The position numbers were made by a program, and so were the translations under genes. Shown in pieces: positions 1 through 64,000 of a DNA stretch of 64,000 nucleotides. How positions within the stretch are numbered: position 1 is the first letter of the stretch; each line of letters starts with the position of its first letter. Under the pieces are notes generated by a model. That model was not told the DNA's origin. It made no database searches and saw only the letters and a list, made by a program, of their open reading frames with translations. Source of the stretch: Ramazzottius varieornatus (Eukaryota; Animalia; Tardigrada); contig BDGG01000001.1 of assembly GCA_001949185.1 (NCBI GenBank), forward strand, positions 7,638,149 through 7,702,148. The letters run 5' to 3'.

Positions 1-3000
1 TCCTCTGGCTAACATCAAGCATCCTTACCTGTCTTGCAGTATGCTCGGCCACCATGTCACTAAAGTCTTCGGGTTTAGAGATGTTGGACTCTTCGCGCAT
101 CCTCTGCTCTAGACGAGCTTGCATCGTCTTCTCATCCAGCCCTTGTTCCAAATCCAAAGGGTCCAAAGCAATGGCCACTCCTTCTGTACCCTTGCGTGTT
201 TTTGCCCCAGCCTACAAGAACAAACTACTTGAAAAAGCACATCGCGGAATATAATTATGGAATATAATAATATTTGGGAGATCCGTAACAGACTCGACAA
301 GATCGTGTTCGCAAGTCGCGCACGCTTTCAGTGTAATTAACTCAGGACGTGCGCCACTTGGATAGACGATTTTTTCCATGGGTTTGCCGAGCCTTCCTTC
401 CGACACTGCATTGAATATGGCGCATTGACCGGTTCATATTCAAGTTCTGTGCCCAATGGCTATCGAAAGACAACTGGCTCACAGAAGGACAATGACCAGT
501 GAAGTTATCAGTCTGAACGGGAGGATCAGTGTCCTATTGTTATCCACTTTGGATCTCCCAGTAAGAATCCCACGTGTCCCCACGCGAAATTAACTGGGCC
601 ACAGTAATTGTTAAAGAACGTATGCGCAGCCAAGAAGTGCGCGAGAAATATTCATCGCAATATTACTGAATGGTCACTTCGGAAAGGGATAAGAAAGACT
701 TACACCCGGAATATCGTAGACGTGAGTCGAGCCCATAACGGCATTGGCCACCTTGTCCACCTTCTTTTCCGGCAGAATAGTGTACAACTGCGGCGTCGCA
801 TCCCTACAAAAAAAACCCGAAAACAATGTAAAGCACGGTAAATGACCTTCATCTGTGTCGAAAAATGGGACGGTCGCAATGATTTCACCAGATTGTTTTC
901 CAAAAGGCGCACGCTCTCGGCCAACAATGAAAACGTGCGCCACTTGAAATAAAAACCTGGGGGAAATCCTTTACCGAGGTGCTAGATTACTTCGAAATGG
1001 GCAAGAGAAAATTCATACCCCGATTCCATTTCGTATTCGATCTTTCTCTTTCGCAGTTCGATAGAGTCAGGAGTTTCCAGACCAGCAGGCACGGATGAAG
1101 CTCCTCCGCTGGGTGTAATCAACCTGCCCAAAACAAGATACTTCAGACTTACCATTCCTTCAAACCTCTTCAAACTTACCCTTCAGCGGGAGTAGCTGTT
1201 CCTGTTGGGTCCACTTCCGCTCCTTCCTCGACAGCAGCACCTTCCGGTTCGGCTTCCTCTTCATACTCGGGTTCTTCCTCCGCTTCCAGTTCACCCCATG
1301 GTTCCTTCTCCACATCGGCTTCTGACAGAACAGGCTAAGGATGCAGACAACGTTTAGCAGCCAGTATACTTCATTCCAGTTTGATCGGTACGAGTACAGA
1401 AACCTACCACTTACCACGTTAGCGCCCATTGTCCCGAAGACGTCGCCATAGAGCGGTCGGCCGGTCTCATCAACAGGTGGCTTTCCCCAACCGCCAGCAT
1501 GATAGCCGAACGTGCAGCCTTCGGGTATGGGTCCGTTCAAGCCAGGGATTTTGAGGTTGGGGTAGGATGGCGGTGGACCATAACGCTGCATGGCAATCAG
1601 CCATGGCGGTGGGTACTTCAGCGCATTCTGTAAAAGTAAATGCACCGTTGTGTCAAACGATGCGGAAATCCCCTACCTCTACTGATACCATATCGATTGA
1701 CAAAGTAAGATTGACGTTATCAGATGTCTCACTATGTAACCTGAACCTGCTTGAGAATTTTCGAGCTATATGAATATGGAGGCTGGCAAATCCCGAGTAC
1801 AGTAACCCTGCAGAAACATTAATCCAAGTGGCGCACGTTTCCAGCCAATGACAATAAACATGTGCGCCACTTGAGGTAACAATCCCGAACGTTTCGTTTG
1901 CCGACCTCTCATATTTCATAGCTTCACAACAAGTTTACTTTCGAAAATACGTTAACGAGGGACAGGTTTTTACCGGTCCGATTGGCATGCCTAATGCAAT
2001 TCGCAGGTCGTCCGTGAGTTCACCCGGTTTCTTGTCCTTCAGTTTCGTCTCCAGTTCCTTTCCCTGTAAACAGACCGGAAGTGAACAAACTGAACTACAT
2101 TTTGATTTTTTGCAGAAAGAGGTAATGTGAATTTGTGATGAGAAAGTTCTACCTCGTAGTAGAGTTCGCCATGCATGGTCATCGGAGGCTTGGTCTGATG
2201 TCTGAAGAAAGCGTCATGGAGCTTCTGGTAGTCAATCTCGATTTTGCCCATCTTCGGTCGGACCTTTTCCCTCATCTTCGATTTCAAGGTCTTGGTGTCC
2301 TCTTTCTCCGCAACCGCTTGTCGCATCTCCATTATGCCGGTTCGCTTGATGAACTCGGGTAGGTTGAAAGGCGGCTTCTCGAAGCCTCGCTTGCCTTGAA
2401 GGTACTTGCGCTTGAAGCACCAATGCCGCGGAACGGGAACGGTGTTCCTTGTAGACTAAAGACAAACATTTTAACCAGACATGCCAAGGAACCTTCGAGA
2501 AAAGAGCAGTTACTGTATGAGAAAATTCAGGACAATTCTAAGACGTTTCACGCAGCTACATACACACGAGAATTAACAGCTCCATTAAAACAGTATGCAG
2601 GTGTGTGAAGCTGCAGTTATCCACCTGCCTCACCCGCCTGCATACATGCTACCGCGAAGGTAACCCGTAAAAATTGTGTTCAGGCACTCAACGCTCACCA
2701 GGATTGTTCACAAACTTCCCAAGACCCTGTTTGAAATGATTCTACTTCGACAACAGTGACAAAATTACATAGCGTATACCTTTAGCCAGACGAGGAGTTT
2801 GGGGTCGCTGGAAGTGACATCGTGCATTTCGACAACGTCGGGACGAGTCACGGACTGTTTGAGATCGGCTACCGTCATTCGATTCTGCTTCTTCAGCTTC
2901 CGTCGCGAAATTTTCGATTCGTCTCTCTTTTCTTCTTCCTGCTCCTCGGCAAGCTTGGGGGCTTTGAAGTTGGCCTTGCTGGCTGCTTCTTCGGTTTCCT

Positions 3001-4207
3001 TCGTGACCTCCTCACCTTCTGGCTTGTCATTCTCAATCTACAACACACACACACAAACGCATTTTCCTAGCTCTGGTACTATACTACGTACTCTACCACA
3101 ATAAATTCAACGGCACGAAGAACCAATATGGCGGAAGGTGACGGAAGTTCTTACGCTAAATTTTCCAAAGACGCTCAGAAAATGCGCCGAGTTGGGGTCT
3201 TTCGTATCCAACTGCAGCTTCTCTTCGACATATCTAAAAGCATAAAACCCAATCATAAGAGTCCGATAGGAATGACTGCCGTTCAAAACTTTCGAACGTC
3301 CTTCGCTCAAAAACCAGATAAATCAATCATGATGCAGACTTACTCGACTTCGATGCCTTCTTCCTCCACACCAGAATCCTGTTCCTTCCTTGCGTCTTTT
3401 CCATCGTGCTGGCTTTGCTCCTGATGCTGTTGCTGCTTACTCTTCTTCTTCTTATTCTTCCGCTTCCGTCTGGCCTACCAAATACATCGACAGGCATGTT
3501 AATCAAAATCCCCATGAGCCCGTAACATAAATCCAATGGTGCGAAACACCCTCCAGTCAGTTTGTCCATCACTCGTACTTTATCGTTAGCCGAGGTTGAT
3601 TTCTTATCTCCTCCTTCGTCATCCGCTTCTTCGCCATCAATACCTTCATCCTGCGTGGTCGGACTTTGAGATCCATTCGTACTTGTGAAGTCTATAGAAA
3701 TAAAATATAGAATTCTGGTTAGTCTGACGTAACACAGAAAAAATACAGCGATTTCTCACCTGAATCTTCTTTGACACCGAGTTCCAACGCGCGATCTTTC
3801 TTCAGCTGGAACACTCTATCCAGTACAGACGGTACATTCCCTCGGCCAGCTGGTCTTCTGTTCTGATGTAGATCCAACAGTGAAGACTGTGGTTGCTGTT
3901 GTTGCTGAGAAGGCTGTTGCTGCTGTTGCTGCTGTTGCTGCTGCTGCTGTTGCTGTTGATGTTGCTGCATTTGAGGTGGTAGGTGTTGAGGAGGTGGATG
4001 GAAGGGAGGTGGTGGTCCATGTTGTTGTTGATGTTGCTGCATTCCAAACTGCGGAGTTAGACCAGGGGGTAGACGCATTCCTTGTGGCATCGGTCCAGGC
4101 ATTGGAGGAGGCATTCCATGTGGCGGAGGTGCCATTCCTGGTGGGAAGTCCCCGCCGAACTGTGGCGGACGGTAGCCCGGAAACCCCGGAGGCGGTGGCA
4201 TCGCCAT
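1..4207 (-). CDS. SF3B2: Splicing factor 3B subunit 2 (SAP145/Cus1), multi-exon, 3' end beyond left window edge
   Basis: Exon translations contain diagnostic SF3B2 peptides: LKQSVTRPDVVEMHDVTSSDPKLLVWLK, VPVPRHWCFKRKYLQGKRGFEKPPF, MREKVRPKMGKIEIDYQKLHDAFF, PPPWLIAMQRYGPPPSYPNLKIPGLN..GYHAGGWGKPPVDE (PSP domain) and EDFSDMVAEH. GT-AG introns join the pieces. The start at 4207 (MAMPPPP) is uncertain because an upstream exon is possible. Confidence 0.95.
292..392. repeat. Intronic fold-back repeat (GGCGCAC hairpin family), SF3B2 intron
   Basis: ACTCGACAAGATCGT..AAGTCGCGCACG..loop..CGTGCGCCACTTG..GACGAT..TTTGCCGAGC. Confidence 0.85.
1824..1907. repeat. Intronic fold-back repeat (GGCGCAC hairpin family), SF3B2 intron
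   Basis: CCAAGTGGCGCACG..loop..TGTGCGCCACTTG..TTTGCCGACCTC. Confidence 0.85.
3889..3970 (-). repeat. CAG/CAA trinucleotide tract encoding poly-Gln in the Pro/Gln-rich SF3B2 N-terminus
   Basis: (tgc/tgt)n run on the + strand; the translation reads QQQHQQQQQQQQQQQQQQQPSQQQQQPQ. Confidence 0.9.
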
Positions 4208-4347
4208 CTTTGTATCTGGATTAACTGTCGAATATCCGAGGCGAATGCTGGAAGAAGAAATGAGACACAATGTTACACACAGACGAAGGGAGATGTCCGC
4301 GAAGAACGTTTAACGTTTATTTATCGCGAAGAGAAAAATCCAATTAT

Positions 4348-4992
4348 CAGTGTTATTTTACTGTGACTTTTGGAGTTTTAATTCCTATTACGATCATAAT
4401 TCCTATTACGAAATTCTACCAGATTTTATAATTTCAATTGCAGAAAACGGTTCGCGTGAAATTTCTATTATCTATTAATTTTACTTGTGTTAGCAGCAAC
4501 AATTTTTAATTATTGTAATTGTGGGCGATCCAACATGGCGCATTTTACGCCTTGGTGACGCACTGGTAGCTTTTCGCATTTTGAATCAACGCACCGCAGC
4601 GGCACAAAACGCACCATTCACGGTGCGCGAAATGAAACCATGTGGTGCGCAGCTCGTTTCGTATGACCCGGTGCGCAAACTGAGCTTATACGCAGTACCT
4701 AGGTTACGTTTTGCGGCTGTTGTCTAATGTCAAACAACGAAAACCATGCGAAAAATACCCTAGGTCGCCCATTTTCGGCCCTTTTTCCGCACTTTAAGCT
4801 CATTGTCATCGCAGTTTGGCTCATTTTAATTATCTATTTTACTATCCGGCCATCCAGCCAATTTTACTATAATTTTACTATATAGTAAAATCCGTTGCCT
4901 GGGTTTGGCAACTTTGATTATAATAATAAAATTCAAAACGGCCGATTTTCGACCATTTCCAATTACCTATTACAATCACTAAAATAACACTG
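4348..4992. mobile_element. Non-autonomous hAT-type MITE, family 1, copy 1
   Basis: 13-bp perfect TIR CAGTGTTATTTTA/TAAAATAACACTG. 8-bp TSD ccaattat/ccagttat (1 mismatch). An inverted sister copy lies at 38522-39199. Confidence 0.9.
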
Positions 4993-5623
4993 CCAGTTAT
5001 CCAAAAACGAAACGTAAAAATCGTCCTATATGAAGATTGCGATAACCGAGTGCCCACAAATCAACCTCGTAACACGGCAATCAATCGACAGCCTCTCGTT
5101 GTAATTTTCATCGGACAAATTAACGCAATCTCACTGTTACTCCAGCGCGTTACTTCTAGCGGTGGACGGATGATTTTCTCAGCGAATTATTCAAACCACG
5201 GAACGGCGCCACATCACAGAGTACAACTAACTTAGGAACGGGCAATCAGTCAATCAATATTTTCCAGATGGGAGATATCTTTCCGAATATCATCTGAACA
5301 CCCTACCTCTACTTCAGTAGGGTAGAATCTGCACACTGGTGACAAAATTCGGTGTTTGAGTATGTCCACGGCAGGTCGTACGTGATAAATGAGAAAATCA
5401 TCCGTCCATTGCTGGTCACTTCCGAATTGGCGAATTCTGATCCGTTCCAATGGCTTCGGTTGATTAGGCCTCCTGCCTGCGGGCTAGTCAGCGAGGTGGC
5501 CTTCGTCCAGCCAAGCTTCGGTTCTGTTCTTGTCTTGCAGATCGAGCCGGAAAAGACCACGCGCAGAACTATTAGGAACGTCTCCCTATGCTGGACTACC
5601 TTGCATTTGACAGCTGGAGAAAG

Positions 5624-8600
5624 ATGGAGCATGCGGACGACGATCTAGACCTGCACCAACCCATTGAATGGCAACCGGAAGTCGAAGCCTTCCCCAACTT
5701 TGTCATGCTGGTAGTCTCGAAACTTGGCCAGGAGACTGCAGAATGGAATTATGACGTCCGGCCAGAGGAGAAACGACTGACCATCTACATGCTGAGTTAC
5801 AAACACGACATGGTGGTGGTCGACACTTGTTTGTCTTTGCACTTCCGGTCGGAACCACCTGATGTACCGGTATCCTGTGCGTATTCCCTCACTCCTACAT
5901 TCAGCACCAAAGGACAACAACAGACCTGCTGGCTGCTCTTTGGACGAAACTTCCTGATATCTGTCGCCGAAGTTCCGAGATTGCTCCGACGTTTGGACCA
6001 AGACAGGTTGGAGCGAGACGCAGCTCCGTGTCCGTCAGCTAAGAAGGCAGAAAAGGATGGGGTTGCACACGAGGCGTTTTCTGAGTTCACGAAGCAGGTT
6101 GTCCCCCAATCTGGGCAAGAAACGTCGGCGTGGAAATACGATGTTCAGCAAACGGAAAGAAGGATCACGGTTTTAGGCTGGCTTATACGCACCACTTGGC
6201 TGAGATTGCTGACTGTCTGTCGCTGCACTTCTTCCCCAGTCCGTCAGTTCTATATGTGCACATTTTTCTTCCTCTTGTTAGCGCGGAGGGTAAGCGAATT
6301 GACGCGTCGGTCATTCGAAACGCACTGGGCAAAGACGTTGTGACTACACCGGAAGATGTGCAAAGTGTGCTGCGCCACTTGGACCGGGCAGTTACAGACG
6401 ATGCAGTCGGCGGGCCATTGCGTCGCGAAGAACGAGAGTCTTCTGTAGACAGTCTCGATGAGTGGATAGCGGAGTACGAAGAAGACTCCGAAGAGCGAGG
6501 GATGGCTGTGATAGCAGGAAATGAGCCAGCGAGCAAGAAACGTCGACTGGAAGAAGATGCGAAGGGGTCTTCATTCAAGAAGAAGGGGAAGGCCATAGAA
6601 GAGCTAGTTGTTCCGAAGGAGGAAGAAGAGGCGCTCTTCCAGAAAATGCAATTACAAAACACGCCAAGCTTGAACTTGAACACGATTCCTTCCTTGCCTG
6701 TACATAAGGACTCTGGAGGGACCATTCTGTCGTCGCAGTACTGGAGAAACCAGACAAGGAGTGGAGAGAAGCTGAACTTTACGGTGGACAACGTGAGCAA
6801 CGTGGTCTTGGAGAGCCTACCGACCCTTTCAGAGGACGTACATGAATCCAAAGAGTTGTTGGCTGACAGTGCAACGTATGCTTGGATGCTGCTGGAACAT
6901 CTGCTGGGTGGTAAGAAGGCGATTTCCCGGACTTTCGCCTACACTTCCAGCGGGACTTGTCCCATCGAGAGGAAGGAAATTGTCAGGATTGTAGTCAAAC
7001 TGTGTGACGCCGTTGTCGGTACGTATGGCTAAGATGTTAAATTTGCTGGGTTTCCATCGATTAAATTCAGGCGAGCAAACTCGACCAGACCTGTGTTCCA
7101 ACTGGCGCAGGCCCTCAGTATAATTGGCTGAAAACGCGCGCAACTTCCTGCAGGAAACGCAGCAAGATCGTTTTCAAGTGGCGCACAATTTCCGCCAGTA
7201 ATACTGAATGTGGGTACTTGTGGAAACAATCTTGACGAGTGAGCTCCTATTTGGCGTTCAGGATGTATCGGTTGTACCTTCGCAGAACATATGGAACGGA
7301 CCTTCTCATTGGCGAACAAGGAAGTAATTCGCGCAAAAGCTCTGTCGATGCTTCTTCCGATACTTAACACTCCCTATAACCACATGAGAGGATACAATGG
7401 CAGAGCGCGCTTTCCGTCCGATGAGTCTCTGCGTCAACTTCTGAAAGGGAACTCGTACCCTGAGAGCGGTAAGATACTCAGCAGAACTTGTACTGTATAC
7501 TTCTAAGTCGGACGAACGCTATGACTTATGGGAAGAACCGTGGTAATTGATGTTCTTTAGGTATGGAGCAGATAGCCGATGGTTTCGACTTCTCCTTGGA
7601 CGAAAATATGCTTGAGTTGAGCGGGGAGCTTTATAAAGAAGATGACGAGAAACTGACAGTGGTCAGTCGTTGGGGTCGTTTCGCCATGGATATCGTGGCC
7701 GAGTTGGTTGGTGGCATCGAAGCACTGAATCGAGTCCAGGAAGAAACTGCAGGCAAAATGCTGGCTCTCATAGGGGAAGATGTCTTGGAGGCTATATGGA
7801 GTATGTCTTAACGGGGAAGTACTGAAACACTGTGTTCCTTAGTCCTTACTGACATGGAATCGTTTTCTCATTCTCAAGTGGCGCACAGTTACAGACAATA
7901 ACACCGAAGACGTGCGCCACTTTGGATGATGGACTGGCTTAGTTATTTTGTGCACGTTCCAAACAATCCGCCGATCTTTTCGTTTCAGAGAGAGCTCAGA
8001 GTACGTTTGGTAAGAAGGCCGGTCCCCCTCTGACAGATTTCCGAGTCTTTGTCGGGGACTAGACGCGGCTGAAGAAGAATGGATATGGAGCCAGAGTCAA
8101 CGTCACCAGCAACAAGACGCTGATGGCCTCCGTCCTCTTCCAACCTTCTGCCGCATTAGTATGTGGCATGGATGGCCCACCAGCGGTTCCTGGGTGTAAC
8201 TACTGGACGAGCCCGGCCCCTCACCGAACGCGCCTGTCTCCGAACAGCAACCTCTACATGCAGACTGTCAGGTTCGTTGGTGCTGTTATGCCCGTGCATT
8301 TTCGGGACCTGGGCAAACAGACTTAAGAACATTGTTCACTCCAAGTGGCGCGCGATTTCATCCAAGGACTTCGAGAACATGCGCCACTGAGAAGAGCAAA
8401 CGCAGTCGGCATGTTTGTTGTTCCAAGTGGCGCACGGTATAAACCGATAACACTACGAGTGCGCCGCCCGGAAAAGTCTCTTCTCATCGGTTGATGTCCT
8501 GCTTTCAGCTGCGTGTTTTTTGTAGGTTGGCCGAGTTCCAGCGTTAGCTGGGTCCCGAGCGAGGTAAGAGCGTAAGCTTGTATGCCAACAGGGACTATGC

Positions 8601-9187
8601 ACCTTACCTCAGAGCTCTCTCAGCGTATGCCGTTGGGGGAGATGAATACCTCCTCAAATAACTGTTGGAACGGAGGAAAGGCAAGCCCACTGCAAAACTT
8701 ACGGCCCTCCTAGAGAAAGAACTTATAGCTCTGACCTTGCTGGAAGCCCAAGCGTACTGGCGGAAGCCAGCGCCCGATCGAACACAGCTTCGACCGGGCC
8801 ACGATGTCTACATCAGGACCAAGATACTGGAAAGTATCGCCTCTTACTACGGTCCCGGGTCCAAAGAGGACTGCATCAAGAAGCACAGCTCGGCTTTCAT
8901 GATACATATGTTGGGTGTACCGGAAGTGGCGTTCAAGTTGAAGCATGGGAAACCCTTCTGTTCGGAAACTTCGTTCGCTCTTTGTGATTGAGGATCTGCT
9001 GGCGCTCTGTTTGCACTCGAACGAAGTGTTTCAGTTGGCTTTTTCTATCTCTCCTGAGGGCAGTTTGACATATGCCAATGCCAGAATAAGCCGTTGCAAC
9101 AATGATCGGGAAAATGTCTACGTGGCAACAAGACCTGGACGAAAGGTGGAACTCGACTCGCTGCCTTCAGCTCTTGATCCTGAATAA
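5624..9187 (+). pseudogene. Unknown family copy A (2 N-terminal domains + BEN-like repeats), pseudogene
   Basis: Carries the family motifs WNYDV/WKYDV, SSQYW..AWMLLEHLLGG, GFDF..RFAMDIVAELVGG, CNYWTSPAPHRTRLSPNS and YWRKPAPDRTQLRPGHDVYI. Lesions: frameshift near 6170-6180, in-frame stop QR*LGP near 8546, rearranged junction near 8730 and frameshift near 8965. Confidence 0.85.
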
Positions 9188-9481
9188 CTTGCGCCTATTT
9201 CTTTCAACTACGAAGCAATGGCGTTGTTTCAGATTTCGGTTTCTAGAAGCTTACAGCTTTTTGTGCCTTTTTTGTCGCATTTATTGTGATACCATTTGGT
9301 CCTTTGTGCTTGCTATAACGTCAACTTTGGACTTTGGAGGTCGGCAGACGAAACGTACGTCAGACGATCGTTCTCTCAAGTGGCGCACGTTTCCACTGTA
9401 CTTCAGCGGAAGCGTGCGCCTCTTTGGAAAACAAGCTTGTACGTTCTGTTCGCCGGCCTCCCATTTTAGTCCAAATGTCGG

Positions 9482-12400
9482 CTTTGGTCGTTCATCCAGC
9501 TCCGAAAAATACCAGCGCGTTTCACCCTTGTCGTACTGCTGTAAAAGCCGACTGGAAAAGACTTCGAAACAGACGTACAGCAGTCTCTTGGCAGTCTTCA
9601 GATTGTTGCCTGGGATGGCGTACAGGTGTTCGACATGTTCTGCAAGAGACTCTTAGTGTTGACCTAAACCATGCATAAAGGGGAAAATCTCGACCAGATC
9701 GTTTTTCCCAAGTGACGCATGGCACCAGCCAATAATACCAGGAACGTGCGCCACTTGAGATAACAACGTCGCCGAGTGTGTCTGCCGAGCTCCCGAACAA
9801 GTCGAATAACCAACAAGACCGTACCAAATTTGGCACCACCAGCGCTTCGTCCAGTGCTGCCATTGTCAATCCTTCTTTGGCTTTCCTACGTTGCAGGAGC
9901 CTCTTCATGACGACGTCTTCTCCACCCACTGCATACTGTACCAGCGCTTTCAGGTAAGTAGTGTGCTCTTTACTGCCCGCGCCCGTAACTCTTTTTTTGG
10001 TGCTCCGTTCGGGACCCACCTGACGCTGATACTCGGCCAACCTGAAAAATGGTAGCGTGTTAGATTCCTCGCATCGTCTAAATCTGACAGAATTTCCGAT
10101 CCTCGATCGCTGAAACTTTCTGAAATGTGCCGTTTAGTTTCGCCACGAATACCAGCATGCTATGACTGAATAATGAAGCAACCTGGTCAACCACGAGTGG
10201 GATTTTGTGGCAAAAGGGCTAACCAGCTCGCAAAACATGATCGACAAGATCAGTTATCTAAGTAGCGCACTCTAGCGGTGGTGCTAGTTGAACGCGTGCG
10301 CCACTTCAAAAGCTGATCTTGCCAAATTTGTTCCCCCGAACAAGATAGGTGAATGAGTGGTGAATGTTCATCGACCGCTCTGGACTCACTCTACAGTGGT
10401 TCTACTAAGTGGTTGGTGATAGTTTTCCTCAGTCAGAATTCCTGTACAACATTCAGTGATTGCGAAGAGTATTACAAACCTAGCAGTTAGCATATAAAAG
10501 TCGCTGTTGGGTGCAAGACGCGTTCGATGAGAATCGGGACTTGTCCAGTAGTTGCAGCCAGGTTCCGCTGATGGATCGTCCACTTCAGGAACTAGAACCG
10601 CCGGACCTGGTAAGGTACCAGGAACAGAAGCGAGAACTGTTGCTGACGGGAAGAGGAGCGACGCCATCAGGTTCGTAGTCTGTCCCACCGCGATACCACT
10701 CCAGTTACCTCTAAGGAACATATTCCGAACGTACAGCCGAAATGGCTTGTAGGCTAGATCCCCTTCTGGTCCGAAGGTTTTCTGAGCCCTCTCTAGAAAT
10801 AAAACTGGTCGGTAATCGTTCAGACCAATTAAAGGAAACATGGGAGCTCGGCAATCGCGCACTTTTCCAGCCAAAAACCCTGAAAGCGTGCGCCACTTGC
10901 GCGAACGCGACAAGCTCGTTCTGCCAAGTAGCGCACGCTCTCGACCAGAAACACTGAAAACATGCGCCACTTGAGAAAGCAGTCTTTGTCAATTTGTTTG
11001 TTTAGCTCCCGTATGGGGAAAAAACTTAGCTTACCATATATGGCGTCGAGAAGGTCCTCACCGATCAGGGCCAGCGTATTGCCTTCGATGTGCAGCCTCC
11101 CTTTGTGATGGTATCGACACCTCCAACCAGTTCGGCCACGATGTCCATCCCGAAGCGACCCCATCGCTAGACCACCTTCAACTTGTCTGCTTTCTCCCTG
11201 TAGCCCGCCACCATTAACCGCAACTTCTCTTCGTCCACGTAAAAGTCAAAGCCACGTGTGACCTGCACTTTACCTACGATACATAATTAGTAAGCACTTC
11301 CCCCTCGCTTGTTTAAACCAACGATGTTCGAGGAGCTGGTTACCTTCGTCGGGATACGAGCTTTCTTTGAGGTACTCGCGGAGGAACAGGTCGGAAGGAA
11401 AGCGAAATTTAGCCTGTTTGTATCCCTCCAGGTCTCTGTACCCCACATCAGTCAACGGCTTCATCAACGACAGGACCTCTACTCGCACTTCCTCCGTACC
11501 TTCCACGGAGGAGGATCGCCCCATGTGCTCTAAAAAAACATCACTACATGACACTGATTCACTGAAACGAGATACGATAAATCACCATCGACAGTTACTA
11601 CCATGTGAAACCTAGTACGCCCACAACTGAAGCTCGAGATAAGCTCGAGAAGATTGCTTTTCCGAGCAGCGCACGTTTTCATTCAGTTAAACTGGCAATG
11701 TGCGCCACTTTTGGAAACAATCTTGTCGGCAAACAAACTCGCGCACGTTTTCGCTGTTATCGACTAGAAGCGTGCGGCACTTGGGAGAAACAATGCTGTC
11801 GGACAGGTTTATCGAGCTCCCTTTAACTTCATACCGAGAATTCCATCGCAGAGGTCGACGACAATCTTCACCAGTTTCTTCCTGTCGATGGGACACGTCC
11901 CACTAGTAGTGTAGGTGAAACTTCGGCGTACGGCTTCCTGACCACCCAGCAGATGCTCCAGCAGCATCCAAGCGTACGTTACCCTGTCAGCCAACTGGTC
12001 TTCGAACTCTCCCAGAAGATTAGGCAGGCCTTCCAAGGCTTTTTTATCCACGAAGATGTCAGCTGTGCAATTCAGCTTTTCCCGACTTGCTGCAGGAACA
12101 GTCCAGTACTGCGACGACAGGATGGTCCCTCCACAACCTTCATGTACAGGTAAGGAAGGTCTATCGTCCAGGTTCAGCTTCATTCGTGCTCTTCGCACTC
12201 ATCTCAGCAAATTACATCGTTCTCCACTTCGCCACCGGCATCAACCTGCTTCCTTGTCTTTAGTTTCTTCAGAGCAACTGGTAATTCTTCCTCTTCATCA
12301 ACCAAGCGTCTCTTTGCCGTTGGTTTCATTGGAGGCTTTTCCGGAGAAGCCACTTTAGTTTGGTTGGATCGCCGTACCTGTCGATGCGATTCTACTTCCG

Positions 12401-13312
12401 CTTCGTCCTCTTCTTCGTGCTTCGATGCGCCAAAGTCTGGACCAATTTCTTCTCCACCAGAGTCTTCTTCGTAGCGTGCAGCCCAGTCATCGAGACTATC
12501 CTGAGACTCCACAGACTTGCCCCGCTCTTCGTGGTTCTCTCCAACGATGGTAACTTCCTCGTCCATGTTTCCAGTGTCATACGGATCGTCCAAACTATCA
12601 AGTATCGTCTGGACATCTTCAGCTGACGATACGGTAGATTCACCCAGCACTCTGTTGATGAACGATGGCTGAGCCTTTCTTTACGCCGGAGCTGAAGACG
12701 GGAAGGTATGTAGGTGTGGAAGGTTCAGCTGGGTTGGCAACGAATTGCAGAGACAGACAGTCTGCCATTACGGCAACGTTGTCCTTGTAGCCCAGCTTGA
12801 CATTATGGTCTCTCTTGCTCTTCGATCGTCGTACTTCCACGCCGCTGTCTCTTGTCCAAACCGTGGAACAACCTGCCTTTCAAAGTCCGAAAAGTTATCT
12901 TGAGACGCTTCACTCGAAGCAACAGAGTCTTCTCGGAGGCGATCATTGTCCAACTGATCCAGCAAAGCCTGAACGTCGAGCGACGATGTCAGAGCCCTCT
13001 TGCCAAGAAGGTTCTGGATAAATGGCGAGTCTTTCTTCTGTCCGCCGGAGCTGAAGGTGGGAGTGAGGGAGTAGGTGGAAGGGTCGGAAGGTTGGAAAGT
13101 GAACTGCAGGCAGAGGCAATCGTCCACTGCCGCGACGGCTTCCATCTCGTCCGTGTACTTTAACGTGAAGATGGTCAGCCGCTTCTCCTCCCTCCACACG
13201 TCGTACTTCCATCTCGCCGTCTCCTGTCCCAGTTTGGGACCACCAGCATGACAAAGTCCGGGAAGGCGTCCACTTCCGGTGGCCATTCCGTCAAGTGACT
13301 TGTTTCCTTCAT
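9482..13312 (-). pseudogene. Unknown family copy B, pseudogene truncated at ..DERPKP
   Basis: Same exon series as copy C. A 1-nt deletion relative to C near 13240, further frameshifts near 12825 and 12645, and the last exon breaks off at ~9482. Confidence 0.85.
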
Positions 13313-14364
13313 ACGTTCAGGACGATCTCAATGATGTCGGACAGATCCCAGGCAGCATGTCAGAGTCACCTCTGTCGTCCTCCCCTCCCTAGTCTCCTGC
13401 AAATGTTGCAAACCTTCACCTGTTACGACTAGAAAGCAGAATTATTCTGATTCTGAAGATGATAATGATGGAAAAATTGAAAATGCAGACGGTGCAGATC
13501 GACATACACCAAATTACCAATCGAGCGATGGCTCAACAGGTATGACATTCCATACATGACATTACAGTCTGACCGGAATTTCGTTAGTCTTACTTACTAG
13601 CAATGTACATTACTAGCGTGGACTGTCGGTGGTCAGTGCCGGAGCAGCCGGACCGTAGTCACTTATCCCAACTGGGTCCGTCAGATAAAGGACTCTTCCC
13701 GCTCGAAAGGTGGAGAGTTCCGCCCTTTGACCTAAGGTTCTGAGATTCTGAAGGACACCTGTCTGACGACAATCTGCTTTCCTTTGGATCGGCTGAAGGA
13801 GAGTCAACCCGGTTTCTCTTGGTAGAACATCGACCACAAAGCGCACCACCAGAACGCGACAAGACATCTGTGAAACTGAATATTTGCGTCGTTTGGATCT
13901 TTAATTGTGCGGACTGTTTGCCCGTCTGCAAACAAGTGCCCGGTCAGTGAGTGTTGTATCCCGTTCCGTGTGAATTTGCTTTCCGCAAATTGCATTTTCC
14001 GTTGTTCTTTTCCAGTCCGCATCTTGATGGGCGCATAAAGATGGGATCTGCAGAAAAAACCCGATGTTTCGAAAGTTCCCCGAGAGGGTTTTCCTATAAG
14101 TCAAAGAAAGCATATTACAACTGAGCAGGCTTGAAAACCTTTAACAGTGATTTGAACCCGGAAGTTCCATTCCGAATAAGTCCTTTCAGTACGCGTACAT
14201 CGTCGTCTCGAACGTTCAGAGCAAGCTCCGAGCACCATAATCAGAGAAAAGGGAAGAACCTCGTAACGAAAGAGCCATGACAACAAGAACTCGAATGTAA
14301 AGGATAAAATTTAAACTCGAGAAACGGTTCCAGAGTCCTGAGGGAAAGGCATACATTTTTCAAG

Positions 14365-17300
14365 TTATACATGGAGCGCATGATACAAAGTATTTTTTAC
14401 AGGTTGATATTCCTTTCGTTCGGTCTTTCTCCTGAGGTGTTTCTTAGCACGATTCATCCGCACAGTGGCGTTGATCAGACTATCGGAAGGACTAATAGAG
14501 AACATCAACTGGAAGACCTCGTCTGAATGCAGGCAAACCGCCACCAGATCGTCAAAGACGAACATGGAACGGAAGCCATCGTAGAAGGTCTTTCCCTCCC
14601 GCAATTCGTACGCAGTCTCAAGACCACCCAGCATGTGTAGCATCAACGCATTGCTGTACTTCTTGATGTCGCTCTCTCTCGATCCTGGGCCGAAGTAGGA
14701 GGCAATGCTTTTCAATACCTTGGTTGTGATGTAGACATCGTGGCTCGGACGAAGCTGTGTTCGATCGGACGCTGGCTTCCGCCAGTACTCTTGGGCTTCC
14801 AGCAAGGCCACAGCTTCCGGTCTGGGTCGTTCATCCACTTCAGGAAAGTACCAGCGCGTCTCGCCTTTATCGTACAGCTTCAGCAGACTGGTGGAGTAAA
14901 GCTCCACAGAGTCGTACAGTTTCTTCATTGCACTTTTTCTGGTGTTAGCTGGTAACTCGTAAAGAAGTTCAACGTGTTCTACGAACAAAGTGTCGTTAAG
15001 ATTTCCTTGTTACACGTTCGACACAAGTTTAAGAGACTGTAAAGGACACAGTACAGTACGTGCGGTACGAACCAAATAAGGCGACGATCATAGCTTCGTC
15101 GAGAACTGTCACAGTCTTCCCTTCCTTCTTGGCTCTCCTCCGCTGCAGCAGCCTTTTGACAAATACGCCCTCTCCCCCAACCGCGTACGCCACCAGGGCC
15201 TTGAGGTAGCCAGTGTACTCTCGGTTACCGGCACCCTGAATCTGCTTACGCTTGGACCGTTGAGGACCCAGGTAACGCTGATACTCGACCAACCTACACA
15301 ACAAACCAGCTCCACTCAGACTGGATACTAAGACTGGGACTTAGACTGGGTACTAAAGATATCCACTTTTCTATTCCAGTAGCTGGATGCTTTGTAATGA
15401 GTTTTATGATAGTCTGGAAAATTTGGGAGCTCGGCAAACAAGCCCACACAGCTTGTTTATCCAAGCAGCGCACGTTTCCAGTGTTCTCGGCCGGAAACGT
15501 GCGCCACTTGGAAACGATACGGTCGAGTTTGTCTGGCGAGATAGCAGTGAGTCCAGTCTAATGATTGGACTTATTTTCGTTTCTTCGCTAGTGTCGATAA
15601 AGTGTTTTTCTTATTGCTAGTGCAGTACTAAGTACTAACCTGGCTGTTAGCATATAAAAGTCGCTGTTGGGTGAAAGACGCGTTCGATGAGGAGCGGGAC
15701 TTGTCCAGTAGTTGCAGCCAGGTTCCGCTGGTGGATCGTCCACTTCAGGAACTAGCAGCGCCGGTACGGCATTCGAGCCAGAGGAAGCATCGACCATGGA
15801 CGGGAAGAGGATGGAGGCCATCAGCCTTGTGCTTTCTTCCACGTAAACCCTGCCTTTGAGACAGAACATGGCCTGAATATGCCGCCGGAAGATGCTATAG
15901 GCAAACTCTTCTTCCGATCCAAATGTCTTTCGGGCTCTCTCTGAAAAAAACACTAACGGTTAGAAAAGTTGGTGTCATAAAACTTATGGCAGCTCGGCTC
16001 GAAAGATCATTTCTCAAGTGGCGCGCCATTTCAGTGATTAACACTGACAACGTGCGTCACTTGGACAAGCCGGCCCATATCACTTTTACAAGTCGCGCAC
16101 GGTTTCAGCCAACAACAGTGAAACGTGCGCCATTTGGGCAAACAATCTCGTCGGGTTTTACTTGCGGAGCTCCCAAATGCAGAGAAAGTAGGGTTACCGT
16201 ATGTTGCGTCGTGGAGGTCCTCGCCAATCAGAGCCAATGTGCTTCCTTTGATGTGATGTCGGCCTTTGATGATGACGTCGACACCACCAACCATCTCGAC
16301 CACAATATCCATCGCGAAGCGACACCATCGCTGACGTACTGGCAGCCCAATTTCCTGTTCGTTGTAGCGTTCTTCCATTTCGCGAAGTTTCTCTTCGTCC
16401 ACGTAAAAGTCAAAGCCATGTGCAACCTGCACTTTGCCTGGATGTATTACAAGAACAGCCGGTTTACAAAAACGGAAAAAAGGAGCACGCGAGTTTCGTA
16501 CCTTCCGCTGGGTGCGAGCTTTCTTTCAGGTAGTCGCGAAGAAAAATGTCGGAAGGGAACCGCGACCTGCCGTCCGTGTAACTCTTCTGGTCCTTGTACG
16601 TTACACTAGTCAACGGCTTCAACATGGATAAAATTTCGGCTCGTACTTTCTCCGGGTTCGTCAGCGAGAAGGTCCGCTGCATGTGCTCTGTAACATCGAA
16701 CGTTTCACTAACACTGGGATGCTATCGGGAACATACAGGAACTGGGCAAACAAACTCGACCATTATTGGTTTTCCAAGTGGCGCAAACTTGCAGCCAACA
16801 ACAATGGAAACGTGCGCCACTTCGGAAAACGGTCCTGCCGAGCTTTTCAAAGTCGCGCACGCTTCAGTTCGCCAGTTTGGTCATCAGTCTTGTCGAGCGC
16901 TTTGCCGAGCTCTCATATCATAATCATGTACCGATAACGGCATCACAGACGTTGACAACAGACATGGCCAACTCGTTCCTCTCGATCGGACATGTACCAC
17001 TCGTGGTGTAGGCGAAACTTCGAGTTATCGCTTCACAACCACCCAGTAAATGTACCAGCAGCATCCAAGCGTACGTTACACTGTCAGCCAGCGAGTCTTC
17101 GGGCCCATCCCGAAGGTTCGGTAGGCTTTCCATGGCCACACTATAGACGAAGACGTCCATGGTGCAATTGAGCTTTTCCCGACTTGCTCCAGGAACGGTC
17201 CAGTACTGCGATGACAGGATGGTCCCTCCACAACCTTCATGTACAGGTAAGGAAGGGATATCGTCCAGGTTCAACTTCAAGGTACTCGCCGCACACATTT

Positions 17301-18453
17301 GTGCGAACAGGTCGTCTTGATCTCTTTCGTCGCGTGGTTCCGCTACCTTACGTTTCTTCGACACGATGGTACTTTTGGGTTGTCGCGTGACGTCGACTTC
17401 GTTACTTTCTTCGACCGAACGCTTCTTGTCCGTTGTTGTCGTCTGCAGCTCTACGGCAGAGGCTTTAGTCTTTCGTTGGGGCTGACGAAAGAGAGAACTT
17501 GAATCAACTTCCAGTGCGTCATCTTCTTCGTTTTCCGGATCACCGACATAGTATTCGTCTCCGGAATCTTCTTCGAACGGTGCGATCCACTCGTCGAGGT
17601 CGTCGTCTGATTGCAGAGACTCGCCATGTTTTGACAGAGCGTCGCCGTCCATCTTGTCCTGACTGACGATCTTGTCCACATCCATGCTGACATAGCTATC
17701 GTCTTGATGACCCAGAATCGTTTGAGCATCCTCAGCCGACGTCACAGTGAGTTTCCCTAGTATATTTCGGATGTAGGATGCTTCAGCTATCTTCCCGTTG
17801 GAACTGAGAGTAGGAGCGAATGTGTCGGCGGTCAGGTCGACGGGGTTGGAGACCAAGTGCAAAGACAGGCAGTCAGCGACGACAGCCACGTTGTCGCTGT
17901 ATCCCAGCCGGAAAATCGTCAGCATTTTCTTCTCTCTTCGGACGTCGTATTTCCATACGCCAGTCTCTTGTCCAAATTTCGGTACGACCTGCGCCTCGAA
18001 CTTTGAGAAGCTTTCCGATGAAGGAGCGTCGTTCAGTGTGGTCGGATTCTCTGTTTGATGACCGTTGTCCAAATGCGTCAACAGTATCTGAACGTCGGGG
18101 GACGATGTCAGCGTACTCTTACCGAGCACATTCTCGATGAAGAAAGGGTCTTTCTTCTGTCCGCCGGAACTGAAGGTGGGAGTGAGGGAGTAGGTGGAAG
18201 GGTCGGAAGGTTGGAAAGTGAACTGCAGGCAGAGGCAATCGTCCACTGCCGCGACGGCTTCCATCTCGTCCGTGTACTTTAACGTGAAGATGGTCAGCCG
18301 CTTCTCCTCCCTCCACACGTCGTACTTCCATCTCGCCGTCTCTTGTCCCAGTTTGGGAACCACCAGCATGACAAAGTCCGAGAAGACGTCCACTTCCGGT
18401 GGCCGTTCCATCGTTGCGTTGTCACTATCGTCATCGATCTTCATGTCTTCCAT
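14365..18453 (-). CDS. Unknown family copy C, apparently intact 6-exon gene (2 N-terminal domains, acidic/basic linker, 4 BEN-like repeats)
   Basis: Exons ~18453-16932, 16687-16502, ~16440-16197, ~15941-15640, ~15293-15072 and ~14980-14365, all open and with GT-AG boundaries. Paralogous motifs are conserved with copies D and F. Confidence 0.85.
15425..15539. repeat. Intronic fold-back repeat (GGCGCAC hairpin family), copy C intron
   Basis: GGGAGCTCGGCAAAC..CAAGCAGCGCACGTTTCC..GGAAACGTGCGCCACTTGG..GAGTTTGTCTGGCGAG. Confidence 0.85.
16745..16912. repeat. Intronic fold-back repeat, three-half-site version, copy C intron 1
   Basis: GGCAAACAAACTCGAC..AAGTGGCGCA..GTGCGCCACTT..AAGTCGCGCAC..CTTGTCGAG..TTTGCCGAGCTC. 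Confidence 0.85.
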
Positions 18454-19092
18454 CTTGCGCTGACAGTCCAGAACCCTCCTGCACGTCCAGCGCCGTCAAC
18501 CCGATAGCAGATCCGGCCAATGCAACTTTCAGTCAACCGAAATTCGGCAAACGCGAGGGATGTGTTGCGATGTATTACGCTCGCGAACGGTGCAACGAAA
18601 ACATCCTGCGTGAATACTCATTACTCAAGAGCGAAATTGCGTTATAGAATGCCGTATGTCGGTTTTCAGCGCCGGATGGCTTGCACTCTCTGGATTTGGT
18701 CGAGCAATAGCACGCCGTTCGGGGGGCGCGGCTAGTTCCCGCATGATTTAGCTGCGCGTAAGAAACTGTGGGGGTGTCCGGGCTGATGGCTCCCCGTCGC
18801 TCGAGCTTTCTAGTTACTACCATCAATTTGCTCCGTGAGGTTCAGTTCTTTCACAGCCGAACAGCGAAGGGATTTGTGCATTTCGGCAGGTAGAAGAATA
18901 TGCATTTGACTGATACATCTTGCGATATTAACACGGCAATGCCGAGAACGAAAGGCAGTGTCATTAGATTTCCGGTCATCGTACAGTACTTGTTCGCACT
19001 CTCCACCAAACTTCACCTTTTAACAGTCGGCATATAACACAAAGCAAATGCGGCCACGAAACCGAACATTAAGCAAGAGGGAAAGACACACG

Positions 19093-22000
19093 TCAGGTTA
19101 CGCTAAGAGCCAGATGCAAAGAATCGCCATCTCTCTTTATCCCGACGACCTGCCTTTCCCGACCACCTCTCTTTATCCGACGTGTCTCGTGGTCTTTGTA
19201 ACACTGCATCCTGGCATTGGCATAGATCAAGCTGGCGTTAGGAGTGATAGAGAATAACAAGTGAAATACCTCGTCTGAATGCAGACACACTGCCACCAGA
19301 TCGTCAAAGACAAACAGGGAGCGAAGACCGCCGTAAAATGTCTTCTTATCCCAAAACTCATAGACCGTTCCTGGTCCGCCCAGCATATGCACTAGCAACG
19401 CGAAGTTGTACTTCTTGATGCAATTCTCTCTGGACGTTGGGCCAAAGTAAGAGACGATACTTTGGAGTAGCTTGGTTGTGATGTAGACATCGTGGCCCGG
19501 TCGCAGCTCAGTTCGGTCGGGCGCCGGCTTTCGCCAGTACTCTTGGGCTTCCAGCAAGGCCACAGCTTCTGACTTGGGTCGTTCATCCAGCTCAGGAAAA
19601 TGCCACCGTGTCTGACCTTTGGTGTACAGTTCTAGTTGACGCTTCGCAAAGACTTCTAGACAGTCTCGTAGCTTTTCCGTTGCGCTTTTCCTTTCTGTGG
19701 TTGGTATCTCAAAGAGACGTTCCACGTGCTCTAAGAGGAAACAAGACTGTAACGGGTCAGCGCGGACTGTAAAACTGGGTTCTCCATTCAAAAATTCAAC
19801 AAACCAAAGATGGCAGTTTTCAATGCGTCGTCGAGAAGGGCCACACGTTTTCCTTTCCTCATCGCGTTCTTCTGCTGCAACACTCTTTTCAGGAAGGCTT
19901 CTTCCCCACCAACCGCATATGGTACCAGAGCCTTGAGATAGAGAGCGTACTCGGCACCTGCTCGAACCATCTTTATCTTGGCTCGTTCGGGACCCAAATA
20001 TCTCTGATACTCAACCAGCCTACAAACGCGAAGCTCGCAGGCTTGATGAAGGTTCTTCACTGAATGTAGAACGAAGTAGAACGTTTTTGTGCGCGAGCTT
20101 GGGGAATAAACTCGACATCGCTTCCCCAGGTAGCGCACGTCCTTGGTGTCATTCGCCGGACGCGCGACACTTGGAAAACGATCCTGCCAACTTTGCAGTC
20201 TCAAGTGGCGCGAGCTTCCAACCATTCACGCTAGAAACGTGAGCCACTTGAAAAAACAAACTCGTCGAATTTGTTTATCCAGCTCCGATGTACCAACCTG
20301 GCAGTCTGCATGTAGATATCCCAGTTTGGCGAAAGACGTGTCCGATGAGGAGCGGGTCTTGTCCAGTAGTTACATCCTGCTTCGGCTGGTGCGTCGTCCA
20401 CATCAGGAAGCGGTACTAGACCGGTAGCACCTGAGGCGTCGGCTCGGAAGAGGATAGACGCCATCAGTGGCGCATTCCGGCTAACGTCCACTGCAGTGCC
20501 CCTTCTCTTGGGCGGTCGCAGGTAACCCCAGAGGCTGGCCCGGAAGTCCTTCAGGGTGGGTTTCAATTCCTTACCGAACGTCTTCTGAGCTCTCGCTAAA
20601 GATGAGCTTGAAAACGTTAGATATTACAGCAGACAGGTCAGAACTGATAAGAAAATTTACCCCATATGGCTTCGAAGATATCGTCTCCGATCAGCGCCAG
20701 AATGCTTCCTCGTGATTCCTTCTGGCCTTTATGCAATACTTCCGTGCCTCCAGCTAACTCCGCTGCGATGTCCATGGCGAAGCCTCCCCATCGTTGGAGT
20801 ACTTCCAACTCTTCTGCTCCATCCTTATAGTGCCGTGTTATATTCGCGAGCTGCTTTTCGTCAAGGTAAAGGTCAAAGCCATCAGCAACTTGTACTTTAC
20901 CTAAAAAATGTTTTCGCTATCGGAAAATCGGCCAAAAAGAACGAAGAAAAATCACGTAATTACCTTCTTCTGGATACGAGCTATTATTCAGGTATTCTCG
21001 AAGGAAGAGATCGGAGGGAACACGAGTGCGTTCACCAGCTCTTTGTTCTTTGGAACCCTTGAGATTCTTATAGGGTATGTTAGTTAACGGCTGCAGTAAC
21101 GCCAGAACTTCCGTATGCACAACATCCTTGTTTTCCAACGAAGAAGTTCGCTCCATATGCTCTGAAAAACAATAACGAAAACATTGCGTTACAAAGGTCG
21201 GAACTGAAACCCAGACGTTTCCTTCTATGGGACTGGAGCAAACAAAGCGTACAGTACATGATGGTTTTCCCAAGTCAGACACGCTTTCAGCCAGTAACAC
21301 TAAAGAGGTGCGCCATCTGGGAAAACAGTCAAGCTCAATACCAGGGTTTTTTCAAGTGGCGAACGCTTCCAGCTAATAACACTGAAACCGTGCGCCACTT
21401 AGGAAACGGTCTTGTCGAGCTCGCAAATCCTTCACATACCGAGAACCGCGTCGCACAGGTTGACGACGATCTTGACCAATTCCTTCCTTTCGATCGGGCA
21501 TGTCCCACTGGACGTGTATGTGAAACTCCGAGATATCGCTTTCCAGCCACCCAGCAAATGCTCCAGCAACACCCAAGCATAAGCTACACTCCGGACCAGA
21601 TCTTGGACCGGAAGCGCTATAGGAAACGGAAGCTGTGCTGCGGCAAGACTCTTGATGCTTTTGATCGCTTTCTTGTCCACGAAGACGTCCATGTCGCAGT
21701 TCAGTTTCTGTCGGGCAGCTGCCGCCTTTTGCCAGTACTGCGACGAGAAGATCGTACCACCACATTCGGAGTACGGAGGCGCAGACGGCATATCTTTGAC
21801 ATTCAGCTTCAGCGAACTCTTTAACTGCATCTCAGCGAGGATTTCCTCGTCTACCTCTTCACCGACAACCCCAACAACGAGTCTTCTTTTCTTGGAGGGT
21901 TTCTCAGTGGAGGAAGACTTCAGCAACGGTTCCTCGGCTGGTCGTTTCTTTCTTTTGGCTTTCACTGCTACAACTTCCGGTGAAGTATCTCTGGAAGGCG

Positions 22001-22694
22001 ACGTGACGTCGTTTCTATCTTCCGGGATGAAATCCTCCGAGCTGTCGTCGACGAAGCCCTTCTCAATCGGTACGGCCTGCTTATTCAAACTATCAACGTA
22101 GTTTTCGCCTCGGCAGCGCGATTTTTCTGCAGTAGAGTCCTTCTCGATGTTTTCTGCGTCTTCTCCATACTTACTGTCTAAATGCAGCAATATGGTTCGA
22201 ATGTCTTGGGGAGAAGTAACGATGCCTTTGCCCAACACCCGCATGATGAAGGCTGGTCCTATCTTCTGGCCGCCGCAGCTGTAGATGGGAATGAAGAGGT
22301 CCGCCGAGGGATTAGCAGGGTTGGAGAAGAATCGTAAACACAGGCAGTCCCCGACTGCAACCGTATCGTCCTTGTACTCTAGCCTGAAAATTGTCAGCTG
22401 CTTCTCCTTCCTCTGAACATCGTACTTCCATCTTGAGCCTGTAGTCCGCTGCGCAAATTTCGGTACTGCAAGCTTGACAAAGTCCGAGAAGGTGTCCGCT
22501 TCCGGTGGTCGTTCTGATGACTGGACCGGATATTCCATTTCTTCCGTCGTGGGTCCGCTGTTCCGATCCTCGTTTACCCAGGATGCATTAGTCTTCTCGC
22601 CGGTGGCTAGTGGGGAAAAATGGCGATATAATCCCCGTTTGTTTTGGTTTTCTATCAAGTTAAGTACTGTACTTTTCTTGTCGCAGCTTAACAT
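19093..22694 (-). CDS. Unknown family copy D, apparently intact 6-exon gene (1 N-terminal domain, 4 BEN-like repeats)
   Basis: Open exons ~22694-21440, ~21162-20964, ~20900-20661 (KVQVADGFDLYLDE..FAMDIAAELAGG..LALIGDDIFEAIW, read manually), ~20596-20298, ~20020-19805 and ~19731-19093. The start could instead be MEYP at ~22537. Confidence 0.85.
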
Positions 22695-23749
22695 GGGAAT
22701 TGCGTTAAACCGTCTAGTTTCGGTCGATTGGTTGAAATGGGGGACTACAAGACTTACAGTACGACAAAATTAACCGTTAAAAATGGGCGGAATACTGCAG
22801 CTGGAGCTTATTCACGACTTATCCAATAAGACTATAGTTTGGTGCATACGCAAATTTCATTGGCTTCATCTATCTGGTTCCACCCAACACCCATTTTTAG
22901 CGGCTTATTTTGTCGTACACTGTACGACTGCGTTGATTGCGTTGAGTGCCTTGATTGGACCATGGGAAGCCAACCGGTTGAACTCTCCAGTCACTCCATC
23001 CATTGTGGACCATTGACCATTGACCATCGCCCATACTCCATTGTGCTGCACTGCTGCGAACATCTTCTCGTTCCATCGAAACGACCTTTGGCTTACGACT
23101 TCCAGCACTTGCGAAGGACGACTTGTTTAGCGTTACGCACAGAAAGTGAGAAGTTTCGGATGCGGCAAAAAATTCGACCAGATCGTTCTCTACAGACTTC
23201 TTCCAACCTTATCCAGGTGTCGTGCTTCTCGTTATAGGGAAGGGCCCGACTTGCGCGTAGGCATACTGAGCCCTAACTGAGCAGGAATTGCATGACCTGA
23301 GCACAGTTTTTGGTATTTTCCTTGACGGGGCGAACGAGCATTAAGTGTTCATAAACTATGAACTCCTCGGACCTCTTCGGATGAACGTACAAGCCGATAA
23401 AAAGGAAAATTAATAGAATATTATAGCGAAAGTTCCACCAATGATAACGCCTCTGCTGGTTTCCCTGCGGGTACGAACCTCAACAGCTCTGTTCTTACAA
23501 CGAGACCGACCTTCCACAACCAGTGGAAAACCTGCATCGACTTCAACCGTTCACTTTCCGGCTCTTGGAATCCTTTTATCAGTACAACATCAAAACGGCT
23601 ATCACGAAGGAAGCCTGCAGCCGTTTGAGGAATTGTAGACATCGTAGACCATATTTTCAGTTGGCGACTTTTCATTCTGTTTTTCGCTAAAATCTTTACC
23701 AGTTGGCTCGAAAGACCATGCGGTTTTCGCAACTACAGAGAGGCGGAAG

Positions 23750-26700
23750 TTAGGAAACGTTTAGTGCCAGATGTAACAGATCGTCGTTTTTTGTACTCTT
23801 CGCCGTAGCTCGTCTCGCCAGACGCTTCTGCTGCTTGTTGTAACGGGCTATGCCGGAGTTGGCATAAATGATAAGAGCATTGGGGTTGAGGCAAAACATC
23901 ACCTGGAAAATTTCTTCGGCGTGCGAGCAAACTGCTACCAGATCGTCAAAGTCGAACAAGGGCCGAAGACTTCCCGCCACCTTCAGCAGTTTGCGTGCAG
24001 TTTCCAAGCCACCCAGCATGTGTACTATCAAAGCACAGCTGTACTTCTTTGTGGATTTCTCTGGGGACTGTGGACCGTAGTACGAGGCGATACTTTCCAG
24101 TTGCTTGGTCCTGATGTAGACATCGTGGCCCGGTCGAAGCTGTGTTCGCTCGGGCGCCGGCTTCCGCCAGTATTCTTGCGCTTCCAGCAAGGACAAAACT
24201 TTCGGTTTGGGTCGTTCATCAAACTGGGGAAAGTACCAGCGTAACTCGCGATTGTCGTAGGACTCCAGTTCACTGAGGGAAAACTTTTCCAGAGCGCGGC
24301 ATAGATACTTCATCGCACTAATCCTCTCTGTACCTGTCACCACAAAAAGGCGTTCCAGGTGCTCTGCAAAAATAAAAGTCATGGCAAAAGTAAAAATAGC
24401 CAAAGGTCCACTTTCTCTGCTGACAGTCAAGCGAAGCAAGCTTACCAAAAATAGCCAACATCAGCTGGTCAAGAAGAAAGCCCGCAGGTCGCCGTTGTTG
24501 TGTATCGTGCCTCCGCTGCAGCGCTTTCTTCAGAAAGGCTTCTTCTCCGCCAACCGCATACTGAACTAACGCCTCGAGGTACGCGGCGCAGTCTTTGTCG
24601 TTTCAAGCTTTTTGGCCTCATCGCTTTCCGCGCCAAGATACCGTCGGTACTCTTCTAATCTGAAAGAGAAAAACATCAGCGCTATTCGGAACACAGGTAG
24701 CCGAATTCGACAAGATCATCTGCTCAAGTGGCGCACTCTTGCAGCCAGTAGCACTGAGAGCGTGCGCCACCTGGGAAACAATCTCGTCAAGCTTTTCAAG
24801 GTGACGCACGTTTCCAATGTTATCGGCTGAAAGTGTGCGCGACTTGGATGAAACGACCTTGGCGAGTATATTTGCCGAACTTCCGTTTCTAGTTCGAACA
24901 TCGAGAAAAAGGTGATAAACTAACCTGGAAGTCAGCATGTAGATATCGCTGTTGGGGGAAAGACGTGTTCAATCAGAAGCCGGTTTTGTCCAGTAGTTAT
25001 AGCCAGGTACCGCTGAAGGACCGTCCGCTTCTGGTACAAGAACCAAGAGTATGGAGTTCGATGAGCAGGAAGAACCGTCGTTGGTATTGTCCTTCGCAAC
25101 GGCTCTTTTCTTCTTCTTATCCTCAACGGCGACGAAGAAAGCGGCCGCGAATACCCCTGAACGAAGGTTCGGAAGTCTGTAAAGGCAGGAGTGTCGTCGG
25201 AGCCGAACGACGCCTGAGCTCTCGCTACAAAAGCAAGTAGAAGGTAATACAGTAAATGTATGCAAGATGATGGTGCCGATTGAGGCGTACCCCATACAGC
25301 TTTGAAGAGATCTTCGCCTATCAATTCTAAATGTCGTCTCCGGTTTCCTCCTGGCGTCTGTCGAGAGCTTTGGTGCCCCCAACCAGCTCTGCCACAATGT
25401 CTACAGTGAAGCGACACCATCGCTGCATTACCGTAGACTTTGCCCCAGCTTCTTTGTGAAACTGCTCAATGTCGTCCAGCTTTCCTTCGCCCAGGTAGAA
25501 GTCGTAACCATGAGCGATTTGTATTTTGCCTGAACAGCGAATAAACAGATCTGGTACTTCTTTTAACAACCAAAACATACCAAAACAAGAAGAGAGTTGG
25601 TGATATCCTACCGTCATCGGGATACGAGTTATCTTTCAGCCGATCATGAATGAACTCGTCCGACGGACATCGAGCTTCACCTCTGGAAAGCCCTGCGTCC
25701 TTGAACGGTACGCTGGCTATGGGCTTCAACATCGAAAGTACCTCAGTTCGTACTTCTTCTTTATTCGTCAATGTGAGGGTCCACTCCATGTGCTCTGGAA
25801 AACATACAGCAATGTACCACACAAGTCACGCCGTCATTGTATGTACTCTGTCGAGGATTTCACCTACTGGAAACTGAGCAAGATCGTTTTCGCCAAGTGG
25901 CGCACGGTCTCGGTGTTTATGGCTGAGAAGGTGCGCCATTTGGGACAGCGAACTCCCCAACATTAATTTCTGAAGTGGCGTACGCTCTCAGCCAATAACA
26001 CTAACACATGCGCCCCTGGGCCCGGGAAAACCAACCTTGTTGAGGTTACGGCGAGCTTGAAAGAGATTCCAATTCATTCACATACCAAGAACAGCATCAC
26101 ACAAGTTAAAGACAACCTCCACCAGCTCCTTCCTGGCAATCGGACACGCACCACTCGATGCGTAGGTGAAACTTCGAGAGACGGCCTCTTTACCACCCAG
26201 CAAATGCTCCAGCAGCATCCAAGCGTAGGCTACACTCTGAATGAGTTTCTGCACATAAGCTGGTACAGGAAGCGACAACTGCAACACAGCGAGACTCTGT
26301 AGACTCGTCATCGCATCCTTATCCACGAAGATGTCCATGGTGGTACAATCCAGCTTTTCGCGGGTCCCCTCTGGGTTCCTCCAGTACTGCGACGACAGGA
26401 TGGTACTTCGGAATCGGAATGTAAGGGCAACGAAGGCATGTTTGCTGCTTCCAGTTTCAGCGAACTGCCGCACGCGCCTTTGCGAATAAATGCTCGGCTT
26501 GTTCAACTGTCATAGTACCAAAAACCTTCCGTTTCTTCGGAAGCTTGACGGTCTCAGAGTATCCAGCAGGCCGCTTTGCCTCAGGTGCTCTGTAGGTAGT
26601 TCCGGTCCACTGAGGGCGCAGCCAACCGAAAGACAATTCGAGCTTTCTCCCATCTTCTGACGATATTTCCCCTTCGCTGTCGTTCTCGAGATGTTTGTCG

Positions 26701-27143
26701 AGCGGCGCGGTCCACCCGTTGGCGCTAGCGACATGAACACTGGCTTTCTACGGAAAGCACAATAGTTCTTCCATCGAACTGCCCATTCCGCCGTCCAGAT
26801 GGTTTAATATGGTTTGAATGTCTTCAGGTGTCGTGAGGATGCTTTTGCCCAACATACCCTGAAAGAAAGCCGGTTCGGCCTTATGTTCGCCGGAGCTGTA
26901 GGAAGGAAGGAAGAGGTCTAAGGGTGGATCGGCAGGGTTGGAGAAGAAACGCAAGCCTAGGCAGTCTGCGACGGTCACCATATTGTCCTTGTATTGCAGT
27001 CTGAAGATTGACATCTGCTTCTCTTCTTCGTTGACATCGTATGTCCATCTTGTGTTCGCGGTCTGCCGTGTGAATGTCGGTACGATACGCTTGACAAACT
27101 GCGAGAAGGGGTCCACTTCCGGTTGGCATTCCTGACAACCCAT
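23750..27143 (-). pseudogene. Unknown family copy E, pseudogene
   Basis: Family motifs present throughout. Exon 1 is broken by a stop and frameshifts (26748; ~26400-26510). Exon 4 has a frameshift and a CGA>TGA stop at YNYWTKPASD* (24969-24971). The last exon is still open. Confidence 0.8.
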
Positions 27144-27645
27144 CTCCCCTACGTTGGCCGTCTGGCCTATGACACCCTCTGTTGGCAACTGCTGGACTGC
27201 GCTGTAAGTAATTCGCTCCTTTTCTGTAAAACAGCAAGATCATTAACTTAGCAATGCGCCGGACGTTGGTCATCCAGATTCCGGAAAATGGTCCCCAAAT
27301 TCCCAATTCCCACTTCTTAAGATTCCAAAACATACGCAATGGCATAATACGGAAATTGCGATAAACAGTGCTAAGTCCGACTGATTGTACGGTTGATTGG
27401 ACATGCAACACATAGCTTGATTTGCCAGAAGTGGTTTTTTCTGGCTTTCATTGTTCACCGTTTCCGATCCTCAATCCTCACACCTAAGTTAGGAAGCTCG
27501 ACCATTTCTTGCTGTTGCAGGTGAACAGGAATCAGCTTGTGCGTCAGGCTTCCTGCGCTGCTATCGTCGACGGTCACTGGTGTCAGGCGCTGAAAAACAA
27601 CGCATGTAACCGTAGCTATACCCGAACGGCTCAGCAGCAGACAAG

Positions 27646-30600
27646 ATGGAGCGTATCAACAACAAACGTCGCCACGACCACGATGCTTTCGCTGACTTTG
27701 TTACGTTGGTCGTCCCGAAAGTCGGACTAGAAAGAGCGAAATGGAAATACGACATCCGGAGTGAGCAGCGGAAACTGACCATCTTCAGACTGAAATACAA
27801 CGAAGACGACGTCGCCACTGTGGCTGACTGCCTGTCCCTGCAGTTCCAGTCTGTGGCCTCCGACTCCTTCGACTACTCGCTCAACCCCAGCTTCAGCTCT
27901 GGCGGACAGAAGAAAGACCCGTCGTATATCGAAGGTCTATTAGGCAAGCGGCACTTGTCGTCGTTCGTCGATATTCAGAACCTGTTGAGTTATTTGGAAG
28001 CATTAGACGCTCTTCCGGATAACAACGAAGACGTTGGTTCGTTGGAATTTGATGAGCCGACGTATCCGCTGTTCGAACGTAAGAGAAGTTTCAGTAGCTC
28101 CATCCATTCAGTGGAAAACGCAGAAGGACAAGACTCGGAAGGGTCGTACTATGAACCGAAGAAGCGGGGCAAGAAATCGCAGCGGAAGATTGAGGATGAC
28201 ATCGATGTTGATTCTCCTCCGATTCCGAAGAAGAAAACAGCAGCCACAGGTCAGCCGAAGAAAGATGAGAAAGGGGTTGGAGAAGAGGCCATTACACCAG
28301 TGAAACCTAGAGAGAGAAAGTCTCGACCAGCGACTGCGGAGAAGAAGAAGGTTGGGAGACCGAGGAAGGAAATCAAAGAGGACGAACTGAAACTCTTATC
28401 GAAAGTCTCGCAGTCCTTTGGAGTCGGAGTAACTCCAGCACCCATCATGGCAAGAGAAAAGGAGCTTCGAACTTTAGAAAAGAAGGGGAAAGGACCTGGT
28501 CGGCCAACAAAAGAAGAACAGCTTCTGAAGAAGAAGGCTGCTGAAGAACTTGTTGAGAAAGCGCAGTCAGGTTTCCCTGCGTTGCCTGCTCATCCATCTT
28601 CTGGTGGGACCATCTTCTCCTCGCAGTACTGGAACACTCCGGCGCCTTCTCGGGAGAAGCTGAACTGTGCCATGGGTATCCATGTCGATAAAGACACGAT
28701 AAAGAATCTTCCGAATGTAGCAGACGCACCTGTTGAAGAACAGCTGGCGCAGAGTGTCAAGTATGGTTGGATGCTGCTGGAGCACCTGCTGGGTGGTAGT
28801 GAAGCCATTTGTCGAAGCTTTGCCTATACTTCCAGCGGTACTTCCCCGATTGAGAAATGGGAGTTGACAACGACCGTCGACAAACTCCTTGACGGGATAA
28901 TGGGTGAGGAAAAATTTCGGTGATATTGAAACAGAAGTTTTGTAAAAAGCAAGCCAAAATGGAGAATCGAGCTCCAGTCGTCTGATGGTTTTCCCTGTGT
29001 AGTAGATTGAATTTGAAGCCCAACGGTTCGATTCCCCCTATCGATTCACTTCTGCAAAAAAGAGTACTTAATTGTTTTCTCAGTGAAGGCTGACGGGCTT
29101 TTGGAAATCCTTTGTCTTTTCAGAGCATATGCGACATTCGTTTTCACTGGAAACAACGGATGAAGTACGTAAAGGCATCATGGTGATCCTCCGACCAAAG
29201 ATGGAGATGAAGTACTCGGACCAAAGGGGTTTCAGGAAGAGGAACCAGCCGAAAGACCTTGCACCTACTCGACAACCCTCGGACATCTTTCTCCTTACTC
29301 ACCTCGAAGGATGCTCCTACCCGAAGCCTGGCAAGGTTCAAGTCGCTCATGGTTTCGACTTCTACATCGACGAGGTTAAGCTAAAGGAAATCAAGGACCA
29401 GTTTAAAGACAAGGAAGAACCTGAGAAAAGACGCTATGGCCGATTTGGTATGCACCTCGTGGCGGAGTTGGTTGGTGGTTTCGACGTCTACTTGAAAGGT
29501 GCGAAACAGGTCGGTGAGGGCCTTGGATCGTTGGCGCTGATCGGAGACGATATCTTCGAAGCCATTTACCGTAAGTCAAACAGACGTTCGTAAGGGTTTG
29601 TGAGAGAACGGCGCGAATCGCCGGCGGGCTGCTCATGAACCTGCATATACTAACTATGGAACTTGTCATGGTACACGAGTACGCAGGTGTGTGAAATCCT
29701 GGTTTTTATGATTTATTTTTGGCAGTGAGGACCCGGAAGACATTCGGTGTGGAAGACACCTTAACAATGTCTCAGTTCCGTGGCTTCATTCGAGGATATC
29801 TGGAACGGAGAAAAGAAATCAAGGTGAACGAAGATACTGGCCTGATGGCGTCCGTTCTATTCCGTCCTATTCCTTCCACTTCTAAGTGGCCTCCAGTTGG
29901 CTCGATTGGTCCTCGAGACCCACCGGCAGTACCCGGTTGTAATTACTGGATTAGTCCAGGCCCTCATCGGACACGTCTTGCCCCCAGTAGCGAATTCTAC
30001 GTGGACACGACCAGGTCTGTAACTCGGTTTGTGGAATAAATCATCGAGTCATATTGATCGGTTGGACTTTAGGTTGGCCGAGTATCAGCGCTACTTGGGT
30101 CCTGAATGCGGGAAGACAACCAAAGGCCAGCACGGTAAAGACTGGGCGACCTACCTGAAAGTGCTCTTGCAGTATGCAGCTGGTGGAGAAGAGCAGTTCT
30201 TGAAGAGACTACTGGAAAGGAGGAAAGCCAAGCAGGAAGGACAAGTTACGGCAGTACTCGACGACGCTTTGGTACTAGCCATCTTTGGTAAGGACCTACT
30301 TTTATCATAATTCACGATTGTTGACACGAATATTTGTTGCTGACGTAAGCAAGTACAGTCGACAAGAATGTTTTCCAAGTGGCGCCCATTTCCAGTGTAA
30401 CTGGTTGGAACTCGCCTGGAAGCGTGAGCCACTTGGGAAAGCAGTCTCATTTGGCGCACCCCTTCACCTTTGTAAACATGCGCCACTTTGTACAACGAAG
30501 TTGTCGAGGTTGCCCAACAAGCTTTTGTACAAATGACAAATTTGTACAAATCTCAGAGCATGTGACGACCCTCTTCAAGGCCCCGAAGAACAAGCAACAT

Positions 30601-31170
30601 CTGCCAGAATGTATCGAGAACTTCTCCAGTCGCCTACTTGACCTGTACGATAAGGGTGTCACACGTTGGTACTTTCCCGGCTTGGATGAACGTCCGAAAC
30701 CTGAAGGTGTGTCCATCCTCGAAGAGATGGAATACTGGCGGAAGCCGGGACCTGACCGAACACAGCTTCGTCCGGGCCACGATATCTACATCAGAACCAA
30801 GATGCTGGAAAGTATCGCCTCCTACTTCGGCCCAGGCTCCAAGGAGAGCGACATCAAGAAGTATAGCTTCGGTGTGATGATGCACATGTTAGGTGGACCG
30901 GAAACATCGCTGAAACTGTGGACAGGGAAGTACTTCCTGGAAGGCTTCCGTTCCATGTTTGTCTTTGATGATCTAGTGGCTGTTTGTCTGCATTCGGATG
31001 AAGTGTTCCACTTGATGTTCTCTGTTAGTCCGACCGATAGTCTGATCTATGCGGGTGTGAGGATGCATCGACGGGATAGGCATCATAATGCCATGCAGAA
31101 GCGGATCGCCAAAGGGGCGAAGTTGCGGTATCCGAGGAACTCGTTGCATTACGCACTCAGTGAGTCATGA
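27646..31170 (+). CDS. Unknown family copy F, apparently intact 5-exon gene with AT-hook-like motifs in the linker
   Basis: Exons ~27646-28903, ~29124-29570, ~29726-30014, ~30073-30287 and ~30558-31170. Linker contains KKKVGRPRKE and KGPGRPTKE. All four YW..P..R..L-type repeats are present. Confidence 0.85.
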
Positions 31171-31597
31171 CCAAGTTTCATGTGCTGCGTCTAGACTCTG
31201 ACTTTCTTTACCTAATCTGCTTCGCGTTGCGCTGTTGTTTTTCTTCCTTTTCTTTTATGTATTTTATGTGCCTTGGTTCACCACTTTGATCTAGCAATTC
31301 AGTAAACGTTCAGACTTTTGTTGCTCGCTGAGGAGAGAAATTGACTCGTCCATGGTATAAACTGTAACAAGCAGAAATTCGCAGTCCTATTGAGAAAGAG
31401 GTTCTTCCAACACAGAAAACTAACCAAAAATGTCTCAAAATCCACAACAACAAAAAAGAAGCCGGCTAAGAAATGGTCTATTCAAAGGTTGGAATATCAT
31501 TCACAACACAAAAAAATCCAGATGAACTCCGAAAGTTATAACTAAGGGCAAGAGCACTTGATACAGTGCGGAAAACAACAGGTTGAGGTTAGTTATC

Positions 31598-32899
31598 TCA
31601 GTCGTTTCCAGACGGCTGTGACGCCTGAGAGCTCGCTCCACCAAACTCTGACTCTGTAGTGGACGCCGCGACAGACGGCAGCGTACTGGGCTGCGGTTCG
31701 CCTCGGTACAAGGCCAGGATGTCAGCGTGGAGGGTTTTGTAGACTTCAAACTGAGCTAGGATGGCTTGGATCTCGGGCGTTACTCGCTCGCGACCCTTCC
31801 GAATTTTCTGTATAGTCTCTTCTCGCAGCTTATCATCTGTAAGCACAACAGTCTTTCGTTTAAGCATCGCTCTTCATTAAGAGCTTCTTACAGTCCACTT
31901 CCGGTTTATAAGAAGCAGCCAGCCTCTTGTTGGTCCGTAGGAGATCCACCATCATCGCGGAAGGTTCGTTGAAAACCTGAAGAAAAGAGGAGGCTTAGCA
32001 GCGTTGTTCGATGATCATCAATGGCCGGTATGAACTCACGAACTCGTCGTAATATTCTGCAACGAGCCAGTCGTCTTTGTTGACGAACAATGTGTGCTCC
32101 GTGTCTTTCTTGAAAAGACGCACCCATGTCCATAGGGTAACCTGCAAACCCACTGGTCACGAGTTCTTCGAAGGAAAGTCACTTCAAAGGCTACCTTTCG
32201 GACGGCTTTGTCGCGTTTACCTGTCGTTCGTTGGGGTCGACGAAAAACACCTTTACTTGCACTTCGAACTCCCCCCAGCCGGTTTCTTCCACCTCAAACG
32301 GTGCAGAGTTCAGCGCTGAAGTCAAAACATGACCACACTGTCAAGCTTCGGGATAGTTGCGGTCCGTAATTTATACGAGACAAGCAGACTTACAGCGTAG
32401 GCAATTTGGATAAGTGTCGTGCAGCTTGAACTGCACCTTCTTTATCCAGACGGAGAGGTCCTGCGGATCAGACAAATATAGTAGGTAAGCCCAGCTTGTA
32501 TACTGTGTACGGATGGGAGGTAAGTTTGCGGTACCTCATTGGTGTATGGACGGAGGTATATCACCCATTTGTGGGAATGGGAACTTCCGGGCGCATTGGT
32601 CGCAGCAGCGGACTGAGCGCCGAGTGGAGGATACGGGTTAGGGATAGATTCTGGCAGTCTCTTCGAACGGCATCCAATCAGGAAGGGCCTAACGATTTGG
32701 ACATTCTGCAAAGACAAGCTGGTCGCAATCATTCCAGTGCAGTCTACACTAAACTAAGACAACAGACTGCCAATTAAACTTCCTTAAGTAACTAAAGTAA
32801 GGCAACGCACGCAGCGCCAAATTTAAAGCTCACCTTCTGTCGGCCACCCGAGTCGAATCCCCAGTCATCACTCTGAACTCGCGGTAGTGTTCCAGACAT
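31598..32899 (-). CDS. YEATS4: YEATS domain protein 4 (GAS41/Yaf9), NuA4/SWR1 subunit
   Basis: Spliced translation DSGGRQK/NVQIVRPFLIG..HSHKWVIYLRPYTNE/DLSVWIKKVQFKLHDTYPN..PFEVEETGWGEFEVQVKVFFVDPNER/VTL..LVAEYYDEF/VFNEPS followed by a coiled-coil tail matches the GAS41 pattern. Confidence 0.92.
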
Positions 32900-33618
32900 C
32901 GCCCATGCAAAATTCCAGCAAACAAAATAACACAGCGGCAGGAATAAAAGATGCCCGAAAAATGGAAAGAAAATACGAAAACAAAGCCAAATAAATCGAT
33001 TCGCGGTATTGCGATCAAGTTGGACACCGCTCACAACATCCATGTTTTTCAGACGAACGACTCTACCAGTAAGACTGTTGCTTGATTGCTTGAACCACTA
33101 ATAGTCGTCTTTTCGTTGCGGCGTACCGTTCTATGTTTCTCAGCCATACACGAGCTGCTAAAGGGGGCCTTGCCGGAACGCCAAACAGACTGATTGAGAG
33201 ATTGATTGATTACGTTCTGCTAACTAATAGTTGAGACCGATATGGTATTCGTCATACGTTGGCGATATACAGTACGTAATGTGATGTAATCTACTAACGA
33301 AACTCAAGATGAGCTCTTCATTCAATCAAGGGATCCGAGCAACAAAAGCAAACCGTCTCGCCAAACACAAGCAACCGCTGGGCTGCAAAATGCGTGAGTG
33401 ACATAGTTTGAACCGGGTGTCTGTGTTTTAAAGTCTACACCACGTACACGTTACCAGCTGTTTGATAATACAGACATCAATTTGTCACCGCCAGATAAAA
33501 GTCCCACTGTAGCTAAGATGAGTTGTAACGTCACCCATAAGCGCAGCAGCTGATCAGAACTTTGCTAGCCAACCGTAACTCCGATAACGCTATTTTTTGA
33601 AAATAAGGGGAGCTCCGG

Positions 33619-34199
33619 TACTGCTGGCAAAAATACGGTAAAATTCGATACGACATTTTTCGATAAAATGTCGGGCGCTTTTTCGTTACGATATTTTTCC
33701 GACACCGTATTATCGATGAAGCGTATTATATCGCAGCGATATTTCGATATTACTAGAATTTTAGTTTTTCGGAATTCCACTGGTTCGGGCCCAAAAACTC
33801 AAGAAGCCGATTTCCACATAAAGCATTACTAAGATCGGAAGCGTCGGATACAGCAAGGACGTGACTATACTAAGACCTTAAACACATGGAAACCTGGAAA
33901 GAATTAGTAAGACCGAATGGGCGGACTGTGGTCGGTACACCATGGCTGAAATCAAGTCTTTGAAATGAACCATGGTCTTCCGTAAGCGTGATATCGCTGG
34001 CGAGTTGGCCATTCAGCAGAATACAGATATATCAAAAATATATCGATATGGCGCGATACGATATCGTCAAATATTTTATTGCGTCATTCGATATGAGCTT
34101 CATATGGATATTTACGATACGATATCTGTCGCATATTTTATCGCAAGGATTCGACATATTTCGATACCATATCGGTATATCGTATCGTTGCCAGCACTA
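33619..34199. mobile_element. Non-autonomous hAT-type MITE, family 2
   Basis: TIR TA(C/G)TGCTGGCAA / TTGCCAGCACTA. Perfect 8-bp TSD agctccgg (33611-33618, 34200-34207). Dense subterminal CGATA/TATCG repeats. Confidence 0.9.
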
Positions 34200-34565
34200 A
34201 GCTCCGGAAAGCCAGATGTAGCTACACACTGACACGTCACGAAGGGGGGCGGAGCAAGGCCGTAGCTACAGTTGCAAAGTGAACGGGAGTGGCAACTTAA
34301 TCTCTATAATGATTAATCAAACGCCGTTTTCGACGGCTTGCGGTTTTGCCAGGCCATCTGCAAGTGGAGGCCCCTTTTAGCAGCTCAACACTGTTCTCAG
34401 TTACTTCCGGTTGATTGCGAAACTGCCTTGTTAGTCGACCGGACCACGAGCAGTTTTCTCTTCCAGATTCCCTGGTCGTTTGCCGTGCAGCCCGCGCTTA
34501 TCTATAGTGTGCTTAAGCTCAACCGTTCGGGCTGCGGGTCTGTGTTTGGTGCGAAACACCACGAC

Positions 34566-36631
34566 ATGGCTGACGAAGAGATGAAGGGAATCCCGGACGA
34601 GATTAAGGAAGAGATGGAAGATGACTGGTCGGGAGACGACGGCGGCGAGGACGATGCCTCTGGAGCAACTGAAGGGAACGAAGAAGACGGTGACGAAGAG
34701 GAGGACGACGATGCGGATGAAGATGGAGAAACCGGACCATCGCGTGTGTACCTTCCTGGTGACGCAGACGACGCTGAGAAGGCCGGTGATCTGGTGTGCG
34801 ATGAATCGGCTTACGCTATGTATCACACCTGTGGAACGAGTAAGGTTGTCTTCCGAGCTGGGGAAAAGTATGGGATACGTTTAAGATTTCTTCTGTACAG
34901 TGCTGCCTTGCCTGAGCTTCGATGTGATCTTGGACACGCTGGGCGACAACCGAACGACGTTTCCCGCGTCATGTTACTGTATCGCCGGAAGTCAAGCTGC
35001 TAAAGCCAACCAGAACTCCCTGCTGGTCATGAAGATGTCGAATTTGACAGCGATGAAGGCTGCAAAAGATCCAGATGAGGAAGAAAGTGATGAAGAGGAT
35101 AGCGAAGATGAGGATGAGCTACCTGAGCTGGAATGCGCGCAGATCCGACACATTGGCAGCGTTAATCGTATCAAAGTAAGTGAATGACCGGAAGTGCGTC
35201 TCTCTACCGGGGTGAACCACTCAGATAACTGAATAACCCTGTTACGCCGGCGCAAAATGTCAAGGGCGTATTTCTATAGTGGCGTATAGTTCACGAGTGA
35301 TCAGGTTCGGCTTGAAACCACTGTTGTGCTTATTTGTAGTATGCGAGAGTGAACCATCTTCCGTTAGCTGCTTCATTCTCCGAGACGGCTAAAGTGCACA
35401 TATGGAACCTGACTAACGCGCTGAGGGCAGTGGAAGACCCAAGAGTGATGGCCAACTTCAAGCCGAACAATCCTGACTACTCACCCTTCTTCACATTCTC
35501 TGGCCACAAGACCGAAGGCTTCGCGCTGAACTGGTCCAAAGCGGCACCTGGTTATTTGGCAACAGGTTCGTAACGCTGAAAATTTTGAAAGAAAATAGAT
35601 CGCTTTTCTGCGGGATATTTGTTCGTTCCGAATATAACGGTCCATATCGAAACGCGTAACTTGACCGTTATAGGCGACTGCAATGGGCTTATCCACGTAT
35701 GGACACCCGGCCAAGGTGGACAATGGAACGTCGATCAAACACCTTACAGAAGTCATACAGGGTCGGTGGAAGATATCCAGTGGAGTCCGAACGAGCCTAA
35801 TGTGAGTACAAATTACACGTTTTGTTCGCTCTAGTTGCCGAAAGTATCTTTGATCATTTCTAGGTCTTTGCTTCCTGCTCAACAGATAAGTCTATCCAGA
35901 TATGGGACATACGAGAGAAGAACAAGAGCATGCTGACTGCCAAAGACGCTCATACAGAAGACGTCAACGTCATTCACTGGAACCCGACAGAACCTTTCAT
36001 TGTATCCGGAAGCGACGCAGGCGACATCAAAGTATGGGACCTGCGTCGATTCAAGGTTGGTTCAGATTTTGAGAAATAAGGAACGCAACTGGAGGACGGC
36101 AAACCCACTTGATCAGATTGATTTTCCAAGTGGCGTATGCTATCAGCCAATAAGACTGAAACCGTGAGTCACTTCAACCGTGTCAAGTTTGTTTCCCAGA
36201 TGGTGCATGTTTTCAATGTTAATGACCGCAAACTTGCGCCACCTGAGAAAAGAGTCCTTTCAAGTTTGTTTCCCGGGCTCTAAAGTAGATATTCGTAGTA
36301 AAAGTTCATGTTTTTTCTTCTGCAGAATAACGGTCCAGCAGTGGCAGTATTCCGTCATCATCGTGGACCCATCTGTAGCATAGAATGGCATCCCAACGAC
36401 TCGACTGTCTTTGCAGCAGCTGGTGAGGACAACCAGCTAACACAGTGGGACATTGCCGTGGAGAAAGGCGAAGACGAACCGCAGGAACTCGAGTCGGTTC
36501 CTCCACAGCTACTCTTCATCCATCAAGGGCAGACTGAAATCAAAGAACTGCACTGGCACCCACAAATGCCGGGTGTCATGTTGAGCAGTGCACTTAACGG
36601 GATTGACATTTTCAAAACCATTAGCGTATAA
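34566..36631 (+). CDS. GRWD1: Glutamate-rich WD repeat protein 1 (GRWD1/Rrb1)
   Basis: Acidic N-terminus, [20 protein letters not shown] (CAF1C_H4-binding-like), [25 protein letters not shown], and a C-terminal [31 protein letters not shown]. Confidence 0.95.
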
Positions 36632-36850
36632 CTCAGTTTCTTAAATTCCCAGCTGATCTTTATCGATTCCCTTCATTCACTTCCTCCGCGATCAACAATG
36701 AGGAACAGACTCGATAAAAGAGTCTTCACAAGCAAAATTGCGCCCATAACAATACCACACATACACACACACACACATTCCGGTGAGCACACTTTGGGGA
36801 AAGACGGTTTGAAACTGCAAAAAATCAGTACGTAACAGTGAAAGTGTTGA

Positions 36851-38389
36851 TCAGGCGATAGATTGAGGTTCTTTCATGGTGAGGTTCAGGGAAGAAAGCC
36901 AGCTGGTTCCTCGCAGTTTGATTGTGCCTTTCTTGGCCGTCACTTCGATCTGCGGAGCATCGCTGCCAGCAGCGTTCAACTTACCGTGAGATTTGTGTGA
37001 CAGCTCTCCTTGAGATTCATCTTTTGAGCTGGAGAGCTCGACATCGAGGTTCTCCGTCACAATGTGGTGAGGACTGTCGAACTTCAATGAGGCTCTGATG
37101 GAGTCGTTCAAGCCCAGCAGAACGTTTCCTTCGAGCGAATAGATCTTCAGCCTCTTCGTGTCGGAGACTGAGGCATTGAGACTTCCTCTCCCCATACTGA
37201 GATCCATATCACCCTCAAGATTCCCTGAAAGAAAGCAAAACTTTGCCAAATGTGAAGGCGGTAAAATTGCGGAAATCGAAACCGTATCACCATAACCGAA
37301 CCCATGTAACGAACTGAAGTGTACCATAGGCGAAGCCACGTACAAGGCAATCGACCACTAACAATGCGCATAGCGTCACGACAGTCATGTCGATAAGCCA
37401 GTAAATCATGACAACATGCGCGAACGAAACAGAGAAGGTAAATTTTACCGATTTCGACGTTCCCGTCTGTTGTCCAGACCTTCACGTTTCCTTGTAGATT
37501 GCTGGCGCTGATGTTTCCCTGCCGACTAGACAGCTGTACTTTATCTGCGTAAATGGCCTTGCACGAGATGGGACCTTCGAAGGTATCGATATTGATCGTT
37601 GAGCCCTGAAGTCGGTCCGCACGCACAAAACCGGAAACACCCGTTTTGATATTCAAATTTCCCGTAAGGTATCCCGTGATCTCGACACTGCCGTTATTGG
37701 CGAAAATGTTGGCATTTTGAGTCTTGATTTTGTGAAGATGTACTCTGCTGTATTCCGCAGAGATGTTGCAGTGCGAAGGCTGAAGATCTTTCAACTTGAC
37801 GTCGGCGTCTCCGATGGCCGAAATGTCCAGCGCTATCTTGTCAGGAACTTGTACGCTGCAACCACAGTACTCAGCGTGCTCGCCGTTCGTGCAGGACATA
37901 CTGAGGATTTTCGCATCTGAGACAGAAGACAAAAGCACTGCTGAGCTACTGAATGGGAAATGGTTGAATAATACAGGACCTTACAAAACGCAATTACATC
38001 ACATGACATATCAACATAAAACCGCTCACCCATGACATCACGCTTCTTTACGCAAGCGTGAGCACTTATGAGCGGTTAAACGGTTATTTTTTATGATGTC
38101 ATGCGCGAGTCAAGCCAAAAGCGGTCTGCTTTCACTTGTTACCGTATCCTTTGACGGGCGTGAAGTCCACCTGGTGCTGCTCCACGCGGCATCCAGCGCA
38201 GTGGGATACAACAACTCGATCTCCGTCAGGGTACTTATCAGAATCTAGCGGGACGATCTTAGGAGAGCAATCCGACACGCGAAGCTGAAGTAGCCCAAAA
38301 GGACTGACTTTAAACTCTGTCAGCTTGCTGTGAATCTTACTGGCCAAGTCTTCTGTGAAGCGTCGAGTGGCTGTCGCGCGGAGGAACAT
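36851..38389 (-). CDS. FAM185A-like / DUF4097 beta-repeat protein, probable mitochondrial presequence
   Basis: Three or more exons. N-terminus MFLRATATRRF..; FKVSPFGLL motif; repeated i.i.t..G.i units; C-terminal GTIKLRGTSWLSSL resembles the FAM185A end. Assignment is from motif recall only. Confidence 0.6.
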
Positions 38390-38521
38390 GGTCCAAACAA
38401 GATTTTATGGGCACAAAGATTCAGGACGAGGGAGATCAGTAGGCGAGAGGAACTTTAATAACAACTCGTGAATCGAGATCCGATATTAAATGGGCCATTA
38501 ATTGCAATGGAAACCAACCAT

Positions 38522-39199
38522 CAGTGTTATTTTAATGATTGTAATAGATAATTTAAAATGGTTGAAAATCGGCCGTTTTGAATTTTACTATGATAATTAA
38601 AATTGGCAAACTCAGCCAACGGATTCTACTATATAGTAAAATTATAGTACAATTGGCTGGATGGTGGAATAGTAAAATAGATAATTAAAACTGAGCCAAA
38701 CTGGGATAACAATGGGGTTAAAATGCGGGAGAAGGGCCGAAAATGGGCGATCTATGATATTTTTTGCATGATTTCCGTTGTTTGACACTAGACAACATCC
38801 CCCAAACGCAACCTAGGTACTGCGTATGAGCTCAGTTTGCGCACCGGGTCAAGACCAAGCGCACCAGGTCAAGCGCACCGGGTCTTGACCGGGTCATGCG
38901 AAGCGAGCTGCGTACCACATAGTTTCGTACCGCGCACCGTGAATGGTGCGTTTTGTGCCGCTGCGGTGCATTTATTCAAAATCTGAAGAGCTAATAGTGC
39001 GTCAGCATGGCGTAAAATGCGCTTGTTGGATCGCCCACAATTAAAATAATTAAAATTGCTGCTGCTAGCACAAGTAAAATTAATAGATAAGAGAAATTTC
39101 ACGCGAACCGTTTTCTGCAATTGAAATTATAAAATCTGGTAGAGTTTTAATGATCGTAATAGCAATTAAAACTCCAAAAGTCATAGTAAAATAACACTG
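38522..39199. mobile_element. Non-autonomous hAT-type MITE, family 1, copy 2 (inverted relative to 4348-4992)
   Basis: Same 13-bp TIRs, and the internal sequence is the reverse complement of 4348-4992 with some divergence. The right TSD is hidden by the N gap. Confidence 0.9.
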
Positions 39200-39598
39200 N
39201 NNNNNNNNNNNNNNNNNNNNNNNNNNNNNNNNNNNNNNNNNNNNNNNNNNNNNNNNNNNNNNNNNNNNNNNNNNNNNNNNNNNNNNNNNNNNNNNNNNNN
39301 NNNNNNNNNNNNNNNNNNNNNNNNNNNNNNNNNNNNNNNNNNNNNNNNNNNNNNNNNNNNNNNNNNNNNNNNNNNNNNNNNNNNNNNNNNNNNNNNNNNN
39401 NNNNNNNNNNNNNNNNNNNNNNNNNNNNNNNNNNNNNNNNNNNNNNNNNNNNNNNNNNNNNNNNNNNNNNNNNNNNNNNNNNNNNNNNNNNNNNNNNNNN
39501 NNNNNNNNNNNNNNNNNNNNNNNNNNNNNNNNNNNNNNNNNNNNNNNNNNNNNNNNNNNNNNNNNNNNNNNNNNNNNNNNNNNNNNNNNNNNNNNNNN
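39200..39598. other. Assembly gap (N run)
   Basis: Continuous Ns beginning immediately after the MITE TIR. Confidence 1.
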
Positions 39599-40157
39599 CG
39601 CAATCTATATAGTGACTTTCATGGTTTCACCGTCTCGCCCGCCAGCAAACGTGGCAATCAACCGAAAAATCAAATCCGAATTCTGGGATCGGCGGGATGT
39701 CTTTTGTCCTGTACATGCATGTACATTAGCAAAGCCAAGAGCTTCCCGATGCTTACTCCCGGATACCTGAGGAGGAAGCTTAAAAACGACGCAACACTAC
39801 CGGCTTCCTGAAAGAGGAAATCGACGATCGCAATATAGAACCGGTTTTAGTCTTTGGTCTTGGCCCATTTTAATAGCCAAGACCATCACTCTTTTCAAGT
39901 TCGACTGTCGAAGAGAAAGTTCCGGGTTCGTCCCTTCTGACAAAATCATCGCACATTCACAGTTTACACTGAGATGTGACCGACTACAAATTAATCTAAT
40001 CCCAACTGAAACTTGCGCGAATTTAGGAAGGAAAAACAAAACTATATTATTCATACTACTATTTAATATCAGATAATTCTGCCGTCAAGGCAAACTCATG
40101 GCTCAGACAATAAATTAACGGCCTGAATGTAGGAGTGCAGAATACCTAGGGTAATAT

Positions 40158-40653
40158 TCACCTTCTGCCAAACCCGGTGTCAACTACATCGGGTTGAATG
40201 GCAGGAGTATCAGCTTGTTGGACGTTTTCCTCAATTTCTTGCCTGCTCATGAGCTGGAACTGCTGGTCGTTGACGGCCTCCTCGAAGACTCTGCCTTGCG
40301 CGCCTGTCGAAGTTGCAGATAGCTCGTCTTTAGAAAGCTCTTGAGCAATCGCGAGGTTAGAACTTCATACCTTTGTCAATGCAGAGGTTGATTCCAGAAA
40401 AGAAAGGGTTGCACTTCATGCCGAGATTCAGCATTAAGAGATCCTCCACCGATATCCCGTTCATGGCGGCCACGACTGCGCAGCTCTGACCCTCCTCCAC
40501 GTGGTGACGCCGCGCACAGGGATCTTCCTCGTCGGCAATTTGGTCCGGCATCGACACCTCTTGCTGTGGAGTCTCTTGCGAAGCCGAACATCTTGCACAA
40601 AACAGACAACCTAACGCCACACTGAGGATAACCGTGGATAAGTTTCCAGCCAT
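40158..40653 (-). CDS. Small secreted LysM-domain protein (Cys-rich LysM type)
   Basis: Signal peptide MAGNLSTVILSVALGCLFCARCSA, then LysM CARRHHVEEGQSCAVVAAMNGISVEDLLMLNLGMKCNPFFSGINLCI. The gene either ends at 40357, or a 67-nt intron (40370-40304) joins an open exon ending ..DTGFGRR* at 40158. Confidence 0.75.
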
Positions 40654-41127
40654 AATGTACAGCCTTAGTTTCCGGCAGATCGATCCTTCGAGTCTTCCTC
40701 GAACTGTGAAAGCCGTTGCAAACTGTTTCGTTCTCCAGCTCAGCTGTGACAGCTTTTCTAAGATTTACCGTAGTTTGTTGAAAGCGTGAGATAGCTTCCA
40801 GCAACAACCGTGAGATTACACAGTAAGAATCTCTTGAAGGCATCAACCCGGAAGTCAGCACCGCGGCTTGTAATTTTACTGTCTAATTTTGAGCTGCCGT
40901 AGAGAATCAGTGTTAATCTGCTGCGTGAACAGAGCGGGCAATAAACATTCAAGAATTTCTGATAAAACTGGACAATACACAAAATAAAACTAATCGAACA
41001 GGCAAACATCGCTTTTGGAACTGTAAAACTAAGATTTTGGATAAAACTTGTAAAAGATTAAAAGCCATGTGTTACCGAATTACCGGATTTGGCTTCCATG
41101 AGCGCTATAAAGTGTCGCGCAAGAGGC

Positions 41128-49452
<8,325 letters not shown>

Positions 49453-50395
49453 CTTCAAAATTCAGGAGAAATTCTTCACGGCTGCAACAGGTTGCTGAGA
49501 TTCAGAAAACTGACCAAAGAGGATCTAATAGAGAAAAATCGATATTTTCAAACATGCGTGTTTACAGAATCAGACAAGAAATACCGTAGTGAGAAAAGTA
49601 GCTTGTGGATTGTGTACAGAATATTTACTTGCTTTTCCTGCATTGTGCCACATTTTCTTTCGTCGTTTCCGAAGGGCAAACGTCTTGGCTATGAAAGTGA
49701 CTGGTCGAGCGGGTCCCATTCCGATTATGTTATGGTGTCATGAGGCTTACAGCTAATAAATTCCTTTGCGGCTTCTGCGCTTTACTACCAGACCTACTCG
49801 AACAGCGGTATATACGTAGAGGTGAAGCACGAGCTCGACGGATGCTCACTTTACCGGAAGTTCAGACCATTTCAACGTCAGTTGTCACTGTTTTCAGCGA
49901 GAAAGAAATGCCGCATGAATACGTAAAAAGTGCGAGTGCGGGCCGCAGAATAGGTTATTGTTGTTTTCTGATAAATACCACAGTAAACCGATCTCGAAGA
50001 TGACTAACTGCTTACTTCAAAATGTCGACCGCATCTTTCTGCGGGCCTTCGTGGTTTGTGAAAGCGAAGACCCAATTGCCCAATTTGGGCTGGATTACCA
50101 GGAGGACGACGGATCGAAGGTCTTCGGGAAGTCCCCTCGCTAAAACTTATCCCAGCGGTTTATATATGGTCATTCTTGGAGAGGAAAGAAAAGCCCCTTG
50201 TTTGAGCTCGCTTTCTTCGTCAGTAGTCTCAAGACCAGACTAATTCAGGTAGTGTCGATCTATCCGATGTCCAACGTCTAGTGGATCATCTTTTTCCAGA
50301 ATGGAGAACACTCGACCTTGATACCCTTTTTACCTTCCGAAAGGTTTCCTCGTAGAGAAACTCTCGAAACTGGTGTTGACATTCGGCAAAGTTTC

Positions 50396-52058
50396 TCACA
50401 GGTTTGATGTTGACCCTGACTTTGACTCATTGAACCAAAAGCTCACAGAGAAACTAATCGAAAGACTACGGATGAAATGCCACTCTCGCGGTGGTATGTA
50501 CAAAATATCCCCAGGCTCCAGAATATATTCATAGAAAGAAGCTTTTTCAAAAGCGGGAAACTGACTTAGATCAGGGTTTTCGACATCCACCTGGCTGGTG
50601 TTGTTCAACATACCAGGCGCATGCGGGTATAAAAATTCTGTCTGCGACTCCGAATACAGCCTTACGTATTTCTCACCCATCACTTGACAAAGAAAATTAT
50701 GCTTCGGATCGTAATGTAAAGGCGAAACGGTACCTTCCGGCCCAAACCACGCATTCATGTCCGGATCTGTAAAAACACACGGTTGATTCATTTTCCCATG
50801 TTATAGTAAGATCTGGGACGTAGGCAAATGACAAATCGTTTTCCGAGGTAGCGCACACCCTCAGCCGATGATAATGACAATGTGCGCCACTTCAAGCATT
50901 AATCTGGTTCAGTTCATTCGTCCACGTCCCACATTCAAGAAGGAGTATACCGTCATCTCCGCAAAATGCTATGTAGTCAGGTGGGGCAATGTCTTCCTTT
51001 AGAACCGGTGCTTGGCTGAAGAGGTCGTGCTGAGCGAGGTAAGCAATCTTGTGTTCAGGGTTGTCCTTCATATAGATGTACTTGTCGATGAAGGCTCCGA
51101 TTGTCATGAGTTCTTGTGTCCAGTCGTCATCAGTGTAACGTCTTCCGATCTCCACAGGAACAGTTCGAGAGCCGCAGAGCTGGCGGATGTACTCGGGCGA
51201 CCACTTCTCAAGAGCTGGCCAGTCGTCCATGCAGTGCTTTAGAACGACCGAACGTTTCTGCCGGAAGTGGAGGTCTTGGAAGTCCGACAGGTACGGCTGG
51301 CACACTTCGGGAATCAGGTACTGAATAGAAGGTCTTAAGGAAGCTTTAAGCCTCTTCAGCGGAGCCACCGAAGATTCCGGAGTCGAATCAGAAACTAGGA
51401 ACGGTCAAACGGACGAAGACCACGTTAACCATAACCTCTTCTACGTTCTAACAATAAGCAGCGTACCGCACTGTACTGCAACGCACTGTGACCATGTACT
51501 GTGTCAGTACCGACTACCTCGCGCATGATATTAGTCCTGAACCGCAAATATATCATATTTACTATGACGTCATGCGTCGCACGTGCGAATACCCGCAAAA
51601 CTCAATTTAGCTACCTTACTTTGCTTCGTTTGAGACTGAATGAACTCTTCAGCGTTTGAGATCGTCCTTATCAGAATTCCATTCCACACATCACCGCCCA
51701 TCAGGTGTCCCATGTCACAGAGCTTGACGATGTCGCTCCAGACGGTTGGACTGTCCATATTGCACCGGAAGTAGCTGACGGCTTTCATCCAAGACGCGGC
51801 CGCGTACACCTTGTGCCAGTTGCCGTCAACGCTTGCCCATTTCCCTGTGTTCAGCTCTTGCCAGGCGTAGAGAAGAAGAGCCTCAGAATCTTCGAGAGCG
51901 ATGTTGGATGAGGTAGAGAAGTCCAGAGTAGCGTCCAGCGTCTTCTGGCACTGCGCTATGACGGTACGGCCAAGAACTTTTGGATCGAGAATATCCAAAG
52001 CGTAGTCCGTCGCATCGCCGTCTCTCACACAAAGAATCTTCTTACCCGTGGCCAACAT
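50396..52058 (-). CDS. KDM8: JmjC hydroxylase KDM8/JMJD5
   Basis: [13 protein letters not shown]-terminal motif; [39 protein letters not shown]; [44 protein letters not shown] with an intact HxD..H metal triad. Confidence 0.93.
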
Positions 52059-52321
52059 CCCTCGATCATTCAGATTCCTCCGACACGGCGGACACGGTCA
52101 TCCAGCCTCATCCTTAAATTGACCTTAACTTGAGCTCTTGCAGTTTTGCTTTGCCAAATTGCTATAATCATTATAATGGTATGATATAGGCTGTTCAGCT
52201 GTTGCAGTGCACCAGAGTTACGAGTACACGCGCCTGGCCTAAATGTGGGGATGGACAAAACTGTGGGGATGTGATTTCCGAAACAGCGGCTCCGCCAGCT
52301 GTATTCGTTTACGGTTAAAAC

Positions 52322-52764
52322 TAATGACGAGCATTACACGTAGATAGTCCGTGTAATGTAAATTGTAATGTAAAATAGTGTAATTGAAAAAATGTTATCA
52401 CATTTTACACCAGTTCATATTTTACACACCGGGCGGTTAAAAGTGGTAGGGAACGACAAGAACGATAAACCAGCTATGTCTGCGTTTGCATAAAATATAG
52501 ATTTTACTAATTGTCTTCCAGAAATAGATGAAAATACGGTTACAAAATGACCATATTCAAGAGGTTTCTGACATTTTCGCACGTAAGTTAGCCAAATTTT
52601 AGATTTCCAGCGGCAAAATACTCAAAATACCGGAGATTTTGGCTTTTCAGAGTTGTAATTACATTTTACATTTACATTACAACTTTCCGGTGGTTGTAAT
52701 GTCGTGTAAAAGTGTAATTGTAATGTAAAATGTAATGTAATGCAAAATATAATGCTCATCATTA
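52322..52764. mobile_element. hAT-type MITE, family 3, copy 1, nested in the outer pogo
   Basis: TIR TAATGA(C/T)GAGCATTA. Perfect 8-bp TSD gttaaaac (52314-52321, 52765-52772). Many TGTAAT/ATTACA subterminal repeats. Confidence 0.9.
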
Positions 52765-53093
52765 GTTAAAACAGAACTGGCTGCCACCACACGTTGCCGC
52801 TTTATATCCTGCGCGACCAACCGAACGTTTCAACGACTTATCAAGCTCTCCATGATAGTCGAGGTCGAAAAGCAAGCTCCGCCACTTACATATCCATCTG
52901 AGTTTCAAACCGCGGAATAAATTTAGATTTTGGCCTTATTTGACCTGCCTGTCTTTGAAGCGATTGATAAATCAGCTTTAACGGTCTTTGATCTCGTTCT
53001 TTTCTGAACGGCCACTGGCAAGTCAACTTGGACAGCATTCGGTTTCCCACGTTTCTTCGGTACTTTGACTGCAGCTTCCGAAGGTTTACTTTA

Positions 53094-54874
53094 CTGTATT
53101 TTTCCGATATTTTCGCGCATCACGTCATAGGGCCAGTGTTAAAAGCCCGTGCACAATTCAGCAAGATACAGTTGATTGATTTGATTTATGAAGATGGTAC
53201 CGCTGTGCAGTTCTACGAATTAGGATTGATAATAATTTTTTCTTGTCATTTCGTTGTTCAGTGGCAGATTGACTTCTTTGATATTTCTCAGTGTTTGAAA
53301 TCATGCAGGACATCAGTAATCATAACAGCTATACGGTTGACGAAGCCCAAAGACATCTAGAGGCATTTGCTAAGTGGAATGGAAGTTTACGGAGTTATGC
53401 GAAAGTTGTTGGTGTGTCGGAATCGACGATTCGCACTTGAAAGTAAGTCTGTTACTTCTGACAAATGATGCTTGAAAAGGGCAAACGACGTATTGTTTCC
53501 AGGAACGGAAAACTACCGCTGAGTAAGAATATCGCTAAGAGGAAAGAAATGTATCCAGCGATCGAGCGAGAAGTCTTTCATCAATTCGGAGAACGGATAA
53601 AAGAGGGGAAGCCGACTACTGATCGTCACGTTCAAACGATGGCTCTTGCTGCTGCCTCCCAGATAAAGATCGAAGGATTTAAGGGTTCATCAGGTTGGGT
53701 GACGAAGTGGAACAAACGATTCAGGATCGTATCGCGACCAATCACTAAAGTTGACCGCAAGACAACGCAGACTGAGGATGACGTGGCATGTAATAATAAT
53801 GTCGTTTCGTTCATGACGTCAGATAGTAAATGACGTAATGTGGACAGTTGCCCATGTTCTGAAAATTATTTGTGACGTCACAAATATGTGAAACTTAATC
53901 CTAGGTTGTTTGTAGAAAACAGAGGAGAGCTTTCTGTGGCGGATTGAAGAGATCGTAGCAGTTCTGGAAACGCCGTATTTTCAGATAATGAATATGGATC
54001 AGACGTCTGTGAAGCTTACACGTACAAGAAAACACTATCCCCAGTTGGCGTGAAGCAAGTAAGAGTAATCCAGCTACCGGGCGATCCCGATTGTCTCACC
54101 GTGACGCTTACCGTTTGCGCCGACGGCACAAAATTTCCTGCGACGATAATCTTCAACGGTAATAAGAAAACTGGCAGGCTGTCACCACGAATCCTGAACA
54201 ACCTAGTCGTTCCAGAAAATATCAAAGTCTACAGTAATGCCTCGGGCTGGTGGAATTCGGATCGCTTCTGGCTGGCGGAAACATTCGAGAACTGTAGTCC
54301 CGGTAGTTTTTTGATCCGTGATCGAGCTCCTGCTCACAGCAAGATTGCAAGTGACTTCCTACTTAACGAGATGGGAATCCGTCAAGTTTTTATTCCAGCT
54401 GGCTTGACTGGTACATACCAACCACTGGACGTTGGTGTCAAATTCCCCTTCAAAAGCTATCTGAAGCTTTCCTACCATGATTGGCGTGATAGTCATACTG
54501 AGGTGACGAAAAGCGGCTACCTTAGAAAACCCAACCGGCAAGACTTTATCGATTTTGTTTCCGGTACATGGGAAAAGGTGAAAGTTACTACGGTTGAAAA
54601 TTCTTTCGTTGGCGCACAGATTGTACCAGAGCCTCTTTACATGATAGCTAATCCTGAAGAAGCTTCTGAAGTAGATAATCTGGACGATACTTTCGACTGC
54701 AGCTTCAGCTCGGTGGAGGATTCTTTCACGGAGGCGTAGAGTTTACTTGATTTTCAGTGAAATTTGTATCAATCTCAGTTGATTATTGATCAGTGAAGAT
54801 TAAAGCTGTCGTAGTACCGGGGTGTTTTTGACGTACCAAGTCACGTGCTGCGCGAAAATATCGAAAAAATACAG
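53094..54874 (+). mobile_element. pogo-family DNA transposon (inner), CENP-B HTH + DDE_1 transposase, probably decayed
   Basis: TA|CTGTATTTTTCCGATATTTTCGCGCA.. / ..TGCGCGAAAATATCGAAAAAATACAG|TA. ORF pieces FKGSSGWVTKWNKRFRI (HTH_Tnp_Tc5-like), NMDQT, DRAPAH and YQPLDVGV. Stops upstream of 53465. Confidence 0.9.
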
Positions 54875-56876
54875 TACTTTGCGACTTTTAAAGCCTGTCG
54901 GGCGCGATTTTGTCCCTCGATCACAGGCCACATCCTTCATCGGTGAACTTCCCTTAGTCAGCCCCGGCAACGCAAGAGCGCCTTGAGCCACCACCTCTTT
55001 GGTTGCAGTTGCGCGAACTGTTTCAGGTGAGAAGGGGAATATTCCGGTATTCTTGAATCCGCTTCTCAGTGAGGTTTCGAAGTCAGAAGAAAGCCTTGAA
55101 GTTTCCTGTGTGCAGAGCAATGCCAAGTGCTCGGCAGAGAAGTTACGAGTCATCTGAAGGCAACCAATTTTTTAGAAAGCTTAGTCGGGCGTTGGAATCT
55201 TGAAGGAATGTAACTTACTTCAAAAGTAGGATCGAGACGTCTGGAGGCCGTATAGTTATTCCACTTCACGTCCATACATCCGGACGCACAGTTATCCAGC
55301 GGCTGCAGCTTATCCGTTTGTCCGGCAGGGGGACAGATGAATTTAATGTCCTTACCAGAATCCCTGCACAACTTGAACAGCTGAGCGTTATTGACGTGGC
55401 TGTAATGACCATCGCGAAACACAACACACTGGAAAACAATGGAATTGGATTGAAATTCAAACAGTTAGCTCACACCAAAGTGATATATTCCAGAGGGTTT
55501 ATGATTTTGATGATGTGCAACACATAATACCTTTTGAGGCGCGTTCGGCAAGATTACTTTACGGAGGTAATCTGTTATCATGTCGCAGTCCATAACTCCC
55601 GAAGCGTTTACAGCGATGTATAACTTGCCGTCAGTATCATCAAACATGACTCCATCGAAAAAACCAATGGCTTATACATCTTCCCGGCAGCAGCACCACA
55701 AAACAAAGTGCTGACCGCGTCCCGGGTAGTTCCGTCAGTAAACGAAGAGAATTCCCCTAGTTGCGTAGACTTTCTCCTTCTCAAACCCCAGAATAAAACC
55801 CGACTCTTCAAGGTTTATTATGACAGAAGGATCCGAGAGTTGTCTTTCGATCTGGAGGCGACTCAGCAGGTTGACCCAGTCTTCGGCATATTCTGCGGTC
55901 CACTCCCGGGCCTTTTTCCGATCTACATTGGATGCCATACGAACAAATCTTTTTTCCATGGTCACGCATGAAGGGACGATGCCACTTCTCATAGAAGATT
56001 GTGCCAATACCTGTTAAGAAACGCAGAACTTGTTTCACTGAAAATTTGTCAGGAATAAATCAAAAATAAACCTTTGCCAAAGCCCATTTCTTCCATGAAA
56101 GCGCAAATCATGCTTGATCATGTTCACCAGTAGAGCCTCTTCTGTCTTGTCCAGCTTCGTTGGTCGGCCCTGCTTCTGAGCCATCGGTGATCTTCCATAA
56201 CTATCGATAGTCATGCAAGGAACACCAAACGTGAGCGAAGCTTTCCGCACTGTCATCCCGTTGGCCACTGCACGAACTGCATCCCTCAGACTTTCTTCCG
56301 TGTACTTTCGGCGATTCTTGCTCTTGAAACCTTCCCATAATTTTCAGTTACTCCGGATCCGTTAAATCGAGATTGAAAGAAGGATTCACGAAGGAATACA
56401 TGTACGTGTAGAGAAGGACAAATGACACTGGCCATTAAAAAGTGAATTGCGGACTGTTCAATTACTGACGTCACACGACCAGTTTCTGGATCGATGTAAT
56501 ATTCTTTGCGTTAAATTGCCGCTACTCCGTGCTGCCCACATTTTTGTCCATCCTCACATTTAGGCCAGGTACGTGTGCAGAAGTACTGTAACTTAGTACA
56601 CCCCACGTCCACTCGGCCACCTTTGTGCCAGACAGCCAGAGCCTTTCCCTTCCATAATTATTTACTCCCGCTCTAAAGCTCATCTATGAGTACTCAGACA
56701 AACAGGAATCCTTCACGGAATTTACGTCCTTGCTGGGTCCACTTCCTAAGTGCGGGAAGATACTGCTGCACGATCCGGCTGGGACAGTCTGGCAGCAGAC
56801 TGCTTGCGACGGCTACCAGGGCGAGGCCACCGGCCTATCTTGGCCACGAATATGCCCCAACCGGAGCAGTATCGGG

Positions 56877-58490
56877 TAAGGATGGGCATTCCGCCTGACC
56901 CCGTCTCCCTGGAAAGGAATTCCGAGAGGAATTTCTCTCATTCCCATTTTCCTATTTTCCGTTTCCGAAACTGCCCACTTCAGAAGTCGGAATTCCAATA
57001 TCGCAGTTTAAAAATTAGGAGAACTAAAGGAAGACAAGTTCTGCATGCTGAACGAGCTTAACACTTGATATGTCGACGGCCAGAAGGAGACTATCTAAAT
57101 TCACAGATCATTAGCGACCGGCGATTTGCATCCGAACAGATCCTCAAGGTGAGAAAACCACTACGCGGGCCAACATTAACAACTTTGCTTGGATTTACTG
57201 TTAAATCTCGTTCAAATCGACGACAGAAATGCCCTACCCGTACATTTCTACCCACGACCATGGATAGTGTTTACGGCGTACATATGTAAAACCAGCTGAT
57301 TGCTGGTTACACGCTTACTCCCCAGTCCGGGCAGCCTTTCTATGAGCAAGGCGGACGCAATATGCATCATTTCTGAAATTCTAGCTTCGAGTTGTGATTC
57401 TCTTGCCTTTTTTTACGTTTGAATTTTTCGAGGCAATTCTTCGCTTGTGAGTATGCATACAATATCTTCAGTAACGTGCCATTTGTCGTTGTGCTGCGCT
57501 GCAGAAGGTGGGGAGGTGAACAACTGGTCCTGTGTATCAGGAATTCACGGGGCTGCGAGGCAACGTCTCCGTGCATATATCGCAGCAAAGCGTCGAGAAG
57601 TTTGAAGCAAGGAATGTACATCAGAACTGCAACACCACCTGGCATGAGCGGAAAATGGCAACCTCTTGACGTTAGCATAAATAAGTCGTTCAAAGAGGCG
57701 TTCAAGGAAGAATGCAGACACTGGCGACGCAGTAATATCAGCTTCACCAACTCTAGAAACCTAGGAAAGCCTGGTAAGGAGTTCGTGAGTTTTGTTTCCA
57801 TCGCGTGGGACAAGATCAAGCCGGATGGTATTGTGAACTCTTTTTACGCAGCCCAGATTCTTCGCAAGGACAATAATTTCGAAACGTGACTGTTGGAGAG
57901 ACTGTCGAACAAGATGATAATGTCTTGGACTGTAGTTTCTTCAACGAAGATCCTTTCTTAGCCCCTCCTGACGAAAGGCAGCAAATAGAATTGAATGAAG
58001 AACTTTAGATACACTTGCTTTGTGAAGTGGCGCACGGTTCCATTCAATATCCCCGCGAACGTGTAGCACTTGGATAGAACGATCCGGTCGAGTTATCCGA
58101 GCTTTCAGTTGTTGTACAATCGGTATGAATGACGTCAAGCTACGCTGTACAGAAATGTTTATAGAGTGTGTGTAACCAGCAACCAGCTGGTTTTACGTAC
58201 GTAGGCCGTAAATACTATCCATGACCCTGGGTAAAAATGCGCGGGCAGGGAATTTCTATCGTAGAGTTGAATGAGCTGATGAATCCCACAGCGAGGGCAT
58301 GTGTTACCACACCAGATTTCGAAAAAGTAGAAATTCCACTGTAGAAAATCCGAAAAGCGGAATTCCAGTCTGAGGCTTATATTCCGATTCGGAATTCCAC
58401 CCTTCCAAATCGGGGCGAGACGAAACGGAGCGGAATTCCTATTTCCAGGCGAAATTAGGAATGGAAAGAAAAACGGAATGCCCATCCTTA
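56877..58490. mobile_element. hAT-type non-autonomous element, family 4
   Basis: Perfect 17-bp TIR TAAGGATGGGCATTCCG/CGGAATGCCCATCCTTA. Perfect 8-bp TSD gtatcggg. GGAATTCC subterminal repeats. Confidence 0.92.
57259..58223. mobile_element. TIR element nested in the family-4 hAT element, carrying a pogo DDE_1 C-terminal fragment
   Basis: ~54-bp imperfect TIR CATGGATAGT(G/A)TTTACGGC..AAAACCAGCTG(A/G)TTGCTGGTTACAC, with an apparent 2-bp TSD (AC). The internal + strand reads GMSGKWQPLDVSINKSFK..AWDKI..IVNSF. Confidence 0.7.
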
Positions 58491-58757
58491 GTATCGGGAC
58501 GGGAAAGATGGCATCATGGGGCAGTCATGATCGTCCAGTGGGACACTGGCGACAGGGCCCAGTCACCAGTAGCGGAAAACTGTGCGTCTCTTGAGCGAAA
58601 GGCACGGTGTGCGGTCCGATCCGCGTGACCAGCAGTAAAGCCGCAACGCGACTATCATAACCACAAGTGCGCTAACAGTCCAAATTATTTCCTGGTCAGG
58701 AGACATTGTTAGACTGTCTTACAATACTGAGAAGGCCTATGTCTATGGTGCGCATAT

Positions 58758-60795
58758 TAATGATGAGCCTTACATTTTGCATTAAAATTACACTTTTACA
58801 CGACATTACAACGACATTACAACCGCCGGGAAGTTGTAATGTAAATGCAAAATGTAATTACACGTTTACAGCTATACTCTTCATTAATGTGACACCACAG
58901 GAACTATCACGAACCGAACTCATGTGGGGTAACTGAGAGCGAGTACTGGGCCGAGCTGGGCAGAATAGTCTGCCACACTCATTTCGCGTCGTACCCCCTC
59001 TTTATTTTGCACGACCACAAAGGTCAAGTTTGACACCACACAGGTCAGCGTAAGGCCACACAGTTCCCGTTCAAGCCACACGGAAAAGAACTCAACGACA
59101 GGGAACCAAACTCAATCCGAGAACCGTTAATTCATCGTTAAATTTTCTATGACTAAGAGCACTAATCACAATTACATAAATAATTGCAGCACCGAGTAGA
59201 GATAATTTAACCGTTTAACTTTGCTAAGCCGACAACTCATCAACAAAAGCGAGAGGGCTGGTGGGAAGAACAGACCAAAATAGCGTAAAACCCATCTTCC
59301 GCTCAACACGCACACAGCAATGAGACGTTCTTCCTTTCTCTCCACCATACTTGTTTGTACCCATGTACCCAACCGTGCTTGAGACTGCTTGACCACTGTA
59401 TCCTTTTCTCGCTTCCTCTCAAAGTCCGCCAGTTACGTCAGCCAAAGAACTACACGAAACGCTGATTACGAGAAGCTGTAACTGTACACCTCACGGCGTA
59501 AATCTATATGTTACAAGCCGAAAATCTGTGGTGTGTTTGAGAGTTTTGCCGCGAAAAATCTAAACCCGGCTGATTTACGTGGGACAATTGCGAAAAACTT
59601 CGAATATCGCCATTCTTTAAGCTTATGTCTATTGCAACCCGTATTTTTATCTATTTCTGGAAAACGATTGCACAGAACTATGTTTTGTGCAAACGCAGTA
59701 ATTGTTGGTCTGACATTTTACTCGCTCCATATCACTTTTATACGTTATAAACTACTCGGTTTGTAAAATGTAGACTGGTGTAAAATGTAATTAAAACTAC
59801 AATTACACCATTTTACATGAAACTCAAAATAATTACAGCCATGCACAAAATGTAAGTCAATTTGCGAAAGCATAAAGGGGACCGGTAGTACCGGACCCCA
59901 AAATAATAAAACAGTTCAAATCAGCTAAAAATCTCGGTTATTGACATCGACAATAGGATAGATCTCCTCCAAACCTTTATGACTAGAAAAGGTTCCGAAA
60001 ACAGAGGCAGCATTACCACGTTGAATATCTATACTAAGCTTTTGCTTCACAAAAGAGAGAGGTCTTGTTTCGGCGGCGGCTTCTGCTATTCTTTTGCCTA
60101 TCTGCTGGATAAGGCTGGATGCTTCGTTCCCGCAAGGACCGAAAGTTTCGAACGCTACTGGACAGAACAGGTAGCGACCATCCAGCTCGCGGTACTTGTG
60201 TCTCTTGAGCTCTTCCGCCTTGTTGGCGGCATAACCGAGCTGCCCCGCTGATCGTCGCAGGTACGTTTCTGCAAGAGTGTCAACACAGGTTACATCCCAG
60301 ACAAGAGCCTTACCTTGTTGCCACGGAATGAGCGTCAGTCCGTCAGGTCGTTTCTGGTCGTCCCTGAGGATCCCGTTGGGCTCTAGAACGTTCGGGACTT
60401 TACAACTGATGAGGGCACGGTGGAGGGAGTCATTCAGAGCGGAATGTCTAGAATGACGTCCGGTACTCAACTGACAATACAATCCGTGGCGCCCCAGCTC
60501 GTCGACAAGTTAATTGCAACGACAAACATGGGGCTCACAGAGCCTAGCCCCAAGACGCAAACCAACTGAGATGCGAAACGAGTTGTCGTCCAGCAAATTA
60601 CCTAAAACAGAAATGGGTAACGCATTAAGCCATGCTCCTGAGTCCTTGGCTGATACGGCAACTAGTCTGGCTCTTTCTGCTTGGGAACTAGCATCCAGAA
60701 AGTTTTGGTAGTGCTGGTCAACTATCGGGATGTCCCACGCCTTCTGCGCTGATTACAATTTACAATTTACATTCTGCGTGTAATGCTCATCACTA
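58758..60795. mobile_element. hAT-type MITE, family 3, copy 2, expanded by internal insertions
   Basis: Ends TAATGATGAGCCTTA / TAATGCTCATCACTA, TSD gcgcatat/ccgcatat. Subterminal sequence is homologous to 52322-52764 in inverted orientation. Confidence 0.75.
59819..60750 (-). mobile_element. 5'-truncated non-LTR retrotransposon with restriction-like endonuclease (CRE-like)
   Basis: SGAWLNALP..LRLG..CEPHVCRC..HGLYC zinc knuckle, RH..LN, RPDGLTLIPW..LVWDVTCVDT, K..KY, P.AFETFG, QRGNA. One in-frame stop, and the RT domain is absent. The 3' boundary is approximate. Confidence 0.85.
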
Positions 60796-61573
60796 CCGCA
60801 TATACACAACATTTTATAGCTCCTTGTTTTTCTTGATTGTTGTCGCTTTGCATTAATCATTCAGGACCTTCAGGTTCATCCGCTGTTTGGTCAGCAGCTT
60901 CTTTGACTGTTGTGGTTTATGTTTACGCAGTTCTCTTATGTTCATTCTAAATTTTGATTACTAGAAAACGGATTGGAGTCGCTATGATCGCCGCTTTGTG
61001 TATTTATCAAAAGTATAACTTGTAGCTTCTTTGTGGCATCTGGAGAACGCCATGCTATCAGTCTCGTCGGATATTAATACTTACTGCCGTCACTGTGGAA
61101 TGGCATTAGAATTCATCTGCCACAGCGGTGAAAAGGTGCGTTACGGTCGTATGGCCTGAAGAATACACGACGAGTCACTCGAAGAGCCGCAGGCCAAACA
61201 GCGGACATTAGACGGGGATCTTCTACAGAGTGGCCACCTGGTGACTTTATGCTTGCTTAAGTGGCAAAGACTAGCTTCTTGGCGGAAGTAAAGTCGTCAT
61301 TTGCCTTGAAGAGCCACGCGCGCAGAATATTCGGAATAATTACGGGGATTTTGTCGGATGTCTTCATCCTATCAATCGACTAGCGAACCTGTTTATATTT
61401 ACCCACTCCGAACGAGGAACATAATTTACCTCGCTTCTTTAGAGCTTGTATTCTCTGTAAGTTTATGCCGCTGTGTTTCTTGCCTTGCATTGTTCATCAC
61501 ATAACAGTTTGATAGAATATTGTGTGCGAATGCCGGCAGGGAGAAATCCATTGTGATCAATGGAAAAACTCCG

Positions 61574-64000
61574 ATGGATCTTAGGACATGGACAAGGATC
61601 TGTTTTAAAGTTTTCATCAACATTCTACCGATTTTGTCGTTGGCGGCATGCGGCCCATTGGGTCCTCTAGGTCCGTACGGCAAATGTCCGGACAGTAACG
61701 CATCGGAGCGTTTGAACGAGCGCTGCCGACTGCGCCGCTTCATCCATCCACGCGACAACAACACCCTCCTGCAGTGTGCTTCGGCTACTTCATACGACTT
61801 ACACGACGCACTTGCACAATACGCCGCCCGCAAGTGCCACTTTGTGCTCTTCTTGGATATCATCTCCATCTATGGTAACGACACGCTAGATTTAGCCGAA
61901 GACGCTTTCGAGGCGATTCCGAGCATCACGACCCATTTGCAGTTGTGGGGTCTCACCTGGATCGTTCCCAAGAACTGGAACGAACTGACGCCTTTCGTGC
62001 TGACCAATACCATAACGCAGCTGCATTTGGTCAACATGCGCTTCATCCCGCCGGATAACCTCCTACCTTTTGATCTCTTCAAAGGCCTTGACAAGGTTAG
62101 ATGGAATTTTGACTTCTTCCGGCAGGCTTTTCGCCCCACAGTATCTACAAACCGGTTAAGTACACCGGTGACTGACCGGCGTTTGTTGACGGCGTCCGAA
62201 GTTAATTACTGTAAATATTCGCTGCGTCCGCGCAGTACGTACACGTACGTGACGATGCACCCCTGTAGGGGGTTGTGTAATTCGTGAAAGTGGACCAGGG
62301 CTGCACTTCACTTGTACGATGACGTACTGCGCGGACGCAGCGCAGTACGTCATCTTACAGTACCTGACAATGACAAATCGTAAAAACAATAAGCATCGAC
62401 GTCCATTGCCGTAAAGCTCACGTCAAGTACTGCCTCATCAGTAATCGATCAAGATGCTTTGACCTACGATATAGTCAATAAAAATATCACAGACGCTAGA
62501 CGGTGGGTCGCTATAGGTTCTTGACATCAACTAGCCGACCTGAAAAAGACAGTTGCTGTTATCCTTTCTGAAAAGCAGGCGTGAAAAACCAAGGGTACAT
62601 TCAGTTTGTCCGTTCCTTTCTATCAAGTTTTACGGTCACGCGCACCTCAAAGTTTTTGGGTGGTATTTTTAGGTCGAGCGTCTGGCAATCTTTCATACCG
62701 AACTTCCCCTCATCGAAGAAGGCTTCTTCGACGTCTTTCCCAGATTAAGCTGTCTAAAGCTTTACAATATCTCCATCCCCTGCATGTGTCCAATGAAGTG
62801 GTTTCACGACTGGCTCCTCAGCAATCAGTTCACCATGATCTTCAACGGCGACATGGACTGTGGGCTGTACAGCACCAACTGTTACGGCAACGGCCTGGAC
62901 GGCGTTTTCATCTTCAGTCCCGACGTCGACAGCACGCTGGCGGCTTGCGCATCCACACCTAAAATCAGTGCGAAAATGGGGGACTTTACGCTTCCAAGTA
63001 GCCTGACGGCAAGCGGCACCGGCCTTGACGACAGTTTCAAAGTTGGAGACGAAGAAAGAGCCGACAAGGTAAGCACAAGACTTTTGGGCGGCTGGCAAAT
63101 AGCTAAAAAACTTTTCCCAAACCTGCATACATATGATCCATTTGAGTAAATGGTCGGTCGTATGCTGGTGCATAATACCAGGCACGTACGCGTCAGTGCA
63201 CGAGTTAACGACAAACAAAAAGTCTCGCCCACCTGCATACACTTTGACTGCTATCTACCACACGCAGATTGGTGTGTATGTCTGGGAAAATCCTTGATCA
63301 TTGCCAATTCAGCAACTGATTTGTTCCGATATTCGATGGTGACTGCTCAACAGATGATGTACCAAGCGGAACGAAGATCCGACGTCCAGCAACTGGATCC
63401 AATCACCCTCGAGTGCAAACCAGAAGGCTTCCGCATCCTCATCCCGCTTCGGACCTCGCCCATCCGACGAGCCGAGTTCTGGAACCACGGACATGTACCG
63501 GCATGTTCAAGTGACAAGAACGAGGAAACAAGCGAACGGATGTTAGTACTCACCAGTAATTACTCATCCTGTGGGACCTTGCTAATGGAGGACGAGGAGA
63601 GTCTGATCTTCCAAAACGTTGTGGTTGTTCAGCACCCGGAAGCAGCGAACAACAGCAACGATCTCATCGAACGCGTGGAGTTCTCCATGATCCCTGTTGT
63701 CTGCAACTTCATGAGAGCGGACCAGTTCTCCTTCCTGCAAAGTACCGACTTACAACCGGCTTCAGTTAGGAGAATGAAGGATCCACTCAGCGGAAACAGC
63801 ACGGCCAAAGTCCGGTAAAGGAAACTTGTGATTAGCCCAGGCGAACTCGCGCACTTACCCGTAAAACCTAGAGTGAACCAAACATGACACTGGAGTTAGC
63901 AGCACGAGTTGATCTGGGCGGTTCAGCTTACGAGATGAAGCGTATTATTTAGGGCAACGTTTCGTTTCTTGCAGGATTGAAATCGTGAACGCCGTTGCTT
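61574..64000 (+). CDS. Secreted/membrane protein with LRR-like region, LRRCT and ZP-N-like domain; 3' end beyond window
   Basis: Hydrophobic leader (ICFKVFINILPILSLAAC); L..DAFEAI, LFKGLDK and GFFDVFPRL LRR-like motifs; PCMCPMKWFHDWL (LRRCT); ITLECKPEGFRI..C..SSCGTLL..IFQNVVVVQ..IPVVCNF (ZP-N cysteine pattern). Confidence 0.7.

What the first reader, a model, noticed from the sequence alone, without database searches (positions are those of the whole stretch)
5624..31170. Six-copy cluster of an unnamed multi-domain nuclear protein family, likely quadruple BEN-like DNA-binding proteins
Seen: six paralogs (A+, B-, C-, D-, E-, F+) fill ~25 kb between the housekeeping genes SF3B2 and YEATS4. They share one architecture of about 900-1100 aa: N-terminal domain(s), a D/E- and K/R-rich linker with NLS-like runs (KKRR, KRKKRP, KKRK), and a large conserved C-terminal region. 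Three copies are open (C, D, F) and three are broken (A, B, E), which is birth-and-death evolution. No signal peptide, TM segment or catalytic motif is visible, and I do not recognise the family. Inference: a rapidly evolving, lineage-specific family of chromatin/DNA-binding regulators. Clustered expansion with turnover is typical of genome-defence or transposon-silencing factors.
Basis: partly seen in the sequence, partly recalled or inferred. Interest (0 to 1): 0.9.

Follow-up and report, generated by a model that had tools for sequence, protein, structure and literature searches.

The report
Tardigrade gene cluster of four-BEN-fold proteins
Six neighbouring copies (three intact, three dead) of a tardigrade-only gene encode nuclear-looking proteins whose four repeated modules fold like the BEN DNA-binding domain, although no sequence search recognises them as BEN.

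Summary
The window comes from Ramazzottius varieornatus. Six paralogs lie between an SF3B2 gene and a YEATS-domain gene.

- **Intact copies:** C, D and F equal the public "hypothetical proteins" RvY_02741, RvY_02742 and RvY_02748 (1027, 895 and 940 aa).
- **Broken copies:** A, B and E carry in-frame stops, frameshifts and deletions.
- **Architecture:** one or two copies of an unassigned ~110-aa N-terminal domain, an acidic/basic linker with NLS-like runs, then four ~115-125-aa modules.
- **No sequence match:** Pfam, and profile searches of solved-structure sequences, find nothing.
- **Fold:** an AlphaFold2 model of the last module of copy C (pLDDT 89.6) puts BEN domains first in three independent structure libraries (NACC1, Insensitive, BANP, Bsg25A, BEND3, BEND6, bracovirus BEN proteins), well clear of unrelated folds.
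- **Distribution:** a profile search of 1.84 billion proteins found relatives only in tardigrades or unnamed assemblies.
- **Selection:** the intact copies are old (dS about 1.7-2.2) and under purifying selection (dN/dS about 0.2).

My reading: a tardigrade-specific, sequence-divergent multi-BEN family, probably DNA/chromatin binding. A genome-defence role and "rapid evolution" are not supported. Expression could not be checked. Other first readers of this scan noted similar BEN-like genes elsewhere in this genome.

The parts
5624..9103 (+). Copy A, pseudogene. It has two N-terminal domains, a linker and four degraded modules.
   Evidence: tblastn against copy C shows a frame change near 6172-6181, in-frame stops in exons 4 and 5, loss of about 65 aa at the exon 5/6 junction, and a frameshift in exon 6.
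9449..13316 (-). Copy B, pseudogene, and the closest relative of copy C.
   Evidence: There are stops in the second N-terminal domain and in exon 3, three reading frames across exon 1, and a last exon cut after about aa 74. The tract 12969-13289 is 93% identical in DNA to C at 18088-18409.
14364..18453 (-). Copy C, intact gene RvY_02741 (P0034, 1027 aa). Six exons: 18453-16932, 16687-16502, 16437-16198, 15940-15640, 15293-15073, 14978-14364.
   Evidence: The public protein maps exactly onto the window with GT-AG introns.
17689..18402 (-). The two copies of the unassigned ~110-aa N-terminal domain in copy C (18402-18058 and 18021-17689).
   Evidence: Alignment A4. The domain is homologous to the N-terminus of the distant subfamily (hhalign probability 95.8%, E 7e-9). 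There is no Pfam, solved-structure-sequence or Atlas match.
14437..14808 (-). Module 4 of copy C, lying inside one exon. This is the piece that was modelled, and it has a BEN-like fold.
   Evidence: AlphaFold2 with 44 family modules gives pLDDT 89.6 and pTM 0.84. The best structural matches are all BEN domains.
14903..17214 (-). Modules 1-3 of copy C (protein residues 414-531, 565-675 and 724-848), each interrupted by introns. Coordinates are approximate.
   Evidence: The family HMM matches them with i-E 2.8e-21, 1.7e-15 and 7.5e-27. Each carries a phase-1 intron at the same module position, around HMM position 90.
19092..22538 (-). Copy D, intact gene RvY_02742 (P0001, 895 aa). Six exons: 22538-21440, 21161-20964, 20900-20661, 20595-20298, 20019-19805, 19730-19092. 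It has one N-terminal domain.
   Evidence: Exact mapping of the public protein. Four modules are found.
23753..27188 (-). Copy E, pseudogene, with one N-terminal domain.
   Evidence: There is a stop in the linker, two frame changes in exon 1, and a stop in the conserved motif of module 3. Exon 4 is only partly alignable.
27646..31171 (+). Copy F, intact gene RvY_02748 (P0035, 940 aa). Five exons: 27646-28903, 29124-29570, 29726-30014, 30073-30287, 30557-31171. It lacks intron 2 and lies head-to-head with E.
   Evidence: Exact mapping of the public protein. Four modules are found.
1163..4309 (-). Left flank: SF3B2-type gene (context only).
   Evidence: Pfam PSP (E 1.5e-12) and DUF382 (E 4.9e-48).
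32221..32499 (-). Right flank: YEATS domain exons (context only).
   Evidence: PF03366 matches above the curated cut-off at C1:7670369-7670647.

Best explanation
The cluster holds six tandem paralogs, three live and three dead, of a family found only in tardigrades. The protein has three parts: an N-terminal domain of unknown fold (one or two copies), a disordered acidic/basic linker with classical NLS-like runs, and four tandem modules.

Each module is a strongly diverged BEN-fold domain: a short beta hairpin followed by five helices. Its sequence signature is YW..P...R..L.pG.dVY near the start and a conserved H-(L/M)-L-G-G turn in the middle.

Shown here: the paralogy, the exon structures, the four-module repeat, the BEN-like fold of module 4, the restriction to tardigrades, and purifying selection on the live copies.

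Inferred: the proteins enter the nucleus and bind DNA or chromatin through one or more modules. The strongly basic module 3 (pI about 9-10) is the best candidate for DNA contact. The other modules and the N-terminal domain would serve for protein contacts or self-association. The proteins would then act as multivalent, sequence-specific transcription or chromatin regulators, in the manner of BEND3, Insensitive/Elba or BANP.
For: - **Paralogy and architecture:**
- **Four modules:** a family HMM finds four per intact protein (i-E 1e-13 to 1e-38).
- **Internal duplication:** modules 1-3 share a phase-1 intron at the same module position, as do modules of the distant subfamily. This points to duplication of one ancestral unit.
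- **Model quality:** the AlphaFold2 model of module 4 has pLDDT 89.6 and pTM 0.84, and all five models score 87-90.
- **Foldseek:** the first match among solved structures is the NACC1 BEN domain (probability 0.82, TM 0.56). The first three matches in the viral library are bracovirus BEN proteins (probability 0.96, 0.72 and 0.51).
- **DNA-binding partners:** one paralog is annotated as fused to Myb/SANT-like DNA-binding repeats (PF12776, 28.6 bits against a cut-off of 23.6). A Paramacrobiotus relative has a weak, sub-threshold match to a C2H2 zinc-finger model (21.9 bits against a cut-off of 27).
- **Selection:** dN/dS is about 0.2 between C, D and F.
- **NLS-like runs:** found in the linkers.
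Against: - No sequence method links the modules to BEN. The Pfam BEN model misses all 44 modules at E<=10. A module profile finds no BEN chain among solved-structure sequences.
- Only one module was modelled. An earlier model built from nine close paralogs was poor (pLDDT 51).
- Three of the four modules are neutral or acidic. One of the matched BEN structures, BEND3 BD1, was solved bound to a protein rather than to DNA. DNA binding may therefore hold for only some modules, or for none.
- No expression, localisation or binding data could be obtained.
Confidence: 0.7

Rival explanations
1. The modules have a BEN-like helical fold but work as protein-protein adaptors. The family would then be a nuclear or cytoplasmic scaffold and not a DNA binder.
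For: One of the top structural matches, BEND3 BD1, was solved in complex with a protein partner (PICH) and not with DNA. Modules 1, 2 and 4 are neutral to acidic, with pI 4.9-8.5.
Against: Most of the matched BEN structures are DNA complexes. Module 3 is strongly basic (pI 8.8-10.0) and module 4 has a basic C-terminal helix. Relatives are joined to Myb/SANT repeats, and one has a weak, sub-threshold C2H2 match.
Confidence: 0.15
2. The genes are cargo or remnants of a mobile element or virus, since BEN domains are common in such contexts. The cluster would then reflect repeated insertion and not tandem gene duplication.
For: BEN domains occur in bracovirus proteins. Unchecked first-reader notes elsewhere in this genome mention BEN-like genes inside putative transposons. 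A short palindromic repeat is frequent in the introns of these genes.
Against: No transposase, integrase or reverse-transcriptase domain is found in any exon. The repeat search listed no high-identity terminal repeats. Its longest direct and inverted families are the paralogous coding regions themselves. Intron positions and phases are shared by all copies. The copies are old, under purifying selection, and lie head-to-tail between housekeeping genes. The palindromic repeat also occurs in introns of SF3B2 and elsewhere in the window.
Confidence: 0.07
3. The resemblance to BEN is convergent or generic for a small helical domain. The module would then be a truly new fold family of unknown activity.
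Against: Seven different BEN proteins fill the top ranks of the two VIA-align lists, and the small number of BEN chains among 48,161 representatives makes that unlikely by chance. The gap to unrelated chains is 3-5 Z units. The matches cover 82-101 of about 115 residues. The viral library gives the same answer independently.
Confidence: 0.08

Closest known systems
BEND3 (vertebrate protein with several BEN domains)
   Different: The tardigrade modules are not recognised by the Pfam BEN model. They carry their own signature (YW...HLLGG), share an internal phase-1 intron, and follow a tardigrade-only N-terminal domain. No orthology is implied.
Single-BEN DNA binders: Drosophila Insensitive, Bsg25A/Elba, and human NACC1 and BANP
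   Different: They have one BEN domain each, with other partner domains (BTB in NACC1). Sequence identity to the model is only 9-19%. Whether the DNA-contact residues are conserved could not be compared with these tools.
Bracovirus BEN-domain proteins
   Same: They take the top three places in the viral structure library.
   Different: They are viral and unrelated in sequence (11-14% identity). The tardigrade genes have ordinary cellular gene structure.

Membership tests
BEN domain (Pfam PF10523) | Sequence match to the Pfam BEN model at or above its gathering score | tested here: not met
   There is no hit for any exon, any full protein or any of the 44 modules, even at E<=10. A six-frame scan of the whole genome with PF10523 gives only one sub-threshold hit, and that lies elsewhere.
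BEN domain (Pfam PF10523) | BEN three-dimensional fold (a compact helical domain with a short N-terminal hairpin) | tested here: met
   The model has pLDDT 89.6. BEN domains are the top matches in an all-representative search of solved structures, in a second look at the Foldseek list, and in the viral library, with a clear gap to unrelated chains. Only module 4 of copy C was modelled. Modules 1-3 are tied to it by the family HMM.
BEN domain (Pfam PF10523) | Remote sequence homology by profile-profile comparison with a BEN alignment | not tested
The module profile did not reach any BEN chain among solved-structure sequences.
BEN domain (Pfam PF10523) | DNA or chromatin binding and nuclear localisation | not testable with these tools
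   The evidence is indirect only: NLS-like runs, the basic module 3, and relatives joined to Myb/SANT repeats or showing a weak, sub-threshold C2H2 match.
Transposase or mobile-element protein | A catalytic transposase, integrase or reverse-transcriptase domain, with terminal repeats at the copy borders | tested here: not met
   No such Pfam domain was found. The repeat search listed no terminal repeats around copies. Introns are conserved between copies.

The most novel reading that the evidence does not exclude
Tardigrades may have replaced the canonical BEN repertoire with their own, sequence-unrecognisable BEN-fold superfamily: an N-terminal domain of unknown fold plus one to four modules. 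This superfamily has expanded and turned over in clusters, and its members would act as sequence-specific silencers in genome defence or in stress-linked chromatin control.
Probability: 0.12. Interest if true: 0.7.

Novelty: new variant of a known kind. Interest (0 to 1): 0.5.

Why it matters
Tardigrade-only proteins attract interest because several of them underlie the animals' unusual biology. This family is so far annotated only as "hypothetical protein".

This work gives it a testable identity: multivalent BEN-fold proteins, probably DNA or chromatin binders. It also defines a conserved module and a second domain with no assigned fold.

The Pfam BEN model finds nothing above threshold in this genome. 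This family may therefore be where the tardigrade BEN repertoire sits.

The case also shows a wider point. A modest alignment built from internal repeats and paralogs raised the structure model from unusable to confident.

Tried and rejected
- **Pfam:** no hits on all exons of C and several of D and F, on ten family proteins, on 44 modules at E<=10, or on full-length C, F and relatives. The exceptions are Myb/SANT in RvY_10178-2 and a weak C2H2 match in the Paramacrobiotus protein.
- **ESM Atlas:** the last exon and the N-terminal domain gave no usable hit.
- **Profile searches of solved-structure sequences:** the module and the N-terminal domain gave only chance-level rows.
- **First structure model:** AlphaFold2 of the whole last exon with nine close paralogs gave pLDDT 51 and was unusable.
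- **PF10523 scan of the genome:** one sub-threshold hit. Its ORFs do not look like BEN, and I dropped it as chance.
- **Word-indexed protein searches:** these returned only known members plus BV898_17717.
- **Literature:** no paper names any of the gene identifiers. "Tardigrade" with "BEN domain" gives one unrelated paper on insect insulator proteins.
- **Complex prediction:** not used, because I make no firm binding claim.
- **Joined exons:** no self-joined spliced sequence was sent to any search tool. Full-length searches used database proteins by id. Exons were joined only inside scripts, to check the mapping and to compute dN/dS.
Full report
**Source and setting.** The genome has 55.8 Mb in 200 contigs, and the window is contig C1:7638149-7702148. 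Database proteins identical to the window's genes are named "hypothetical protein RvY_..." from Ramazzottius varieornatus. The left flank carries the PSP and DUF382 domains of SF3B2 on the minus strand. The right flank carries YEATS-domain exons at 32221-32499 on the minus strand. I did not test whether that gene is YEATS4 specifically.

**The observation.** Self-BLAST of all stop-to-stop ORFs shows six sets of colinear, mutually similar pieces. tblastn with the exons of copy C confirms them. The order is A(+), B(-), C(-), D(-), E(-), F(+).

The public proteins P0034 (1027 aa), P0001 (895 aa) and P0035 (940 aa) map exactly onto C, D and F with GT-AG introns. C and D have six exons each and F has five. 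Intron phases are identical in C and D (1,1,1,2,1). F lacks intron 2.

The other three copies are dead:
- A has a frameshift in exon 1, stops in exons 4 and 5, a deletion across the exon 5/6 junction, and a frameshift in exon 6.
- B has stops in its second N-terminal domain and in exon 3, frame changes in exon 1, and a truncated last exon.
- E has a stop and frame changes in exon 1, and a nonsense codon in the core motif of module 3.

B is the closest relative of C, at about 80% DNA identity in exon 1 with a 324-bp tract at 93%.

**Architecture.** A, B and C have two copies of a ~110-aa N-terminal domain. D, E and F have one. A low-complexity linker follows, acidic in C and D and basic in F, with runs such as KKRK, KRKKR and KKRR.

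The C-terminal two thirds is a four-fold repeat. An HMM built from family modules finds four modules in each intact protein, with i-E between 1e-13 and 1e-38. The module is about 115-125 aa. Alignment A3 has one invariant residue (the W of a YW pair) and seven nearly invariant ones, including an H..GG turn.

Modules 1-3 each carry a phase-1 intron at the same module position, around HMM position 90. Truncated gene models of the distant subfamily read through a donor site at that same place. This marks the repeat as an internal duplication of one ancestral exon unit. Module 4 of the window's subfamily has no such intron and lies inside one exon.

**What the module is.** Sequence methods give nothing:
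- Pfam is blank for exons, proteins and 44 separate modules, even at E<=10.
- A module profile finds no relative among solved-structure sequences.
- The protein language model atlas gives no lead.

A first AlphaFold2 run on the last exon, with only nine close paralogs, was poor at pLDDT 51. I then built an alignment by reference only. It holds 44 modules taken from the window, from other loci of the genome and from database proteins of other tardigrades. With it, the model of window:14437-14808 (minus strand) reached pLDDT 89.6 and pTM 0.84. It shows a short hairpin followed by five helices.

Three libraries agree on the fold.

| Search | BEN matches at the top | Next unrelated |
|---|---|---|
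| Foldseek, solved structures | NACC1 BEN ranked first (E 0.53, probability 0.82, TM 0.56) | mixed |
| Foldseek, viral models | three bracovirus BEN proteins ranked first (probability 0.96, 0.72, 0.51) | mixed |

I therefore accept "BEN fold" for module 4. I extend it to modules 1-3 through the family HMM. I do not file the modules as members of Pfam BEN, because that test was run and failed.

**Distribution.** A profile of the last exon was scored by HMMER against 1.84 billion representative proteins. It gave 27 hits at E<=0.001. Every hit that carries a source name is from R. varieornatus, Hypsibius exemplaris or Paramacrobiotus metropolitanus, apart from the weakest, a bacterial Ig-repeat protein that I take for chance. 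The others I looked up come from unnamed ENA or Logan assemblies.

Within the R. varieornatus genome:
- Closely related four-module genes lie on contigs C3, C5 and C8. At least 14 last-exon matches have E<1e-14.
- A more distant subfamily (RvY_06952 to RvY_06957 and others) has one to four modules behind a homologous N-terminal domain.
- A module profile gives at least 76 exon-level matches genome-wide.
- H. exemplaris also has a tandem trio, BV898_17717 to BV898_17719.

In a tree of the last module, ten of the twelve non-Hypsibius rows, including the five window copies, form one well-supported but internally unresolved clade. The two H. exemplaris proteins group apart. The root is at the midpoint, for drawing only. 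This fits expansion after the two lineages split.

One paralog on C5 (RvY_10178-2) is annotated with N-terminal Myb/SANT-like repeats. The Paramacrobiotus relative shows a weak, sub-threshold match to a C2H2 zinc-finger model.

**Selection.** Codon alignments of C, D and F give pN 0.29-0.34 against pS 0.67-0.71. dN/dS is about 0.2 overall, 0.17-0.20 in the modules and 0.3-0.6 in the linker. dS is 1.7-2.2, close to saturation, so the ratios are rough. The direction is clear all the same: old duplicates under purifying selection. "Rapidly evolving" fits only the linker and the gain and loss of copies.

**Likely mechanism.** The fold, the NLS-like runs, the DNA-binding partners of relatives and the multivalent layout point to nuclear proteins that bind DNA or chromatin. 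Module 3 is strongly basic (pI 8.8-10.0), while modules 1, 2 and 4 are neutral or acidic. This suggests that not all modules touch DNA. BEN domains are also known to bind proteins: the matched BEND3 BD1 structure is a protein complex. The role of the N-terminal domain is unknown, and self-association or partner binding is only a guess. None of this was tested. A genome-defence role remains speculation.

**Limits.**
- No profile-profile comparison with a BEN alignment was possible.
Exons were joined only in scripts, for mapping and dN/dS.

**Earlier notes of this scan.** Other first-reader notes on this genome describe the four-fold BEN-like repeat in this window and the variable N-terminal domain. 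They also describe what appear to be the C3 and C5 relatives. They are unchecked AI notes. My results agree with those I could test.

**Verdict.** The BEN-like reading is supported at the level of fold, but not at the level of Pfam membership. The family is a sequence-divergent, tardigrade-restricted variant of a known kind of DNA-binding module, and it is of moderate interest.

Noticed in passing
window 313-359, 1826-1872, 7876-7922, 9378-9424, 16016-16062, 16776-16822, 21354-21400, 24726-24772, 25895-25941, 44792-44838, 46619-46665 and others: A palindromic element of about 60 nt has arms AAGTGGCGCAC and GTGCGCCACTT whose starts are exactly 36 nt apart. The 11-mer, with up to one mismatch, occurs 50 times in the window against 0.78 expected. 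Most copies lie in the cluster, mainly in introns or between exons, but some lie in or beside SF3B2 and further right. It may be a MITE-like repeat or an intronic hairpin.
   Followed up: partly
window 12969-13289 versus 18088-18409: The dead copy B and the live copy C share a 324-bp tract at 93% DNA identity. Its translation is identical over about 70 residues of the first N-terminal domain, far closer than the rest of the two copies (67-80%). This may be a gene-conversion tract.
   Followed up: partly
genome contig C5, about 1,003,000-1,008,000 (L008, L036); protein P0036: The paralog RvY_10178-2 is annotated with three N-terminal Myb/SANT-like repeats (PF12776 above the cut-off) in front of the N-terminal domain and four modules. 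I did not check whether this fusion is real or a merged gene model.
   Followed up: partly
protein P0025 (Paramacrobiotus metropolitanus XP_055346960): A distant relative has the N-terminal domain and one module, with a weak, sub-threshold match to a C2H2 zinc-finger model at its C-terminal end (21.9 bits against a cut-off of 27).
   Followed up: partly
window about 39100-39620: A run of N (an assembly gap) lies in an AT-rich stretch with GC 0.35.
   Followed up: no
window 53948-54736 (+) and 57398-57886 (+): Two further ORFs outside the cluster are 36% identical over 122 residues, so they form another local duplicate pair.
   Followed up: no
window 35589-36628 (+): WD40-repeat exons lie just right of the YEATS gene.
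   Followed up: no

What the first reader, a model, noticed from the sequence alone, without database searches (positions are those of the whole stretch)
14365..17290. Hidden four-fold internal repeat with a BEN-domain-like signature
Seen in copy C, aligned by eye. R1: SQYWTVPGASREKLNCTMDVFV..M..AWMLLVHLLGG..VCDAVI-EHMQRTF. R2: SHPAEGKVQVAHGFDFYVDEEKL..RFAMDIVVEMVGG..LIGEDLHDATY-ERARKTF. R3: NYWTSPAPHRTRLSPNSDFYMLTARL..YLKALVAYAVGG..VLDEAMIVALF-EHVELLY. R4: EYWRKPASDRTQLRPSHDVYITTKVL..YSNALMLHMLGG..FVFDDLVAVCLHSDEVF..NATVRMNRAKKHLRRK. Established: BEN domains (BANP, E5R, NAC1, Insensitive, BEND3) have an upstream L..G..Vy(i) strand, an 'LL..lF' helix, an 'LD...l.aI...v...F' helix pair and a basic C-terminal DNA-recognition helix, and BEND3 has four tandem copies. 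Inference: these are divergent BEN domains. A phase-1 intron falls at the same spot (just before EH/ER) in R1, R2 and R3, which supports origin by tandem exon-unit duplication.
Basis: partly seen in the sequence, partly recalled or inferred. Interest (0 to 1): 0.85.

Follow-up and report, generated by a model that had tools for sequence, protein, structure and literature searches.

The report
Tardigrade protein with four BEN-like domains
An expressed gene of the tardigrade Ramazzottius varieornatus, so far labelled only 'hypothetical protein', encodes four tandem copies of a domain whose predicted shape matches the BEN DNA-binding domain although its sequence does not. This points to a tardigrade-only family of probable gene or chromatin regulators.

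Summary
Window 14365-18453 (minus strand) is a six-exon gene. My spliced model matches the public record RvY_02741 (1027 aa, 'hypothetical protein') letter for letter, and spliced RNA contigs from four studies show all five introns.

Residues 414-1027 form four homologous units of about 150 aa. Profile-profile E-values run from 5.8e-11 to 5.3e-4, all in register and all above shuffled controls. R2 is the most divergent unit.

The phase-1 intron lies at the same helix-4 position in R1-R3. It also lies there in all four units of a paralogue only about 20% identical, RvY_06952. This supports origin by duplication of exon modules.

Named members occur only in three eutardigrade genera. DNA binding, probably through R4's basic last helix, is inferred and not shown.

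The scan's first readers had already noted BEN-like repeats at other loci of this genome.

The parts
14365..18453 (-). Whole gene, copy C = RvY_02741: six exons, 1027 aa.
   Evidence: Splice sites are. The model is identical to P0022. RNA contigs give joints 14978|15073, 15293|15640, 15940|16198, 16437|16502 and 16687|16932.
18049..18393 (-). N-terminal domain 1 (aa 21-135), alpha/beta fold of RWD/UBC-like type. A second, poorly modelled copy follows at about aa 147-231.
17344..17358 (-). KKRKV motif (aa 366-370) inside the disordered, acidic/basic linker (aa 195-373). Candidate nuclear localisation signal.
   Evidence: The NLS role is inferred from the SV40-type consensus and was not tested.
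16530..17214 (-). Repeat unit R1 (aa 414-560), interrupted by intron 1 (16688-16931, 244 nt, phase 1, in helix 4).
   Evidence: hhalign to R3 gives E 2.7e-9 and to R4 7.7e-10. Predicted as strand-strand-five helices.
15723..16529 (-). Repeat unit R2 (aa 561-722), the most divergent unit (it has no YW motif). It holds intron 2 (16438-16501, phase 1, at strand 1) and intron 3 (15941-16197, phase 1, in helix 4).
14797..15722 (-). Repeat unit R3 (aa 723-884). It holds intron 4 (15294-15639, phase 2, start of helix 1) and intron 5 (14979-15072, phase 1, in helix 4).
   Evidence: hhalign to R4 gives E 5.8e-11. Same secondary-structure pattern as the other units.
14368..14796 (-). Repeat unit R4 (aa 885-1027), uninterrupted. 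It is the best conserved unit: the strand 1-helix 4 core is 68% identical among five paralogues.
   Evidence: Model. BEN matches. Conservation.
14407..14490 (-). Helix 5 of R4 (aa 987-1014): 9 K/R against 3 D/E. Candidate DNA-recognition helix; it is variable among paralogues (26% identity) but always basic (5-10 K/R).
   Evidence: The role is inferred from BEN-DNA structures (PMC11472053, PMC8887127).

Best explanation
RvY_02741 is a transcribed, spliced gene of Ramazzottius varieornatus. It belongs to a family that the searches here found only in eutardigrades.

The protein has one or two N-terminal RWD/UBC-like domains, a long disordered charged linker with a KKRKV motif, and four tandem domains of about 150 aa. 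These four domains are homologous to each other and adopt the BEN fold (two short strands plus five helices). They are highly divergent BEN domains, invisible to sequence models.

The array arose by tandem duplication of an exon module that already carried a phase-1 intron in helix 4.

Inferred mechanism, by analogy with BEND3, where only the fourth of four BEN domains binds DNA and the first binds a protein partner. The C-terminal unit R4 has a conserved core, conserved lysines at helix 2, a conserved arginine in the helix 3-4 loop, and a long basic helix 5; it is the DNA-binding module that inserts helix 5 into the major groove. R1-R3 have shorter, less basic last helices and serve as protein-interaction or scaffolding modules. 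The N-terminal domain mediates partner binding or oligomerisation.

Shown here: gene structure, expression, the four-fold repeat, the predicted BEN fold of R4 and R2, and intron conservation. Inferred: homology to BEN rather than convergence, nuclear location, DNA binding, and the division of labour among units.
For: - Gene and expression.
- Repeat: with controls.
- Fold: exon-6 model pLDDT 85.8; full-length model gives the same strand-strand-helix1-5 pattern four times.
- R2 is matched independently by BANP and Bsg25A BEN.
- BEN topology and the role of helix 5, helix 2 and the helix 3-4 loop: PMC11472053. Only BEND3 BD4 binds DNA: PMC8887127.
- Precedent for a BEN domain found by structure alone and then proven by mutagenesis: LIN-14, PMC10080584.
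- R4 helix 5 has 9 K/R. The R4 core is 68% identical among paralogues and helix 5 only 26%, yet helix 5 stays basic. K105, K106 and R136 are invariant in exon 6.
- Context points to DNA. Paralogue RvY_10178-2 carries a Pfam Myb/SANT-like DNA-binding domain (28.6 bits against a cut-off of 23.6). A Paramacrobiotus relative carries C2H2-type fingers, below the Pfam cut-off (21.9 against 27 bits).
- Intron: phase 1 at the same column in R1-R3 and in all four units of RvY_06952 and one of RvY_06954.
Against: - Pfam BEN (PF10523) gives no hit at E<=10 for any exon of copy C and none at E<=1 for eleven other family proteins. Run over the whole genome in six frames, it gives only one weak hit, elsewhere.
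- HMMER profiles of the unit find no BEN chain in PDB. The ESM Atlas gave no usable hit.
- The structures are predictions from shallow alignments (17-19 rows).
- R1 and R3 were not searched as separate models.
- No residue-level superposition on a BEN-DNA complex was available, so no contact residue is assigned.
- No binding, localisation or phenotype data exist.
Confidence: 0.66

Rival explanations
1. The units are true BEN-fold domains but none binds DNA. The protein is a chromatin or other adaptor that uses all four units for protein-protein contacts, as BEND3 BD1 does with PICH. The basic C-terminal helix would act only as a localisation signal or an RNA/acidic-partner binding tail.
For: BEND3 BD1 has the BEN fold and binds a TPR protein, not DNA (PMC8887127; 5jno is among the matches). 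Helix 5 of R4 is poorly conserved among paralogues (26%), as expected for an unconstrained tail. R1-R3 have few basic residues in helix 5. The RWD-like N-terminal domain is a protein-interaction fold.
Against: Helix 5 of R4 stays strongly basic in all five paralogues (5-10 K/R). The conserved K105/K106 and R136 lie in the helix 2 and helix 3-4 loop elements that contact DNA backbone in BANP and NACC1 (PMC11472053). Relatives are fused to Myb/SANT and to C2H2-type fingers, the latter below the Pfam cut-off.
Confidence: 0.2
2. The resemblance to BEN is convergent. The unit would be a tardigrade-born helical domain unrelated to BEN, with an unknown, possibly non-nuclear role.
Against: Five of five BEN cluster representatives occupy ranks 1-5 of 48,161 with a gap to rank 6. 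The match includes the two N-terminal strands as well as the helices and covers 85-90% of the BEN chains. Two units of low mutual similarity (R2, R4) each hit BEN on their own. Bona fide BEN domains such as LIN-14 are also undetectable by sequence (PMC10080584).
Confidence: 0.1
3. The cluster is part of a selfish or virus-derived element rather than a set of host regulators. BEN domains are common in polydnaviruses, poxviruses and some transposons.
For: The best BFVD match is a bracovirus BEN protein. The cluster shows birth and death: three of six copies carry stops or truncations. There are at least 41 matches scattered over eight contigs. Interspersed hairpin repeats lie in its introns.
Against: The genes have multiple conserved spliceosomal introns and are spliced and expressed in four independent studies. 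Relatives exist in three tardigrade genera with conserved architecture. No transposase, integrase or terminal repeats were seen around the copies. The hairpin repeat occurs throughout the window, not only here.
Confidence: 0.04

Closest known systems
BEN domain (Pfam PF10523): NACC1, BANP, Insensitive, Bsg25A/Elba1, BEND6
   Different: No detectable sequence similarity; sequence identity in the structural alignments is 8-19%. The unit has its own conserved motifs (YW..P..R..L before strand 2; H.LGG at the end of helix 2). It is about 150 aa long, including a linker helix. DNA binding is untested.
BEND3 (human quad-BEN repressor)
   Same: Four tandem BEN-fold domains in the C-terminal two thirds of the protein. 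The last domain has the basic C-terminal helix and the earlier ones do not, which parallels BD4 binding DNA and BD1 binding PICH (PMC8887127). BEND3 BD1 (5jno) is among the top structural matches.
   Different: There is no sequence relationship, and no relative was found outside tardigrades, so the four-fold array was probably built independently. The N-terminal RWD-like domains and the tandem, partly decayed gene cluster are not BEND3 features.
LIN-14 / SEL-7 of C. elegans (cryptic BEN domains)
   Same: A lineage-restricted nuclear-factor family without Pfam BEN signal, recognised as BEN only from predicted structure (PMC10080584).
   Different: LIN-14 has a single BEN domain, and its DNA binding was proven by mutating helix-5 arginines. 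Here there are four domains and no experiment.
RvY_06952 / RvY_06954 subfamily in the same genome (G000 contig C3, about 1.52-1.54 Mb)
   Same: The same unit (20-23% identity to copy C), up to four per protein, with the same phase-1 intron one codon before the helix-4 histidine.
   Different: The architecture is cleaner: two exons per unit, with phase-1 introns also between units. The N-terminal region is different and longer. The units keep the YW motif in all four copies.

Membership tests
BEN domain (PF10523) | Match to the Pfam BEN profile at or above its gathering score (23.2 bits). | tested here: not met
   There was no BEN hit at E<=10 for the six exons of copy C. There was none at E<=1 for P0022, P0001, P0023, P0024, P0025, P0004, P0005, P0007, P0011, P0020, P0002 and P0018. 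A six-frame genome scan found one hit of 17.7 bits on another contig and none in the window.
BEN domain (fold level) | [quoted passage not shown] | tested here: met
   In the exon-6 model, R4 has strands at 72-74 and 82-84 and helices at 85-95, 104-115, 119-127, 141-155 and 163-189. The same pattern appears in R1, R2, R3 and R4 of the full-length model. These are predicted structures only.
BEN domain (fold level) | Solved BEN domains are the best structural neighbours, clearly above unrelated folds, and cover most of the domain. | tested here: met
   [not shown]
BEN domain (function) | A long C-terminal helix 5 with basic or polar residues that enters the DNA major groove, with backbone contacts from helix 2 and the helix 3-4 loop. 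| tested here: inconclusive
   R4 helix 5 is 28 residues long with 9 K/R and is basic in all paralogues. K105/K106 and R136 are invariant. No residue-level superposition on a DNA complex could be made. R1-R3 helix 5 has only 2-5 K/R.
BEN domain (function) | Sequence-specific DNA binding and nuclear or chromatin localisation. | not testable with these tools
   Only indirect hints exist: the KKRKV motif, a Myb/SANT fusion in RvY_10178-2, and sub-threshold C2H2-type fingers in the Paramacrobiotus relative.
BEND3 orthologue | Sequence relationship to BEND3 or to other metazoan quad-BEN proteins. | tested here: not met
   An exhaustive HMMER search of 1.84 billion representatives gave 21 hits. All the named ones are tardigrade proteins, and one hit looks like a bacterial false positive.
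RWD/UBC-like fold (N-terminal domain) | Alpha/beta sandwich similar to RWD, E2 and Mediator head-type domains. | tested here: inconclusive
   [not shown]

The most novel reading that the evidence does not exclude
The family could be a tardigrade-specific, fast-evolving set of sequence-specific DNA binders. A rigid, conserved BEN scaffold would carry a hypervariable basic recognition helix, and the genes would be born and lost in tandem clusters. That would make it a BEN-based counterpart of KRAB zinc-finger arrays, for instance for silencing mobile elements or for lineage-specific chromatin control. It would also be most of the BEN-type repertoire of tardigrades, hidden so far from every sequence-based annotation.
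Probability: 0.13. Interest if true: 0.75.

Novelty: new variant of a known kind. Interest (0 to 1): 0.55.

Why it matters
Tardigrade genomes hold many 'hypothetical' lineage-specific genes. This gives one sizeable family a fold and a testable function: six linked copies here, at least 41 matching stretches genome-wide, and relatives in three genera.

It extends the lesson of LIN-14 to a second phylum: BEN-type factors can be invisible to sequence models. The Pfam BEN model finds almost nothing in this genome, so these proteins may be a large part of its BEN-type complement; that scan works exon by exon and can miss domains split by introns.

The phase-1 intron kept in unit after unit is also an unusually clear record of how a multi-domain array was built from an exon module.

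It is not a new kind of system. The BEN fold, quad-BEN proteins and structure-only detection are all known.

Tried and rejected
- Pfam scans of exons and of twelve family proteins found no BEN hit, only noise (WWE_1, DUF4529, TRI4_N).
- Rfam on the window found nothing.
- HMMER profiles against PDB sequences gave 0 hits, and later only spurious polyubiquitin and MARK2 matches caused by an LRGG..F.KT-like stretch.
- The ESM Atlas gave no usable hit for aa 880-1027.
- The exon-5 profile alone against R4 was not significant (E 0.14). R3's signal lies mostly in exon 4 and needs the joined unit.
- The first VIA search with the 1027-aa model was filled by the N-terminal domain and showed no BEN row. 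The exhaustive search did show them.
- P0015 (1556 aa) from the big search looks like a repetitive bacterial protein and was set aside as a false positive.
- The one weak Pfam-BEN hit elsewhere in the genome (L001) was looked at briefly and not resolved.
- dN/dS was not attempted, because the paralogues are about 50% identical and synonymous sites are presumably saturated.
- Literature searches found no paper naming these genes, and no report of tardigrade BEN proteins.
- The spliced model was joined only inside local scripts. Search tools received exon references or public protein ids (P0022 proved identical to the model).

Full report
**What is there.** The region 14365-18453 carries one minus-strand gene with six exons and five GT-AG introns of 244, 64, 257, 346 and 94 nt. 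Its 1027-aa product is letter for letter the public protein RvY_02741 of Ramazzottius varieornatus, annotated only as 'hypothetical protein' (P0022). Genome size and contig number (55.8 Mb, 200 contigs) fit that species. Assembled contigs of four sequencing runs from four different studies hold the gene in spliced form. They show every one of the five joints with CT..AC ends on the plus strand, that is GT..AG on the gene strand. The runs are RNA by the tool's guess, and they hold about 0.7-0.78 of the sampled words, close to the exon share of the stretch. The gene is therefore real, expressed and correctly modelled.

**Handling of the spliced sequence.** I joined exons only inside local scripts. 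All search tools were given exon references or public protein ids.

**Context.** The gene is copy C of six tandem paralogues between 5.6 and 31.2 kb of the window.
- Copies C, D (RvY_02742, P0001) and F (RvY_02748, P0023) are intact.
- Copies A, B and E carry in-frame stops, a frameshift or a missing last unit, and look like decaying copies.
- Two unlinked full-length paralogues exist: RvY_10178-2 (P0024) and RvY_07457 (P0025).
- A six-frame scan of the genome with the exon-6 profile finds at least 41 matching stretches on eight contigs.

**The repeat.** I set the units at aa 414-560 (R1), 561-722 (R2), 723-884 (R3) and 885-1027 (R4).
- By reference only, a six-copy profile of the R1 core matches the four-copy exon-6 profile with hhalign probability 95% and E 4.6e-8.
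- The exon-3 profile (R2) matches R4 and R1 weakly but in register (E 3e-3 and 2e-3).
- With unit profiles cut from an alignment of the five full-length paralogues, all six pairs align in the same register. The E-values are R3-R4 5.8e-11, R1-R4 7.7e-10, R1-R3 2.7e-9, R2-R3 2.4e-7, R2-R4 9.1e-6 and R1-R2 5.3e-4.
- Real scores are 29-68. Column-shuffled templates reach at most 26 and reversed templates at most 18.6.

The four-fold repeat is real, and R2 is the most eroded copy: it has lost the YW motif. A consensus over twelve units from three species reads roughly YW..P..R..L....D.Y.....L.......GP......Y...L..H.LGG...(about 20)...A..EH...F.

**The fold.** AlphaFold2 on exon 6 (R3 tail plus R4; 17-row alignment) gave mean pLDDT 85.8 and pTM 0.74. 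R4 is two short strands followed by five helices, the last 27 residues long in this model. This is the topology reported for the NACC1 and BANP BEN domains, in which helix 5 enters the major groove while helix 2 and the helix 3-4 loop hold the backbone (PMC11472053).

Structural searches with that model agree:
- Foldseek against PDB put NACC1, NAC1 and Insensitive BEN chains at ranks 1-5. E-values were weak (0.5-1.4), but probability reached 0.94.
- A search that does not depend on Foldseek, against 48,161 PDB representatives, placed five BEN representatives at ranks 1-5: NACC1 7.9, BANP 7.7, Bsg25A 7.2, BEND3-BD1 6.7 and BEND6 5.2. Rank 6 scored 4.3.
- In the viral structure library the top hit was a bracovirus BEN-domain protein (probability 0.97).

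**Introns.** Introns 1, 3 and 5 are phase 1 and split codons 508, 650 and 824. Each lies one codon before the H/R of the EH/ER motif, in the middle of helix 4, at aligned columns of R1, R2 and R3. Copies D and F keep them; F lacks intron 2. R4 has no intron there.

I then mapped the exons of RvY_06952 (P0007), a paralogue about 20% identical to copy C, on contig C3. All four of its units have a phase-1 intron at exactly this position. Phase-1 introns also separate the units, so each unit is two symmetric 1-1 exons. The RvY_06954 unit whose junction was read shows the same. The helix-4 intron therefore predates the split of the subfamilies and the multiplication of the unit. This is what duplication of an exon module predicts. 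Introns 2 and 4 of copy C are not at homologous positions.

**Distribution.** A profile search of 1.84 billion cluster representatives found only 21 proteins. The named ones are from R. varieornatus, Hypsibius exemplaris and Paramacrobiotus metropolitanus. The others come from unnamed ENA/Logan assemblies, and one looks like a bacterial false positive. No paper names these genes.

R4 is the best conserved segment of the whole protein: its core is 68% identical among five paralogues. Its helix 5 is among the least conserved segments (26%) yet always basic, with 5-10 K/R and 9 in copy C. K105, K106 (start of helix 2) and R136 (helix 3-4 loop) are invariant in exon 6. In BEND3 only the fourth BEN domain binds DNA, through a basic C-terminal segment, while BD1 binds a protein (PMC8887127).

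I therefore propose that R4 is the DNA-reading module and that R1-R3 (2-5 K/R in helix 5) are interaction or scaffold modules. Two fusions in relatives fit a DNA or chromatin role. One is a Myb/SANT-like domain in RvY_10178-2 (28.6 bits, above the cut-off). The other is a pair of C2H2-type fingers in the Paramacrobiotus protein, which scores below the Pfam cut-off (21.9 against 27 bits). None of this is tested.

**Verdict.** It is a new, sequence-cryptic, tardigrade-restricted variant of a known kind (BEN-domain proteins, quad-BEN architecture), not a new kind of system. First readers of this scan had already noted BEN-like repeats at this cluster and at other loci of the same genome. I tested the cluster, the RvY_06952 locus, the Myb fusion and the N-terminal domain myself.

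Noticed in passing
window-wide, e.g. 15463-15509, 16046-16135, 16806-16866, 9378-9424, 20203-20249, 21354-21400, 46619-46665: There is an interspersed hairpin repeat with arm AAGTGGCGCACGTTTCC, often as inverted pairs about 30 nt apart. It gives 42 matches in the window against 0.18 expected. It sits in introns 1, 3 and 4 of copy C and in the long introns of the other copies. RNA contigs from other loci end in it (loose ends at 15421-15540, 16039, 16792-16830). It looks like a MITE-type element. Rfam has nothing for it.
   Followed up: partly
window 5636-9184 (copy A, +), 9449-13288 (copy B, -), 23753-27122 (copy E, -): Three of the six tandem paralogues look decayed. Copy A has in-frame stops in exons 4 and 5, a deleted R3 tail and a frameshift in R4. 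Copy B has a stop in exon 3 and lacks R4. Copy E has stops in exons 4 and 5. I did not check whether they are transcribed.
   Followed up: partly
[not shown]
   Followed up: partly
window 17279-18148: One contig of run X1 joins 17279 to 18148, skipping 868 nt with non-canonical AG..GG ends. This joint is seen in one run only. It is probably an assembly jump between the two N-terminal domain copies rather than an intron.
   Followed up: no
window 29124-29570 (copy F, +): Copy F has no intron 2: exons 2 and 3 are fused. The other four introns are kept, so this is an intron loss within the cluster.
   Followed up: yes
P0024 = RvY_10178-2 (another contig), aa 161-218: This full-length paralogue has an added N-terminal Myb/SANT-like DNA-binding domain (Pfam PF12776, 28.6 bits, above the cut-off).
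   Followed up: partly
P0020 = Paramacrobiotus metropolitanus LOC129594334, aa 424-488: This relative has the N-terminal domain, a single BEN-like unit and two C2H2-type zinc fingers (zf-C2H2_aberr, E 2e-4, below the cut-off).
   Followed up: no
L001 = G000:C4:2212118-2215258, hit at 2213618-2213758 (-): This is the only place in the whole genome where the Pfam BEN model gives any six-frame signal (17.7 bits, E 0.18, below the cut-off). It could be an exon of a canonical BEN gene. It was not resolved.
   Followed up: partly
L002/L003 = G000:C3:1519000-1538999: A second tandem cluster of the divergent subfamily (RvY_06952, RvY_06954 and further units) has a regular structure of two exons per unit, with every intron in phase 1.
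   Followed up: partly
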